Sequence record: OP292654.1
Length of the DNA: 64,000 nucleotides
Direction: 5' to 3' (one strand)
Shown piece by piece: positions 1 to 64,000 of the stretch (its first letter is position 1; each line of letters starts with the position of its first letter). The notes beneath the pieces were generated by a model that worked only from the letters and a program-made list of their open reading frames with translations, was not told where the DNA came from and did not search any database. Made by a program: the position numbers and the translations under genes.

Positions 1-144
1 GCTGCTGAAAAAGAAGTTAATAAACGTCTAAAGCAAATGAACGCTACTCAAGGTACTGGTAAAGAATGGTATAAAATGCCTAAGAAGCTTGCTGCTAATA
101 TGATAGATTCTGTACGTGATGATCTTGATGAAGCTCAAGAATAA
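1..144 (+). CDS. 3' end of a gene entering the window (AAEKEVNKRLKQMNATQGTGKEWYKMPKK...DEAQE*)
   Basis: Open frame from base 1 to TAA at 142-144. GKEWY weakly recalls the EWF motif of T5orf172/GIY-YIG-like domains. Confidence 0.55.
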   Translation, partial: AAEKEVNKRLKQMNATQGTGKEWYKMPKKLAANMIDSVRDDLDEAQE

Positions 145-148
145 TTCA

Positions 149-154
149 TAAATA
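149..154 (+). promoter_or_regulatory. Late-type promoter TAAATA (T4 gp55-like)
   Basis: CATAAATA upstream of the tail fibre gene; the same hexamer precedes most structural-type genes in the window. Confidence 0.55.
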
Positions 155-186
155 TCTCTATAATATAAACGCGAGGACTGATTTAT

Positions 187-1803
187 ATGAGTATAAGATT
201 TAATCATGCGGCTGGAACTATTACTAGTACTGATACCGCAACTATAGTCATTGAAGGTGGAACACCAACGGTTCCACGTCCATTAAGACTTAACGCATCA
301 TCTGTTGTATTTCCTAATAAGGTTCTTCCAATTGGTGAAGCTGGTGCTGTCGTATTCGATACTACCTCAAAAACATTAAAATATCACAATGGAATTTCAT
401 GGGTTGAGCTATTATCACAAGATGATATTTTAGCTCCTGTTAATGTCTCATTGACTAACATTTATAACCAACTTGCTAATCGTGTTAGTACTGTAACATA
501 TAGTTCAAGTTCAGTAGCTTCCGCTTCTGTTAGTGGAACTAACTTGAATATCGTATTTCCTACTAGTACTAGTGGTGGTGGGTCTGCTGTTCCTGGATTG
601 TTTACATCTTCACCTCCTGGTAGTATAATGCAATACGCATTAACCTCTGGTCAATCTGTTGCTAGTATTCGTGAGCAGTTGAGTGGTGTGTCTGGTGGAC
701 AATCTGGACGTAATGGTACACAAGCAGCACCATTTGTTACAAAAACTGGTTGGTGTTTTAGTGATGGTCTGTGGTGGACTTGGAATGGTACAACAACAAT
801 AACTAAACAAGTACCTAATCTTAATCAAGAAGCTTATCTAAAGGGTATTACAACCAGTGGTGTAACTAAAACTGATTCAGTGATCGCTGGATCAGGGTCT
901 ATTAGTTCTGCTACCATAACAATGCCTGAGCACTATCACGGTGTTGGTTCCATGAATGCAATTAGTGGTTCAGGGGCTGATGATGGAACATTTATTATTG
1001 GTAGAGCCTGGAATGATGGTAATTCATATACTGGTTTGACGATAACTGGTGATAACCAATTTAGAATGCAACGTACTATCAATAGCTCAGACAGTCGTTT
1101 AGCTTTTACCACATCATCGCCAATTTATCCTAATGGTAATACCTCAACTCACAATCATAGCCTAACTGGAATTGATGTGGCACACTTTAATGTTGCCATG
1201 CTTTATAATATCGCAGAACCAAGTCTTGCGTTGAACCAAGATGCGGGTGATGCTCGATATGTTCTAAAATCTGGTGATGTAATGACTGGTTCATTAACTA
1301 TTGCTAACAGTGCTGCTATTCGTGCTAACGATACTAACCTAGTATTCTGGTTCCAGAATAGTTCTGGTGGTGAACGTGCTGCTATCTACCATAGCTCTAG
1401 TACTAACACATTGCGTTTACGTAGTGCTGGTGGTTCAGAAGTTTCAATATCTAATACTGGTGTTTTAACAGCATCAGGTTTAGTTATTAGTAGCCAAACT
1501 GGTACTGTTGGTGGTAGAAATATCGTTAGAGCAATTAATGGAACAACCGCTGATGCTAATGGTAACGTTACACTAAGCATTACTGGTGGAGTTGTAACCA
1601 ATGAACGTCGCGGTGCTGAAATAGCAACTGAACGGGAACCTTTAGGTCATGAATCTTTTGTATATCGTGCTTCTGAAGGATGTTTTGTAACTGGTTTCTC
1701 CATTCATTCAAGTGGTGGTTCACAAGATGAATTTGTATGGATATATTCAAGACCAGTACAAATATTAATTGATGGAACATGGAGAACAATTTCAGATGTT
1801 TAA
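187..1803 (+). CDS. Tail fibre protein
   Basis: Gly/Ser/Thr-rich beta-type sequence, collar-like segment (WCFSDG...VPNL), and a C-terminal RPVQILIDGTWRTI motif typical of fibre tips; followed by an assembly chaperone. Confidence 0.8.
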   Translation: MSIRFNHAAGTITSTDTATIVIEGGTPTVPRPLRLNASSVVFPNKVLPIGEAGAVVFDTTSKTLKYHNGISWVELLSQDDILAPVNVSLTNIYNQLANRVSTVTYSSSSVASASVSGTNLNIVFPTSTSGGGSAVPGLFTSSPPGSIMQYALTSGQSVASIREQLSGVSGGQSGRNGTQAAPFVTKTGWCFSDGLWWTWNGTTTITKQVPNLNQEAYLKGITTSGVTKTDSVIAGSGSISSATITMPEHYHGVGSMNAISGSGADDGTFIIGRAWNDGNSYTGLTITGDNQFRMQRTINSSDSRLAFTTSSPIYPNGNTSTHNHSLTGIDVAHFNVAMLYNIAEPSLALNQDAGDARYVLKSGDVMTGSLTIANSAAIRANDTNLVFWFQNSSGGERAAIYHSSSTNTLRLRSAGGSEVSISNTGVLTASGLVISSQTGTVGGRNIVRAINGTTADANGNVTLSITGGVVTNERRGAEIATEREPLGHESFVYRASEGCFVTGFSIHSSGGSQDEFVWIYSRPVQILIDGTWRTISDV

Positions 1804-2209
1804 GAAATATAATAAAGAAGGTGGATACGGATACATTCAGTACTGGATGGATGAAAACGGTCAAGATTGGTATGATTATGCTGATAATGCTGAAACTCAC
1901 ACACTAAAAGTACTAACGAATGAAAGAAATATTGTTGTTGGATTTGATTATGATGCTACAACATTAAGTCCTAATGAATGTAATCTTCACATTATCCAAC
2001 CTGAAGATGTACCTGAAGATTTAGAATCTATCAAGTATTCTTATGATGGTGAAAAATTTTATCTAACAGAAGTTATTAAGCGGGAAACTGCGGAAGATAT
2101 TAAGAATAAACTATTTCTGTTAATGTTAAAGTCAAAACTAAGTGCTGCTGAGAAAGTTGAGTTCGAAGAACTCAAAACTCGCTTAGAAGAAAAGCTCAAA
2201 AATAACTGA
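1796..2209 (+). CDS. Tail fibre assembly chaperone
   Basis: GQDWYD...IVVGFDYDATTLSP...YSYDGEKF pattern of Tfa-like chaperones. The ATG at 1796 overlaps the fibre 3' end and is preferred over the ORF-track start at 1769. Confidence 0.7.
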   Translation: MFKKYNKEGGYGYIQYWMDENGQDWYDYADNAETHTLKVLTNERNIVVGFDYDATTLSPNECNLHIIQPEDVPEDLESIKYSYDGEKFYLTEVIKRETAEDIKNKLFLLMLKSKLSAAEKVEFEELKTRLEEKLKNN

Positions 2210-2235
2210 AACGGGTAAAAATCCTGTGCTATAAT
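2207..2235 (+). promoter_or_regulatory. Phage promoter TGAAAC-N17-TATAAT (extended -10)
   Basis: One of 12 copies with identical 17-nt spacing; upstream of the DsbA-like and polymerase genes. Confidence 0.75.
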
Positions 2236-2291
2236 GTAGGCATCCTAGCGGAGAGTTAGGATGCTTTTTTTATACATGGAGAAATACACAA

Positions 2292-2597
2292 ATGGCTAAG
2301 AAGACAGAATCTAAAATTGAAGCACATGAGTTGAATGACGCACAACGTAAAAAACTCAAAGATGGCTTAAATTCTGCGGTAGTACAGTTGACCCACCTTG
2401 ATACTCTTAAAGAATCATATGGCGACTTCATGGATACTCTAGCAGATGAACTAGGTTTAGACAAATCTAAACTTAAATCTGCTGCGATGCGTATCTACAA
2501 GCAAGACTTCTTCGATAAAGTTCGCGATCAGGACGAAGTTGAAACCATCCTTACCGTTTCTGGTAACTTGGCTTCGATGGAAGACGAAGACGAGTAA
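2292..2597 (+). CDS. dsDNA-binding protein, T4 DsbA/GapR-like
   Basis: ELGLDKSKLKSAAMRIYKQD resembles T4 DsbA ELGVDGKMFNRLLALYHKD; similar size. Confidence 0.6.
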   Translation: MAKKTESKIEAHELNDAQRKKLKDGLNSAVVQLTHLDTLKESYGDFMDTLADELGLDKSKLKSAAMRIYKQDFFDKVRDQDEVETILTVSGNLASMEDEDE

Positions 2598-2602
2598 TAA
2601 AT

Positions 2603-2630
2603 AAAGCCCCAATGGATGGGGCTTTAGTTT
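2603..2630 (+). terminator. Intrinsic terminator
   Basis: AAAGCCCC-AATGGAT-GGGGCTTT followed by a T-rich tail. Confidence 0.65.
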
Positions 2631-2656
2631 TAAGTACGTAATTATAAGGAGATAAG

Positions 2657-5600
2657 ATGTATATAGATGGATATATGGATAGAAAACGTACTGGAGAAGT
2701 ACTACATGTTGCTGAACGTATCAATGGTCGTCGTGTTCTACGCGAAATTGAACCAGTATACGAGTACTATGTAGAATCTCCACGTGGTGAACATAAAACT
2801 ATCAACGGTACTTTTGCCGAGAAGTTTGAGTTCTCCCGCTATTCAGATATGAAAAAACAAATGGAATCATTACCAGCATCTGCTAAGATTTATGAAGCAG
2901 ATTGTAATGTGACATTTAAAACCCTTGCGAAACACTACATGGGTAAGTCGTCTCCTGAACTTAATATCGCATTCTTCGATATTGAAACAGACTTTCACCC
3001 TAAATTCGGATATGCTCAGCCGAGTGATCCATTTAACCGAGTTACGGCAATTTCTTTATATCAAAGCTGGACAGGTAAGGACTACGTTCTTACAATGGCT
3101 CCTTCTGATATGGAAATTCACGAAGCTCAGGACATTATTAACCGTCTAAATGCGGAAACCAACGACCCTAATAGCGTCGTAATCCTCTATACCGAAGAAA
3201 CTGAAATGTTTGAAATGTTCTTTGAGTTAATCGAAGACAGTGACATTTTATCAGGCTGGAACAGCGAATTCTTTGATATTCCATACATGGTAAACCGTAC
3301 AAGAAAGCTCTTTAATGAAGCTACTCTTGCTAGGTGGTGCTTATGGAACAAGAAACCTAATGCTCGTGAAGCTGATATGTTCGGTAAAACCATTGTTACC
3401 TATGATTTAGTTGGACGTGTTCATTTAGACTATCTAGCTCTTTATAAGAAACATGCTGGACAAGTAGAACAGTCGTATAAACTAGATTATATTGCTGAGA
3501 AAGTAACTGGTGAAAACAAAGTATCATATGAAGGTTCTTTGGATAAGTTATATCGTGAAGATTACATGACATTTTTACGTTATTCTAAGCAAGATAGTAT
3601 CTTGTTGAAGAAAATCGACGAGAAAATGGACTTCATTAACCTACACAACCGACTAGCACATAAAGAATGTGTTCTAATCAGTACTACAATGGGTTCAGTA
3701 GCACTAATCGACACTGCTATTATCAACTTGGCACACCAACGCGGTGAAGTGGTCTTCAATAAACGTAAGCTTGATGATGATGAACCAGATTTTGAATATC
3801 AAGATTATGAAATTGATTTCGATGATGATGAAGATGATGAAGATGAACCACCTAAAGGTTCTAAAGCTGCTGGTGCTTGGGTACAAGATCCAGTACTAGG
3901 ATTGATCGATTGGCTAGGATGTACTGACTTTAACTCTCTATATCCAACAGTTCTACGAGCATTAGGTATGAGTACTGAATGTATCCTTGGTCAATTACGC
4001 CAAACTTACACAGAAGCATATCTCGAAGCACGTATTGAAGAACAACGTCAGCGTTATCGTGGAAAAGGTCGGTTTGAACCGAAATATACTGAAGCATGGC
4101 ATGGATTATTCGCTAGTATTGAATTTACAATGGTTCGTGAGAAATCTGACCAAATAATTACTGTAGATTTGGAAGATGGTACTAGTTTTGAAGCCACTGG
4201 TGCTGAATTGTATGATATTATCTTTGGCGAAGATAGTACAATAGTACTAAGTGCTAATGGTACATTATTTGATAAGACCAAGTATGGTGTAATTCCAGAA
4301 ATTCTTACAGTATGGTACTCAGAACGTAAAGCACAACAGAAAATGGTTATTGACTATAAACATTTGGCGACAGATGGATGGGAAATGCCAGAAGAAGCTT
4401 TACAGGAACTAGAAGAACTACTAAAATCTCTACAATTAGGTACTGGAATTCATAAAACCAACTTACACGAAGGTGATCCAATTTATTTGATGCGTTTAGC
4501 TCTTGCTGACAAGAATTATGCTGAACTTGCTAAAATTATTGCGGATAATGGTATGCGTCTTGAAAATGGTCGTGTATTTGTATCAGATTCCGATAAGAAG
4601 TACTGTAAAACTCAGTCTGCGTTCTGGAAACAGAACCAACAGATACGTAAAATTCTTCTAAACTCACTATATGGTGCTTTGTTGAACAAAGGTTCTCGTT
4701 TCTTTGACAAACGTCTAGGTCAATCAGTGACATTAACTGGTCGTAGCATGACTAAGCATATGGCGAGTAAGATTAATGAAGTATGTACTGAAACATACGA
4801 TCATAGTGGTGGTGTAGTTGTATATGGTGATACCGATTCAGTGTATTTCAGCGTAGCACATTACTATAAAGAGAACGACATTCCATTTGAAATGTCTAAA
4901 GATGAAGTTGTAGAACTTTATCAAATGATTGGTGACACTGTAGGTGCGTCATTCCCACAATTTATGGACGAAACATTTAATACTGGTATTGAAAAAGGTA
5001 AAATCGTTGGTGCTGACTTAGAAATGGTTGGTTCTCGTGGTTTATTCCTGAAGAAAAAGCGTTATGCTATTCTAAAATATTGGGAAGATGGTTTCCGTTT
5101 AGATGTGGATGGTAAACCTGGTAAAATCAAAGCTATGGGTCTTGAAATTAAACGTTCAGACACCCCAAAATACATCCAGAACTTCCTAGAAGAGACATTA
5201 GTCGCATTGCTGGTGGGTGAATCTGAAGAAGAACTACGTACTCGTGTACGTGCGTTCAAGAAAGAGTTTAAAAATAAGCCAAGTATTGAGAAAGGTTCAC
5301 CAAAAACAGTAAAAAACTATACCAATAAAGAGAAAGAATACCAAGATACCGGTAAATGTAAGGTAGGACACGTATTAGCCGCTATTCAATGGAATAAACT
5401 TCGTGATTTAAACGACGATAAATCAGTTCCAGAAGCAACAGACGGTACAAAAGTAATTGTTTGTGACCTAAAACCGAATCCATTAGGTATTAAAAAGATT
5501 GGTTATCCAATTGACTGTGTAGATTACTTGCCAGAGTGGTATCTAGAGCTTCCGTTCGATGATGATGCTATGGAATTGGCAGTACTGACCAAGAAATTAG

Positions 5601-5686
5601 GTAATATTTTTGGTATTCTTGATATGGATATTGCTATAGACGAAAAGAGTTCAATCGAATTAAGCACTGGCTTCTTCGATTGGTAA
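2657..5686 (+). CDS. 43: DNA polymerase, family B (gp43-like)
   Basis: Exo motifs FDIET, GWNSEFFDIPY and YSKQD; polymerase motifs DFNSLYP, KILLNSLYG, YGDTDS and KKRYA. Confidence 0.97.
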   Translation: MYIDGYMDRKRTGEVLHVAERINGRRVLREIEPVYEYYVESPRGEHKTINGTFAEKFEFSRYSDMKKQMESLPASAKIYEADCNVTFKTLAKHYMGKSSPELNIAFFDIETDFHPKFGYAQPSDPFNRVTAISLYQSWTGKDYVLTMAPSDMEIHEAQDIINRLNAETNDPNSVVILYTEETEMFEMFFELIEDSDILSGWNSEFFDIPYMVNRTRKLFNEATLARWCLWNKKPNAREADMFGKTIVTYDLVGRVHLDYLALYKKHAGQVEQSYKLDYIAEKVTGENKVSYEGSLDKLYREDYMTFLRYSKQDSILLKKIDEKMDFINLHNRLAHKECVLISTTMGSVALIDTAIINLAHQRGEVVFNKRKLDDDEPDFEYQDYEIDFDDDEDDEDEPPKGSKAAGAWVQDPVLGLIDWLGCTDFNSLYPTVLRALGMSTECILGQLRQTYTEAYLEARIEEQRQRYRGKGRFEPKYTEAWHGLFASIEFTMVREKSDQIITVDLEDGTSFEATGAELYDIIFGEDSTIVLSANGTLFDKTKYGVIPEILTVWYSERKAQQKMVIDYKHLATDGWEMPEEALQELEELLKSLQLGTGIHKTNLHEGDPIYLMRLALADKNYAELAKIIADNGMRLENGRVFVSDSDKKYCKTQSAFWKQNQQIRKILLNSLYGALLNKGSRFFDKRLGQSVTLTGRSMTKHMASKINEVCTETYDHSGGVVVYGDTDSVYFSVAHYYKENDIPFEMSKDEVVELYQMIGDTVGASFPQFMDETFNTGIEKGKIVGADLEMVGSRGLFLKKKRYAILKYWEDGFRLDVDGKPGKIKAMGLEIKRSDTPKYIQNFLEETLVALLVGESEEELRTRVRAFKKEFKNKPSIEKGSPKTVKNYTNKEKEYQDTGKCKVGHVLAAIQWNKLRDLNDDKSVPEATDGTKVIVCDLKPNPLGIKKIGYPIDCVDYLPEWYLELPFDDDAMELAVLTKKLGNIFGILDMDIAIDEKSSIELSTGFFDW

Positions 5687-5700
5687 TAAAGGATAAAAAT

Positions 5701-6198
5701 ATGTCTAACATTTATGAACGCATTGGTGAAGCACTTCTTTCTAATGGTAAGCACGATATTATTCGTGCTGAAAATAAACACGAAGAAGATGTACTAACTA
5801 CTGCTGGCTTTACAAAGGTTGGATCTATTAAAGAGGGCGATAAGATCGTCGCCCTGTTTAAGATCGAACACAAAACCAAAGAAGTAGTAAAAATTGTTGA
5901 AGTTCCAAAGAAAGAAAATTCTTGGCCTTACAATAACGAAAAATCATATCCATTTGGTCGTCCAGATCCTGGTATTTGGTATTATAATGAAAAGAATCCA
6001 ATGTATACTTACGGTACAGGTACTGGTGATGCTAATTGGATGCAGTATAAAGGAAAAACAACTTCATTAATGGATGCTGCTTATAATCCTTTGAGTGTTT
6101 TAGAAGATTATACTTTCCCTGAAACCAATAATGCTGAAGTTATGACCAATCTTTTGAATGAGATTGCTCAAAACACTAAGCCAGTAAGAAACGTTTAA
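5701..6198 (+). CDS. Hypothetical protein
   Basis: ORF; ATG at 5701 preceded by AAGGA; no recognised motif. Confidence 0.7.
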   Translation: MSNIYERIGEALLSNGKHDIIRAENKHEEDVLTTAGFTKVGSIKEGDKIVALFKIEHKTKEVVKIVEVPKKENSWPYNNEKSYPFGRPDPGIWYYNEKNPMYTYGTGTGDANWMQYKGKTTSLMDAAYNPLSVLEDYTFPETNNAEVMTNLLNEIAQNTKPVRNV

Positions 6199-6207
6199 AA
6201 AAAAAGA

Positions 6208-6236
6208 TGAAACGGGTAGAATTTATCTGGTATAAT
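6208..6236 (+). promoter_or_regulatory. Phage promoter TGAAAC-N17-TATAAT
   Basis: Matches the repeated consensus; upstream of the clamp gene. Confidence 0.75.
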
Positions 6237-6266
6237 GTACCCGTTAACAACATGGAGATTTAACAA

Positions 6267-6998
6267 ATGGAATTACGTGACGTACTACGCGACCTGGTAA
6301 ACACCACCGCTGGAATTGACTTTGATTGTATCGCTATTTCAAGCGAAGATCGTGGAGAAGGCCAACGTGTTTATATGGAAGCTTATACTTCTGACAAAAA
6401 TTTAGTTATGCGAGCATATACTAAAGAAGACGTACCTGAAGTTGTAGGTCGTTTCGGTATCGGTAATCTTGGAATGCTTCAAGGTCTATTGAACCTAAAT
6501 GTCTATAAGACTGAAAGTACTAAAATCGGCGTGAATGCGAAAGATGGTGTTGTAAAAAGCCTAACTTTCAATTCCGACGAAGCAAATACCAACTATCTAG
6601 TAGTTGCGGAAAAATATATTCCGAACCAACCTCGATTCACTGACCAACCATATGATGTACAGGTTACACCTAGTGCCGCTAAGGTCAATGAACTAAAGTC
6701 TTTCTCAGGCGTGTTTAAATCTTTCTCTGCTTTAGTCACTCCCTACACTGAAGATGACAGCTTATATTTCTACGTTGGTGAAAAGAATAAAAACAACCAT
6801 ACAGGAACACTACAGTTCTCAAAAACTGAAGGTGAACTAACAAAAGGTTATGGTTATCCAATTGACCGTGTATTCCAAGCACTAAACCGCGTATCTAGTG
6901 CTGAATCTAAGACAATGGGATTCACCAAAACTGGTATGATGAACGTAACTGTTGATACTGGTATCGCTGTTTATAGCATCTACGTAAGTGGTTGCTAA
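6267..6998 (+). CDS. Sliding clamp (gp45-like), probable
   Basis: 243 aa with alternating alpha/beta two-domain pattern and size of gp45/PCNA clamps; replication context; clamp loader is present. Confidence 0.6.
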   Translation: MELRDVLRDLVNTTAGIDFDCIAISSEDRGEGQRVYMEAYTSDKNLVMRAYTKEDVPEVVGRFGIGNLGMLQGLLNLNVYKTESTKIGVNAKDGVVKSLTFNSDEANTNYLVVAEKYIPNQPRFTDQPYDVQVTPSAAKVNELKSFSGVFKSFSALVTPYTEDDSLYFYVGEKNKNNHTGTLQFSKTEGELTKGYGYPIDRVFQALNRVSSAESKTMGFTKTGMMNVTVDTGIAVYSIYVSGC

Positions 6999-7005
6999 TT
7001 TATCT

Positions 7006-7030
7006 AAGGGAACTTCGGTTCCCTTTTCTT
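7006..7030 (+). terminator. Intrinsic terminator with UUCG loop
   Basis: AAGGGAAC-TTCG-GTTCCCTTTT. Confidence 0.85.
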
Positions 7031-7046
7031 ATTTGGAAAAGTTATT

Positions 7047-7661
7047 ATGAGTACCCCTCGTTTTATCGCTGATACCCATATGGGTCACAAAAATATCTGG
7101 AAATACCGTCCAGTCTTTGAAAGTACTTTACATAATGACTTGTACTTTCAGTATATCCTTTCTGAAACCTGTACTAAGCGTGATACAATGTTTATCTTGG
7201 GTGATGCTGTCTTTGATGAAAAGTATCTACCTTTCTTTAAAGAGCTTCCTGGTACTAAAATCCTCATTTTAGGTAATCATTGTACAGAATATATCAGTAC
7301 TTCTAAATTATGTGACACATTTGATGAAGTTCACGCACTTATGAAGTATAAAGAATTCTGGTTATCACACGCACCAATTCACCCTGAAGAACTTCGTGGT
7401 AAAAAGAATATCCACGGTCACGTTCACACTGAATCTGTAAGTGGTCTAGAATACATGAACGTATCCGTTGACAGTTCTTTCATGAACTTCTTCCCTCGCA
7501 CACTTCATGAAGTACGACAAGGTTTTGAGACAGTAAATAGTACACAACAAATCTTCGCTGGTGTTCCTAATGAGGAAGCACTGAGTGTTATTGAATCTAA
7601 TCCGATTGCGAAAGCTGCGTATTACAAAGCACTGGAAGAATCACGAAAAATTACTGTTTAA
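7047..7661 (+). CDS. Calcineurin-like metallophosphoesterase
   Basis: Motifs DTHMGH, LGD, GNH, HAP and HGHVH. Confidence 0.9.
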   Translation: MSTPRFIADTHMGHKNIWKYRPVFESTLHNDLYFQYILSETCTKRDTMFILGDAVFDEKYLPFFKELPGTKILILGNHCTEYISTSKLCDTFDEVHALMKYKEFWLSHAPIHPEELRGKKNIHGHVHTESVSGLEYMNVSVDSSFMNFFPRTLHEVRQGFETVNSTQQIFAGVPNEEALSVIESNPIAKAAYYKALEESRKITV

Positions 7662-7673
7662 AAGGATATAAAC

Positions 7674-7883
7674 ATGCCACTATATACATACCGTTGCGAA
7701 AAAGAAGACTGTAAACATAGCATTGATAAGATTGTCAAGTACGATGAACGTGAAAAGATGATTTATGATTGTGAGCAGTGCGGTACGGAACAGTGCATGA
7801 AATTAGAACTGTTTACCCCTGGCGATAAAGGTACTACCTTTAGATACAAGGGTAACTGGTTCAACACCACTGGACGATACTAA
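7674..7883 (+). CDS. FmdB-family zinc-ribbon protein
   Basis: MPLYTYRC...C and CEQC zinc knuckles. Confidence 0.8.
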   Translation: MPLYTYRCEKEDCKHSIDKIVKYDEREKMIYDCEQCGTEQCMKLELFTPGDKGTTFRYKGNWFNTTGRY

Positions 7884-7901
7884 ATTTGAATGGAGTCAAA
7901 T

Positions 7902-8189
7902 ATGAGTTTACAAGCAATTAATGATTATGTTATTGTTGAACTAATCGACAATACAACAAAAAGCTCAGGTGGATTAATCCTGACTAAAGTTGAACCACCA
8001 TGTACTGGTACTATTGTATCAGTTGGCCCAGGGCGTGTACTAAATGATGGTTCACGTGAAGAACATAACCTAGTTCAAGGGGATGTGATCGTTTTTGGTA
8101 AATCTTCACTAAATATGCCACTAGAAGAAGATAACAAAAATTATTATGTTATGAAAATTGGTGATATATTTGGGAAGAAAAATGGCTAA
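7902..8189 (+). CDS. groES: Co-chaperonin GroES (Cpn10)
   Basis: LQAINDYVIVE, SSGGLIL mobile loop, GTIVSVGPGR, GDVIVF. Confidence 0.9.
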   Translation: MSLQAINDYVIVELIDNTTKSSGGLILTKVEPPCTGTIVSVGPGRVLNDGSREEHNLVQGDVIVFGKSSLNMPLEEDNKNYYVMKIGDIFGKKNG

Positions 8190-8907
8190 AAGAATTATAC
8201 CATTCTGGATGTACCCTTCACATTGGGGTCTAAAAGGTCAAGCTAAAGAGCTTGCATTAATTGATTTTCACTATGACGGCTTAGAAGCTGACTTGAAACG
8301 TGCTGATATTATCTATCTCACACTTCATGACCGCGATGTAGCCAAAAATGAAATTCGATACAATCATGGAGAATTCACTGAATATGAATTTGAAGTGAAC
8401 AAAGTAGATTTGGAATTCAAACACGCAGTGATTGGAAAAGACACTGTAGTACTGAAAAAGTTGGATTTAGATCTTAAGTTTCATAAAATTGATGAAAAGG
8501 AATACGATAAACAAATCGTTGAACTAATCAAGGATGAAGATAAGAAATACGTAGCAGCATTGAAGTATGCATTGAAGTACAATGAGATTACTGAGAACGA
8601 GTACGAAAAGGAATTAGCAACATTTAAACGTGAGCCGTGGTTTGCTTTTGATGTTGAGTTCAATGAGGAAAGTAATGAACTTAGTATGATATTCGATTAC
8701 AACGAACATTTCTGGAAAAAGTTACGTGCTGAAGGTCATCCTGGTGTTGACGAACACGAAATCATTGATAACTTTATTAAAGATTGGGGTCGGAAGTTAG
8801 CAACAGAAGATTATAGCGGTGACTATGACACAAAGCTAACAAGCGTAAACGACGAAATGAATCAACAGACTGGTTCTATTGATCCGAATTTCAAAATTTA
8901 TGAATAA
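8182..8907 (+). CDS. Hypothetical protein
   Basis: Long ORF overlapping the groES stop; no recognised motif. Confidence 0.75.
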   Translation: MAKRIIPFWMYPSHWGLKGQAKELALIDFHYDGLEADLKRADIIYLTLHDRDVAKNEIRYNHGEFTEYEFEVNKVDLEFKHAVIGKDTVVLKKLDLDLKFHKIDEKEYDKQIVELIKDEDKKYVAALKYALKYNEITENEYEKELATFKREPWFAFDVEFNEESNELSMIFDYNEHFWKKLRAEGHPGVDEHEIIDNFIKDWGRKLATEDYSGDYDTKLTSVNDEMNQQTGSIDPNFKIYE

Positions 8908-8940
8908 AAAAAAAGGACGCATGAAGCGTCCTTTTTTCGT
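8908..8940. terminator. Bidirectional terminator between convergent genes
   Basis: A-run, GGACGC-ATGAA-GCGTCC, T-run. Confidence 0.85.
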
Positions 8941-8949
8941 TTGGATTTA

Positions 8950-9606
8950 TTAGATTGACAATGCTGGGATAGCTTTGTAAACTTTAATCGCGAAGTTACC
9001 AGCAGCACCTGCGGTAGCGGAAGAAGCTAGAATAACTTCAGAACCGTTAGCAGCAAGCATTGGTACACCTGTTAGGTCATCAATTAGTAGACGGCCTTCG
9101 TCGATTTGGTTAGCTGGAACACCTTGGAAGGTTACTAGGTCTTTATCAAACACATTCGCACGTTCTACTAGGAAAGTAATAACGTTAGCAGATGATACTG
9201 AAGCAGCACCAGTAACACCAGCAGGGGCATTACGGAAACCAGAAACAGCTACACCTTGAGCAGTCAGAGAAGTACTTAGTACTACAGCACGTTGTTGAAC
9301 AATGTCGATAACACGTTTAACGTTAGTTTGAGCAGCATAAGCAGCGGTATAGTCAGCTTCTAGTGAAACAGCTACGAACTCTGTTCCATCAACACGAACA
9401 ACACCTTTGTCGTTTAGGAATTCTACGATTGCGTCAGCATCTTCAGTGTTTAGGAAACGTTGTAGTTCAGCAAATGATGCGACAGCACCAGTAACCTTAA
9501 CAACTACGTTTGAAGCACCGCCAACAGCGATAGAAACTAGTGCGTTCTTACCATAGAAATAACCTAGTACTCCAGATTCGGAGAAACCATTAATACGTTC
9601 TAACAT
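8950..9606 (-). CDS. Putative virion structural protein (paralog of 9625..10185)
   Basis: Ala/Val-rich with highly biased codons; late-type promoter upstream on the - strand; shares motifs with its neighbour. Confidence 0.6.
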   Translation of the reverse strand: MLERINGFSESGVLGYFYGKNALVSIAVGGASNVVVKVTGAVASFAELQRFLNTEDADAIVEFLNDKGVVRVDGTEFVAVSLEADYTAAYAAQTNVKRVIDIVQQRAVVLSTSLTAQGVAVSGFRNAPAGVTGAASVSSANVITFLVERANVFDKDLVTFQGVPANQIDEGRLLIDDLTGVPMLAANGSEVILASSATAGAAGNFAIKVYKAIPALSI

Positions 9607-9624
9607 ATTTTATTCTCCTTGAAA

Positions 9625-10185
9625 TTATAGTAGTACTGGAAGTGCTTTGAACACTTTGATACCAACAGCAGCAGCAAGAGCAGGAGTACCGTCTTTCTTC
9701 TGGAATACACCAGCTTGTGCTAGATTGGTAGCGATTTCAACAGTAGGATCAACAGTTAGAGCATAGGTAGAACCTGGCTTACCAACTTGTTTAGTGAAAA
9801 CGTCTTGGCGTTCAACGATGTAAGTAATACCGAAAGAACCATCAGCTAGAGTACCGGATTTACCGAAAGCGATTACATTACCACCAACAGTTTCAAAACC
9901 AGCAGCAGTAGGATCAACATCAGTAGACAAAGCAGAAGTGGTTACTAGAACCGCACGTTGAGCAAGAGCTTGAGCGATGATGAATTGGTTTTTCTCAGCA
10001 GCAGATTTAGCAGTTTGAGCGGCATTATCACCAGCTTCAGTACCATCGAATGCTACAGCAGAAACGCCGATTTCTACATCAGCAGGTAGAGTTACAACAA
10101 CAGTTACGAAACCGTTATCACCACCCCAAAATTCGCGACTATTGGATGACATACCATAGTTACGATCAAAAGAATTAAGACTCAT
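9625..10185 (-). CDS. Putative virion structural protein (paralog of 8950..9606)
   Basis: As above; a - strand TAAATA lies near 10235. Confidence 0.6.
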   Translation of the reverse strand: MSLNSFDRNYGMSSNSREFWGGDNGFVTVVVTLPADVEIGVSAVAFDGTEAGDNAAQTAKSAAEKNQFIIAQALAQRAVLVTTSALSTDVDPTAAGFETVGGNVIAFGKSGTLADGSFGITYIVERQDVFTKQVGKPGSTYALTVDPTVEIATNLAQAGVFQKKDGTPALAAAVGIKVFKALPVLL

Positions 10186-10315
10186 TAGAAATCTCCTTGT
10201 TAATTTGGTGCAGGCTTAATACCTGCTTAATGTTATTTATCAAATCCTTTTCGTTACTATTAATAACGTAAAAAATTTAATCAAAATGTTTATATGCAAC
10301 TATTTATTTCTTATG

Positions 10316-10344
10316 TGAAACCACATTGGAAAATGTGGTATAAT
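10316..10344 (+). promoter_or_regulatory. Phage promoter TGAAAC-N17-TATAAT
   Basis: Matches the consensus; upstream of the RNase H gene. Confidence 0.75.
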
Positions 10345-10376
10345 GAAGTAAATCATGGAAAATGGAGTTCCTGTAA

Positions 10377-11359
<983 letters not shown>

Positions 11360-11360
<1 letters not shown>

Positions 11361-11860
11361 TGGCTATTTTAAAAATTCTAACTGAATACTCATTCATTGT
11401 GGAAACCAATACTGGTGACAAAATGGGTATTTTAGTGAATTATGATGAAGGTACTACAGAACGTACTGGTATTGAGTTCTTTACTTCAGAGGGTGCTTTG
11501 AAGTTTAATAATCTTAAAGAACTAGAAGATGCTTTAGGCGAAGAATTTACCTATGCTGAAATTGAAGTAACTGATAGTACTAATACCTCAAAAGCCTTGG
11601 GTGAGTATCCTATTAACGATACTGACAACATTATTGACATTCAGAATGATGATCCACTAGGAATAGGCTCTTTCCGTAAGAGTCAACGCTCTAAAAAGCG
11701 ATTTTATCCTGGCTGGTGGCTTGTTCGTGGAGAAAACGGAACATATTTGCCTCGTTTAACTCTTAGTGTGGACATTTATAATGAAAGAAACAATACAGAA
11801 GCACTATATGGACCATTTAAGTCCTATATGGATGTAACTTATACGTTAAAACAGCTATAA
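11360..11860 (+). CDS. Hypothetical protein
   Basis: Translationally coupled (TAATG) to rnh. Confidence 0.75.
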
Positions 11861-11903
11861 ATGATGTAGTACTGCCTCATGGCAGTACTTTTTAAGGAAG
11901 ATT

Positions 11904-14244
<2,341 letters not shown>

Positions 14245-14250
14245 TAAATA
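14245..14250 (+). promoter_or_regulatory. Late-type promoter TAAATA
   Basis: AATAAATA upstream of 14280. Confidence 0.5.
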
Positions 14251-14267
14251 TATCTATACAGATTTGA

Positions 14268-15569
<1,302 letters not shown>

Positions 15570-15597
15570 AAGCTCCCAACCCTATTCACTAAATAGA

Positions 15598-15626
15598 TGG
15601 AACGTTATATCATTTTGTGGTATAAT
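15598..15626 (+). promoter_or_regulatory. Phage promoter TGGAAC-N17-TATAAT (distal SSB promoter)
   Basis: Matches the consensus. Confidence 0.7.
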
Positions 15627-15683
15627 GTACATGACCAAGCGAAAACTTGGATAGTCATCCGAGACGAAAAAACGGAAAAAAGA

Positions 15684-15712
15684 TGAAACGCCACAATTTA
15701 TTGTGGTATAAT
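15684..15712 (+). promoter_or_regulatory. Phage promoter TGAAAC-N17-TATAAT (proximal SSB promoter)
   Basis: Matches the consensus; in tandem with 15598. Confidence 0.75.
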
Positions 15713-15794
15713 AGAAATGTCAACGGCAAGGAGCCAATGACAAACAAAGAAGCAAAACTTAGTAACAAAGAAACAAATTGATAAGGAAATCAAA

Positions 15795-16841
15795 ATGGCC
15801 TCATTAGCAGAAATTCGTGCTCTATTAGCAGCAGAACAAGCAAAACAAGACGCAGTAAAAAATGGAACATTCACTGGCGAACGCCAACCGGATGCATTCC
15901 TAGCTTTCTGGAACATTCCAGAAAATGCTGATCTTAACCTACGCTTTCTTCCAGATGGCGACCACAACAACCAGTACTTCTGGCGTGAACGTGAGATGAT
16001 TAATCTCGAATTCAACGGCGTTAAAGGTGTTCACACCGATAAAGTTCGCCTACAAGTACCATGTAATGAAATGTGGGTTGCTAACTCTTGTCCGATTCTT
16101 ACCGAGATTCGTCAATGGTATAAAATCGCTAAAGAAACTGGTAACGAAGATCTATCTAAACAAGCATCCAAGTACTGGAAAAAGAAATCATATCTATTCC
16201 AATGCCTGATTGCTCCAAACTCTGTAGAAGTCAAAGATGACAACGCTCCAGAGAATCCAATCCGTCGCGTTCTAGTGAACAAAGATTTGTTCGAGAAGAT
16301 CAAATCAATCCTAATGAACCCTGATGTAGAAGAACTACCAACTGATTTTGAACATGGTCGTGATTTCCGTGTGATCAAGTCAAAAAACGCTGGTGGATTC
16401 AATAACTATGACGCATCACAGTTCAAATTCTCCGAACGTCCACTAAACCAAGACGAACGCACCGCTATCGAAACATATGGTCTGTTCAACCTTAGTGAGT
16501 TTATGCCTAAACAGCCAACTCCAGAGGAACTAGTCGCTATCAAAGAGATGTTCGAAGCATCCGTAAATGGTGAAGCATATGATCCGGCACGTTGGGCGGC
16601 ATTCTATCGTCCAGCAGGTGTTCAGAAACCAGCAACTGGTTCTACCACAGACACTCCAACTTCAGTACCAGCAGCTTCTACACCTGCACCAGTGAAAACT
16701 GCTCCAGAAGTAGAAAGCAAGCCAGTAGTAACTGAAACTGCTCCTGCGGCAACTCCAGCAGCTTCTACCGAAGCAGCACCAAAAGAGAAGCTATCACCAG
16801 CAGATTTAGTAGCTAAGCTAAAGGCTAAAAGCGGTAACTAA
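15795..16841 (+). CDS. 32: Single-stranded DNA-binding protein (gp32-like)
   Basis: LRFLP, CPIL, YWKKKSY and GRDFRVIK...NYDASQF motifs; low-complexity C-terminal tail; directly before uvsX. Confidence 0.8.
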   Translation: MASLAEIRALLAAEQAKQDAVKNGTFTGERQPDAFLAFWNIPENADLNLRFLPDGDHNNQYFWREREMINLEFNGVKGVHTDKVRLQVPCNEMWVANSCPILTEIRQWYKIAKETGNEDLSKQASKYWKKKSYLFQCLIAPNSVEVKDDNAPENPIRRVLVNKDLFEKIKSILMNPDVEELPTDFEHGRDFRVIKSKNAGGFNNYDASQFKFSERPLNQDERTAIETYGLFNLSEFMPKQPTPEELVAIKEMFEASVNGEAYDPARWAAFYRPAGVQKPATGSTTDTPTSVPAASTPAPVKTAPEVESKPVVTETAPAATPAASTEAAPKEKLSPADLVAKLKAKSGN

Positions 16842-16855
16842 TTAGTTAAATTTAT

Positions 16856-16885
16856 TGGGGCAAAGGATTTGCCCCGATTTCATTT
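16856..16885 (+). terminator. Hairpin/terminator after SSB gene
   Basis: GGGGCAAA-GGA-TTTGCCCC. Confidence 0.6.
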
Positions 16886-16899
16886 CATGGAGAGATAAT

Positions 16900-18048
16900 A
16901 TGAAAAAAACGTCTGTTGGTTTAGCTGGCATCATCAAAAACAGTTCAAATAGTATCAAGAAAATGACTGGTGTAAGTATCGGATTTCACGATCCTGACAC
17001 TTGGATTAGTACTGGTAACTACGCATTGAACTATCTTATCAGCGGTGATTTCTACGGTGGTATTCCACTAGGTAAAGTAACTGTATTCGCTGGTGAGTCT
17101 GGTGCTGGTAAATCTTATATTGTTTCCGGTAACGTAATCCGAGAAGCACAAAAACAAGGCATCTACCCATATGTAATTGACTCTGAAAACGCACTTGATG
17201 ATAAGTGGTTAACAGATCTAGGAGTAGATACTGATGAATCAATGATGTTCAAGGCAAACGCCGCAATGATTGATGACGTAGCAAAACTAATCGCTGATGT
17301 TGTAAAAGACTATCGTGATCAGTTCGGTGATCTTCCACGTGAAGAACGTCCTAAGCTATTATTCGTAATTGACTCACTCGGTATGTTAATGACACCTACT
17401 GAAACCGCTCAATTTGAGAATGGTGATATGAAAGGTGACATGGGTCGTAAAGCTAAACAACTTAAAGCGTTAGTAACTAACTGTGTAAACATGTTCGGTG
17501 ATCTAAATATTGGTCTAATTGCTACTAACCATACCTACGCATCTCAGGATATGTTTGATCCAGATCCTAAAGTTTCTGGTGGTGCTGGTTTCGTATATGC
17601 TTCATCTATCATGGTGGCAATGCGTAAACTAAAACTAAAAGAAGATGAAGACGGAAACAAAGTATCACAAGTTAATGGTATTCGTGCGGCATGTAAAATC
17701 ATGAAAACACGTTATAATAAACCATTCGAAGATGTGGAAATCAAAATCCCTTACAATACTGGTATGAACCCATACAGCGGTTTGTTAGATATGTTCGAAA
17801 AACGTGGTCTAGTAACTAAATCAGGCAACAGCCTAGTTTATGTTGATATTGATACTGGTGAAGAAATTAAACAATTCCGTAAAGCATGGGAAAAGAATAA
17901 CAATTCTTGCCTAGACTTAATTATGGGTCAATTTACTCGTCATCCATTGATTTCAGTAGTAACTGAAGCAGAAAAAGGTGATGAAGATTTCGGAACAGAT
18001 ATTGACTTAGATGATGTTGAAGATATTGTAGACGTAGTAGAGGATTAA
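16900..18048 (+). CDS. uvsX: RecA-like recombinase UvsX
   Basis: Walker A GESGAGKS, VIDSENA, IDSLG, TNHTY and SGGAG; ATG at 16900 after GGAG. Confidence 0.93.
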   Translation: MKKTSVGLAGIIKNSSNSIKKMTGVSIGFHDPDTWISTGNYALNYLISGDFYGGIPLGKVTVFAGESGAGKSYIVSGNVIREAQKQGIYPYVIDSENALDDKWLTDLGVDTDESMMFKANAAMIDDVAKLIADVVKDYRDQFGDLPREERPKLLFVIDSLGMLMTPTETAQFENGDMKGDMGRKAKQLKALVTNCVNMFGDLNIGLIATNHTYASQDMFDPDPKVSGGAGFVYASSIMVAMRKLKLKEDEDGNKVSQVNGIRAACKIMKTRYNKPFEDVEIKIPYNTGMNPYSGLLDMFEKRGLVTKSGNSLVYVDIDTGEEIKQFRKAWEKNNNSCLDLIMGQFTRHPLISVVTEAEKGDEDFGTDIDLDDVEDIVDVVED

Positions 18049-18049
18049 G

Positions 18050-18514
18050 ATGGCTAAAGCATGGCATTGGATCATCAAAGATGATAAATCAAAGATAGTC
18101 GATATGGTCGATTTCTTTGAAAGTGAGTTAGAAGACGCCAGGCGTGAAGTAAAGCAATCTGGTGTTATTGAAACACTATCTCAAAGATTGCCAGCTTATC
18201 ACGAACTTCGGTTCAGCCAACTCCAACAAGTCGAAACAGTACTTGAAGTCTTGGAAATAGAGTTAAAACAACTTGAATCCGAGAAATTTAAACAACTTCT
18301 AGAGCACTACAAACGTGCTCTCACTTCAGCAGACTGTAAAAAGTATGTTGAAGGTGATCCAGATGTTGTTGCTATCTCACTTTTGATTTCAGATGTAGCT
18401 TATATTCGAAATCAACTCTTAGGGATAGTTAAATCGTTAGAGATGAAAGCATTCCAGTTGAACAACATAGTTAAATTGCGTACTGCTGGAATCGAAGACG
18501 CACGATTAGATTAA
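18050..18514 (+). CDS. uvsY: Recombination mediator UvsY
   Basis: Helical 154-aa protein with KKYVEGDPD and KAFQLNNIVKLRTAG; follows uvsX. Confidence 0.8.
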   Translation: MAKAWHWIIKDDKSKIVDMVDFFESELEDARREVKQSGVIETLSQRLPAYHELRFSQLQQVETVLEVLEIELKQLESEKFKQLLEHYKRALTSADCKKYVEGDPDVVAISLLISDVAYIRNQLLGIVKSLEMKAFQLNNIVKLRTAGIEDARLD

Positions 18515-18515
18515 T

Positions 18516-18548
18516 TAAAGGACGCTTATGCGTCCTTTTTGCTTTTTG
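18516..18548 (+). terminator. Intrinsic terminator
   Basis: AAAGGACGC-TTAT-GCGTCCTTTTT. Confidence 0.85.
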
Positions 18549-18558
18549 GAGAAAGCTA

Positions 18559-19434
18559 ATGACAGAGCTTGACAAATTTTTCAATAATGTTATGGTATTA
18601 GATACTGAAACAACTGGAACTGATGACGATTCAGACATTATTGAGTTCAGTGCGTCGTTTCCCGTGAGTTCTAATGACTCATTTGATGACGTATACAACT
18701 ATACAACTCGTTTCAAACCAACTCATGACGTTCCACCAGGAGCATCAGCAGTACATTTCATTACAACTGAAGATCTAGCAAACGAAGATTCATATTCAAA
18801 CAAACATTCTGAGTTTTATCCGTTATTTGATATTAAACAGTACTATGTAGGACACAACGTGCAGTTTGATCGCCGAATGCTACAGAAAAATAACGAAAGA
18901 CATGTTCCATCAACTCAAATGGAATCGTTTGATAATGATGATAGCTGGATTTGTACTTTGAAACTGGCTAAAAAGCTATTTGCGGAAGATCCTGAATTCA
19001 AAAATCTCACTTTGAGCTTTTTGTGGTTCAAATTCGAACTTTATAAGACATGTGCTCGTAAAATTGTTCCTCACAGTGCTGAAGACGATGTATATATGAC
19101 ATATAAGGTACTTTCACACTTAGTAAATATAGCCATCGAGCGTAACTTGATTGATACTAGTAAGGATATTGGTTCTCAAGTTGTATCACTAGCGAATACC
19201 CCAATATGTTACAGTACTATGACAATTGGTAAGCATAAAGGTTGGGCTATGGAAGATGTACCCATGAATTATCTGGAATGGATGATTATGAACATGGATG
19301 TAATGAATCCAGAGATGCCTAATTTTGACGCAGACCTTGCTCATACTGTAGAAGTAGAAATTACTCGACGTATTGATGCTGGTTTGGTAACGTTCGAAGA
19401 CACGGAAATCAATGTGGATGAACAACCACACTAA
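18559..19434 (+). CDS. DEDDh 3'-5' exonuclease (DnaQ/ExoX-like)
   Basis: VLDTETTG, VGHNVQFD and HSAEDD motifs; C-terminal GKHKG...VPMNYLEWM module typical of ExoX-like proteins. Confidence 0.88.
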   Translation: MTELDKFFNNVMVLDTETTGTDDDSDIIEFSASFPVSSNDSFDDVYNYTTRFKPTHDVPPGASAVHFITTEDLANEDSYSNKHSEFYPLFDIKQYYVGHNVQFDRRMLQKNNERHVPSTQMESFDNDDSWICTLKLAKKLFAEDPEFKNLTLSFLWFKFELYKTCARKIVPHSAEDDVYMTYKVLSHLVNIAIERNLIDTSKDIGSQVVSLANTPICYSTMTIGKHKGWAMEDVPMNYLEWMIMNMDVMNPEMPNFDADLAHTVEVEITRRIDAGLVTFEDTEINVDEQPH

Positions 19435-19457
19435 GTAACAAATAAAGGACTCAAGGA

Positions 19458-20942
19458 ATGAGTGGAACTTGTAAGTTAATACTTCAGGATGAAGTTAACT
19501 GTAAATTTGAGGGGCTTGCCCCTAACGTTCGTCAAGAAATGATTCGTAAAGTATCCTACGTATTACCATACGCTAAATTTACTCCAGCAGGTCGAATGGG
19601 TCGCTGGGATGGTAAGGTAAACTTTATGAATATGGGTGGTAGTACTTACTACCACATGTTGGATCAGTTGCTTCCAATTCTTGAAAAACATGATGTAATG
19701 ATTGAAATTGATGATCAACGCATTCAACACAATTTTGAATTTGATGCGATTGATGAAAACATTTTCAGTGATGTAGAATTCCCTGCGGGTCATCACATGG
19801 AAGGGAAAACAATTGTCCTTCGTGAGCACCAAGTAAACGCAGTAAACACTTGCCTACAAAATCCACATGGATTACTATTAGCAAGTACTAGCTCCGGTAA
19901 AACACTAATTACAGCAGCAATGTCTAAGTCAGTTGAGAAATACGGTCGTAGTATCGTAATTGTTCCAAATAAAGACTTAGTACAGCAAACATACAATGAT
20001 TATGAAATGGTTGGGTTAGATGCTGGTGTGTTTTATGGTGATAAGAAAGAACTTGGTCATCAACATACTATTACCACTTGGCAATCACTTAACTCTTTGT
20101 GGAAGAAAACAAAGAAAGGTGAACTTGAACTTACCGAACAAGATGTTCATGACTTCATAAATGGTGTAATTGCTGTAATAGTCGATGAAGCACATACAAG
20201 TGCGGCAGAAGCATTACATGCTGTATTAGGACAAGTAATGCGTAACATTCCTCTACGTTGGGGATTAACAGGTACTATTCCTAAAGATCCAGTACTGGCA
20301 GCTAAGATTAAATGTAATGTCGGTGATATTATATATACGATTAGTGCTAAGGAACTACAGGATAAGAAAATTCTTAGTACTTGTAATGTGAACTGCATTA
20401 AATTGAAAAGTTCTCTAAAATTTGGAAATTATCAGGAAGAACTAAAGTATTTGGTAACTGATAATGATAGAATGTCATATATTGCTACCTTGATTTCAGC
20501 AATAGCAGAATCAGGAAACACTCTAGTACTAGTAGATAGACTAGAAGCAGGTGAATTGCTTTGTGATGCGTTAGGAATTCCAAGATCAGAATTCGTTCGA
20601 GGACAAACCAAGAAAAAAGATCGTGAAGCATCCTATGGTGAAATACGTTGGGCTGACAATAAAATACTTATCGCTACTTATGGTGTTGCGAGTACCGGTA
20701 TTAGTATCAGTCGTTTGTATAATGTAGTACTTATCGAGCCAGGGAAAAGTTTTGTTCGTACTATTCAAAGTATCGGTCGTGGACTACGCCGTGCTGAAGA
20801 TAAAGACCATGTTGAAATTTATGATATATGCGGATCTAATAAGTACAGTGCTAAGCACTCAAGAGAACGTATTGCGTATTATAAAGAAGTCCAGTATCCA
20901 TATGTCGAAATGATAGTGGAAGATTGGGAAAAAATGGAATGA
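19458..20942 (+). CDS. uvsW: SF2 DNA helicase UvsW
   Basis: LREHQ, STSSGKT, VDEAH, GLTGT and QSIGRGLR. Confidence 0.92.
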   Translation: MSGTCKLILQDEVNCKFEGLAPNVRQEMIRKVSYVLPYAKFTPAGRMGRWDGKVNFMNMGGSTYYHMLDQLLPILEKHDVMIEIDDQRIQHNFEFDAIDENIFSDVEFPAGHHMEGKTIVLREHQVNAVNTCLQNPHGLLLASTSSGKTLITAAMSKSVEKYGRSIVIVPNKDLVQQTYNDYEMVGLDAGVFYGDKKELGHQHTITTWQSLNSLWKKTKKGELELTEQDVHDFINGVIAVIVDEAHTSAAEALHAVLGQVMRNIPLRWGLTGTIPKDPVLAAKIKCNVGDIIYTISAKELQDKKILSTCNVNCIKLKSSLKFGNYQEELKYLVTDNDRMSYIATLISAIAESGNTLVLVDRLEAGELLCDALGIPRSEFVRGQTKKKDREASYGEIRWADNKILIATYGVASTGISISRLYNVVLIEPGKSFVRTIQSIGRGLRRAEDKDHVEIYDICGSNKYSAKHSRERIAYYKEVQYPYVEMIVEDWEKME

Positions 20943-20963
20943 GTAGCATTTTTGTGCTATAAT
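20935..20963 (+). promoter_or_regulatory. Phage promoter TGGAAT-N17-TATAAT
   Basis: Matches the consensus; overlaps the uvsW stop. Confidence 0.7.
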
Positions 20964-20996
20964 ATAGACGAAACAAAATAATAAGGATATTTTGAA

Positions 20997-21437
20997 ATGG
21001 AACTTCGATCAAGTATTGCCTTTATTGGCGATTCTGAAATTTTAGAAATCATTGATACCCTGATAACAGAAGAATCAATGATTGACGACATGGTATTTTC
21101 TGTAGACTACATTCCAGAGTTGGAAACTACAGATACTTATGTGTACCGTTGCGATTGCAACGGTGATTCTTGGGTCAACATCTACGACATTAAAGCTCGA
21201 TTGGATGATAAATTTGATCAAGAACGCAAATATGATATTATCTATGCTAGTACTGATGGTAAGTCGTACATTGATGTTATTAGTGTAACTGGTAATTTTG
21301 ATGCGTACCTTGATACTGACACAGACAAGATTCAAGAGTTGTGTGAAACCTATGGATTGGAGTTCTACGGCAGTTCCGATGATGACGATGATTATTATTT
21401 GGATTCTGACGAAGATGAAGACGACAATTACTACTAA
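20997..21437 (+). CDS. Acidic hypothetical protein
   Basis: ORF downstream of a promoter; Asp-rich C-terminus. Confidence 0.7.
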   Translation: MELRSSIAFIGDSEILEIIDTLITEESMIDDMVFSVDYIPELETTDTYVYRCDCNGDSWVNIYDIKARLDDKFDQERKYDIIYASTDGKSYIDVISVTGNFDAYLDTDTDKIQELCETYGLEFYGSSDDDDDYYLDSDEDEDDNYY

Positions 21438-21446
21438 GGAATTCAC

Positions 21447-21950
21447 ATGAACGTATTAACCCCTGAAAATTATGCATTTGAAATGGATCTGGTTACTGAT
21501 ACCATTCCAGAAGAAATGTACTGCGTATTAGATCTAAGCTCAGTTGAAGATGCTGATTACTACTTTAAACATATTCTGAATACAGTTTCGTTTAATAGTA
21601 TTAGTGCTGACTTACAAATTGGAGATCACATTGTCCAGGTTCCTCTCAGTTGGCAAATCTTGCTAGGTGATGAAGATACTGGTATGATGGAAATGTGTAC
21701 TATTGAGAATATTTTGAATATGAAAGACCCTCGTGCTTTCGTTTACAATCCTATTCGTTCAATGTACCCACGATATGAGAAAGTTAAAGTACTACGAGTA
21801 TTCACTTTAACAACTAAGTGGCAAATCCCAATGCTTCCGAAGAAAAATCTTCTGGCAGTACCTCTTTGTAATGGTACAAACCCACCATGTGTATACTTTG
21901 CAGATGAAAATGAAAAAATCCAAGATTTATTTTTAGGAATTGGTGACTAA
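21447..21950 (+). CDS. Conserved hypothetical phage protein
   Basis: ORF with RBS; VPLSWQILLGD and LLAVPL resemble an uncharacterised family of large T4-like phages. Confidence 0.7.
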   Translation: MNVLTPENYAFEMDLVTDTIPEEMYCVLDLSSVEDADYYFKHILNTVSFNSISADLQIGDHIVQVPLSWQILLGDEDTGMMEMCTIENILNMKDPRAFVYNPIRSMYPRYEKVKVLRVFTLTTKWQIPMLPKKNLLAVPLCNGTNPPCVYFADENEKIQDLFLGIGD

Positions 21951-22795
21951 TGTTCGATTTTAGCGGATTACCAATATCTTCAGAGGATGAAGATTCAGCG
22001 TCCGAGTCAAATCACAAGTTAGATATGAATCTACTACTTGAAAAGATTGACATGGCAGATTATGGGTATTATGAAACCCTAAGTGATAAAGAAAAGAAGC
22101 ATTTCCAGCCTTATATCGTATTACGTTGGATTAGTTCTCTTGATGATTCAGTCCAATTGACATATAATGCGAAGAAAGTTGAAGCTATCTTTGGTAAATG
22201 GTCTGGTGGCGGTAAAGAAGCTCTAAATGAACTAAAAGACGAGTTCAACAGTACTGGTAATGGAATATGTATCAGTACTGCGAAGTATGAACACGCAAAA
22301 TATGACTGGAGAATCAAATTCGCCGTCCAAGATAGGGCATCTGCTGATGCTCTAGTATTGTTGATGAAGGAATTTGGAATTACTGGACATGAAATCATTT
22401 CTCTTATTGACAGTACAACCATAAAATACCATTTGATCATGCTAAATGACATGGTAAATAGTAACTTTTGGGAAATGAAGAATCATCCTGAGCTAGTTTA
22501 CCAACTTATGTGTTCAGTATCAGAAATGATTGGACCACAGAAACGTGCTCATAACTGGTTGGCTCATTGTAAAGGTTTAAAGAACGTAGATAAAAATATC
22601 TTCGAGATAATTAAACGCACACAACCAGAATCTGTATCTGTCCAGATGAATGAGGCAGAATACAAAATACTTTTGTCCAGTTACACGAAAGAAACCTTTG
22701 AAGAACTACTAAAAGATTTAGGAAGTTCAGAACAAGAGATTAAAACACTCTTAAAACTATTCAAGGCAGAAAACGAAAAATATGGCAACAAATAA
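21950..22795 (+). CDS. Clamp loader small subunit (gp62-like), with internal insertion
   Basis: ID..DYGYYETLSDKEKKHFQPYIVLRWISS and KNHPELVYQLMC fit the phage clamp-loader A family; the large subunit is at 59257. Confidence 0.55.
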   Translation: MFDFSGLPISSEDEDSASESNHKLDMNLLLEKIDMADYGYYETLSDKEKKHFQPYIVLRWISSLDDSVQLTYNAKKVEAIFGKWSGGGKEALNELKDEFNSTGNGICISTAKYEHAKYDWRIKFAVQDRASADALVLLMKEFGITGHEIISLIDSTTIKYHLIMLNDMVNSNFWEMKNHPELVYQLMCSVSEMIGPQKRAHNWLAHCKGLKNVDKNIFEIIKRTQPESVSVQMNEAEYKILLSSYTKETFEELLKDLGSSEQEIKTLLKLFKAENEKYGNK

Positions 22796-23498
22796 AAAAG
22801 GGGCGAAAGCCCCTACTTTTAAATGCAGATTTTGCGATAAAGAATATAAACGAGAAGATACAGTACTGACTCATGCTTGTGTGAAACGTGATCGTTATAA
22901 TGATCGTGAATCCCGATTGATGCGTGAGGCGTACCGTCTTTACATGTTATTCATGGAAGCACATAAGTTCCAAATGAAGAAGAATGAAGAACCATTGATG
23001 CAATTCATCAAATCCAGGTACTTTAATGACTTCTACGATTTTGCTCAGTACATTTTGTCTCATGATATTCTAAATAAAGAACAATTCATCAAGCATGTCT
23101 TAACTGGTGGAAAAACCGTTTATGAATGGAAATCGCAGAAGACATATGAAGAATGGGTAATTAGCTGTATTCGTAATGAACATCCACGTCGAGGAATCGA
23201 GCGTTCTATTAACGCAATTGTGGAATGGAGTGTTGCGACAGATAATGAATGGACAGATTTCTTTGAGAATGTCAGTACTGAACGTGCTATTTTATGGTTC
23301 GAAACTGGCAAGCTATCACCGTGGATTATCTACGCTGCTTCTCCAGAAAGTGGGAATAAATTACTTAATCGTTTCTCTGATTCAGAATTAGAGTATCTTG
23401 TCCGATTCATTGACCCAACGTACTTTAAGATTTTACAAATCAGGTACAATGATGAAGTAATGGATATACGAAATTTACTCACGGAGGCAGGTATATGA
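22782..23498 (+). CDS. Hypothetical protein with N-terminal zinc finger
   Basis: FKCRFCDKEY...HAC, C2HC-type. Confidence 0.7.
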   Translation: MATNKKGAKAPTFKCRFCDKEYKREDTVLTHACVKRDRYNDRESRLMREAYRLYMLFMEAHKFQMKKNEEPLMQFIKSRYFNDFYDFAQYILSHDILNKEQFIKHVLTGGKTVYEWKSQKTYEEWVISCIRNEHPRRGIERSINAIVEWSVATDNEWTDFFENVSTERAILWFETGKLSPWIIYAASPESGNKLLNRFSDSELEYLVRFIDPTYFKILQIRYNDEVMDIRNLLTEAGI

Positions 23499-23854
23499 AA
23501 TCCAGAATTTATTCTGAACCAGAACTTACAGAAGAAGAAAAGAAAGAAATTGAACTTGAGAAAGAGAAATTAAAAGAGAATGCTTCACAGCTTTCTATCC
23601 TGCGTCAAGGTACTGTTACTGAGATTACTATGGGTGATAGAACTTTTCAGGTTACTGACCCTAAGCGTATTGAACAGGCTATTACTTTTATTGGACAGCA
23701 TGAGGAAGCATTATTCACTTTGCGTCAGCGTGTTAAAGAACAAACTTCAATAATCAAAATTATGGTTAATGATATTGCTACATTGAAGCAAGAAGTCCAA
23801 CGACTAAAGGAAATAACAAATGGATATGGATCACAAGAGTTCTCAAACTATTAA
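23495..23854 (+). CDS. Hypothetical coiled-coil protein
   Basis: ATGA-coupled ORF with heptad pattern. Confidence 0.7.
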   Translation: MKSRIYSEPELTEEEKKEIELEKEKLKENASQLSILRQGTVTEITMGDRTFQVTDPKRIEQAITFIGQHEEALFTLRQRVKEQTSIIKIMVNDIATLKQEVQRLKEITNGYGSQEFSNY

Positions 23855-24470
23855 TTATCGTAAAGCTAGAACTGATATTGATATTGACTTTAAAGATGGA
23901 AAGTCAGTGATTGAGCAACTTCCCTGTACTAGAAGTGTAGAGAAGATTACCGAAGATGGTTTGATTCCACATAATAGTGGTGTTCATTTTGATAATATAC
24001 CTGTAGACCCAATTAGTGGTTTAGCAAGCATACCATATAAAGAAGCCGAAAGATTAGGATACCAAAAAGTTGATATTCTGTCTCAATCGGCTTATGAGCA
24101 TGTGCGTGATAGGGATCATTTGAAAGAGTTGATGAACAAAGAGCCAGATTGGGATCTATTGTTAGTACCGGAATTCGTAGAAGAATTATCACAGATCAAA
24201 AAGCATATTACGTTGCTACATGTCTGGAAACCGAGAAGCATAGATGAATTAGCAATGTTTATTGCTATGATTCGCCCTGGTAAGCGTCAATGTCAGAGTA
24301 TGAATAGTTGGGATGAAGTAAGGGCAGTTATATGGGATTATGAGAGTATTGGTCTTGATGCTGAAGGTAAGAAGTTAAGATACTTCAAAAAGCCTCATGC
24401 ATACGCTTATAGTTTGATGATTGTGGTTCAATTAAACGCACTTGTCGAATATATTATTTCCTCTTCTTAA
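23820..24470 (+). CDS. DnaE/PolIII-alpha-like catalytic fragment (C-terminal part of split core)
   Basis: DIDIDF (DnaE PDFDVDF), HNSGV (HAGGV), KVDIL (KFDFL), MIRPG (LFRPG) and YFKKPHAYAY (YGFNKSHSAAY). Confidence 0.8.
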   Translation: MDMDHKSSQTINYRKARTDIDIDFKDGKSVIEQLPCTRSVEKITEDGLIPHNSGVHFDNIPVDPISGLASIPYKEAERLGYQKVDILSQSAYEHVRDRDHLKELMNKEPDWDLLLVPEFVEELSQIKKHITLLHVWKPRSIDELAMFIAMIRPGKRQCQSMNSWDEVRAVIWDYESIGLDAEGKKLRYFKKPHAYAYSLMIVVQLNALVEYIISSS

Positions 24471-24807
24471 GAGCAACATTTCGACGTTTAATGCGTTTAG
24501 TAGGTAGATCACTTAAAGAAATAACTGGACCGCTATGAACTTTCACTTGGTCAGTGTTAAATCGTTTGGTGTATGGTTCAAATTTTTCCATTTCTTCTTG
24601 CATGAATAAGCAAATAGGAATGGTTCGATTACTTTGCCACCACCAGTTATTAGCTAGTAATAGCAGTTCTTCTTGAAGGGATTCATCCATCTCAGAGAAG
24701 CAGTACAATGTCATGTATTGTTTACTTTTGATTTTGATAATCCCATAATAGATTATATCGTCGTGTTCAATTACTGTCACGAACGGATATGTTTTATATT
24801 CATTCAT
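24454..24807 (-). CDS. Conserved hypothetical protein
   Basis: Convergent ORF with WWWQSNR motif; - strand TAAATA at 24843-24848. Confidence 0.7.
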   Translation of the reverse strand: MNEYKTYPFVTVIEHDDIIYYGIIKIKSKQYMTLYCFSEMDESLQEELLLLANNWWWQSNRTIPICLFMQEEMEKFEPYTKRFNTDQVKVHSGPVISLSDLPTKRIKRRNVALKKRK

Positions 24808-24817
24808 AGGACTTCCA

Positions 24818-24848
24818 TAAATATTGTATAAATTGTATATTATATTTA
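24818..24848. promoter_or_regulatory. Divergent late-type promoters
   Basis: TAAATA on + at 24818-24823 and on - at 24843-24848, between divergent genes. Confidence 0.5.
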
Positions 24849-24860
24849 TAGAGGTTTAAC

Positions 24861-25832
24861 ATGGCACATCATGGCGTTTACATGTATCCTTATAACAATG
24901 AAGTTTCTTTAGGCAATTTTAATATGCCTTTTTCACAACAGAAACTAACCATTTATAGAGGTGCAAACAATCCACTTAGCTTTACTATTCATAATGCTGA
25001 TGGAAAATATACATTGATTAGTGATAATCAATATCTAGTGTTCAGCATCTTTGATGCACGTTCGGATACTAGAATCTTCGAGACAGTGCTTGATAAAGTA
25101 GAACCATCTTGGGTTTCTGAAGCTGGACAAGCACGACCAACTGTTAGTAATAAAGTTAAAGTCTACTATGGTTGTATAGTTCCGGCAGGAGTTATACAAG
25201 ACCTAAGTGTTGGTTCAAAATACCGTTGGAGTATTACGAAGGTTACAATGGATGGAGATCTAATTGAACCTACTGAGTACTTGTATACTGGATTGAACTA
25301 TGAAGCAAGTGCTGAATTAACAATCAGTAATCTTGCGGCTCCAACATTTACTCCAAGTGAAGAAATCAGTAAAGATAAGAATCCATCATATCTACCAATC
25401 AAAGATAAGGAACAAAAACCTATCTCTAATGGTATAATTGGTGAATTTGATGTATTGCATAGTTCTGCTATTCGTGCTGATGCTCAATATGGTTTAGTAG
25501 ATGGTTTAAGTACTATCGCATTTTATTTCAATAATTTCATTGGTAGGGTTCAACTACAAGGGTGTTTAGCAAATGAAACTCCTAAAGATGCGGAAGACTA
25601 TAAGTGGTTCATTATTAAGCTAGATGGTAACGAATACATTGAGAATGATTTTGATCCAAATGGTATTCCAATTCCATTAGAAGGAATTAGAGCATTTAAC
25701 TTCCAAGGACAACTTATGTGGGTTCGTGTTGTGGCTGCTATTCCACCTATTGTTAAAAATTACCCACCTAATGTAATCAAGAAAGATTACAATCCGTTGA
25801 ACACCATCCCTAAGATTCTGATTCGCAGATAA
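24861..25832 (+). CDS. Putative virion structural protein
   Basis: Beta-rich 323 aa; late-type promoter; IYRGANN motif recalls tail/baseplate proteins. Confidence 0.55.
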   Translation: MAHHGVYMYPYNNEVSLGNFNMPFSQQKLTIYRGANNPLSFTIHNADGKYTLISDNQYLVFSIFDARSDTRIFETVLDKVEPSWVSEAGQARPTVSNKVKVYYGCIVPAGVIQDLSVGSKYRWSITKVTMDGDLIEPTEYLYTGLNYEASAELTISNLAAPTFTPSEEISKDKNPSYLPIKDKEQKPISNGIIGEFDVLHSSAIRADAQYGLVDGLSTIAFYFNNFIGRVQLQGCLANETPKDAEDYKWFIIKLDGNEYIENDFDPNGIPIPLEGIRAFNFQGQLMWVRVVAAIPPIVKNYPPNVIKKDYNPLNTIPKILIRR

Positions 25833-25833
25833 A

Positions 25834-25862
25834 TGGAATGACTTGAAAAAATGTGGTATAAT
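25834..25862 (+). promoter_or_regulatory. Phage promoter TGGAAT-N17-TATAAT
   Basis: Matches the consensus; upstream of primase. Confidence 0.7.
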
Positions 25863-25894
25863 GATCGAAGTACTGACACAGACATAGGAAATGA

Positions 25895-26941
25895 ATGATG
25901 AATCAGATACAAGACATTATGGCATCAATTATGCACGACCCAGCACCAATTATGGATCGCTGGAGTCAACACAATTGCCCTGCTTGTGTTACAAGAGGGC
26001 AATCAAGACCTGATACTAAAGGACGTGGAAATCACATGTTCCGTAATGATGGTTCTGTCGTGTATAACTGTTTTAACTGTCACCTAAAAACAGTCTGGAC
26101 ACCTGGAAGATATGTAAGCAAGGATATGGAATCCTTGCTTCGTTCGTATGGTGCGTCAGATAAAGAAATGATTAGCATAAAGCTAATCGCAAAAGAAATG
26201 GTAGAAAGTGGAGATTACGAAGTACAAGATACTGCGGCATCAAAACTTTACCAGAAAATAGTACAGCGTGATTTGCCGTCAGATGCTAAACCTTTTCTAG
26301 AATGGGTGAATTCACCGAATATTCCACCAGAGTTCTTGAAAGTTGTTAACGCAGTTAATGACCGTAATCCGTATCTGTTGGACTTGAATCTGTACTGGAG
26401 TCCATCAAAAGAGTTCTACATGTTCCAACGGTTCATCATTCCGTATTACATGAATGGACAAATTATAGGTTATACTGCTCGTCACATTGACAAAGATAGC
26501 GAATATCGTTATCGGAACCAAGTGAGTACGAGCATTTTTTATAACTTCGATTTACTAAATGATGACAGGATGCAAACAATCCTGGTAGCAGAAGGTCCAA
26601 TTGACGCTGCGTTAATGGGTGGAATTTCTGCTAATAACTACTTCCTTAGTACTTCACAAATTGAATTGTTGAAGAAAGCCCAGGAACGTGGTAAAATGAT
26701 AGTTATAGTACCAGACCGTGATAAAGATGGTCTAGTAACAATTGAACAAGCTATCGAGCACGGATTCAGTGTAGCATTACCTGATTTCGGGGCTGTTCGT
26801 GATGGAGAGGGAATTCGTCACATTAAGGATTTTGATGAAGCATGTGCTAAGTATGGAAGATTGTTTTGTTTACAACTTCTACACAAGAGTATATACACTG
26901 ATAGATTCGACATAAGAGTACAAACTGAAAAATGGATTTGA
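25895..26941 (+). CDS. 61: DNA primase (gp61-like)
   Basis: Zn finger CPAC...CFNC; TOPRIM VAEGPIDA, VPDRDKDG and KDFDEA. Confidence 0.9.
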   Translation: MMNQIQDIMASIMHDPAPIMDRWSQHNCPACVTRGQSRPDTKGRGNHMFRNDGSVVYNCFNCHLKTVWTPGRYVSKDMESLLRSYGASDKEMISIKLIAKEMVESGDYEVQDTAASKLYQKIVQRDLPSDAKPFLEWVNSPNIPPEFLKVVNAVNDRNPYLLDLNLYWSPSKEFYMFQRFIIPYYMNGQIIGYTARHIDKDSEYRYRNQVSTSIFYNFDLLNDDRMQTILVAEGPIDAALMGGISANNYFLSTSQIELLKKAQERGKMIVIVPDRDKDGLVTIEQAIEHGFSVALPDFGAVRDGEGIRHIKDFDEACAKYGRLFCLQLLHKSIYTDRFDIRVQTEKWI

Positions 26942-26948
26942 GGTTTAA

Positions 26949-28448
26949 ATGGCAGTAAGTAACACGGACGTTAGAAAATACGATATTCAATATCAATTAT
27001 ATTTGCTACAGCAAATTTTTAGTACACCGGACTTGTATGTTCGTTGTAAGAATGTTTTAAAGCCGGATTATTTCGATAAGGAATATCATGCAAGCATTCA
27101 ATATGTACATGATTATTCATCAAAGTACAATGTTACTCCTACACTAAATGACATTAAACACAATGCAGATTTCGCGTACTCTGAAACTGTTGTACCTGAC
27201 TTGAACCAGCAAGCAGTACTAGACAGTATCGGAGAATTTTGTCGTCATAAAGCTCTAGCCCAAGCTATTCAGCAAGGAATGGAACTTGTGAACCAAAAAC
27301 GTTATGGTGGAATCGAAGAACTCATTCGTGAAGCTATGTTAGTAACTGTACAGAATGATATTGGTCTAGACATTTATGAAGATCCAGAATCGGTTATTCG
27401 TAAATTGGCAGAACAGCAAGGTACATTTAAATCTGGTTGGGAAACCTTTGACTATAAACTATTTGGTGGATTCGGTAAGCAAGAATTAGAAATCTTTGCT
27501 GCTGCGTCAGGTGGTGGTAAGTCAGTAGTACTCCAAAACTTAGCAGTTAACTTCAGTAAAGCTGGACTTAACGGTGCTTACATCACACTAGAACTAGCAT
27601 CTGAATTAGTTGCGGTTCGTATATACGGTATGATGGTCAACACAGCACAGAATAAAGTAAAAGTTGACATTGATGAAACTGCTGCTAAGGTCAAAATTGA
27701 GGAACGCAGTAATGGTAAATTGCGTATTCACCGCTTACCTGAATCTGTTAGTACTGTCAACGACATTGAAAGTTACATTCGTGAACTTCAAATCAAAACT
27801 GGCATTAAACTTGATTATGTTTGTGTGGATTATCTCGATCTGCTAACATCCGACCGTTGTGGACCAAACGACAAGTCAAATGCGTTTGTTAAAGATAAGT
27901 TCGTTTCCGAAGAACTTCGTGCTCTAGCTATGAAAATGGATCTAACTGTATTCACAGCTTGTCAGTTCAACCGTAGTGGTGTTGCTGGTGAAGATGTTAA
28001 ATCTCAAGCACAGATTGCGGGTGGTATTTCTAAGATTTATACTGCGGATAACGTAATTTACATTGATGCTCGTAAAGATCGTGGTGAAATGGTTTTTGAT
28101 TTCCAGAAAACACGTAACAGTTCAGCAGTAGGCTCTCGTTTAATCATGTCTTATGATATTGATTCACTTCGAGTACTAGATCATCCTAATACTGTTCAAG
28201 AAATGGAAATTAATACTAATTTCAAGCATACTGGTAAAGTGATGATTGGTAAAAGTAATGTATTCAGTACTCCACAAGCCCCAAGCGGTGCTATGAGTTC
28301 TCTACAGAACAAATTGACTACAGTTACACATAAACCTAGTACAAATGATGTACAAAATCACAGTACTACTGAATCTCAGGACATAAATACACCAAAGGCT
28401 GAGGATAAAGTTTCTAGTATGCGAAACTTTTTGAATGGTAGGATGTAA
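26949..28448 (+). CDS. 41: Replicative DnaB-like helicase (gp41-like)
   Basis: Walker A ASGGGKS, ITLEL, VDYLDL, TACQFNR and KTRNS. Confidence 0.93.
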   Translation: MAVSNTDVRKYDIQYQLYLLQQIFSTPDLYVRCKNVLKPDYFDKEYHASIQYVHDYSSKYNVTPTLNDIKHNADFAYSETVVPDLNQQAVLDSIGEFCRHKALAQAIQQGMELVNQKRYGGIEELIREAMLVTVQNDIGLDIYEDPESVIRKLAEQQGTFKSGWETFDYKLFGGFGKQELEIFAAASGGGKSVVLQNLAVNFSKAGLNGAYITLELASELVAVRIYGMMVNTAQNKVKVDIDETAAKVKIEERSNGKLRIHRLPESVSTVNDIESYIRELQIKTGIKLDYVCVDYLDLLTSDRCGPNDKSNAFVKDKFVSEELRALAMKMDLTVFTACQFNRSGVAGEDVKSQAQIAGGISKIYTADNVIYIDARKDRGEMVFDFQKTRNSSAVGSRLIMSYDIDSLRVLDHPNTVQEMEINTNFKHTGKVMIGKSNVFSTPQAPSGAMSSLQNKLTTVTHKPSTNDVQNHSTTESQDINTPKAEDKVSSMRNFLNGRM

Positions 28449-28449
28449 T

Positions 28450-28719
28450 ATGTCGAGTAAAAAGCACAATCTTCTGGATAGTATAGTTAACTATACATCA
28501 GACAAAGAAAAACTTCAAAGTTTAGGAAATCGTGCTGATCACGCAATAAATTCGATAATCAATCTGCTTGATAGCATCGACGAGGATTTCGATGAAGAAA
28601 CAGCAAACGATCTAACTAGACGTTTGTTTCTAAGTATTAAGAATCGTGACTATCGTAAATTCGAAAAGGGTTTAGAGAATCTTACCTTGGACGAAAAACG
28701 TAAGAACAAAGGTGAATAA
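28450..28719 (+). CDS. Hypothetical protein
   Basis: ATG at 28450 immediately after the helicase stop. Confidence 0.7.
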   Translation: MSSKKHNLLDSIVNYTSDKEKLQSLGNRADHAINSIINLLDSIDEDFDEETANDLTRRLFLSIKNRDYRKFEKGLENLTLDEKRKNKGE

Positions 28720-28720
28720 T

Positions 28721-28876
28721 ATGAAAAAGAAAAAAGTAAACGAAAATGCTTCTTCTGGTGCTACAAGTTCTGGTTCAATCGCATCTGTTAGTGGTGGACT
28801 TAACTATCCACTAATTACAAGAATGCCTAAATCGAATTTCTTCGGATACAAAGAATATAAAGGCAAAAAGGATTAA
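28721..28876 (+). CDS. Small 51-aa protein not in the ORF track (MKKKKVNENASSGATSSGSIASV...)
   Basis: ATG 28721 to TAA 28876 fills the gap exactly between neighbours; E-NASSGATS motif recalls T4-like virion proteins. Confidence 0.65.
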   Translation: MKKKKVNENASSGATSSGSIASVSGGLNYPLITRMPKSNFFGYKEYKGKKD

Positions 28877-28877
28877 C

Positions 28878-29276
28878 ATGACTTCTTATACATTTTACAC
28901 AATCAACACTGTAATTGACATTGGTGATGGTAGTACTCCAACAATTGTGAATGGAGAATTTACTGGTGCGATGAATTTGTCACGATTGCTGGAATGTGTT
29001 ATGGTATTCGACAGGCCAATGATGGTGAGTGTTGTTAAGACTGAAGTTGACTTGAGTAAGAACAATAATTCATCATTTTACAATCTTCCCAGTGCATGGG
29101 GAGAATGTGTTGTGAGTACTTTCAAATTCGCATTGCCAATGGATGTGGAATTATCAGTTAGTGGTGTACCTTTAGTACTACCAACGACCGTTAATGGAGC
29201 ACGTCTAACAAAATTCAACAGTACTACCTCTGAACGGAATATTAGTATTACTAAGCAAACCTTTTCCCGTACATGA
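28878..29276 (+). CDS. Hypothetical protein, possibly structural
   Basis: ORF abutting the upstream gene. Confidence 0.7.
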   Translation: MTSYTFYTINTVIDIGDGSTPTIVNGEFTGAMNLSRLLECVMVFDRPMMVSVVKTEVDLSKNNNSSFYNLPSAWGECVVSTFKFALPMDVELSVSGVPLVLPTTVNGARLTKFNSTTSERNISITKQTFSRT

Positions 29277-29282
29277 TAAATA
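29277..29282 (+). promoter_or_regulatory. Late-type promoter TAAATA
   Basis: GATAAATA upstream of the 29322-32305 cluster. Confidence 0.55.
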
Positions 29283-29321
29283 TCTTCATGTACAGAAAAG
29301 GTTTTTCTTTTTGGAGATAAT

Positions 29322-30248
29322 ATGGATATACAACAAACCGCACAGGAGCTTCAAAAGTTCGCAGATGCGAATGGTTTACAAATGGATGTAAACCAAGCCC
29401 TAAATGCTATGGATGCTGGTGATTTTGTAGAAATCAACCAAGCAATGGATAACTCAGACAATCGAGCTATCATGCAAGTACTACAAAAGTACAAAGCACA
29501 AATGAGCGAGAATTACAAACTTTTTGCTTCAAATAAGATTAATGAATCAGCAGAAGTGAACGCATTGAATACACTGACAGTAACTGAACTAGAAGAATTC
29601 TATAAAGCAAATTGTGCTTTTGCGTTGCGTGAAAATTCTCACCTAACACTTGCTGAAATCAAAACTTTAGTATTTGATGAATTAAATGAAGATATAACTT
29701 CACAATTGAATGCTAATCAAATAAACAAACAAAATACTGCTCAGCAGCAATCTCAGGTAAATCCGCAAACTGCTATTAAAATGAAGCAAGCTGATTTACA
29801 ACGTAATGCTTCTAATGCGAACTTTAAAGTATCAGTTCCAGGAAGTCAAGCTGGTAGTACTGAACTAGCTAATGTTGTTGGTGTTGATATTGGCCCAACT
29901 CCAGATAAAAGTTTAGTAGTTACTAAAGACCCATCTAAAGCTAACCAAGTAAATGTGTTTGGGTTAGATGACATTGAACCAGTTCAAGAAGATGATGAAC
30001 ATGATGAAGTGGATAATAGTGAGGGTGCTATTATGGCTCCTGAGCAACAAAGAAGTATTGAGCAATCATCTTCCCCACTTACTCATGAAAATCCAAGTCT
30101 AGGTAGACTATCACAGGCAATTGGTGATATTGAAGGTTCAGAAGATACTACTGGTGCTGAGTCACCACAAGGTAATGAAGGTATGCATGATGCTGATGAA
30201 ATTCTTTCTCAGATCATCGACTTCTGTTCAAGAATGAGAGGAAGATAA
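29322..30248 (+). CDS. Putative head/internal protein
   Basis: Acidic, Gln-rich; several (I/L)xE putative prohead-protease sites. Confidence 0.55.
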   Translation: MDIQQTAQELQKFADANGLQMDVNQALNAMDAGDFVEINQAMDNSDNRAIMQVLQKYKAQMSENYKLFASNKINESAEVNALNTLTVTELEEFYKANCAFALRENSHLTLAEIKTLVFDELNEDITSQLNANQINKQNTAQQQSQVNPQTAIKMKQADLQRNASNANFKVSVPGSQAGSTELANVVGVDIGPTPDKSLVVTKDPSKANQVNVFGLDDIEPVQEDDEHDEVDNSEGAIMAPEQQRSIEQSSSPLTHENPSLGRLSQAIGDIEGSEDTTGAESPQGNEGMHDADEILSQIIDFCSRMRGR

Positions 30249-30466
30249 TGAGATCGGTCGGTACAAATAAAGGTTTTACTATAATTGTATCAAATGAAGA
30301 ATACCGTCTCGTTAAGAAAATTGATGCAAATATTGAGATGCCAGTTGAGTACTTTGGAGAATACTATCAAGAGTTGGGTGAAAAACTAGTCTCTCGTGGA
30401 ATTCTAAATAAGGTAGAAAAAGATGGAACTGAATATTTTGTATCAATTAAAAGGAGTAAGCAATGA
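30248..30466 (+). CDS. Hypothetical protein
   Basis: TAATG-coupled ORF. Confidence 0.7.
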   Translation: MRSVGTNKGFTIIVSNEEYRLVKKIDANIEMPVEYFGEYYQELGEKLVSRGILNKVEKDGTEYFVSIKRSKQ

Positions 30467-31275
30467 GTGATGATTTCGGAGATTTCGAACACTATAAACA
30501 TGGTGTTGATCTAATGGGAGATATTCTTTCAGCATTCGATGACATTGAAGAAGGGAAGCCAGTACCAAAGAAACTGCCTGATGGTAGTACTTTTGTAAAT
30601 GACTTTGCTCAGGTGAATCTTGCTGAAACTAAAAATCTCTTACACGGTCTACAAGAACTGACCGGAGAATATGGTAATATTCAAGAAGAATCATTTTATG
30701 GTCAAGAATATGTAAACGTAGATTCTGACAATGATTATGATAGCATTTATGGTTATTATGAACCGCAACCTGGCGAAAACTTTATTGAAGACCCAATTGC
30801 CGTTCGTATGCGTCAGGTAAAACCACAAACACAACAACAGCAATCTCAACCTAGTACACCAGTACAACAAAATCGCCCATACGTTCCAGGAATGAATTGG
30901 GGTATTATTGAAGAATCGGTGCTTGGTATGAAGAATGCAAAAACATATAGCATAAAATGTTTAGCAACTAATCAAGTGGTTCTGGACAATATTATGATGT
31001 ATGAATCAGCTTTAGCATTACGTAATCTTCTAAACGCTGGTAGAACCTTAACTGATACTAAAGTACTTGGTATCATTAGTTCTGGTATTCAATACACTAC
31101 TGTCGTTAAGGAAGCTATAAAAGCTGCCAAAGAACGTCAGAATGTACTTAAAGAATCTAAGTATGATAAGGCTCAAGAACTTGATACAGTTATTGCTGAA
31201 CACAAGAAAAAAGCCCAAGACTTAAAGGCAAGAGTATTGAACTTCTTAAAAGAAGAAGGATTCATAACTAAATAA
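30463..31275 (+). CDS. Hypothetical protein, possibly structural
   Basis: ATGA-coupled ORF in a late cluster. Confidence 0.7.
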   Translation: MSDDFGDFEHYKHGVDLMGDILSAFDDIEEGKPVPKKLPDGSTFVNDFAQVNLAETKNLLHGLQELTGEYGNIQEESFYGQEYVNVDSDNDYDSIYGYYEPQPGENFIEDPIAVRMRQVKPQTQQQQSQPSTPVQQNRPYVPGMNWGIIEESVLGMKNAKTYSIKCLATNQVVLDNIMMYESALALRNLLNAGRTLTDTKVLGIISSGIQYTTVVKEAIKAAKERQNVLKESKYDKAQELDTVIAEHKKKAQDLKARVLNFLKEEGFITK

Positions 31276-31306
31276 GGATATAAATTTCATTTATAAGGAA
31301 ATAACA

Positions 31307-31957
31307 ATGTCAAAACAATTTCAAAAAATGATGGAATCCGGCAGTCGCGTTGAAGCTCTAAATTTTGTTCAACTAAATGAATCAAATATTGAGAAAGCTG
31401 AGATTGTACTAGCAGTTAAGGGTGAAATCGTAGATAAACTACAGCGTCAAGCTGAAGTAATCAATAACATGGGCGTTGACGTACTAGGTCCACTATTAGA
31501 CCGTATCAAAGCAGAACATGGTGTTGAAGCAGCAGAATCATTCCGTAATAACATTAGTGGTCTTCTAGATCATGCTGTTAAAACTATTATGGACGTAAAA
31601 GATAAAATCAGTACCGAAACCCTAAAACTAACTGGTGACATTACTAGTTCTCCAGATGTTGCGGATTTAGGTTCAGATGATTTTGGAACCGATGATGTAT
31701 CACTAGATGTAGATACTCCTGAAGGTGATTTCGACTTTGAAGATGATGCTGATTTAGGTGATGCTGGTGAACTACCAGAACCTACTCCAATGGATCGTGA
31801 AATGAAGGAATCCGTACAACCTAAACGTTTTGGTATTCAACTTGAAAGCGTTAAAGGTACTGTAGGTAATAAGTACTTCAACTCTAAGAAAGAAATGAAT
31901 CAATGGCTTTCTGAAAATGAAAGTAAAATCGCAAAGGTTCTGAAGATCCTAAAATAA
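31307..31957 (+). CDS. Putative prohead core/scaffold-like protein
   Basis: Acidic and helical, with KMME-S and QLNE-S sites; function inferred only. Confidence 0.45.
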   Translation: MSKQFQKMMESGSRVEALNFVQLNESNIEKAEIVLAVKGEIVDKLQRQAEVINNMGVDVLGPLLDRIKAEHGVEAAESFRNNISGLLDHAVKTIMDVKDKISTETLKLTGDITSSPDVADLGSDDFGTDDVSLDVDTPEGDFDFEDDADLGDAGELPEPTPMDREMKESVQPKRFGIQLESVKGTVGNKYFNSKKEMNQWLSENESKIAKVLKILK

Positions 31958-31969
31958 TCGGAGGGTTAT

Positions 31970-32305
31970 ATGCGTTATAGTCAAATAACCGAGGATGCTC
32001 CAGGAAAAGATATTCGGAATATGATTAGTACTATCGCACTGTCTCTTATTGCCACTGGCAGGGAACAGATCAGTGTTCAATCTCTAATTAATGAGATAAA
32101 GAAACGTACTAATATTGATGTTCCTTATAACGTCATGATGGACATTCTGAATGAACTACCATTCGTTCAAGATGCAAACTCTGACATAGTTACTCTACAA
32201 GGCAATGATACTACTCCAAGTGGTGACAATGCTGAATCTTCTGAGGATCAAGTAGAGGACATGGCAACAAAAGCAGCAGCAAACAACTTAAAACAAGATT
32301 TTTGA
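31970..32305 (+). CDS. Putative head internal protein
   Basis: N-terminal MRYSQITE leader resembles a capsid-targeting sequence. Confidence 0.5.
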   Translation: MRYSQITEDAPGKDIRNMISTIALSLIATGREQISVQSLINEIKKRTNIDVPYNVMMDILNELPFVQDANSDIVTLQGNDTTPSGDNAESSEDQVEDMATKAAANNLKQDF

Positions 32306-32331
32306 AACAAACTAAAAACATGTGCTATAAT
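32303..32331 (+). promoter_or_regulatory. Phage promoter TGAAAC-N17-TATAAT
   Basis: Matches the consensus. Confidence 0.75.
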
Positions 32332-32344
32332 ATAGGAGTACAGG

Positions 32345-33046
32345 ATGTACATACCACCTATTGTCAATAAGTACACGTATACAGGTTATGAACGAATTGA
32401 AGGCGGCCCTGATGGTCGCCTTTATTCTACCCCAAGCGGAAACCTACCAAGCGTGACTACAATACTAAGTGCCACTTCTGATGATGAAGGATTACAGAAA
32501 TGGAGAGCCGCCGTTGGTGAAAAGAAAGCCAACGAAATAACATTAGAAGCAACAACAGTCGGAACGTTCATGCATGAAAATTTAGAACGCAGATTAGTTG
32601 GTGATCCAGATCATAAAGGTGGAATGCCGATACGAGTACTGGCAAGAAATATGGCTGATGTTATACAGGAAAATGCGTGGCCTCAAATTAATGAAGTATG
32701 GGGTCAAGAAGTTCCTTTATATTATGAAGGACTTTGGGCTGGAACAACAGACTTAGTAGGTGTGCATAATGGCATCCCTAGTATAATGGACTATAAAAAC
32801 TCTCGTAAACCTAAGACGTGGGAATACATTGAAAACTACCGTCTTCAGATCGCAGCATACGCCCTCGCACATAATCAACAACATGGCACTACGATTAATC
32901 GCGGTGTTATTTTTATTTGTGTTAGAAAAGATCCTGAAAATCTGGAATATCAAGAATTCGTTATTGAAGGTGCTGATTTTGATGAAGCTGTCAATATGTG
33001 GATTGAACGAGTTGAAATGTATTACGCTCAACGTGGAGAAATGTAA
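32345..33046 (+). CDS. PD-(D/E)XK exonuclease (RecB/lambda-exo-like)
   Basis: PSVTTIL, GTFMH, AGTTDL, MDYKNS and QIAAYA motifs. Confidence 0.85.
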   Translation: MYIPPIVNKYTYTGYERIEGGPDGRLYSTPSGNLPSVTTILSATSDDEGLQKWRAAVGEKKANEITLEATTVGTFMHENLERRLVGDPDHKGGMPIRVLARNMADVIQENAWPQINEVWGQEVPLYYEGLWAGTTDLVGVHNGIPSIMDYKNSRKPKTWEYIENYRLQIAAYALAHNQQHGTTINRGVIFICVRKDPENLEYQEFVIEGADFDEAVNMWIERVEMYYAQRGEM

Positions 33047-33047
33047 A

Positions 33048-33599
33048 ATGGGATTAAGAGCAATGAAGCAAGATATTTTCGCAATCAAAGCAGTACAAGC
33101 TAAAGGTTACGATATTAATGAATTGATCAAACAAGACGATTCAGAACTGGATAAACTTCAACTTCCAGTAAAACTAATTCAGGCAGTAAAAGATTATAAG
33201 ATGCGTGGCGGTAAAACTGTTCAACAAATCTCTGAAGAAATTGCTGACCTAATGGTGCAAGAATCTGCTACAGTAGAAGGTACTACTGTTGATGAAGCAG
33301 TTAATGAATACAAAACTAATACAGTAGAACAACAAGCTATTATTGAAGAAATTCAAAGTTCAGTGGTTATTCCTGAAGATGAAGTTCAAATTGTTCGTAC
33401 TGAAAGTGCTCAAGATGATGTTGACATTATTGTACAAGCACTGAAAGAAAAAGATTTCAAATCTTTTGCTCCGTTCCTAAAACATTTGAAAACTGCTGTA
33501 CCAGCAGCTATTCTATCTTCTGTTGATGGTGCGAAAGTAAATGAGCTAATAGAGAAGCGTATTGCTGATGTTAAAGCTCAGGCCGAAAGTACTAAATAA
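33048..33599 (+). CDS. Hypothetical protein
   Basis: True start is likely the ATG at 33048, just after the exonuclease stop; the ORF-track start at 32829 overlaps that gene. Confidence 0.7.
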   Translation: MGLRAMKQDIFAIKAVQAKGYDINELIKQDDSELDKLQLPVKLIQAVKDYKMRGGKTVQQISEEIADLMVQESATVEGTTVDEAVNEYKTNTVEQQAIIEEIQSSVVIPEDEVQIVRTESAQDDVDIIVQALKEKDFKSFAPFLKHLKTAVPAAILSSVDGAKVNELIEKRIADVKAQAESTK

Positions 33600-33627
33600 T
33601 TCTATACTTTAATAGGAGATTTTAGTT

Positions 33628-34206
33628 ATGGCTCAAAAAGAAATTGCTTTAATGCAAGTTCGTATGGGTAAACAACGTGACTTACCATTGGCTCTTGAGA
33701 AAGGACAAATCGGATTTAGTACTGATGTAGGTCGCTGTTTTATCGGCCTACCAAGTTCTTCTGAACCTTCTTCATTAGTTGCTGGTAGAACATGGGATAA
33801 TGCCCCAAACAGTGGAAAGGAAAATGTGGAAATTCTTACCGAATTTACACCTTGGAGTATTCTAAACGAACTAATCAATAAACCATATAAAGTTACAGTA
33901 CCAGCAAATGGCACAGTAACAGTAAACGTACAAAGTACATCAAGATTATTTCTTGAATATGTTGGATATAGTAACGCTACTGGAAGTACTTTACTAGAAT
34001 CTGGCTCAGTACAACTTGTGGTTCAGGACGGTACAGTACTTATCGCCCAACAAAACAACACAAATCAACCTGAAGGGCTTGTTGTGATCGAATTTGAAGA
34101 TCCAGCCTTTGATACAGGAACTAACAGAATGGCAGTCACACTATCTAATGATAGTACTGAAAGCTTTACTGTTGAGTACATACTTCGCGGGTGGGATGCA
34201 ATTTAA
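33628..34206 (+). CDS. Putative virion structural protein
   Basis: N-terminal QVRMG...LP.ALEKGQIGFSTD..R.FIG motif typical of tail/baseplate proteins; TAAATA at 33593. Confidence 0.6.
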   Translation: MAQKEIALMQVRMGKQRDLPLALEKGQIGFSTDVGRCFIGLPSSSEPSSLVAGRTWDNAPNSGKENVEILTEFTPWSILNELINKPYKVTVPANGTVTVNVQSTSRLFLEYVGYSNATGSTLLESGSVQLVVQDGTVLIAQQNNTNQPEGLVVIEFEDPAFDTGTNRMAVTLSNDSTESFTVEYILRGWDAI

Positions 34207-34231
34207 AAGGCTCCCGCCTTTTTTCGACCCT

Positions 34232-34239
34232 TATAAATA
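34232..34239 (+). promoter_or_regulatory. Perfect T4 late promoter TATAAATA upstream of nrdA
   Basis: Exact match to the T4 late consensus. Confidence 0.55.
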
Positions 34240-34281
34240 AAGAACCACAAATTTTAAGAAAAACAACAACAAGGATGTATA

Positions 34282-36603
34282 ATGATTAACGTTACTAAAC
34301 GTAATGGTGCTAAGGAAGCACTAGATCTAGATAAAATTCACCAGATTTTATTTTTTGCGTGTGAAGGTTTAACAGGTGTATCAGTTTCAGAAATTGAAAT
34401 GCGTTCGCAACTTCAGTTCTTTGAAGGTATGAGTACTCAGACCATTCATAACATTCTAATCAAAGCCGCTTCAGAACTTATTTCTGAAGAAACTCCTAAT
34501 TACCAATATGTTGCTGGTAGATTGATTAACTATTCTCTACGTAAGCAAGTATATGGAACTTATGAGCCAATCAAATTCCTAGACCATGTTCAAGGTTTAG
34601 TTCAAAAAGGTAAGTACGATCCTGAAATTCTAGATAAGTACACTTCACATGAACTAGAAGAACTTGGTCGATATATCAAACACAAACGCGATGATAAATT
34701 CACTTTTGTCGCGATGAAACAATGGGAAGGTAAGTACCTAGTACAGAACCGTTCAAAGAAAGGTGTTGAAGCACAAATCTTTGAAACCCCACAAATGGCA
34801 TACATGATGATCGCCGCTATTGTATTCATGAATTATACTGAGAACCGCCTTCAATGGGTTAAGAAATTCTACGATGCAATCAGTAACTTTGATATTTCTC
34901 TACCAACTCCAATTATGGCTGGTCTTCGTACTAATACACGTCAATTCAGTTCTTGTGTAGTTATGAACGTTGGTGATAGTCTTGACAGCATTAGTGCTGG
35001 AAACAGTGCTATCATGAAGTACATTTCTAAGAAAGCTGGTCTAGGTGTTAACTATGGTCGTATCCGTGCTGTTGGTACTGAAATTCGTGGTGGAGACGCA
35101 GTTCACACTGGTTTAATTCCATTCTTACACGCAGTTGCTAAAACTGTTAAATCTTGTTCACAAGGTGGTGTACGTGGTGGTGCTGCTACAGTTCACTTTC
35201 CATTATGGCATTATGAGTTTGAAGACCTTGTAGTACTTAAGAATAACAAAGGTACTGAAGTATCTCGTGTTCGTCAGTTGGATTATTGTTTCCAAATCAA
35301 TAAAACTTTGTATCAGCGTTTGATTGAACGTAAAAATATAACCTTCTTCTCTCCTAGTGATGTTCCTGGATTGTATGAAGCATTTTGTGCTGATCAAGAT
35401 AAGTTTGAAAAATTATATCAAAAATACGAAGCAGACCCAAGCATTCGTAAAAAGACACTTCCAGCCCTCGAAGTGTTCACTCAGTTAATGACTGAGCGTA
35501 CTGAAACTGGTCGTATCTATGTTCAAAACATTGACCTAGTTAACGATCACTCTCCGTTCGATCCAGCGGTTGCTCCGATTGAACAAAGTAACTTGTGTCA
35601 AGAGATTGCTCTGCCATCTGTACCATTTGAAGATGTTAAAGATGATGAAGAAGGTTTGATTAGCCTGTGTACTCTAGCAGCAATCAATTGGGGTAACTTT
35701 GATACTCCTGACCAAATGGAAGAAGCTTGTGATTTATCTGTCCGTGCTTTAGATGCTCTGCTAGATTATCAGGAATACCCTGTAATCCACGCAGAACGAG
35801 CTACAAAGGCTTATCGTCCATTAGGTGTAGGTATCATCAACCTAGCTTACTTCCTTGCTAAACGTGGTCTACGTTACGATGACGCCGCTCTAGCAACCGT
35901 AAATGAATGGTCAGAAGCATGGTCGTACTATTTGATTAAATCATCAGTACAACTAGCTAAAGAACAAGGTCGTTGCGAGAAATTTGAAAATCTACGCTAT
36001 GCTCAAGGTATTCTACCAATTGATAACTACAAGAAAAGTATTGACGCTTTAGTTGGTACTGAATTGAAGATGGATTGGGAAGGTCTACGTGCTGAGATTG
36101 CTATTCATGGTATTCGTAACGCAACAACAATGGCTCTAATGCCAGCAGAAACATCTGCTCAGATTAGTAATAGTACTAATGGTATTGAACCACCACGTAA
36201 CTTAGTTTCAATTAAAGCATCAAAAGATGGTATCTTGAAACAAGTTGTGCCAGAAATTGGTAAACTGAAGAACAAGTACACTCTACTTTGGGAACAGACA
36301 AGCAACGAAGGTTATATAAAGATTTGTGGTGTTCTACAAAAATATATTGACCAAAGTATTAGTGCTAACACAAGCTACAATCCAGCTAACTACCCTAATG
36401 GTAAATTATCTATGGATATGTTGCTAACAGAATTGCTATTAGCTTACAAGTACGGACTTAAGAACTTATACTACATGAACACGAACGATGGTTCAGGTGA
36501 AGTAGATCTAGATAAACTAGAAGGCGAAAAGAAAGAAAAAGGTATTGTAGTACTTCTACCTCCGATGGAAGCTGAAGACGACTGCGATAGCTGTAAGATT
36601 TAA
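34282..36603 (+). CDS. nrdA: Ribonucleotide reductase class Ia alpha subunit
   Basis: ATP cone (VTKRNG), PTPIM, SSC, SNLCQE, MPAETS and C-terminal CxxC. Confidence 0.97.
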   Translation: MINVTKRNGAKEALDLDKIHQILFFACEGLTGVSVSEIEMRSQLQFFEGMSTQTIHNILIKAASELISEETPNYQYVAGRLINYSLRKQVYGTYEPIKFLDHVQGLVQKGKYDPEILDKYTSHELEELGRYIKHKRDDKFTFVAMKQWEGKYLVQNRSKKGVEAQIFETPQMAYMMIAAIVFMNYTENRLQWVKKFYDAISNFDISLPTPIMAGLRTNTRQFSSCVVMNVGDSLDSISAGNSAIMKYISKKAGLGVNYGRIRAVGTEIRGGDAVHTGLIPFLHAVAKTVKSCSQGGVRGGAATVHFPLWHYEFEDLVVLKNNKGTEVSRVRQLDYCFQINKTLYQRLIERKNITFFSPSDVPGLYEAFCADQDKFEKLYQKYEADPSIRKKTLPALEVFTQLMTERTETGRIYVQNIDLVNDHSPFDPAVAPIEQSNLCQEIALPSVPFEDVKDDEEGLISLCTLAAINWGNFDTPDQMEEACDLSVRALDALLDYQEYPVIHAERATKAYRPLGVGIINLAYFLAKRGLRYDDAALATVNEWSEAWSYYLIKSSVQLAKEQGRCEKFENLRYAQGILPIDNYKKSIDALVGTELKMDWEGLRAEIAIHGIRNATTMALMPAETSAQISNSTNGIEPPRNLVSIKASKDGILKQVVPEIGKLKNKYTLLWEQTSNEGYIKICGVLQKYIDQSISANTSYNPANYPNGKLSMDMLLTELLLAYKYGLKNLYYMNTNDGSGEVDLDKLEGEKKEKGIVVLLPPMEAEDDCDSCKI

Positions 36604-36607
36604 AATA

Positions 36608-36634
36608 AGATCCCCTCCAAGTGAGGGGATTTTT
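36608..36634 (+). terminator. Intrinsic terminator after nrdA
   Basis: ATCCCCTC-CAAGT-GAGGGGAT-TTTT. Confidence 0.75.
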
Positions 36635-36648
36635 GTCGGATAAGCAAT

Positions 36649-37422
36649 ATGAAAGTAGATTATACAAAACCAATGGATTTAGATTTCATTGAAGAATTTT
36701 GGGAAGACTTAGATATGAACCAAGTTGTTCAATATCAAAAGTTACCTCAAGATTTTATTGAGAAACATTTTCATAAACTTGATGCGAACGCTTTAGTACG
36801 CTATCAAACTATGACTATGGATTTCATTAAAGAAAAATGGGAATGGTTCAATAAAAATGTCATAGCACAATATGTTGTTATGCCTATTGAATGGATTAAA
36901 GAAAAGTGGTCAGATTTTCAAAGTAACGCAATTGAAACCATTACTAAGTATCAAAAGTTAACTCAAGACTTTCTTTCTGAGAAATGGGATCAATTAGTAG
37001 CATTTTCTGATAAAGTTGCTGGTACTATTTCCAGATACCAGACAATGGCGGTTGATTTTATTAAAGAGAAATGGGAATATCTTGATAAGAATTACATTTC
37101 TAAATATCAACAACTAACAGTGGACTTCATTAAAGAAAAGTGGTCTGAGCTAAGTATCGCAGCAATTGCTGTATTCCAAGTTATCGAAGATGATGTTCGC
37201 GATTTACTAGGTTTACAACCACCAGCTAAAACAATTACTGGTGCTCAAATTCTTGCTTTAGACCCTTGTGAAGATGGCATGACTCGTTATCATGCTCACA
37301 CACCACTAGATACCACCGTTCTAACATGGAACGAACTATTAACACTACATAACACTACCAAAGATGGACAGCGTGATATTCACTGGCTTTCATGGAAACT
37401 TGGTAAAAAGATTAACACATAA
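36649..37422 (+). CDS. Tandem helical-repeat protein (YQxLTxDFIKEKW repeats)
   Basis: About seven 22-29 aa repeats visible in the translation. Confidence 0.8.
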   Translation: MKVDYTKPMDLDFIEEFWEDLDMNQVVQYQKLPQDFIEKHFHKLDANALVRYQTMTMDFIKEKWEWFNKNVIAQYVVMPIEWIKEKWSDFQSNAIETITKYQKLTQDFLSEKWDQLVAFSDKVAGTISRYQTMAVDFIKEKWEYLDKNYISKYQQLTVDFIKEKWSELSIAAIAVFQVIEDDVRDLLGLQPPAKTITGAQILALDPCEDGMTRYHAHTPLDTTVLTWNELLTLHNTTKDGQRDIHWLSWKLGKKINT

Positions 37423-37431
37423 GGAAATACA

Positions 37432-38553
37432 ATGTCCGTATTTAAAAAGAATGAAAATTCCCATCTAGAAAAGAATATGTTCCTAGATGAATCGGTAGAC
37501 ATTCAACGTTATGATGCAGTAAAGTACTCACCATTTGAAAAAATGACTGAAAGCCATCAAAGTTTCTTCTGGCGTCCACAAGAAGTTGATCTATCTAAAG
37601 ACCGAATTGATTTCAAAGCACTACAAGAACATGAGAAACATATCTTTACTGCTAACTTGAAGCGTCAGATTCTTCTTGATTCAGTACAGGGTCGTGGTCC
37701 GAACCTAGCTCTACTACCAATCGCATCTCTACCAGAGATTGAATCCTTTATTGAAACTTGGGCTTTCTTTGAAAGTATCCATAGTCGTTCTTATACACAT
37801 ATTATTCGTAACGTCTATCCTAACCCATCAGAAGTATTCGATACTATGTTGGATATTCCTGAGATTACCGATTGTGCTGAAGATATTGCGAAGTACTATG
37901 ATGATCTAGATGATTACATTCTTAAGTATCGTATGCTTGGTGAAGGTACTCACACGGTAAACGGTGAAGAAGTTGTTGTTGATCTATACGAATTGAAGAA
38001 AAAACTTTGGTTGTGTATTAACAGTATCAACATCCTAGAAGGTATTCGTTTCTACGTATCATTTGCTTGTTCCTGGAGTTTCGCAGAGAATGAGAAGATG
38101 GAAGGTAATGCGAAAATCATTCGTTTCATCTGTCGTGATGAAAACATTCACTTAGGTGCTACGCAAATGATGCTTCGCCTAATGAAGAAAGAAGATCCTG
38201 ACTTCGCAAAAATTGCTGAAGAATGCTATGATGAAGTTCAGGGAATGTTTATGGATGCAATCAAGCAAGAAGAAGAATGGGCTGATTTCCTATTCAAAGA
38301 TGGTTCTATTATCGGACTTAATGCTACTATTCTAAAACAATATGTTCGTTGGATTGGATGTAAGCGTATGAGTGCTGTAGGTATCAAATGCCCTTATAGC
38401 ATTGGACAGAACAATCCGCTACCTTGGACACTAGACTGGATTACTGGTGCTGACGTACAAGTAGCTCCACAAGAAACTGAGATCAGTTCTTACCTAATTG
38501 GTGGTGTTGATAATGACGTTTCAGAAGAATCCTTCCAAGGGATTGAACTATAA
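37432..38553 (+). CDS. nrdB: Ribonucleotide reductase class Ia beta subunit
   Basis: FFWRPQEV, LDSVQG, ESIHSRSY, EGIRFYVSF and RDENIH di-iron motifs. Confidence 0.97.
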   Translation: MSVFKKNENSHLEKNMFLDESVDIQRYDAVKYSPFEKMTESHQSFFWRPQEVDLSKDRIDFKALQEHEKHIFTANLKRQILLDSVQGRGPNLALLPIASLPEIESFIETWAFFESIHSRSYTHIIRNVYPNPSEVFDTMLDIPEITDCAEDIAKYYDDLDDYILKYRMLGEGTHTVNGEEVVVDLYELKKKLWLCINSINILEGIRFYVSFACSWSFAENEKMEGNAKIIRFICRDENIHLGATQMMLRLMKKEDPDFAKIAEECYDEVQGMFMDAIKQEEEWADFLFKDGSIIGLNATILKQYVRWIGCKRMSAVGIKCPYSIGQNNPLPWTLDWITGADVQVAPQETEISSYLIGGVDNDVSEESFQGIEL

Positions 38554-38557
38554 TAAC

Positions 38558-38580
38558 AGGAGGCTATGCCTCCTTTTTTC
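38558..38580 (+). terminator. Intrinsic terminator
   Basis: AGGAGGC-TAT-GCCTCCT-TTTTT. Confidence 0.8.
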
Positions 38581-38591
38581 ATGGATAAAAT

Positions 38592-38804
38592 ATGGCTAAT
38601 ACACAACCACAAATCAAAGACATTTTTACCTTTGATCCAGAATACCAATATACATTCTTTTTAGTTAATAATATAAATTTAACCGGGTATGTTATTGACG
38701 CACGAGATAATGGAATTATCTTGAATACACTAGAGCATATACCTACTGATAAAATCGCATTTTTCGTTCCAGTAATGAACGAGCAAAAAGATGAAACAGC
38801 ATAA
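38592..38804 (+). CDS. Hypothetical protein
   Basis: Small ORF with possible Sm/SH3-like beta pattern. Confidence 0.6.
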   Translation: MANTQPQIKDIFTFDPEYQYTFFLVNNINLTGYVIDARDNGIILNTLEHIPTDKIAFFVPVMNEQKDETA

Positions 38805-38820
38805 GTTTTTGTGCTATAAT
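38792..38820 (+). promoter_or_regulatory. Phage promoter TGAAAC-N17-TATAAT
   Basis: Matches the consensus. Confidence 0.75.
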
Positions 38821-38855
38821 GAACGTGTTAAAACAGTGAAAAGGAAAATATCACA

Positions 38856-39086
38856 ATGAACAACGAACTGAATAAAATGGTCGAGAAAAACATCGAAGCT
38901 TCAGAAGAAATTACAGGATATGAAATGACTGCTGAAGAAATGGAATATACCCGTAAGATGATTGCTCGTCTGTCTAATTACTACATGAAGAAAGATTCTG
39001 ATGTAGCTGAAAAACGTAAAATCAAATCTAAACGCCGTGCTGCGAACAAAGTTGCTCGTAAGTCTCGTCGTCAGAACCGCAAATAA
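38856..39086 (+). CDS. Small protein with highly basic C-terminus
   Basis: KRKIKSKRRAANKVARKSRRQNRK tail. Confidence 0.7.
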   Translation: MNNELNKMVEKNIEASEEITGYEMTAEEMEYTRKMIARLSNYYMKKDSDVAEKRKIKSKRRAANKVARKSRRQNRK

Positions 39087-39097
39087 GAGAAATCATT

Positions 39098-39475
39098 ATG
39101 CAGTACTCTTTCGAAAAAGTCAAAGAAAAATACCCAAAAACAACACTACGTAGTAAACGTTCCTTGAAAAAGTTACACTTATCTGAGTTTGCTGATACTT
39201 TGGTTTCTATTGATTTTCCAGCAGGGCTATTTGATAATCCTTTAGAAGATAAACTACTAGATGCTATGTATGAATATGACAGTGGCATGTTTGTTGGTGG
39301 AAGTCTAACAGGAACCAATGTAATGCTTCAGATTAAAACTTCGGAGTTCTCAGAAGAATTCGTTAAAGAGTACTGTAAAGGTCTTCTTCTGATTTTGTCA
39401 GAAATTGAGCCAAGTTTTGCTGAAATAGGAATTGTCACTGTTGTATACGGTGACGCATATTATGGAGAATGGTAA
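39098..39475 (+). CDS. YggL/DUF469-like protein
   Basis: RSKRSLKKLHLSEF resembles E. coli YggL RSRRLRKKMHIDEF. Confidence 0.6.
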   Translation: MQYSFEKVKEKYPKTTLRSKRSLKKLHLSEFADTLVSIDFPAGLFDNPLEDKLLDAMYEYDSGMFVGGSLTGTNVMLQIKTSEFSEEFVKEYCKGLLLILSEIEPSFAEIGIVTVVYGDAYYGEW

Positions 39476-40188
39476 TGTTTAACACAACAAATACCAAAGA
39501 ACAATTTGATGCTGTAGTTGAATTCATGACTGTAGCTGGACAAGAAGTTAATACTACTTTCGTTGAACCTACAACTAAAGTTGGAAACTTTCGTCTTTCT
39601 TTGATTAAAGAAGAAATGGCTGGAGTAAATGAACTATTTGATAGTATCTCGAAAGATAATTTGAAAGGAATTCTTGACGGTATTTGTGACGTGCTGTACG
39701 TTGCTTATGGTGCTCTGGCTACCTTCGGTATCGAATCACCAAGTTATGATGTTCCACGCCAACGTAATAGTCCAAGTACTCTGCTGTCATACAGCGTTGC
39801 TAGTACTATGTCTAAGTATATCAATGATTGTTATGAGAAAACCGCACGTGGTCTTCTGATGGGTGATCTACGTACTATTCAGAGTGGTTTGAATAGCTTG
39901 ATTTACAACACTATTGATTTGGCTACACTACACAACTTTGATTTAGATGGTGCTTTTAAAGAAGTTCACGCATCTAATATGTCTAAGTTCTGTACCAGTG
40001 CTAATGAATGTGCTAAAAGTATTCTTGAGCGTCAGAAAGAAAAACCAGAAGATTATACTGGTGCTGAAGGTCATGAAGTTCAGGTTAATGGTACTTCTTA
40101 CTTTGTTATTCGCCGTGCTGCTGATGGTAAAGTACTGAAAGGTCTTAACTTCTTTGAACCAGATTTGAACAAGTTCATTAACGCTTAA
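39469..40188 (+). CDS. MazG-like nucleoside triphosphate pyrophosphohydrolase
   Basis: LIKEE, DGICDVLYVAYG, EVHASNMSK and DGKVLKG motifs. Confidence 0.85.
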   Translation: MVMFNTTNTKEQFDAVVEFMTVAGQEVNTTFVEPTTKVGNFRLSLIKEEMAGVNELFDSISKDNLKGILDGICDVLYVAYGALATFGIESPSYDVPRQRNSPSTLLSYSVASTMSKYINDCYEKTARGLLMGDLRTIQSGLNSLIYNTIDLATLHNFDLDGAFKEVHASNMSKFCTSANECAKSILERQKEKPEDYTGAEGHEVQVNGTSYFVIRRAADGKVLKGLNFFEPDLNKFINA

Positions 40189-40224
40189 AAAGAAAAAAAG
40201 GGAGCTTAAAGGCTCCCCTTTATA
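40186..40224. terminator. Bidirectional terminator
   Basis: A-run, GGGAGC-TTAAAG-GCTCCC, T-run between convergent genes. Confidence 0.8.
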
Positions 40225-40878
40225 TTAATTGACAAGTAACTGAACACTTGTGATATATGGTCGTAAACCATTGACAAGATCTTGAACTTGAAGGTTATCG
40301 TATTCTGACCCCAATGTGATCATCACATATCCAATTACGCCAACATCGACGTTTTGGATTATTGGAATAGATATTACACTTTTATATCTTGAACCAATCT
40401 TTTTGTATCTCTCGCATGAAAATGATTGAGATGCGTTGAATTGGTTTTCACATAAAAGTTGAATTGTAGCAACATTTTCGTAGTTGATCTTATTCAATAG
40501 AATATCTTGAATACTATTAGTACTATCTACCATAGGGTTAATATTGCTATCAACCGGTAATTTAGAGCCATCGTGTGTTTCAGATGTTATATTGATTTGA
40601 CCAGTATATATGGATGTTCCGCTATCTTGAACGAATTTATATAAAACCACAGAATGTATATCAGGATACTTTATCATCATTTTCCTGAATTCTATATTGA
40701 TGTTTTCATTGTTTTGCTGACTAGCATAAACACTATTCATCATTATAGGAAATACTTCCGCTTCGGCTTTACCTTGAATAAAATTCGCGTTGATCAGGAC
40801 GAACACACCAAGTACGAAACACGCAACAACAGTAAAAAATCTTTCCAATATGGAAGGCTTCTCTTTACGATTAAACAT
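40225..40878 (-). CDS. Single-TM protein with GAF-like C-terminal domain, T4 holin T-like
   Basis: One N-terminal TM helix; VVLYKF and VISIPI...GYVMITL strands; two Cys. Confidence 0.5.
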   Translation of the reverse strand: MFNRKEKPSILERFFTVVACFVLGVFVLINANFIQGKAEAEVFPIMMNSVYASQQNNENINIEFRKMMIKYPDIHSVVLYKFVQDSGTSIYTGQINITSETHDGSKLPVDSNINPMVDSTNSIQDILLNKINYENVATIQLLCENQFNASQSFSCERYKKIGSRYKSVISIPIIQNVDVGVIGYVMITLGSEYDNLQVQDLVNGLRPYITSVQLLVN

Positions 40879-40889
40879 GCTTATTCTCC

Positions 40890-41633
<744 letters not shown>

Positions 41634-41677
41634 TTATACACATATTTACCTGTACATGGTTAAAAAGTGTAAAAAAC

Positions 41678-41706
41678 TGGAACGATATTTGGATTTGTGC
41701 TATAAT
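41678..41706 (+). promoter_or_regulatory. Phage promoter TGGAAC-N17-TATAAT
   Basis: Matches the consensus. Confidence 0.7.
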
Positions 41707-41733
41707 CTTTACAAAACTTACTAAGAGCGTCTT

Positions 41734-43052
<1,319 letters not shown>

Positions 43053-43056
<4 letters not shown>

Positions 43057-44393
43057 GTATTACGCTTACGGACAAGCAACAAAATATTTTTGATGATGTG
43101 ATTGACAGAATCAATAACTTTCCAGGTCGAACTGAGGCAGTCATAGTTGGTTATGCCGGAACTGGTAAAAGTACTTTGGTATCTGAAATCATCGGAAATA
43201 TCTATCAGGGATATAACATTGCCGTAACATCACCTACGCATAAAGCTAATGCTGTATTACGTAAGATGTTGCTCAATGCTGGATTAGATAAAGAAGATGC
43301 TCTAGTTAGTACTATACACTCGTTCTTAGGATTGAAGTTGGTCTATGAGAAAAGTCGTCAAGTACTAAAACATGATCCACAATCCAAAAACAGTACAGCT
43401 ATGGTGGATGTATTGTTTGTTGATGAATGTAGTATGATTTCTGAAGAAATGTATAAACACATCATGGATCAAATTCACCGTGTACGCCGTGCTATTATCT
43501 TTATTGGTGATAAATGTCAGTTGCCGCCAGTTGAATCTGAAGGTACTACTGGAGAAACAAAACTAAGTCCTACATTTGATATTCCATTACAGTACGAATT
43601 GAATGAAGTACTTCGTCAAGCATTGGATAATCCAATTCTCAGTGTAGCAACACAAATACGTCAATGTATTGGAACACATAATGATCCAATGTCAATTCTG
43701 AATCAATTAGATGACCTTGAAACAATTACACCAATTGACGATGAAATGGTTTTTCTAGATGTATATAAAGAGTATATCAAGGAACATAGTACGTCTTCAT
43801 TGAAGATTTACGATTTTGTTCAAGAAAACAAAATTATTGCTTATACAAATTACCGAGTAAACTTTGCTAATATGTATATTCGTAATGAAGTTTTTCACGA
43901 GCATACTGATACTGAATTTATTCCAGGCGAACCAATTGTATTTGAAAGTATAACTGAGAACTGTCCTTATACAGTACAGCAGGTTATTCAATGCCCTGAA
44001 ATTCGTCAGGAATCATTTTTAGGAATTGATTGTTGGCAATTTAAACTTCCAAATGGTAACTTCCTATTGGGTGTTGGGCCATATACCAGAATCAAGCTAG
44101 AAGAATATTTGAAAGATCTTGTTGACAAAATTGAAAGACGTGTCGAAAACCCACTTACCAAAAAGCCTTACATGTGGCAAGATTACTATGTAATCAAGAA
44201 TAAGATTAATGTCATTAATTACCCATATGCGACCACGGCTCACAAATCTCAGGGAAGTACTTTTGATAATATCTGGTTCGATACAGATTTTATTGAACGA
44301 ATTCCAAATAACGATACCAAGTGCCGTATTCTTTACACTGCGTTAACACGCCCACGGTATAGTGTGATGTTGCGTAAAAGTGGAAGATTCTAA
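43053..44393 (+). CDS. dda: SF1B helicase Dda
   Basis: GYAGTGKS, PTHKA, VDECSM, GDKCQLPPV, TAHKSQGST and YTALTR. Confidence 0.92.
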
Positions 44394-44429
44394 CATAAAT
44401 AATAGAAAGTTCTTTCTATGGAGACTATA

Positions 44430-44966
44430 ATGAACAACTTATTCAACGCATTTAGTATTAAAGTACCTGGCGAAGTACTTGACGATAAGAAATTTTTCGA
44501 GTACGCTGATTACGATAATACCAGTACAACCGTTCCAACGGACGAAGAAACATTGACAAAAGCTCAAGCTTTTGTTAGACTAAAACATATTGAACGTAAA
44601 TTATCTGAACTATCGGTTCCTGTATACTTTACAATCAAATTCGGTACAGAAGGTACAGCAAGCACTGTTCCATCTGACGCAGAAATCGTAGTAGGCTATA
44701 TTAGCATTGAGCCATTCCTAAGTACTCTAGAAGTACTAACTAATGATCATTTTGCTGATGCTGCTGGAGTAATTAAAGCTATCATTGATGAAGCTTTAAG
44801 TGCTGAACTACTTGACGAATTCTTTGAAGTACAATACACTTACTCAAAAGCACAGTTCCCTGGCTCAAGTACAACCAACGATTATCGTGAATTGAAAACT
44901 GAGTATATTACTGTGGCTGCTTCTGAAGCAGTAAGTACTGTAGTACATATCGATCTAACCGCTTAA
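44430..44966 (+). CDS. Hypothetical protein, possibly structural
   Basis: TAAATA at 44396-44401; GGAG RBS then ATG at 44430. Confidence 0.7.
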   Translation: MNNLFNAFSIKVPGEVLDDKKFFEYADYDNTSTTVPTDEETLTKAQAFVRLKHIERKLSELSVPVYFTIKFGTEGTASTVPSDAEIVVGYISIEPFLSTLEVLTNDHFADAAGVIKAIIDEALSAELLDEFFEVQYTYSKAQFPGSSTTNDYRELKTEYITVAASEAVSTVVHIDLTA

Positions 44967-44989
44967 AACATACACAACATGGAGTTGAC

Positions 44990-45184
44990 ATGGATAGCAA
45001 ATCCTTTTATGATCGCATTCTAGAGGACGTTGGTGCGTTCGACCAAATTATTTTTGATCTTGAGAAAATGTCTCAGGAAGCCCCGTACCCACGTACCCGT
45101 AGCGTTGCTGACACAGCAATCGCTAACTTGAAATTTGTTCAAGAAATATGCAAAGCGTTGAAAGACGCAGAATCTAAGCAGTAA
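44990..45184 (+). CDS. Hypothetical protein
   Basis: Small ORF with GGAG RBS. Confidence 0.7.
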   Translation: MDSKSFYDRILEDVGAFDQIIFDLEKMSQEAPYPRTRSVADTAIANLKFVQEICKALKDAESKQ

Positions 45185-45189
45185 GCTGC

Positions 45190-45218
45190 TTGACGGGCTG
45201 GTATCTTTTTGATACCAT
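45190..45218 (+). promoter_or_regulatory. Host sigma70-type promoter TTGACG-N17-TACCAT
   Basis: Canonical spacing with TG extension; upstream of IF3. Confidence 0.55.
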
Positions 45219-45260
45219 CTCCTACATAAACAAAATCCCCCACGGAGTTACAAATCCAAT

Positions 45261-45767
45261 ATGAAATCTGTTATTGCCAACGAAAAAATTACTGCGAAGA
45301 ATGTTCGTGTCGTACAAGGAGATTCGAGTAAAGTAATGGCAATTGCTGAAGCACGTAATCTTGCTTACAGTAAAGAAATGGATCTGATTCAAGTATCTGA
45401 TCAAGAAGTTCCCGTAGTAAAAATTATGGACTTGAACAAATACTTGTATGAGCAAAAACAAGCTGACAAGAATAATAAGAAGAAACAGCGTGAAACTGCC
45501 GTTCAGGTTAAAGAAGTACAGTTCGCTTTCAGTACCCAGGAGAATGATCTCCAAACGAAGTTGAAGGCCGCTCAAAAATTTATCCAGGAAGGTAAGCAGG
45601 TTCGAGTAGTCATGAAAATGACAGGTCGTGCCAAATCAAATCCCGATATGGTCGCAGCGAACATCGCTAAGATGAATCAATTCGTAGCACGTATTCAGGA
45701 ATCTGATTTCGTTCAAAACATCGCAGTACAAGGGAACAATGTTACCTGTACGGTAAAAGCGAAGTAA
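45261..45767 (+). CDS. infC: Translation initiation factor IF3
   Basis: ANEKITAKNVRVV, MDLIQVS, PVVKIMD, VKEVQF, ENDLQTKL and GKQVRV match both IF3 domains. Confidence 0.92.
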   Translation: MKSVIANEKITAKNVRVVQGDSSKVMAIAEARNLAYSKEMDLIQVSDQEVPVVKIMDLNKYLYEQKQADKNNKKKQRETAVQVKEVQFAFSTQENDLQTKLKAAQKFIQEGKQVRVVMKMTGRAKSNPDMVAANIAKMNQFVARIQESDFVQNIAVQGNNVTCTVKAK

Positions 45768-45826
45768 GTACAGTAAGGGTGCTAAATACAAAAAAGCACC
45801 CCCTAACACACATCTGGAGTATTATT

Positions 45827-46360
45827 ATGAAACATATCGTGCGTGAAGTATTTTCCCTACCTGCTATGGATGTGGTTAAGGCTTCTTATAAAGATTCAGT
45901 ATATTACATTGCTGGTGACAGCGATATTACTGAATATGTTAGTCTCGTTAAATCATCTTTTGCTATTGATGAAATTGAGGCTATTAAACACGGCTTAGAC
46001 GCATTCTTGCGTGACCATCCGAAAAATAACCATTTGGCAGTTCCTATGTACAATTTGGTTATTCTTGATAATCCAAAATCTTCAAAAGATTTCGTAGCTC
46101 AGGTAATTGGCGACTTGTTCCGCAAAACTTTCGAAGAAGCTACTGAAATGGCTGATCTTGTCCACTATAACGGTTCATGTATCGTTGGTACGTATACTTA
46201 CGAACTCGCTCACACATTCGCATGTATGGTAGAAACCATCAATGAGCAAATGGGTGAACAACTGGAAACTGATATTATCGAAACTTACAATGCTTCCAGC
46301 ATGGACAGCTTAGAGGTTCTGGAACGTCTGATTCGTCGTGATTTTCCAGGCGATATTTAA
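45827..46360 (+). CDS. Hypothetical protein
   Basis: GGAG RBS then ATG at 45827. Confidence 0.7.
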   Translation: MKHIVREVFSLPAMDVVKASYKDSVYYIAGDSDITEYVSLVKSSFAIDEIEAIKHGLDAFLRDHPKNNHLAVPMYNLVILDNPKSSKDFVAQVIGDLFRKTFEEATEMADLVHYNGSCIVGTYTYELAHTFACMVETINEQMGEQLETDIIETYNASSMDSLEVLERLIRRDFPGDI

Positions 46361-46377
46361 TATTCTTACTTAATTAG

Positions 46378-48539
<2,162 letters not shown>

Positions 48540-48540
<1 letters not shown>

Positions 48541-50990
48541 TGCCAAGTAAAAGTAAAGCACAGGCACATTTAATGGCTGCTGCCGCTCATAATCCAGATA
48601 TTGCTAAAGATGCTGGAATTGATCAAAGTGTCGCTCATGATTTTAATAAAGCTGACGAGAAGGAAGGGAATCTTAAGAAAGGTTCAGATCTTCCATCTCA
48701 TGTATCAGAAGAAGTAGAGCTTGATGAAGCAAGTGGTGTTGGTATCATTAAAGTACCGCAAACTCTACTAAAACAAGTTCAAAAATATGTTGGTTCTGTT
48801 CTATTAACAATGGGTGTAATGAAACAACATGATTTACAAAATAAAGGTTACGAATCCGAATCTGAGGCACTACTAAATTTCCTCCGTAGATTCCAACGAA
48901 AATATGGGGCGTCAGTATTGACTCCTGTTGATTTAAAAAAATATATCAATAGTAGTACTAATTTACATATTGATACTGATGATTTGTATAACTCATTACC
49001 AGAGAATTTAAAAAAGAATCCACGAACTAAAGAATTGATTGATAATCTTACTATTAAGATGAAAATCAGTAATCAGTTCCTTGATAAAGGTGGTAGTAGT
49101 GCTGTACGTGGTACTCAAAATAATTTAGATTTAGGTATTCCATCTTATGAAGATATTAAGAATACTAATCTTGATGGTGTAGCTCGTTCGCTTAATTATG
49201 CTATTGGTACAGTGGAACATGAACTTCAACATACTATTCAACAAGTTGTTAATAGAAATTTAAATCCAAAAGATCAACAAGCACATCAGCATCCTGATTA
49301 TATTTCAGGAAAAGATCCAGAAGCATACTATCGTGGTGGTATTGAATTTGGCCCTCAAGTAAAAGATTTAGCTAACTTCGCAAATGAATGGCTTGAAGAA
49401 CATCCAGATTCGCTCACTGGTAACAAAAATACAGATATTTCTAAAGCAATCCAACATGTTTTAAGATCATTCCCACAGGCTAACTTGGTGAAAGAACTTA
49501 GAAAGTACAAAGAAGATGCTCGTGCTAACAAGGCAATGAAACTGATTTATCGTGAAGTTAGTAACTTCTATGATAATGAATTACATGCTGAAGATAATCA
49601 TGAGTTTGACAGTACTGAAAAAGATATTTCAGATGGACATGAATTTGAACGTGACCAGGAATATCCAGAAGCTGGTGATAGCCTGATGGGTGATTTGTAT
49701 TTGAAAGTATGGCGTGAATTTGGCGAACGTCCACACATTCATGGATTGAGTAACGCTCACGATCCTGAACAATTCACATTACGTGTTGATGGTGGTTATA
49801 CTCCATATAATTTAGTATTCCGTCATGGTCACAGAGATGATTATTTCATTCTTGTTCAACCAGATGATGGTGAGAAAATTCGTTTAGATTTTACTAAAGA
49901 GCAAATGGCTAAATTACCAGTTAACTATCTTGGCAATATGCGTGGTATTGAAGAACTACAAAAAATGATTGAACAAGAAAACGCACCTGATGCTAATCTA
50001 GAAGGTATGTTATTCGCAGTCGAGAATATCAATGAGAACGCAGGATTTTTCAATCGTGATAGTTCACGTAAAGTACAATTTGATGACTACGTACAAGAAG
50101 AAGGATTCTTTTTGGTACATATGGCAGATGTAAAAGCAAAAATTGTTTGCCAAACGTCAGGAAAAATGTATACTGTTGATATTGATGATGGTGAAAATAA
50201 TTTTATCGGTTCAGAAAAAGAAATCGAAGAATTGTTCACTAAGATTTTTGAAGCATATTATAATCCAGAAGTTCAACCACGCCACATAAACAAAGCATTA
50301 CAGTACTCAGAATCTATTGCTGATTTTGATGAATCATTAGCTTATTATGTTGAGCGTACTGCTAAACGTAAAGAACGTGGTGAAGCAGCTATGGCAGAAT
50401 CAAGTATGCGTGGTCTAGCAGACATTGTACAAAATGCTGAGCTAGAACATGACATGGATGATGCTGAAGAACAAGAGCTAATTAATAAAGGTGTTCTAGA
50501 AGAAATGCCACTTAAATATGATTCGTTTATGGGAATGGACCCACAAGTGTACGTAGATAAGGAAGCACAAGCTAATACACCAAAGAACATGACTCCAGTC
50601 AAGAATCATGGTGAGTGGACAACTTATCGTGGTCATGATGGATACATGGCATATGACAATGATACTGGTGAAGCAATCGCTACAGTTAAAGGTCATGTGG
50701 ATGAAGGATGGTTTAACGTTGATGTAACAGCTTCTAGCCGTTCGGTTAAAGGTGTAGTTTATCAAATGTTTATGGATATTGTTAAAGTTGAAGGTACTCC
50801 AATTTTGAGTGGACGCCTACAATCAGATGATGCCATAAAATTCTGGCAAAGACTAATTCAGTCACATAAAGTATATGTGGTTGCTAATGGTGAAGTACTA
50901 CAAGCTGCTACACCAGAAAAATTCCATAAGTACTGGAGTGATGAAGAAGGTTCGCCACAATCGCAGTTCCAACTTTTACTAGTCAAATAA
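48540..50990 (+). CDS. Multidomain putative virion protein: HExxH zincin-like domain and C-terminal GNAT-like domain
   Basis: HELQH at 49218-49232; paralogous to the upstream gene; C-terminal QSDDAIKFWQRL resembles GNAT motif B. Confidence 0.5.
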
Positions 50991-50999
50991 AGGCAAAAT

Positions 51000-51371
51000 A
51001 TGATAACCACGATTTTTATCTTACTATTCGTGTACCAAATTAAACATCTACTATGTGATTACTTTTTCCAAGGTCGTTACATGCTAGGTAAATTCAAAGA
51101 AGAAGGGTGGGAACTACCACTAACAGCACATGCTGCCACGCACCTTGTAGGTACGTTGTTGATAGCTTTGTGTGCTGGTGCTACAACACAGATAGCTATC
51201 GCTGTAGCACTACTTGATTTTGGAATACATTTTGTGGTTGATAAAATCAAAGTCGAGGCATCTCGCAGTACTGATCATAGTAAGCCCGAATTCTGGTGGT
51301 ACTTAGGTATTGACCAGATGGCTCACCATATTACACACTACGTGATAATCGCTATATTGGTTCTACTATAA
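51000..51371 (+). CDS. DUF3307-family membrane protein
   Basis: HLLCDYFFQ, HFVVDKIK and GIDQMAHH. Confidence 0.8.
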   Translation: MITTIFILLFVYQIKHLLCDYFFQGRYMLGKFKEEGWELPLTAHAATHLVGTLLIALCAGATTQIAIAVALLDFGIHFVVDKIKVEASRSTDHSKPEFWWYLGIDQMAHHITHYVIIAILVLL

Positions 51372-51375
51372 ATAT

Positions 51376-51406
51376 TAACGACGCAGAGATGCGTCGTTAT
51401 TTTTTT
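51376..51406 (+). terminator. Intrinsic terminator
   Basis: TAACGACGCA-GAGA-TGCGTCGTTA-TTTTTTT. Confidence 0.8.
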
Positions 51407-51434
51407 GGAACAAAGAAACAATTTATGCTATAAT
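51406..51434 (+). promoter_or_regulatory. Phage promoter TGGAAC-N17-TATAAT
   Basis: Matches the consensus; upstream of topoisomerase. Confidence 0.7.
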
Positions 51435-51465
51435 GCAATGGCTAAGAAACAAAAAGGAATTTGAA

Positions 51466-53451
51466 ATGGCAAAGGAAAAGAAAAGTTCTGTTCTCGCTGA
51501 ACATGGTGTACAGCAATTAACTGAATATCAACATGCTCGTATCCGTACTGAAATGTATTTGGGTTCGAAGTCTGAACACGAACAACCTGTACTTCTCTTT
51601 GGAGAAGAAGGTTTCAATGTGCAAAACTTAGGTTGGGTTCCTGCCCTACTAACATCTTTCCGCGAAATCGTGGATAACTCACTGGATGAATTCGTAAAAG
51701 CTGGTACACGAGATCCAGTACTGAAAGTTCAGTATAATCCTGATGAATTAGAATTTGAAATTAGCGATAACGGTCGTGGTATTCCAATCGACTATGTACC
51801 AGAAACACAGAAACATGTGTGTACTATGGTTCTAACCGAAATGAAAACTGGACGTAACTTTAACGATGATGAACGTACTAACGTTATCGGGATGAACGGC
51901 TTAGGTGGTTCAGTAGTTATGATCGTATCCGAGAAAGCTGAAATCGAAATTCATCGTGCAGGTAAACCGTACAAAACCGATAAAGCCAACTCTGAATATG
52001 ATGGTACATATAAATTTACTCAAAAGTTCACTGAGGGTACGACAATGTTCCCTGAACTTGGTATTAATGAACCTAGTATTCGAAAAATACAAGCAGATAA
52101 AACTGGCACTACAGTACGATTCAAAATAAGTAAAGAAGTATTCAAAGTACATACTTTACCATTAGAACTCGTATATAGTATCCTTAAAGAAATCGCAGCA
52201 GCGAATCCATCATACAAAATTTTCTTGAATGGTGAACGTATTGTGATTCCGAAGAAAGGTCTATTCTCTGCTAATAAAAACACCATGACATTAAAAGTGG
52301 AAGATACTGAAATTGGTTTTGACAGTACTTTCTATATTGTTCCTGGTGTAGTTGAAGGACTAAGCACCAACTTACATATGCAAGGTCTAGTAAACAACGC
52401 ACCATCTTTAGAAGGTGGTACACACTTAGATACTTTCCAGAAGAAATTTGCTCTAGGAGTAATTAAAGCTCTGGAACGTGAAACTAAGAAACGCAAACTA
52501 ACGCCCAATCGTTCTGATGTTGAAGAAGGCTTGTTGATTTATAACATCACTAAGATGAATACACCAACATTCAACTCACAAATCAAAACGAAGCTAACTA
52601 ATGAAAATGTAATTAAACCAGTACAAAACGCAATGACTGATGAATTCTTTGCTGACCTTGTTAAGAAAAACAAGGATTGGGTAGAAGACATTTATGCTCG
52701 TTGTGCGGAACGTACTAATAAGAAAGATGCCGATGAAGATCGAAAGATGGCTAAACGTTTACTTAAAGGTAAAGTAGCTAAACTTCGTGATGCTAACGGT
52801 TCTGACCGTTCTAAATGTATTCTTCTTATCGCAGAGGGTGATTCCGCAGTATCTTCAATGACTGCTGCTAGGAACTCTGAAATTCATGGTATTCTACCTA
52901 TGCGTGGTAAACCACAAAACGTAAGTGGGAAGGAAAAAACAAAAGACCTAATGGGAAAGACAGATGATAAGCCATCAGCTATTCAAGACATTATGGCATC
53001 TCTAAATTTAATTCCCGGAGAAAAAGCTATTCGTGAAAATCTTCATTTCGGTAAACTATATGTTTGTGCTGATGAAGATGAAGATGGTAAGAACATTGGT
53101 GCTCTTGTAGTTAACTTCTTCTATAAATTTTGGCCTGAATTATTCCAAGATCCAGAAAATCCATTTATCTATATTTTCAAGACTCCATTCATTATCCTTG
53201 AGAAAGGTAAAGAAACGAGTTACTTCTATGGTCATAATGTCCATGAATACAATCCTGATGATTGGAAAGGTTGGAAAGCGACACGTGCTAAAGGTCTAGG
53301 TACTCTTGAAGTATCTAACTTCCGTGATGCTCTAACTAACGGTGTAGCTGTTCCAATTATTGATGATGGCACTCTAGGTGAAACCCTAGATTTGATCTTC
53401 AATAAAGAACGAGCTGATGATCGTAAAGATTGGACTCGTGAACAGGAATAA
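51466..53451 (+). CDS. Type II topoisomerase ATPase/TOPRIM subunit (gp39+60-like)
   Basis: EIVDNSLDE, DNGRGIP, GMNGLGG, AEGDSA, PMRGK, DEDEDG and KGLGT. Confidence 0.95.
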   Translation: MAKEKKSSVLAEHGVQQLTEYQHARIRTEMYLGSKSEHEQPVLLFGEEGFNVQNLGWVPALLTSFREIVDNSLDEFVKAGTRDPVLKVQYNPDELEFEISDNGRGIPIDYVPETQKHVCTMVLTEMKTGRNFNDDERTNVIGMNGLGGSVVMIVSEKAEIEIHRAGKPYKTDKANSEYDGTYKFTQKFTEGTTMFPELGINEPSIRKIQADKTGTTVRFKISKEVFKVHTLPLELVYSILKEIAAANPSYKIFLNGERIVIPKKGLFSANKNTMTLKVEDTEIGFDSTFYIVPGVVEGLSTNLHMQGLVNNAPSLEGGTHLDTFQKKFALGVIKALERETKKRKLTPNRSDVEEGLLIYNITKMNTPTFNSQIKTKLTNENVIKPVQNAMTDEFFADLVKKNKDWVEDIYARCAERTNKKDADEDRKMAKRLLKGKVAKLRDANGSDRSKCILLIAEGDSAVSSMTAARNSEIHGILPMRGKPQNVSGKEKTKDLMGKTDDKPSAIQDIMASLNLIPGEKAIRENLHFGKLYVCADEDEDGKNIGALVVNFFYKFWPELFQDPENPFIYIFKTPFIILEKGKETSYFYGHNVHEYNPDDWKGWKATRAKGLGTLEVSNFRDALTNGVAVPIIDDGTLGETLDLIFNKERADDRKDWTREQE

Positions 53452-53463
53452 ATGTAATTATTA

Positions 53464-53490
53464 GTGGGGAACATGAATGTTCCCCGTATT
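53464..53490 (+). terminator. Hairpin between topoisomerase genes
   Basis: GGGGAACAT-GA-ATGTTCCCC; weak U-tract. Confidence 0.45.
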
Positions 53491-53507
53491 AACAAAGAGG
53501 CAATGGA

Positions 53508-54923
53508 ATGCGTAAATCAACTAAAAAAACCCAATCTGAAATTGTACCAAATGCTCTAACTCTGTTAGACTATGGTAGTTCAGAATATATCAATCAATCA
53601 TCCCTAGAATATGCTTTGAGCACTTTTGATCGTGCTCTACCTGGAATTGATGGATTTAAAAACTCACAGCGTAAAGCTATCTTCACACTGAGTAAAGTAA
53701 GTGGTGAAATCAAAACTGTATCTTGTGCTGGTCGTATGATTAGCGATGGTATCTATCTTCATGGTGATGCTTCTGCTAGTGGTACTCTACAAAACCTAGC
53801 AAGTCCAGTTGTGAATAACTATCCTCTTATCGGTAAGCGTGGAGGTTTTGGTACACAGGTTAATCCTGAGCCAGCAAGCCCACGTTATACATATGTGAAG
53901 AAAACTAAACTCACTGAAGCTTTAGTACTTCGTGATATGGATGTAGTACCGATGCAAGAAAACTATGACGGTACTACAATGGAACCTAAGTTCTTTCTAC
54001 CAATTATTCCACTAGCACTACTTGGTGTTGATGGTACAGCTACCGCATATAAAAGTTTTATCTTCCCATATCGTATGAACGAAATCATTGAGAATACTCT
54101 CCGTGCTATCCGTGGTGAAGAACTTTTAGAAATGATGCCGTACTACGCGAGTTATGGTGCGAACGATTATGTTGAAGACCGTGGAGAAGGTAAATATACT
54201 TTCTTTGGAAAAGCTGAAGTAATCGATGCAAGTACTGTTCGTATTACTGGCTTAGCTCCACGTATGAAACTAGAAAAATTCGTTGAAGACTTGATCGCAA
54301 TGGAAGATTCAGGTAAAATTCGTAGTTATGATGATAACAGTTCTGGTAAAGTTGACATTACCATAAAACTACCACGTGGTCTTTCGGCTTCATGGTCAGA
54401 AATGGATGTGCTTCAGTATTTTGACATTTCAACAAAATTAGCACATACCCTCAATGTTTTAGGTGAAAACGGAAAAGTAAAAAGTTACAACACCGTTCAG
54501 GAGATAATCCAGGACTTCGTTCAGTTCCGATTCAAATACTACATCAAGCGTTATGAAAAACTTCTAGCTGATGCTGACGCAGAAGTGCGTTACAAAATTT
54601 TAGTAAAAGAATGTTTCGATAATGACATGACTGTAAAGATCAAAGAATTTGAGAACCGTGCTGAAGTTGTTGACTTCGTAACATCACTGAATGGTGAAAT
54701 TGAAGCATCAGATGAAAACATTCAGAACATTGTGAACTTCGCAGCGTATCGTTGGACTAAAGAAAACTACGTTAAGGTAAATCAAGAAATTGAAGATGCT
54801 TTAGCGAAGATGGATGAATACAGTGATTTGCTACAGAACCACGACAAGATTTGGAAGATTTACGAAGAAGAACTCGTAGAACTTCTCAACATGAATATCG
54901 TCTATAAAGAAGACGATGAATGA
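53508..54923 (+). CDS. 52: Type II topoisomerase cleavage subunit (gp52-like)
   Basis: DGFKNSQRK, YLHGDAS and ASPRYT (catalytic Tyr). Confidence 0.93.
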   Translation: MRKSTKKTQSEIVPNALTLLDYGSSEYINQSSLEYALSTFDRALPGIDGFKNSQRKAIFTLSKVSGEIKTVSCAGRMISDGIYLHGDASASGTLQNLASPVVNNYPLIGKRGGFGTQVNPEPASPRYTYVKKTKLTEALVLRDMDVVPMQENYDGTTMEPKFFLPIIPLALLGVDGTATAYKSFIFPYRMNEIIENTLRAIRGEELLEMMPYYASYGANDYVEDRGEGKYTFFGKAEVIDASTVRITGLAPRMKLEKFVEDLIAMEDSGKIRSYDDNSSGKVDITIKLPRGLSASWSEMDVLQYFDISTKLAHTLNVLGENGKVKSYNTVQEIIQDFVQFRFKYYIKRYEKLLADADAEVRYKILVKECFDNDMTVKIKEFENRAEVVDFVTSLNGEIEASDENIQNIVNFAAYRWTKENYVKVNQEIEDALAKMDEYSDLLQNHDKIWKIYEEELVELLNMNIVYKEDDE

Positions 54924-54926
54924 TTT

Positions 54927-54956
54927 TAAGGACGCTTCGGCGTCCTTTATTTTTAA
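54927..54956 (+). terminator. Intrinsic terminator
   Basis: AAGGACGC-TTCG-GCGTCCTT-T-rich. Confidence 0.85.
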
Positions 54957-55008
54957 TTAAGGCCATTGAATAAATACGACAAAGCTTTTTATGTTTTGGA
55001 GATTAGAT

Positions 55009-57378
55009 ATGGCAAACTTCGAACCCCAATGGGATTTGATCGCTGACACCAATACAATTCAAGAAGGACAAACCACGTATTTTAGACTACGTTTGAAAAA
55101 AAGTCAATCAACTTCACCCAACAATACATATGTTTTAGCAGATGACCAGTACTTGGAATTTACCTATAATATAGTCGGGGCAGGTGAGACTTTAGAAGAA
55201 CGAGATTTTATAGTTACGGTAGGTGAAAGTACTTCTTCATTAGTTCCAATTGGCAACGCAGGAACTGGCTCAACCTCTATTCAAGGTACACACGTTGTAA
55301 AATTCAATACTAACTCATATGATTTAAGTACTGTTTCTTATATTGATGCTTACTACTTTAAGATAGAATGTCCACAAGATGGAATTTGGGATGGTCCAGA
55401 ATCATTAACATTTAATATTGACAGCATCAATGTAATTACATTACTAGATGGTCAAGTAGCAAATACGCTACCGAGCGGTGTTCTCGGAACAACTTCAAGT
55501 ACTTTGAATTATAACACCACAAACGAAGTCTGGTTAACACCAGGATTGACAACACATGGCTCTAACCTGTATACTATTGGTGGTGTAGGTTATGGTGCTG
55601 AAAGTCGTCTTTTCGTACAAGCATTCGGAAGAAGTCAAACAATAAGCGGAAATACGAATGTATTCATGCCAGCATATGAAGTACTGACTATTCTTGATTC
55701 AGAAAAACCCAACACTCATATTACTGGTTCAGGTACAATCTTAGTTCCAGATTTAAGTGCTGGTCTAATTGAAGAAATACCATTACTGGTTAAAGATAGT
55801 ACTGGAAACCTTGTTAATACTGGATTAAAATTCAATGGTAACAATGGTCAAATTCTTCAAACTATGCTTTATGATTCAGACCCAATTGATGCTTATATAA
55901 AGATTCGTGTTGTTTCAGTTAAGCGTTTTTACAATACAGAAGCTGATGCTTATTATGTTGGTAAACGTTTCCGTGCGTATCATACTTGGGTAGCACCATC
56001 CGATACATCGGACTTCCATGAAGAACCAACAAGTGGTCATTTATATCAATTAAAAGATACCACAACATATCCATATGTTGTTGGTGAAGAAACCTTTGAA
56101 GGTAATTCTGTTATTTCCTACGATCCAAATAAATGGTACGATCTAGGTATCTATAACGAATCTCTAGGTTCAGGAATTATCAACAGTACTAGAATCTTTC
56201 GTGTTATTCTTAATGATAATACCGGTTCTGATTTATCATTTGAAACTGATTCCAATTTAGGTACTATTCACGTTGGTGAATATTTTGGTCATACAGTTTA
56301 TCCCAAAATTGTTGCTAGTGGTTCAGACCTTGTAACTTATGAAATCAATGAAAGTACTTCACCGAATGATATTCGTAAGTACGGATTAGATTTAAGTGCT
56401 GATGGCTTAATGATTGGTACAGCATATGCTTTAAGTTCAGATTTCTCAGCTAATGATGATATTAAACTTGAGTTTGATGTAGTCGCTACTGGAAAAAATG
56501 GTAAATCCTTAACACAACGTTTCAATATTACTATTGTTCGTGGTTTTGGACAGAATTTTATTAGTGCTGATATTCAACCTTCTTTAACTATGGAACGTAC
56601 ATGGTTTAACACAATCAGTACTACAGCGTTTAGCCAAGCTCAGTACTATCGTGCGTCTGATCCACGTTTTGGTATTCGTAAAATTCCTCGAATTCTTCTT
56701 AAAGAGAATTATGTTGATACAACCAAAAATTGGCCTGGTATCAAACAAACTGTTACTAATATAAGAAACGGTATTGTAAACACAACTAGTGGTGCTCCAA
56801 CTCCTGACGGTTCATTCCGTTTAGTACTAGGGAATTATAAGGTTCGTTCTGCCCTTGACAATATCGGCAATGTACTGTATGATGTACTGTACCGTGAAGT
56901 ACATCCTGAAGGAACTCAAGTCAGTCTTAGTTTAAATCCATTAGTTTACACTGATTATAGTAACTCTATCATTTCTGAAATCTTCGGTTTACGTCAAAAT
57001 GTTTACTTAGTTTTAGGTGAAGATACAGTAAACTTATTAACCGACCCAACAGATCTAAATAACCGTGGAATCGTAGTAGATGCTATTGGTGGGTTATCTG
57101 ATGAAATGATTGATACTGTACCACGCTTCATGAACCATCCTTATGTAGAAGATAACATTCAACCAGAATACTTCCCAGGAATTGTAGTAGCTTACTTACA
57201 ACCAGGGCAGGGTGAATCATTCTTTAATACACTAATTCAGAATAATGAACATGGTGCGTTATTGAATTATGAGTTTGAAGTTACTGGAGTAGAATTCAGC
57301 TACTATGTACAAGATAATGCTCGTTACGAGCGTGAAAACTTTACGGCAACTTTAAAAGTGCCAAATCTATTTCAATAA
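55009..57378 (+). CDS. Putative baseplate/tail structural protein
   Basis: Large beta-rich Ser/Thr/Gly protein with Ig-like segments; TAAATA at 54971-54976. Confidence 0.6.
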   Translation: MANFEPQWDLIADTNTIQEGQTTYFRLRLKKSQSTSPNNTYVLADDQYLEFTYNIVGAGETLEERDFIVTVGESTSSLVPIGNAGTGSTSIQGTHVVKFNTNSYDLSTVSYIDAYYFKIECPQDGIWDGPESLTFNIDSINVITLLDGQVANTLPSGVLGTTSSTLNYNTTNEVWLTPGLTTHGSNLYTIGGVGYGAESRLFVQAFGRSQTISGNTNVFMPAYEVLTILDSEKPNTHITGSGTILVPDLSAGLIEEIPLLVKDSTGNLVNTGLKFNGNNGQILQTMLYDSDPIDAYIKIRVVSVKRFYNTEADAYYVGKRFRAYHTWVAPSDTSDFHEEPTSGHLYQLKDTTTYPYVVGEETFEGNSVISYDPNKWYDLGIYNESLGSGIINSTRIFRVILNDNTGSDLSFETDSNLGTIHVGEYFGHTVYPKIVASGSDLVTYEINESTSPNDIRKYGLDLSADGLMIGTAYALSSDFSANDDIKLEFDVVATGKNGKSLTQRFNITIVRGFGQNFISADIQPSLTMERTWFNTISTTAFSQAQYYRASDPRFGIRKIPRILLKENYVDTTKNWPGIKQTVTNIRNGIVNTTSGAPTPDGSFRLVLGNYKVRSALDNIGNVLYDVLYREVHPEGTQVSLSLNPLVYTDYSNSIISEIFGLRQNVYLVLGEDTVNLLTDPTDLNNRGIVVDAIGGLSDEMIDTVPRFMNHPYVEDNIQPEYFPGIVVAYLQPGQGESFFNTLIQNNEHGALLNYEFEVTGVEFSYYVQDNARYERENFTATLKVPNLFQ

Positions 57379-57389
57379 GGGGGATGTGT

Positions 57390-57701
57390 ATGTTCCATCC
57401 ATTTTTTGATTCTTCTTCTTTAAGTAATCAAGAGCTTTATGATAAAATCAATGAAGTCTCAATGCGTATTTCATCAGCACGAGTTGCTGGTGTACAATAT
57501 GAAATTATACAGCAAATGTTCTCTGTCATTCGTTCATGCGAAGAAGAACTTCGAACTCGCCAAGCAAGGGCTGATTTAGAAGCTCAACAGAAAGAAGCAG
57601 ATAACAAAACTGTATTTGATTCGGACAGTTATATTAACACTGGAACTGAAGATAAGAAGAATGAAAGTACAAGGAAATCGAACTATAAGCGAGGATGGTG
57701 A
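57390..57701 (+). CDS. Hypothetical protein
   Basis: ORF after the structural gene; coiled-coil. Confidence 0.7.
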   Translation: MFHPFFDSSSLSNQELYDKINEVSMRISSARVAGVQYEIIQQMFSVIRSCEEELRTRQARADLEAQQKEADNKTVFDSDSYINTGTEDKKNESTRKSNYKRGW

Positions 57702-58179
57702 CGTTCGCTTAGATCTGAACGCAGTTGTTTATGCTATTAATTGCGGAGCAGATATAACCTATATTCAACTTAATGAACAGGATGAAGCTGAACGATTAAA
57801 GTTCAATGATAACTGTAGAAAGTTCGGATTAGAAGAACGTATGCTAGATTACACTATAGAACATGATAAAAACCATGAACTGTGGCGTTATGATCCAGCT
57901 TATGATAAAATCAATCTAGAAGACTATTTTCTCAATTTGTGTAGTACCGATGTTCAACGTGAACGAGTACTATATGAATTGGGATTATACGAAAGCTATA
58001 ACATGACTAAACTACTTCGCTGTATGATATGGCTAGTAGATTATCTGAAAGAACATAATATCTTTTGGGGTTTAGGTCGTGGAAGTTCAGTGAGCAGCTA
58101 TTGTCTATTTCTGATAGAACTACACATGGTAGATTCTATTAAATACGACTTAGATGTTAACGAATTTTTGAAATGGTAA
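57661..58179 (+). CDS. DnaE/PolIII-alpha-like fragment (N-terminal part of split core)
   Basis: ERVLYEL...WGLGRGSSVSSYCLFLIELHMVDSIKYDL..EFLK corresponds to DnaE ERLETEL...[35 protein letters not shown]. Confidence 0.85.
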   Translation: MKVQGNRTISEDGDVRLDLNAVVYAINCGADITYIQLNEQDEAERLKFNDNCRKFGLEERMLDYTIEHDKNHELWRYDPAYDKINLEDYFLNLCSTDVQRERVLYELGLYESYNMTKLLRCMIWLVDYLKEHNIFWGLGRGSSVSSYCLFLIELHMVDSIKYDLDVNEFLKW

Positions 58180-58197
58180 CAAAATTTATGGTATAAT
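58169..58197 (+). promoter_or_regulatory. Phage promoter TGAAAT-N17-TATAAT
   Basis: Matches the consensus. Confidence 0.65.
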
Positions 58198-58223
58198 GTA
58201 CCTACAAATGAAAAGGGATTTTT

Positions 58224-58583
58224 ATGAAGAAACACACTAGCTATCGCGGTCAGAAGATCGATATGGAAATGTTGAAGTTCCAGCATCAACATAGTGTAGC
58301 TATTGGCAATGCCAATATGAACGCACGTGGTGATATTATCGGTCGAGGCGGCACAGTTATTAAGAAGCGTGAAGATCTATTAGCTGAACGTGAACGTGAA
58401 CTACAGAAACCTGATATTAGTCCAGAGCATCAAAGCCATTCAATGGCTCCAGATACTTTTGACTTCGCAGATACGGGTTTTGATGATGCACAATTCGAGA
58501 TTGAACCACAAGAACCAGTCGAAGAAAAGAAAGCACCAGTTAAACGTGCGAAAACTAAAGATGACGCTGCTGATCAAGAATAA
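58224..58583 (+). CDS. Hypothetical protein
   Basis: ORF downstream of a promoter. Confidence 0.7.
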   Translation: MKKHTSYRGQKIDMEMLKFQHQHSVAIGNANMNARGDIIGRGGTVIKKREDLLAERERELQKPDISPEHQSHSMAPDTFDFADTGFDDAQFEIEPQEPVEEKKAPVKRAKTKDDAADQE

Positions 58584-58593
58584 GGATATTCAA

Positions 58594-58914
58594 ATGGAGT
58601 CGAAAGTACTTACAGCTTGTAAAGGCAAAGTCCTTGTATCAGATTTAGATACAGGTGAACAAAAATTGAAATCCGGTATCGTACTAAGAGACGATGACGG
58701 TACTGTACGTGGTGTACATAGTCGTTGGGCTAAAGTATATTCCGTAGGTGAAGATGTTACTGAATTGAAACCTGGTGATTGGATTCTTGTGGCTCATGGT
58801 CGTTGGAGTAGAACAATTACTATTGATGATGTATCATTAAATTTAGTTGATTATCCTAAAGGCGTCCTCGCTGCTGCTGATGAACGTCCAGACTTCTTAG
58901 GTCTAGGATACTAA
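58594..58914 (+). CDS. Divergent GroES-like co-chaperonin
   Basis: KVLVSD, KSGIVL and AKVYSVGEDVTELKPGDWILV fit the GroES fold pattern; ATG at 58594. Confidence 0.7.
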   Translation: MESKVLTACKGKVLVSDLDTGEQKLKSGIVLRDDDGTVRGVHSRWAKVYSVGEDVTELKPGDWILVAHGRWSRTITIDDVSLNLVDYPKGVLAAADERPDFLGLGY

Positions 58915-58917
58915 TTT

Positions 58918-58947
58918 ATGCCCTGCTTAGTCAGGGCTTTCTTTTTG
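58918..58947 (+). terminator. Intrinsic terminator
   Basis: GCCCTG-CTTAGT-CAGGGC-TTTCTTTTT. Confidence 0.75.
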
Positions 58948-58957
58948 TCGGTATTTT

Positions 58958-59254
58958 ATGAGTGTAGAAAACGGAAAATTTAATTTCTATGATGTAGAAC
59001 TGGTAAGCACTAATCCTTCTGGTAAATTTTATTTCCAGACACCAAAGAGTAAAGGTAGAGTTTACGCAGTTGATGAAGAACAATTTAAGTTCATGTTGGT
59101 TACAGCCTCAGAAGCAAGAAGACTCGGTACTGAATATCCGAACCAATCTAATTCGTTGGATTACCTGTTAGACCAGTTAGAAATGACTGAAGAAATATTT
59201 ACAGCATTACTTTATCCAGAATGGATAAATGAAGACAATACTAAAAAGGAATAA
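58958..59254 (+). CDS. Hypothetical protein
   Basis: ORF directly before the clamp loader. Confidence 0.65.
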   Translation: MSVENGKFNFYDVELVSTNPSGKFYFQTPKSKGRVYAVDEEQFKFMLVTASEARRLGTEYPNQSNSLDYLLDQLEMTEEIFTALLYPEWINEDNTKKE

Positions 59255-59256
59255 GC

Positions 59257-60210
59257 ATGACCACTCTATGGACAGAAAAGTATCGCCCAGGAACCGTTGA
59301 TGAATATGTGTTTAAGAATCCAGCATTCAAGCAGAAAATGTTAGAGTGGATTGAAACTGGTGAAATTCCACATATTGGATTCTTTGGTCCAGCAGGTACT
59401 GGTAAAACTACAGCTATTAAAGTATTAATTAATGGTCTTGTAGAGAATGGATTCGTTGATCCTTCAGACGTGACAACACTAAACATGTCAGATGAAGGTA
59501 TGGACGCAGTACGTGAAAAGATTGATGCTGCTGCTCGTCTAAGTGCTTTTGGTGATTATCGTATCTTCGTATTAGAAGAAATGGAACAAATGGGTCAAAA
59601 AGCTCAAGGTTCACTAAAACGTATTATGGAAGACTATCACGAGAATGCTCGTTTTATTCTAACATCAAATGAACAACACAAAATCCTTAAACCGATTTTG
59701 TCTCGTGTACAAAGTATTGTAATCGAGAAACATGATCAGGATGATTTCACTACTCGTATCATTGAAATTCTATTGGCTGAAGGTGTAGAACTGGATTCTG
59801 AAGAAAGTCTAGATTTAGTGAATAAGTACATTAAATGTACATTCCCTGATTTCCGTAAAACCTTAAACACGTTGCAAAGCTCCGTAGTAAAAGGTAAACT
59901 AGTTAAGCTTGAAGATTCAATTGATAGTACTGCGAGTTATCGTGCTGCTATTATTGATGCTCTTGAGGCTGGTAATATTCGTCAGATGCGTGAGCAAATT
60001 GTACAGAACATTCCAGAAGATGAAATTGATGGCTTCTTTTCGTTCCTGTACCGTAACGTAGATATGTTCACGAAAGATGAAATCAAAGAAATGAAGATCA
60101 AAGTGAAGATTCGTGATGCTGTGGTAAAACAAGCTTCCGTTTCTGACCGCGAGATGAACCTATCAGCATTACTATGTGAAGTGGATTTGATCTGTAACGA
60201 CCAAATGTAA
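59257..60210 (+). CDS. 44: Clamp loader large subunit (gp44/RFC-like AAA+)
   Basis: LWTEKYRP, GPAGTGKTT, VLEE, FILTSN, SR and FPDFR. Confidence 0.93.
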   Translation: MTTLWTEKYRPGTVDEYVFKNPAFKQKMLEWIETGEIPHIGFFGPAGTGKTTAIKVLINGLVENGFVDPSDVTTLNMSDEGMDAVREKIDAAARLSAFGDYRIFVLEEMEQMGQKAQGSLKRIMEDYHENARFILTSNEQHKILKPILSRVQSIVIEKHDQDDFTTRIIEILLAEGVELDSEESLDLVNKYIKCTFPDFRKTLNTLQSSVVKGKLVKLEDSIDSTASYRAAIIDALEAGNIRQMREQIVQNIPEDEIDGFFSFLYRNVDMFTKDEIKEMKIKVKIRDAVVKQASVSDREMNLSALLCEVDLICNDQM

Positions 60211-60221
60211 AGGACAAGATA

Positions 60222-60845
60222 ATGTCAAACCAGAAAAAGAAAGCAGTCATCTTAGATTGTGACGAGATTCTACTGAATCATCTAGGCGGCTTTAAGAAGT
60301 ACGTGGAAAAGTACTATGATATTGAAACTGTTGGTGAACCAATGCAGTATAATCTTCAGGATTGGCTACAGTGCGATGGTGAACAGGTTATGGATTTGCT
60401 GAAGAACTTTAACTTCTACAGTGTTGAATTCGGACTACTTGAACCAATGGATATTCATACTGTACCAGCAATGAAAGAACTTCGTCGCGAAAATCCAGAT
60501 GTAGCATTTATTGTGGTTACAAAAAGTGGCACTTTCGGACATGGTGAAGTACTACGAAAAGTTAATCTGATTAACGTATTTGGTGATATTTTTGATGATA
60601 TTATTATCCTCGAAAATTATCAATCGAAACGCAGTACCTATGCTAAACTAAAAGAACAGTATGATATTGTTACTGTTGTAGATGACCATCTGGCAAATAT
60701 TGACGTGGCACAAAGTCTAAATTTAGATACTTTAGTACTGAAATGCTCACACAATGCCGCCAGCATTGATGATCCACGTTATCAGTTCGTGAATGATTGG
60801 GGTCAAATGTTCTTCCACATTACTGAAGCAATCAAAGGGGAGTAA
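60222..60845 (+). CDS. HAD-superfamily hydrolase (5'-nucleotidase-like)
   Basis: ILDCDEIL (DxD), VVT and VVDD motifs. Confidence 0.75.
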   Translation: MSNQKKKAVILDCDEILLNHLGGFKKYVEKYYDIETVGEPMQYNLQDWLQCDGEQVMDLLKNFNFYSVEFGLLEPMDIHTVPAMKELRRENPDVAFIVVTKSGTFGHGEVLRKVNLINVFGDIFDDIIILENYQSKRSTYAKLKEQYDIVTVVDDHLANIDVAQSLNLDTLVLKCSHNAASIDDPRYQFVNDWGQMFFHITEAIKGE

Positions 60846-60860
60846 TCCCCTTTTCTGTTT
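60834..60860 (+). terminator. Intrinsic terminator
   Basis: AAAGGGGA-GTAA-TCCCCTTT. Confidence 0.75.
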
Positions 60861-60924
60861 AGTAAATAAGGTTATATTATTACGATTCTCATACCGAGAA
60901 GTAACCTTAAAGGAAAGATAATAC

Positions 60925-61485
60925 ATGGATAGTTCACAAGCAATTCAAAATCTTTACGATCAAGACGGTTTATTAGATATTCTTCTTGGCGTTGAAGAAT
61001 ATTTTGATAACATGGATTTGTATGCTTATAAGAACTGGATTAATGGTGAAGTTGTTGAGGGGCCGAACGTCTCCAAGTATTGGGTTGAAATTACTCTTAA
61101 ATTCAGCCATGACACATTTCCAGATCCTGTAGCAACAAAGATATTCGAAAAACAAGGAACAAAGATTTTTGTTCGTCCAGATTGGGAAGTTCACCCAATT
61201 GAGCACCCTCGCAGCAACGATGACATGCAAAGCATTCTCGGCAATGCCGCAAACCTGAGTACTCCTAAAGATGAACGTACACCAATTCTATTAGTTAAGT
61301 TCCAGATTCCACGTCGTTTAGTAAACCCTGAAAGTTTCGATGAATACAAATTGATGGCTTCTGATTTCAACAGCAATACAATGAATGAAGATGAAACTGC
61401 GGCTCCTGAGCCACAACCAGAACAACAAGACCAGAACTCTGGTGATGATGATATTCAATTTGACGAACCACAAGGAGGGATGTAA
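60925..61485 (+). CDS. Conserved hypothetical protein
   Basis: ORF with late-type TAAATA at 60863-60868. Confidence 0.75.
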   Translation: MDSSQAIQNLYDQDGLLDILLGVEEYFDNMDLYAYKNWINGEVVEGPNVSKYWVEITLKFSHDTFPDPVATKIFEKQGTKIFVRPDWEVHPIEHPRSNDDMQSILGNAANLSTPKDERTPILLVKFQIPRRLVNPESFDEYKLMASDFNSNTMNEDETAAPEPQPEQQDQNSGDDDIQFDEPQGGM

Positions 61486-62168
61486 TGACTAAGAGAATTT
61501 ACGAAAGAGCATTAAGACCACTAGTATTAAAAGATTTAATTTACCCTATTTTAAGTGTAGATGAATATACTCCAAAAATTGATGAATCAAATATTGTTGT
61601 ATTGTTTCAAGTACTAGACAACTTTGATGCGGCATATGATTTGAGTTCATTCATTGAACGTTCACCAGTAGATGTAATTGATACTGAAGCAGCAGAAACT
61701 CCTAATGTCGATGGGCGTTATCAAGTATTTGTTGAATTTGAACGTAATGGTGAATTCCCAGCTAAACTCATTGAACTAATGAAAAGCATTGAAAACATTT
61801 GTCCAAATCCAGGTTGGAAATTACAGATGTACGGAGTCAATGACCCTATTGACTTAGATGTTGATCAAATTACTAATGACATGGAACTTGTGTCTGAAGA
61901 AGAACTAAAAGAATTCTTCGACTTCGCAGCAGTTAATGTTGAAATTGTAAATGAAAGCATCAAGATTAAAAGTGTTTATGGTACAGAACTACATTATAGT
62001 AAAGGTTCAGGTATTGTTAACGAAACTTATGTAAAAGATTTGTTATCTGATGACATGTCGCTAGATGGCACTCGATTGAGTGCGGTTCTTGGTGAAAATT
62101 ATGATGTACTAAAATCTGGCAATGAATATATTGTTGGTATTAACGGGAAATACGTAGTACTAAGATAA
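61485..62168 (+). CDS. Hypothetical protein
   Basis: TAATG-coupled ORF. Confidence 0.75.
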   Translation: MTKRIYERALRPLVLKDLIYPILSVDEYTPKIDESNIVVLFQVLDNFDAAYDLSSFIERSPVDVIDTEAAETPNVDGRYQVFVEFERNGEFPAKLIELMKSIENICPNPGWKLQMYGVNDPIDLDVDQITNDMELVSEEELKEFFDFAAVNVEIVNESIKIKSVYGTELHYSKGSGIVNETYVKDLLSDDMSLDGTRLSAVLGENYDVLKSGNEYIVGINGKYVVLR

Positions 62169-62962
62169 TGAAAATTTATAATATGTTGATAGCCCTACAC
62201 GAAAGTACAAGGACAGCTATTCATTCAATTGGTAATGTTGGATTAAGTAAGCGTTTATACGTCAGAACTTATGAGATAAACCGTATTGGAAAGAATTACG
62301 ATGATATTAATCGAGATGATGTAAGTACTGAGATGGTTCTAAAAGCATATCTAGCTCGTAAGATATTCATCAATGAGAAGTACCGTAGAGGAAGATTTCT
62401 TATTGATGAAGTTTATGATTCAGAAATAGCTTTTACGAATGGATTGTGGAGAATCTTCTGTATGGAAGTGTTCGGTCAGATGATGCCTGAACTACCAGTA
62501 CCGACAACATATGATGAACTACAACACATAATTGATAACAAAGCTGTATATATGGATTTCCAGTTATACAAAACTGTGAAAGAAGCAGTTATCCACAATC
62601 AGATTGTGGATTCTGATATGTGTGTAAGTATTCGTGATTTTGATTTATTTTGTTCTTTACCTGGCATCCCAGGCTGGACTTCAGTACAACATGGTGCTAG
62701 TCTTGTAGATGGAAGAACTGAAGCTCCACAGAGGTTGATACAGGCAAGCTTGGGGATGTACAGATATGATTATCTGAAGTGTCCTGAGCCGTATGAAAAC
62801 TTCTGGAAAGAGAGAGCGATGCAAGCTTTACAAAAAGCAGTTGCTATTCTCAGTGGAACGTATATACTAAAATTTAGAAATGGAACCATGTATGACTTAA
62901 CTCCCACGCCGGAACAGTTCATACCAGTATCAGAATTCCATTGGAACATTAAAAGGACGTAA
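62168..62962 (+). CDS. Hypothetical protein
   Basis: TAATG-coupled ORF. Confidence 0.75.
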   Translation: MKIYNMLIALHESTRTAIHSIGNVGLSKRLYVRTYEINRIGKNYDDINRDDVSTEMVLKAYLARKIFINEKYRRGRFLIDEVYDSEIAFTNGLWRIFCMEVFGQMMPELPVPTTYDELQHIIDNKAVYMDFQLYKTVKEAVIHNQIVDSDMCVSIRDFDLFCSLPGIPGWTSVQHGASLVDGRTEAPQRLIQASLGMYRYDYLKCPEPYENFWKERAMQALQKAVAILSGTYILKFRNGTMYDLTPTPEQFIPVSEFHWNIKRT

Positions 62963-62982
62963 TTTCGTCCTTTTTTCGTTTT
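62951..62982 (+). terminator. Intrinsic terminator
   Basis: AAAAGGACG-TAATTT-CGTCCTTTT-TT. Confidence 0.75.
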
Positions 62983-62987
62983 TGTCC

Positions 62988-63016
62988 TTGACAGGCCGAA
63001 AATCTTGCTGTAGAAT
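62988..63016 (+). promoter_or_regulatory. Host sigma70-type early promoter TTGACA-N17-TAGAAT
   Basis: Perfect -35, near-perfect -10, 17-nt spacer. Confidence 0.8.
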
Positions 63017-63071
63017 CACCCACATGAATTTGGAAATTCATGTTTTAAGTTAATCACAAAAAGGAAAGAAA

Positions 63072-63710
63072 ATGAGTACTGTACTATTCGTATACACCGA
63101 AGGCGTTACATATAAAGCAACCAACGTTACCTCCATTACTCATGACGAGTCTACGGTAGAGTATGCTCAGACTGTCTTGAACGAGTCTGGTACTGTGGGT
63201 GGTGTTAACCTTCGTGCTGTAGACAAATCCGATCTGCTGTATGCTGTAGTTCGCAACACTGAAACTGGTGAAGTGACTATCATCCCAGGTCTGTACGATA
63301 GCTTTGACGTAGTTCCAAAAGGTGAATCTGTTCGTCGTCAGACTAACATTGAAGCTGAAGCTGCTCGTGTCGCTGCTTATCGTGCTGAACAAGCTCCTGC
63401 TCGTGAAGCAAAAGAACAAGCTAAGTACGAAGCTCGTCGTGCTAAACGCAAAGCTGCGTATACTGGTACTGCTAATATCGTTCACGAAGAAGCAGATGAA
63501 CCAGAAAATGTAGATGTAGAAGTTACTACTAATCCTGTAATTGAAGTACAAGAAGTACAGGTAGAAACCACTTCTCCTGCTGAAACCACCGCATCAACTC
63601 CAACCGCTAAAGGTACTCGCAAGTCAGTTAATGTTCTCGAACAACTGAAAGCTGCTGGTATTTCTGAAGACGATTTGGCTCAACTGCGTGCTTTAGGCAT
63701 CCTGCGTTAA
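63072..63710 (+). CDS. Hypothetical early protein
   Basis: Downstream of a sigma70 promoter; host-like codons. Confidence 0.75.
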   Translation: MSTVLFVYTEGVTYKATNVTSITHDESTVEYAQTVLNESGTVGGVNLRAVDKSDLLYAVVRNTETGEVTIIPGLYDSFDVVPKGESVRRQTNIEAEAARVAAYRAEQAPAREAKEQAKYEARRAKRKAAYTGTANIVHEEADEPENVDVEVTTNPVIEVQEVQVETTSPAETTASTPTAKGTRKSVNVLEQLKAAGISEDDLAQLRALGILR

Positions 63711-63742
63711 TAAACAATCAATAACAAAGAGGTAAAATAATA

Positions 63743-63943
63743 ATGCAATCTGGAAAATACATCGTCGGTAGTATCGACAAAAACACTGGTCGTTTTTCTG
63801 CGTCTGCTACTCCTAAAGAGCACATGTCTCTGACTGTTGCTAAAGGTGAAGCGGCACGTCTCGCTCAAGAGAACACCGACAAAGATTTCGTCGTACTGAA
63901 AGTTGAAGCAATCGCCTCGATTGCTAAAATTTCCTGGCGTTAA
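63743..63943 (+). CDS. Small hypothetical early protein
   Basis: GAGG RBS; AKGEAARLAQE..DKDFVVLK motif common in small phage proteins. Confidence 0.7.
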   Translation: MQSGKYIVGSIDKNTGRFSASATPKEHMSLTVAKGEAARLAQENTDKDFVVLKVEAIASIAKISWR

Positions 63944-64000
63944 TCATTTTGGGGTGCTATAATGCACCCCAGCCTATTAATTTAACTGCGAGATAATGAA

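Follow-up and report, generated by a model that had tools for sequence, protein, structure and literature searches.

Why hundreds of large phages with a complete T4-like replisome, centered on a family B DNA polymerase (PolB), keep a second, bacterial-type polymerase is the question raised by two small genes in the 64,000-nucleotide stretch of sequence record OP292654.1 analyzed here (the window). The stretch is 100% identical to Xanthomonas phage XbC2, a Mimasvirus and Rak2/GAP32-like jumbo phage that carries orthologs of genes in GAP32, CBB, RaK2, 121Q, PA5oct, Atu_ph07, and XacN1. An earlier note, made from the letters of this DNA, had placed two + strand genes about 34 kb apart and read them as the pieces of a minimal DnaE core. 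Both ORFs were located at 23820–24470 and 57661–58179 on the + strand, with 33.8 kb between them, and the pair is confirmed as the two halves of a stripped-down DnaE-type DNA polymerase core.

Contrary to the novelty implied by the earlier note, the split polymerase is not new, and the literature check that the note left to be done has an answer. As far as the relevant passages of Iyer, Anantharaman, Krishnan, Burroughs & Aravind (2021, Viruses 13:63, PMC7824862) go, the split minimal Pol III alpha of XbC2 is the same thing as the system characterized there by comparative genomics in “group 2.2” jumbo phages, a group within which XbC2 falls. Those passages describe a minimal catalytic module of Pol III alpha that is specific to phages and composed of two proteins, an N-terminal one that binds NTP and a C-terminal one that binds Mg2+ and template, encoded by distant genes alongside a family B polymerase and devoid of the other Pol III domains (PMC7824862). 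Our literature search turned up no experimental study of what this split enzyme does. To the account in those passages, the present analysis adds residue-level conservation counts, structure-based confirmation, natural single-chain fusions, the finding of both genes in a 141-kb phage, the placement of each gene in its own conserved synteny block, and a near-universal antisense neighbor gene.

The N subunit gene (57661–58179, + strand) encodes a protein of 172 aa, annotated as a ‘hypothetical protein’ in XbC2 and orthologous to GAP32_323, that contains palm strand 1 and, with helices on either side, the nucleotide-binding GS motif. The mechanically called ORF begins at a TTG at 57616, and the homologs are 172 aa long with the start corresponding to the ATG at 57661. 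The protein matches the Pfam family PF07733 (DNA_pol3_alpha) at an E-value of 3.4e-8, exceeding the curated cut-off, and phrog_11127 at an E-value of 6.6e-85, and 93 homologs were found. Its profile aligned with residues 322–396 of E. coli DnaE (hhalign probability 87%, E-value 4e-6) and its terminus, ...NEFLKW, corresponds to ...FERFLNP in E. coli, in agreement with the earlier statement that this half equals DnaE up to the FERFLN equivalent. The GS motif G139-R140-G141-S142-S143 (58075–58089, + strand) is equivalent to E. coli G361-R362-G363-S364-G365, and GRGSS occurs in all 92 aligned homologs; the GS nucleotide-binding motif on palm strand 1 that belongs to the C-family core is thus present as R140-G141-S142. 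In E. coli DnaE, R362, G363, and S364 touch the incoming dGTP and the R362A variant is dead (bioRxiv 10.64898/2026.06.29.735100). The position of E. coli R390 is occupied by a glutamate in the N part (E168, conserved in 88/92 homologs), and R390A lowers the catalytic efficiency of the E. coli enzyme 27-fold (bioRxiv 10.64898/2026.06.29.735100). The replacement of a residue important in E. coli was counted against a polymerase.

The C subunit gene (23820–24470, + strand) encodes a protein of 216 aa (XbC2_283, ‘hypothetical protein’; ortholog of GAP32_282), which contains palm strands 2 and 3 with the catalytic carboxylates and a cut-down fingers domain. It matches phrog_11778, annotated as ‘DNA polymerase’, at an E-value of 1.7e-108. 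In a profile search against the PDB, DnaE came out on top, with Mtb DnaE1 as the best match (E-value 0.035), and alignment of the profile to the single E. coli DnaE sequence found the right region with an hhalign probability of 3.9%. On sequence alone, the assignment to DnaE would be marginal. The C part is read as DnaE despite these scores because it carries four colinear motifs and has a structural match. The metal-binding strand D19-I-D21-I-D23 (23874–23888, + strand) is equivalent to E. coli D401-F-D403-V-D405 and is conserved in the C-part family at 261/261, 260/261, and 255/261 for the three aspartates, respectively. K83-V84-D85 (24066–24074, + strand) corresponds in the hhalign and hmmsearch alignments to E. 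coli K553-F-D555, which comprises the primer-phosphate lysine and the third catalytic aspartate, with K83 found in 273/273 and D85 in 272/273 homologs. R152-P153-G154 (24273–24281, + strand; R152 255/258, P153 255/257) is equivalent to E. coli R639-P640-G641, which touches the templating nucleotide (bioRxiv 10.64898/2026.06.29.735100). F189-K-K-P-H193 (24384–24398, + strand; H193 246/251, K190 241/251) is equivalent to F756-N757-K758-S759-H760 in the dNTP-pocket helix-loop-helix, where H760 of E. coli DnaE is the proposed steric gate. The HxxG motif is also kept within the family (H51 264/265, G54 262/265). The equivalents of D401/D403, K553/D555, RPG, and the H760 helix, which define the C-family core, are therefore all present in the C part, and the three palm aspartates, RPG, and FxKxH that the earlier note had recognized by eye align to the E. 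coli DnaE motifs and are near-invariant. The protein also starts a few residues upstream of the DxDxD strand, as the note had described.

Single-sequence searches of either part against the PDB returned nothing relevant, and profiles were required. The AlphaFold model of the C part has a pLDDT of 90.9, and the best 10 Foldseek matches to it in the PDB are all DnaE (top E-value 1.5e-3, probability 1.0). A natural fused homolog was modeled as one compact domain (pLDDT 90, pTM 0.88), and its best 18 Foldseek matches in the PDB are all DnaE or PolC, with E-values of 4e-8 to 3e-4 and query-normalized TM scores of 0.45–0.58; the next match has an E-value > 3, the range to which CCA-adding and TUTase-type enzymes are confined. 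The fusion model is less reliable at the junction, where pLDDT falls to 66 near residue 185; in the mixed alignment behind it, MAFFT wrongly placed the last 10 N-part residues onto DxDxD, although the model as a whole was confident. The models indicate a three-dimensional likeness to the DnaE palm and fingers and, together with the motif alignments, bear out the anatomy proposed earlier, i.e., a DnaE palm with reduced fingers that is cut before the DxD strand.

The two parts have a combined length of 388 aa versus 1160 aa for E. coli DnaE, in line with the earlier estimate of about 390 versus about 1160. Neither part matches the PHP domain family PF02811 at E ≤ 1, and the N part aligns from E. 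coli residue 322 onward. In place of the thumb, about 52 residues of the C part (24–75) occupy the position of E. coli 406–545 (about 140 residues); the thumb boundaries of DnaE were reportedly set at 433–510 by Lamers et al. in 2006. Complete fingers are also absent, as E. coli 642–742 is represented by about 16 residues in the C part, and the missing index finger includes the dNTP contacts R709, K714, and K715. The C part stops about 20 residues past the H760 helix (approximately E. coli 780), ahead of the beta-clamp-binding/HhH, OB, and tau-binding domains. The alignment limits and the lack of a PF02811 match thus agree with the earlier list of absent regions (an intact PHP, most of the fingers and thumb, HhH, OB, and clamp-binding parts). 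Further DnaE pieces were sought in the window and the conserved neighbors, which cover part of the 368-kb genome; among the conserved neighbors, profile searches against the PDB for thumb, PHP, or OB fragments matched only a C2H2 finger. That a putative polymerase should be missing its thumb, index finger, and all processivity modules was likewise counted against it.

The cut falls after the helix of the GS motif and before the DxD strand and is contiguous relative to DnaE. All isolates and 160 IMG/VR loci keep the split, and the end of the N part is constant, with homologs stopping 0–2 aa past EFLK in 86/92 cases, so that the conservation of the split point, a check suggested in the earlier note, is evident. 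Between 1 and 18 residues precede DxDxD in the C parts, and 1–5 in many C-part homologs. Cyanobacterial dnaE is known from the literature to be split and joined via a split intein, and trans-splicing of that style could in principle join the phage halves after translation, but this is extremely improbable here. The termini leave no room for an intein at the break: no intein-sized sequence is found at the junction, given the 0–2 residues after EFLK and the C-part starts 1–5 residues ahead of DxDxD. In addition, no Cys/Ser/Thr nucleophile pattern is conserved at the junction among homologs, and neither part matches an intein family in Pfam. The earlier description of a contiguous break with no intein signature is therefore upheld. 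Natural fusions of the two halves are rare, comprising three clusters of 375–376 aa and one of 336 aa, and are placed as derived in a quick tree; they support the view that the halves make one enzyme. Two sets of candidates were rejected during this survey. The gene directly upstream of a distant C part, considered as an N part arising from an adjacent split or frameshift, encodes the C2H2 protein, and P0377 and P0378 (PHP plus palm, 540–551 aa), considered as intermediates, are contig-end pieces of ordinary DnaE.

The two genes are 4.8 to 182 kb apart and co-occur in every phage group checked, including Rak2-like and PA5oct-like phages, Atu_ph07, XacN1, RsoM2USA, and CM1/RAS14, as well as the sub-jumbo (141-kb) phage Slickus01. 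This strict co-occurrence, another check proposed in the earlier note, is reflected in near-identical genus-level counts in a phage collection (96 vs. 103 records), with genus tallies for the two genes of 34/34 for Escherichia, 11/11 for Pseudomonas, and 8/8 for both Erwinia and Salmonella. The family is abundant in IMG/VR, with at least 590 and at least 495 loci, and is almost absent from cellular genomes. No partner half was found within 10 kb in 160 IMG/VR environmental loci; as the genes are never adjacent there, operon-level support is lacking, which is unusual for obligate partners. The separation of the genes by 34 kb into different blocks, and their never being adjacent in the 160 loci, would fit two relics of a broken dnaE that now perform separate non-catalytic jobs (scaffold or regulatory), and the N part was indeed interpreted as a ‘truncated’ Pol III alpha in an earlier genome paper (PMC5259590). 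Against such decay, the catalytic and substrate-binding residues are near-invariant in about 280 and 94 homologs, down to about 35–40% identity, including the aspartates on whose conservation the earlier note had staked its reading (D19 261/261, D21 260/261, and D85 272/273). Both genes are under strong purifying selection, with dN/dS between XbC2 and GAP32 of 0.023 for the C part and 0.037 for the N part. Because of this near-invariance and these dN/dS values, the pair is regarded as an active enzyme and not a relic; with the strict co-occurrence and the independent natural re-fusions also speaking against it, the relic explanation is very unlikely.

Each gene of the presumed active enzyme is located in a different, deeply conserved replication block. 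The C-subunit block is arranged as UvsW ... C2H2 protein – C subunit – small antisense protein – primase – helicase. The C2H2 protein (phrog_11058; 22782–23498, + strand; 238 aa) carries its zinc finger at the N-terminus, and its profile matches C2H2 fingers (E-value 3.5e-7); its gene precedes that of the C subunit here and is upstream in 77/80 loci. A conserved 117-aa protein (phrog_11637; 24454–24807, – strand) is encoded by a gene that converges with that of the C subunit, the two sharing 17 nt at the 3' end of the latter. The phrog_11637 gene is directly downstream and antisense in 79/80 IMG/VR C-part loci, the contig of the 80th ending at that point, and it also adjoins a natural fusion (L003) and occurs in Slickus01. 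Its product has a basic tail, gave no match in a profile search against the PDB, and is a possible accessory partner of the C subunit. The primase (25895–26941, + strand; phrog_47, E-value 6.7e-35) and the DnaB-like helicase (26949–28448, + strand; DnaB_C, E-value 3.2e-16) follow, and are found in 60/80 and 47/80 C-part loci, respectively. The N-subunit block consists of the N subunit, a 119-aa protein (phrog_14844; 58224–58583, + strand; 80/80 N-part loci), and a gp44-like clamp loader identified by Pfam matches (59257–60210, + strand; 70/80 N-part loci). The window also contains gp32, UvsX, UvsW, and a 1009-aa PolB with its own exonuclease domain (2657–5686, + strand; PF00136, E-value 3.8e-21; PF03104, E-value 1.2e-20), and XbC2 additionally encodes a standalone DnaQ-like exonuclease. 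The complete PolB replisome and primase noticed earlier are accordingly in place. PolB is presumed to be the main replicase, and because it is present, the split Pol III is not.

Judging from the motifs and models, the pair is probably an obligate two-subunit minimal C-family DNA polymerase that is accessory to the PolB replisome and performs templated synthesis. The N subunit would supply the first palm strand and the GS loop (R140-G141-S142) that binds the nucleotide, along with the helices of that loop. The C subunit would supply two further strands, one bearing DxDxD and the other K-x-D with the third catalytic aspartate, and a reduced fingers module in which the template-contacting RPG and the helix of the dNTP pocket, with its steric-gate histidine, appear to be retained. 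Because the cut divides the Pol-beta-like palm sheet between the two proteins, each of them alone has only part of the active site. In E. coli, the GS motif and the carboxylates form one dGTP pocket (bioRxiv 10.64898/2026.06.29.735100), and because these elements sit on different proteins in the phage, one enzyme is expected from two genes, with activity likely requiring non-covalent association of the N and C subunits. Without PHP, thumb, index finger, clamp-binding, and OB regions, it should on its own copy a DNA template with low processivity. An accessory role beside the T4-like PolB is proposed because each gene lies within a conserved replication block, and the gene neighborhood suggests that the likeliest task could be the synthesis of short patches in connection with priming, with the lagging strand, or with replication that depends on recombination. 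The non-covalent heterodimer put forward in the earlier note thus gains indirect support from the composite active site, strict co-occurrence, purifying selection, and natural fusions, whereas the new role attached to it does not. Priming, untemplated addition, and nucleotide modification are disfavored because the retained RPG and steric-gate histidine and the location of the genes in replication blocks point to templated DNA synthesis.

Pol-beta-fold enzymes are functionally diverse. A heterodimer that kept only the palm could therefore be a non-replicative nucleotidyltransferase engaged in untemplated tailing, primer synthesis, production of a nucleotide signal, or DNA/nucleotide modification, and the loss of the thumb, index finger, and all DNA-clamping modules, the glutamate at the R390 position, and a phage that already has a complete PolB along with a primase and a separate DnaQ-like exonuclease would suit such an enzyme. 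However, the near-invariant RPG and FxKxH helix would be needless for a template-independent enzyme, the fold searches matched replicative C-family polymerases exclusively, with CCA-adding and TUTase-type enzymes at E > 3, and both genes are within replication blocks, which together make this alternative unlikely. A more elaborate form of templated synthesis is also conceivable but speculative: the minimal Pol III may be the catalytic center of a larger machine in which the C2H2, 117-aa, and 119-aa proteins replace the thumb and DNA-binding modules, and which works with the primase-helicase as a primer-extension or lagging-strand-initiation polymerase before handing off to PolB. Such a division of labor would resemble that between DnaE and PolC in Bacillus or between Pol alpha and Pol delta in eukaryotes.

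If active, the two-subunit polymerase would be the smallest known C-family polymerase. It would also be an example from nature of palm-sheet complementation, in which two polypeptides together restore an active site, and it would define the minimal requirements of DnaE-type catalysis. It is also relevant to how the bacterial replicase arose, given the view, stated in the passages of Iyer et al. (2021; PMC7824862) on this system, that the minimal Pol III is a model of the ancestral form. The value of the case is as a well-defined experimental target and not as a discovery.

Among known systems, the one in those passages (PMC7824862) is of the same kind, with two standalone proteins, distant genes, a family B polymerase, and a T4-like replisome. 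The bacterial DnaE/PolC enzymes (PDB 2HNH, 2HPI, 4IQJ, 5LEW, and 3F2B) share with the phage pair the Pol-beta-like palm, GS motif, DxD, K553/D555, RPG, and the H760 helix, and the fold matches of the phage polymerase models are exclusively to DnaE/PolC. The phage pair differs from them in consisting of two polypeptides with 388 vs. 1160 aa, in lacking the PHP, thumb, index finger, clamp-binding, HhH, OB, and tau-binding regions, in having Glu for R390, and in not being the main replicase. Cyanobacterial split DnaE is similar in that a dnaE-type gene is in two distant pieces, although its halves carry intein fragments and are spliced to full-length DnaE, whereas the phage pair has no intein, is cut inside the palm immediately ahead of the catalytic strand, and is a minimal core. 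The RNA polymerase beta/beta' pieces of phiKZ-like jumbo phages are likewise a polymerase made from separately encoded fragments of an enzyme that cells build as a single chain, but belong to another enzyme superfamily and, in the passages of PMC7824862 that treat them, are discussed as extensively studied, unlike the phage Pol III pair.

The two genes, at 57661-58179 (+; 172 aa, N part) and 23820-24470 (+; 216 aa, C part), have 100% DNA identity to ORFs of Xanthomonas phage XbC2 (OP292654.1), a Rak2/GAP32-group Mimasvirus of 368 kb, of which the window covers about 186001-250000. XbC2 annotates both as hypothetical protein, and their orthologs GAP32_323 and GAP32_282 are each annotated as DNA polymerase in RefSeq GAP32. 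An earlier note described a DnaE polymerase core divided between two genes, and this observation is confirmed by profile matches, colinear motifs, and structure matches of AlphaFold models; the note also located the DIDID and KVD motifs exactly. The N part passes the Pfam threshold for DNA_pol3_alpha (E 3.4e-8), and its family profile, compared by hhalign and by hmmsearch against PDB, aligns to residues 322-396 of E. coli DnaE (hhalign probability 87%, E 4e-6). The nucleotide-binding GS motif of DnaE (G361-G365) corresponds to G139-R140-G141-S142-S143, and the C-terminal end ...NEFLKW to ...FERFLNP. For the C part, the Pfam match stays below threshold, while against PDB sequences its family profile matches DnaE best in four colinear pieces, including DIDIDF (the PDxDxDF strand of Mtb and E. 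coli), GYQKVD...RPG (E. coli 546-642), and FKKxHAxxY (756-764). For the AlphaFold model of the C part (pLDDT 90.9), the top 10 PDB matches are all DnaE chains (best E 1.5e-3, probability 1.0). For a modeled natural homolog in which both halves form one chain (pLDDT 90, pTM 0.88), the top 18 are all DnaE or PolC (E 4e-8 to 3e-4), and the first match beyond them has E > 3. The pair is almost certainly a split minimal Pol III alpha.

The N and C families co-occur. By tblastn over phage records, the C part was found in 96 and the N part in 103; counts among the genera listed are equal or differ by one, and the visible surplus N-part matches are weak and fall in Pol III alpha-annotated records or short unannotated contigs. 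Gene distance and order differ among phage groups. The C gene is upstream in Rak2-likes (about 31-34 kb between the genes) and PA5oct-likes (44 kb), and the N gene in XacN1 and CM1/RAS14 (15 kb each), RsoM2USA (4.8 kb), and Atu_ph07 (182 kb). Both genes are also present, 11 kb apart, in Alishewanella phage Slickus01, which at 141.6 kb is below the jumbo threshold and whose family B polymerase annotation is divided between two neighboring DNA polymerase ORFs (2558-4261 and 4261-5196 of locus L169).

In IMG/VR, the C part occurs in at least 590 loci and the N part in at least 495. Among the best 80 loci of each, no partner half lies within 10 kb, C-part reading frames never extend upstream by more than 49 codons, and N-part frames all stop within 9 residues of EFLK. 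An intein at the junction was rejected, as there is no space for one. Among 185,579 cellular species representatives, a single C-subunit locus was found (JANWZV010000008.1), which agrees with the description of the family as phage-specific. It lies on a 38-kb contig of a Candidatus Dojkabacteria metagenome-assembled genome, where the usual antisense and C2H2 neighbors are absent within HMM thresholds; mis-binning of a phage contig is the probable explanation.

Of the available evidence for joint action of the two halves, natural fusions are the best. An exhaustive profile search gave 563 matches, nearly all standalone proteins of 190-215 aa starting at DxDxD, among which one 375-aa and one 336-aa protein carry both halves continuously. 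Two more relatives of the 375-aa form (78-81% identity) came from independent samples, so that the single-chain versions comprise 375-376-aa and 336-aa proteins (P0285, P0364, P0365, and P0341; one is encoded at 519-1649 of a Logan SRR16020819 contig). The 375-376-aa group is located in the C-part block, with the small antisense gene downstream. In P0341, the third DxDxD residue is Glu. A quick ML tree built from 141 members of the family, with SH-aLRT support only, has fused forms at two positions, both nested within split forms, and the fusions therefore look secondary.

Residue conservation (282 C-family and 94 N-family sequences) and dN/dS indicate that the pair is not a relic. In the C family, D19 (261/261), D21 (260/261), D23 (255/261), K83 (273/273), D85 (272/273), R152 (255/258), and H193 (246/251) are nearly invariant, as are GRGSS (92/92) and R102/E106 (94/94) in the N family. 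Comparison of XbC2 with GAP32 gives dN/dS values of 0.023 (C part) and 0.037 (N part).

Across 80 loci, with neighbor counts limited by contig ends, the block around the C gene is conserved almost throughout, in fixed order: UvsW (61/80), a 167-aa protein (63/80), a 281-aa protein (69/80), a C2H2 zinc-finger protein upstream of the C subunit (77/80), the C subunit (80/80), a convergent 117-aa protein (79/80), primase (60/80), and a DnaB-like helicase (47/80). The zinc-finger protein (238 aa, 22782-23498 (+)) has an N-terminal C2H2 finger with invariant C15, C18, H31, and C33, and a C-terminal domain without assigned identity; in XbC2, its gene is separated from that of the C subunit by one for a 119-aa "virion structural protein" (23495-23854). 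The 117-aa gene (24454-24807 (-), phrog_11637), the sole antisense gene of the block, overlaps the 3' end of the C gene in the window; this convergent arrangement recurs in 79 of the 80 IMG/VR loci, usually with the two genes within 40 nt of each other, and is also found beside a fused gene and in Slickus01. Its product, of unassigned function, has a WWW motif and a basic KRIKRR tail, and gave no sequence match in PDB. A sigma-70-like site (GTGCCA-17-TATAAT, 24839-24867 (-), 10/12 matches) lies just upstream of the 117-aa gene, and the region holds no more such sites than expected from shuffling. The N subunit is followed by a 119-aa protein (58224-58583 (+), phrog_14844; 80/80) and then a gp44-like clamp loader (59257-60210 (+); 70/80). 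These neighbor sets are separate, and each half is therefore part of a replication block of its own, both blocks being deeply conserved. Conserved neighbors lacking an assigned function had no match to DnaE domains in profile searches.

The window is a region of replication and nucleotide-metabolism genes mixed with virion genes, encoding PolB (2657-5686), gp32, UvsX, UvsW, primase, a DnaB-like helicase, RNR, Dda, a two-subunit type II topoisomerase, and a clamp loader. Besides the exonuclease domain within PolB, the window encodes a standalone DnaQ/epsilon-like exonuclease (18559-19434 (+)), which consists of an RNase_T domain and a C-terminal extension (about 100 aa) and could proofread for the minimal Pol III. 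Only in Rak2-like loci is this gene found less than 10 kb from one or the other half (2/80 and 4/80). XbC2 annotates each of two adjoining ORFs, 11904-12593 (+; 229 aa) and 12595-14244 (+; 549 aa), as terminase large subunit; the second carries the Terminase_6N/6C domains, and the two may be another split gene.

The split minimal Pol III alpha is a rediscovery. Iyer et al. 2021 (PMC7824862) described it in group 2.2 jumbo phages and suggest that it may cooperate with PolB in one-strand synthesis or repair; before that, the N part alone had been recorded in the CBB genome paper, which called it a "truncated" Pol III alpha (PMC5259590). The XbC2 paper does not mention the pair, and no experimental study was found in the literature. 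The structural reading of the earlier note is sound. Its heterodimer proposal is sound as well: the active site is shared between two proteins and composite by construction, the families co-occur, and fusions exist. An active heterodimer is likely, and we lean toward templated DNA synthesis in replication or repair as its function; the new roles on which the note speculated are less likely than templated synthesis. Within the phage replisome, the pair would most likely act as an accessory DNA polymerase of low processivity that needs both subunits, and any one specific role is doubtful.

Residues were mapped onto an E. coli ternary-complex study (bioRxiv 10.64898/2026.06.29.735100). Compared with E. 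coli DnaE, neither part has a detectable PHP domain, residues 406-545 are reduced to about 52 phage residues with loss of the thumb, and residues 642-742, the index finger with R709/K714/K715, are replaced by about 16. The C part ends about 20 residues past the H760-equivalent helix. Kept are the GS motif (N part R140-G141-S142), D401/D403 (C part D19/D21), K553/D555 (K83/D85), the RPG that contacts the templating base in E. coli (R152-P153-G154; same study), and the helix with F756/N757/H760 (F189..H193), in which H760 is a proposed steric gate against rNTPs, reported invariant in Pol III alpha (PMC8485763). R390, an arginine of the palm close to the incoming dNTP whose Ala mutant is 27-fold less efficient (bioRxiv 10.64898/2026.06.29.735100), is instead Glu in the phage family (N part E168, 58162-58164; 88/92 members). 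The nearby K171 is conserved as K/R in 91/92 and might substitute.
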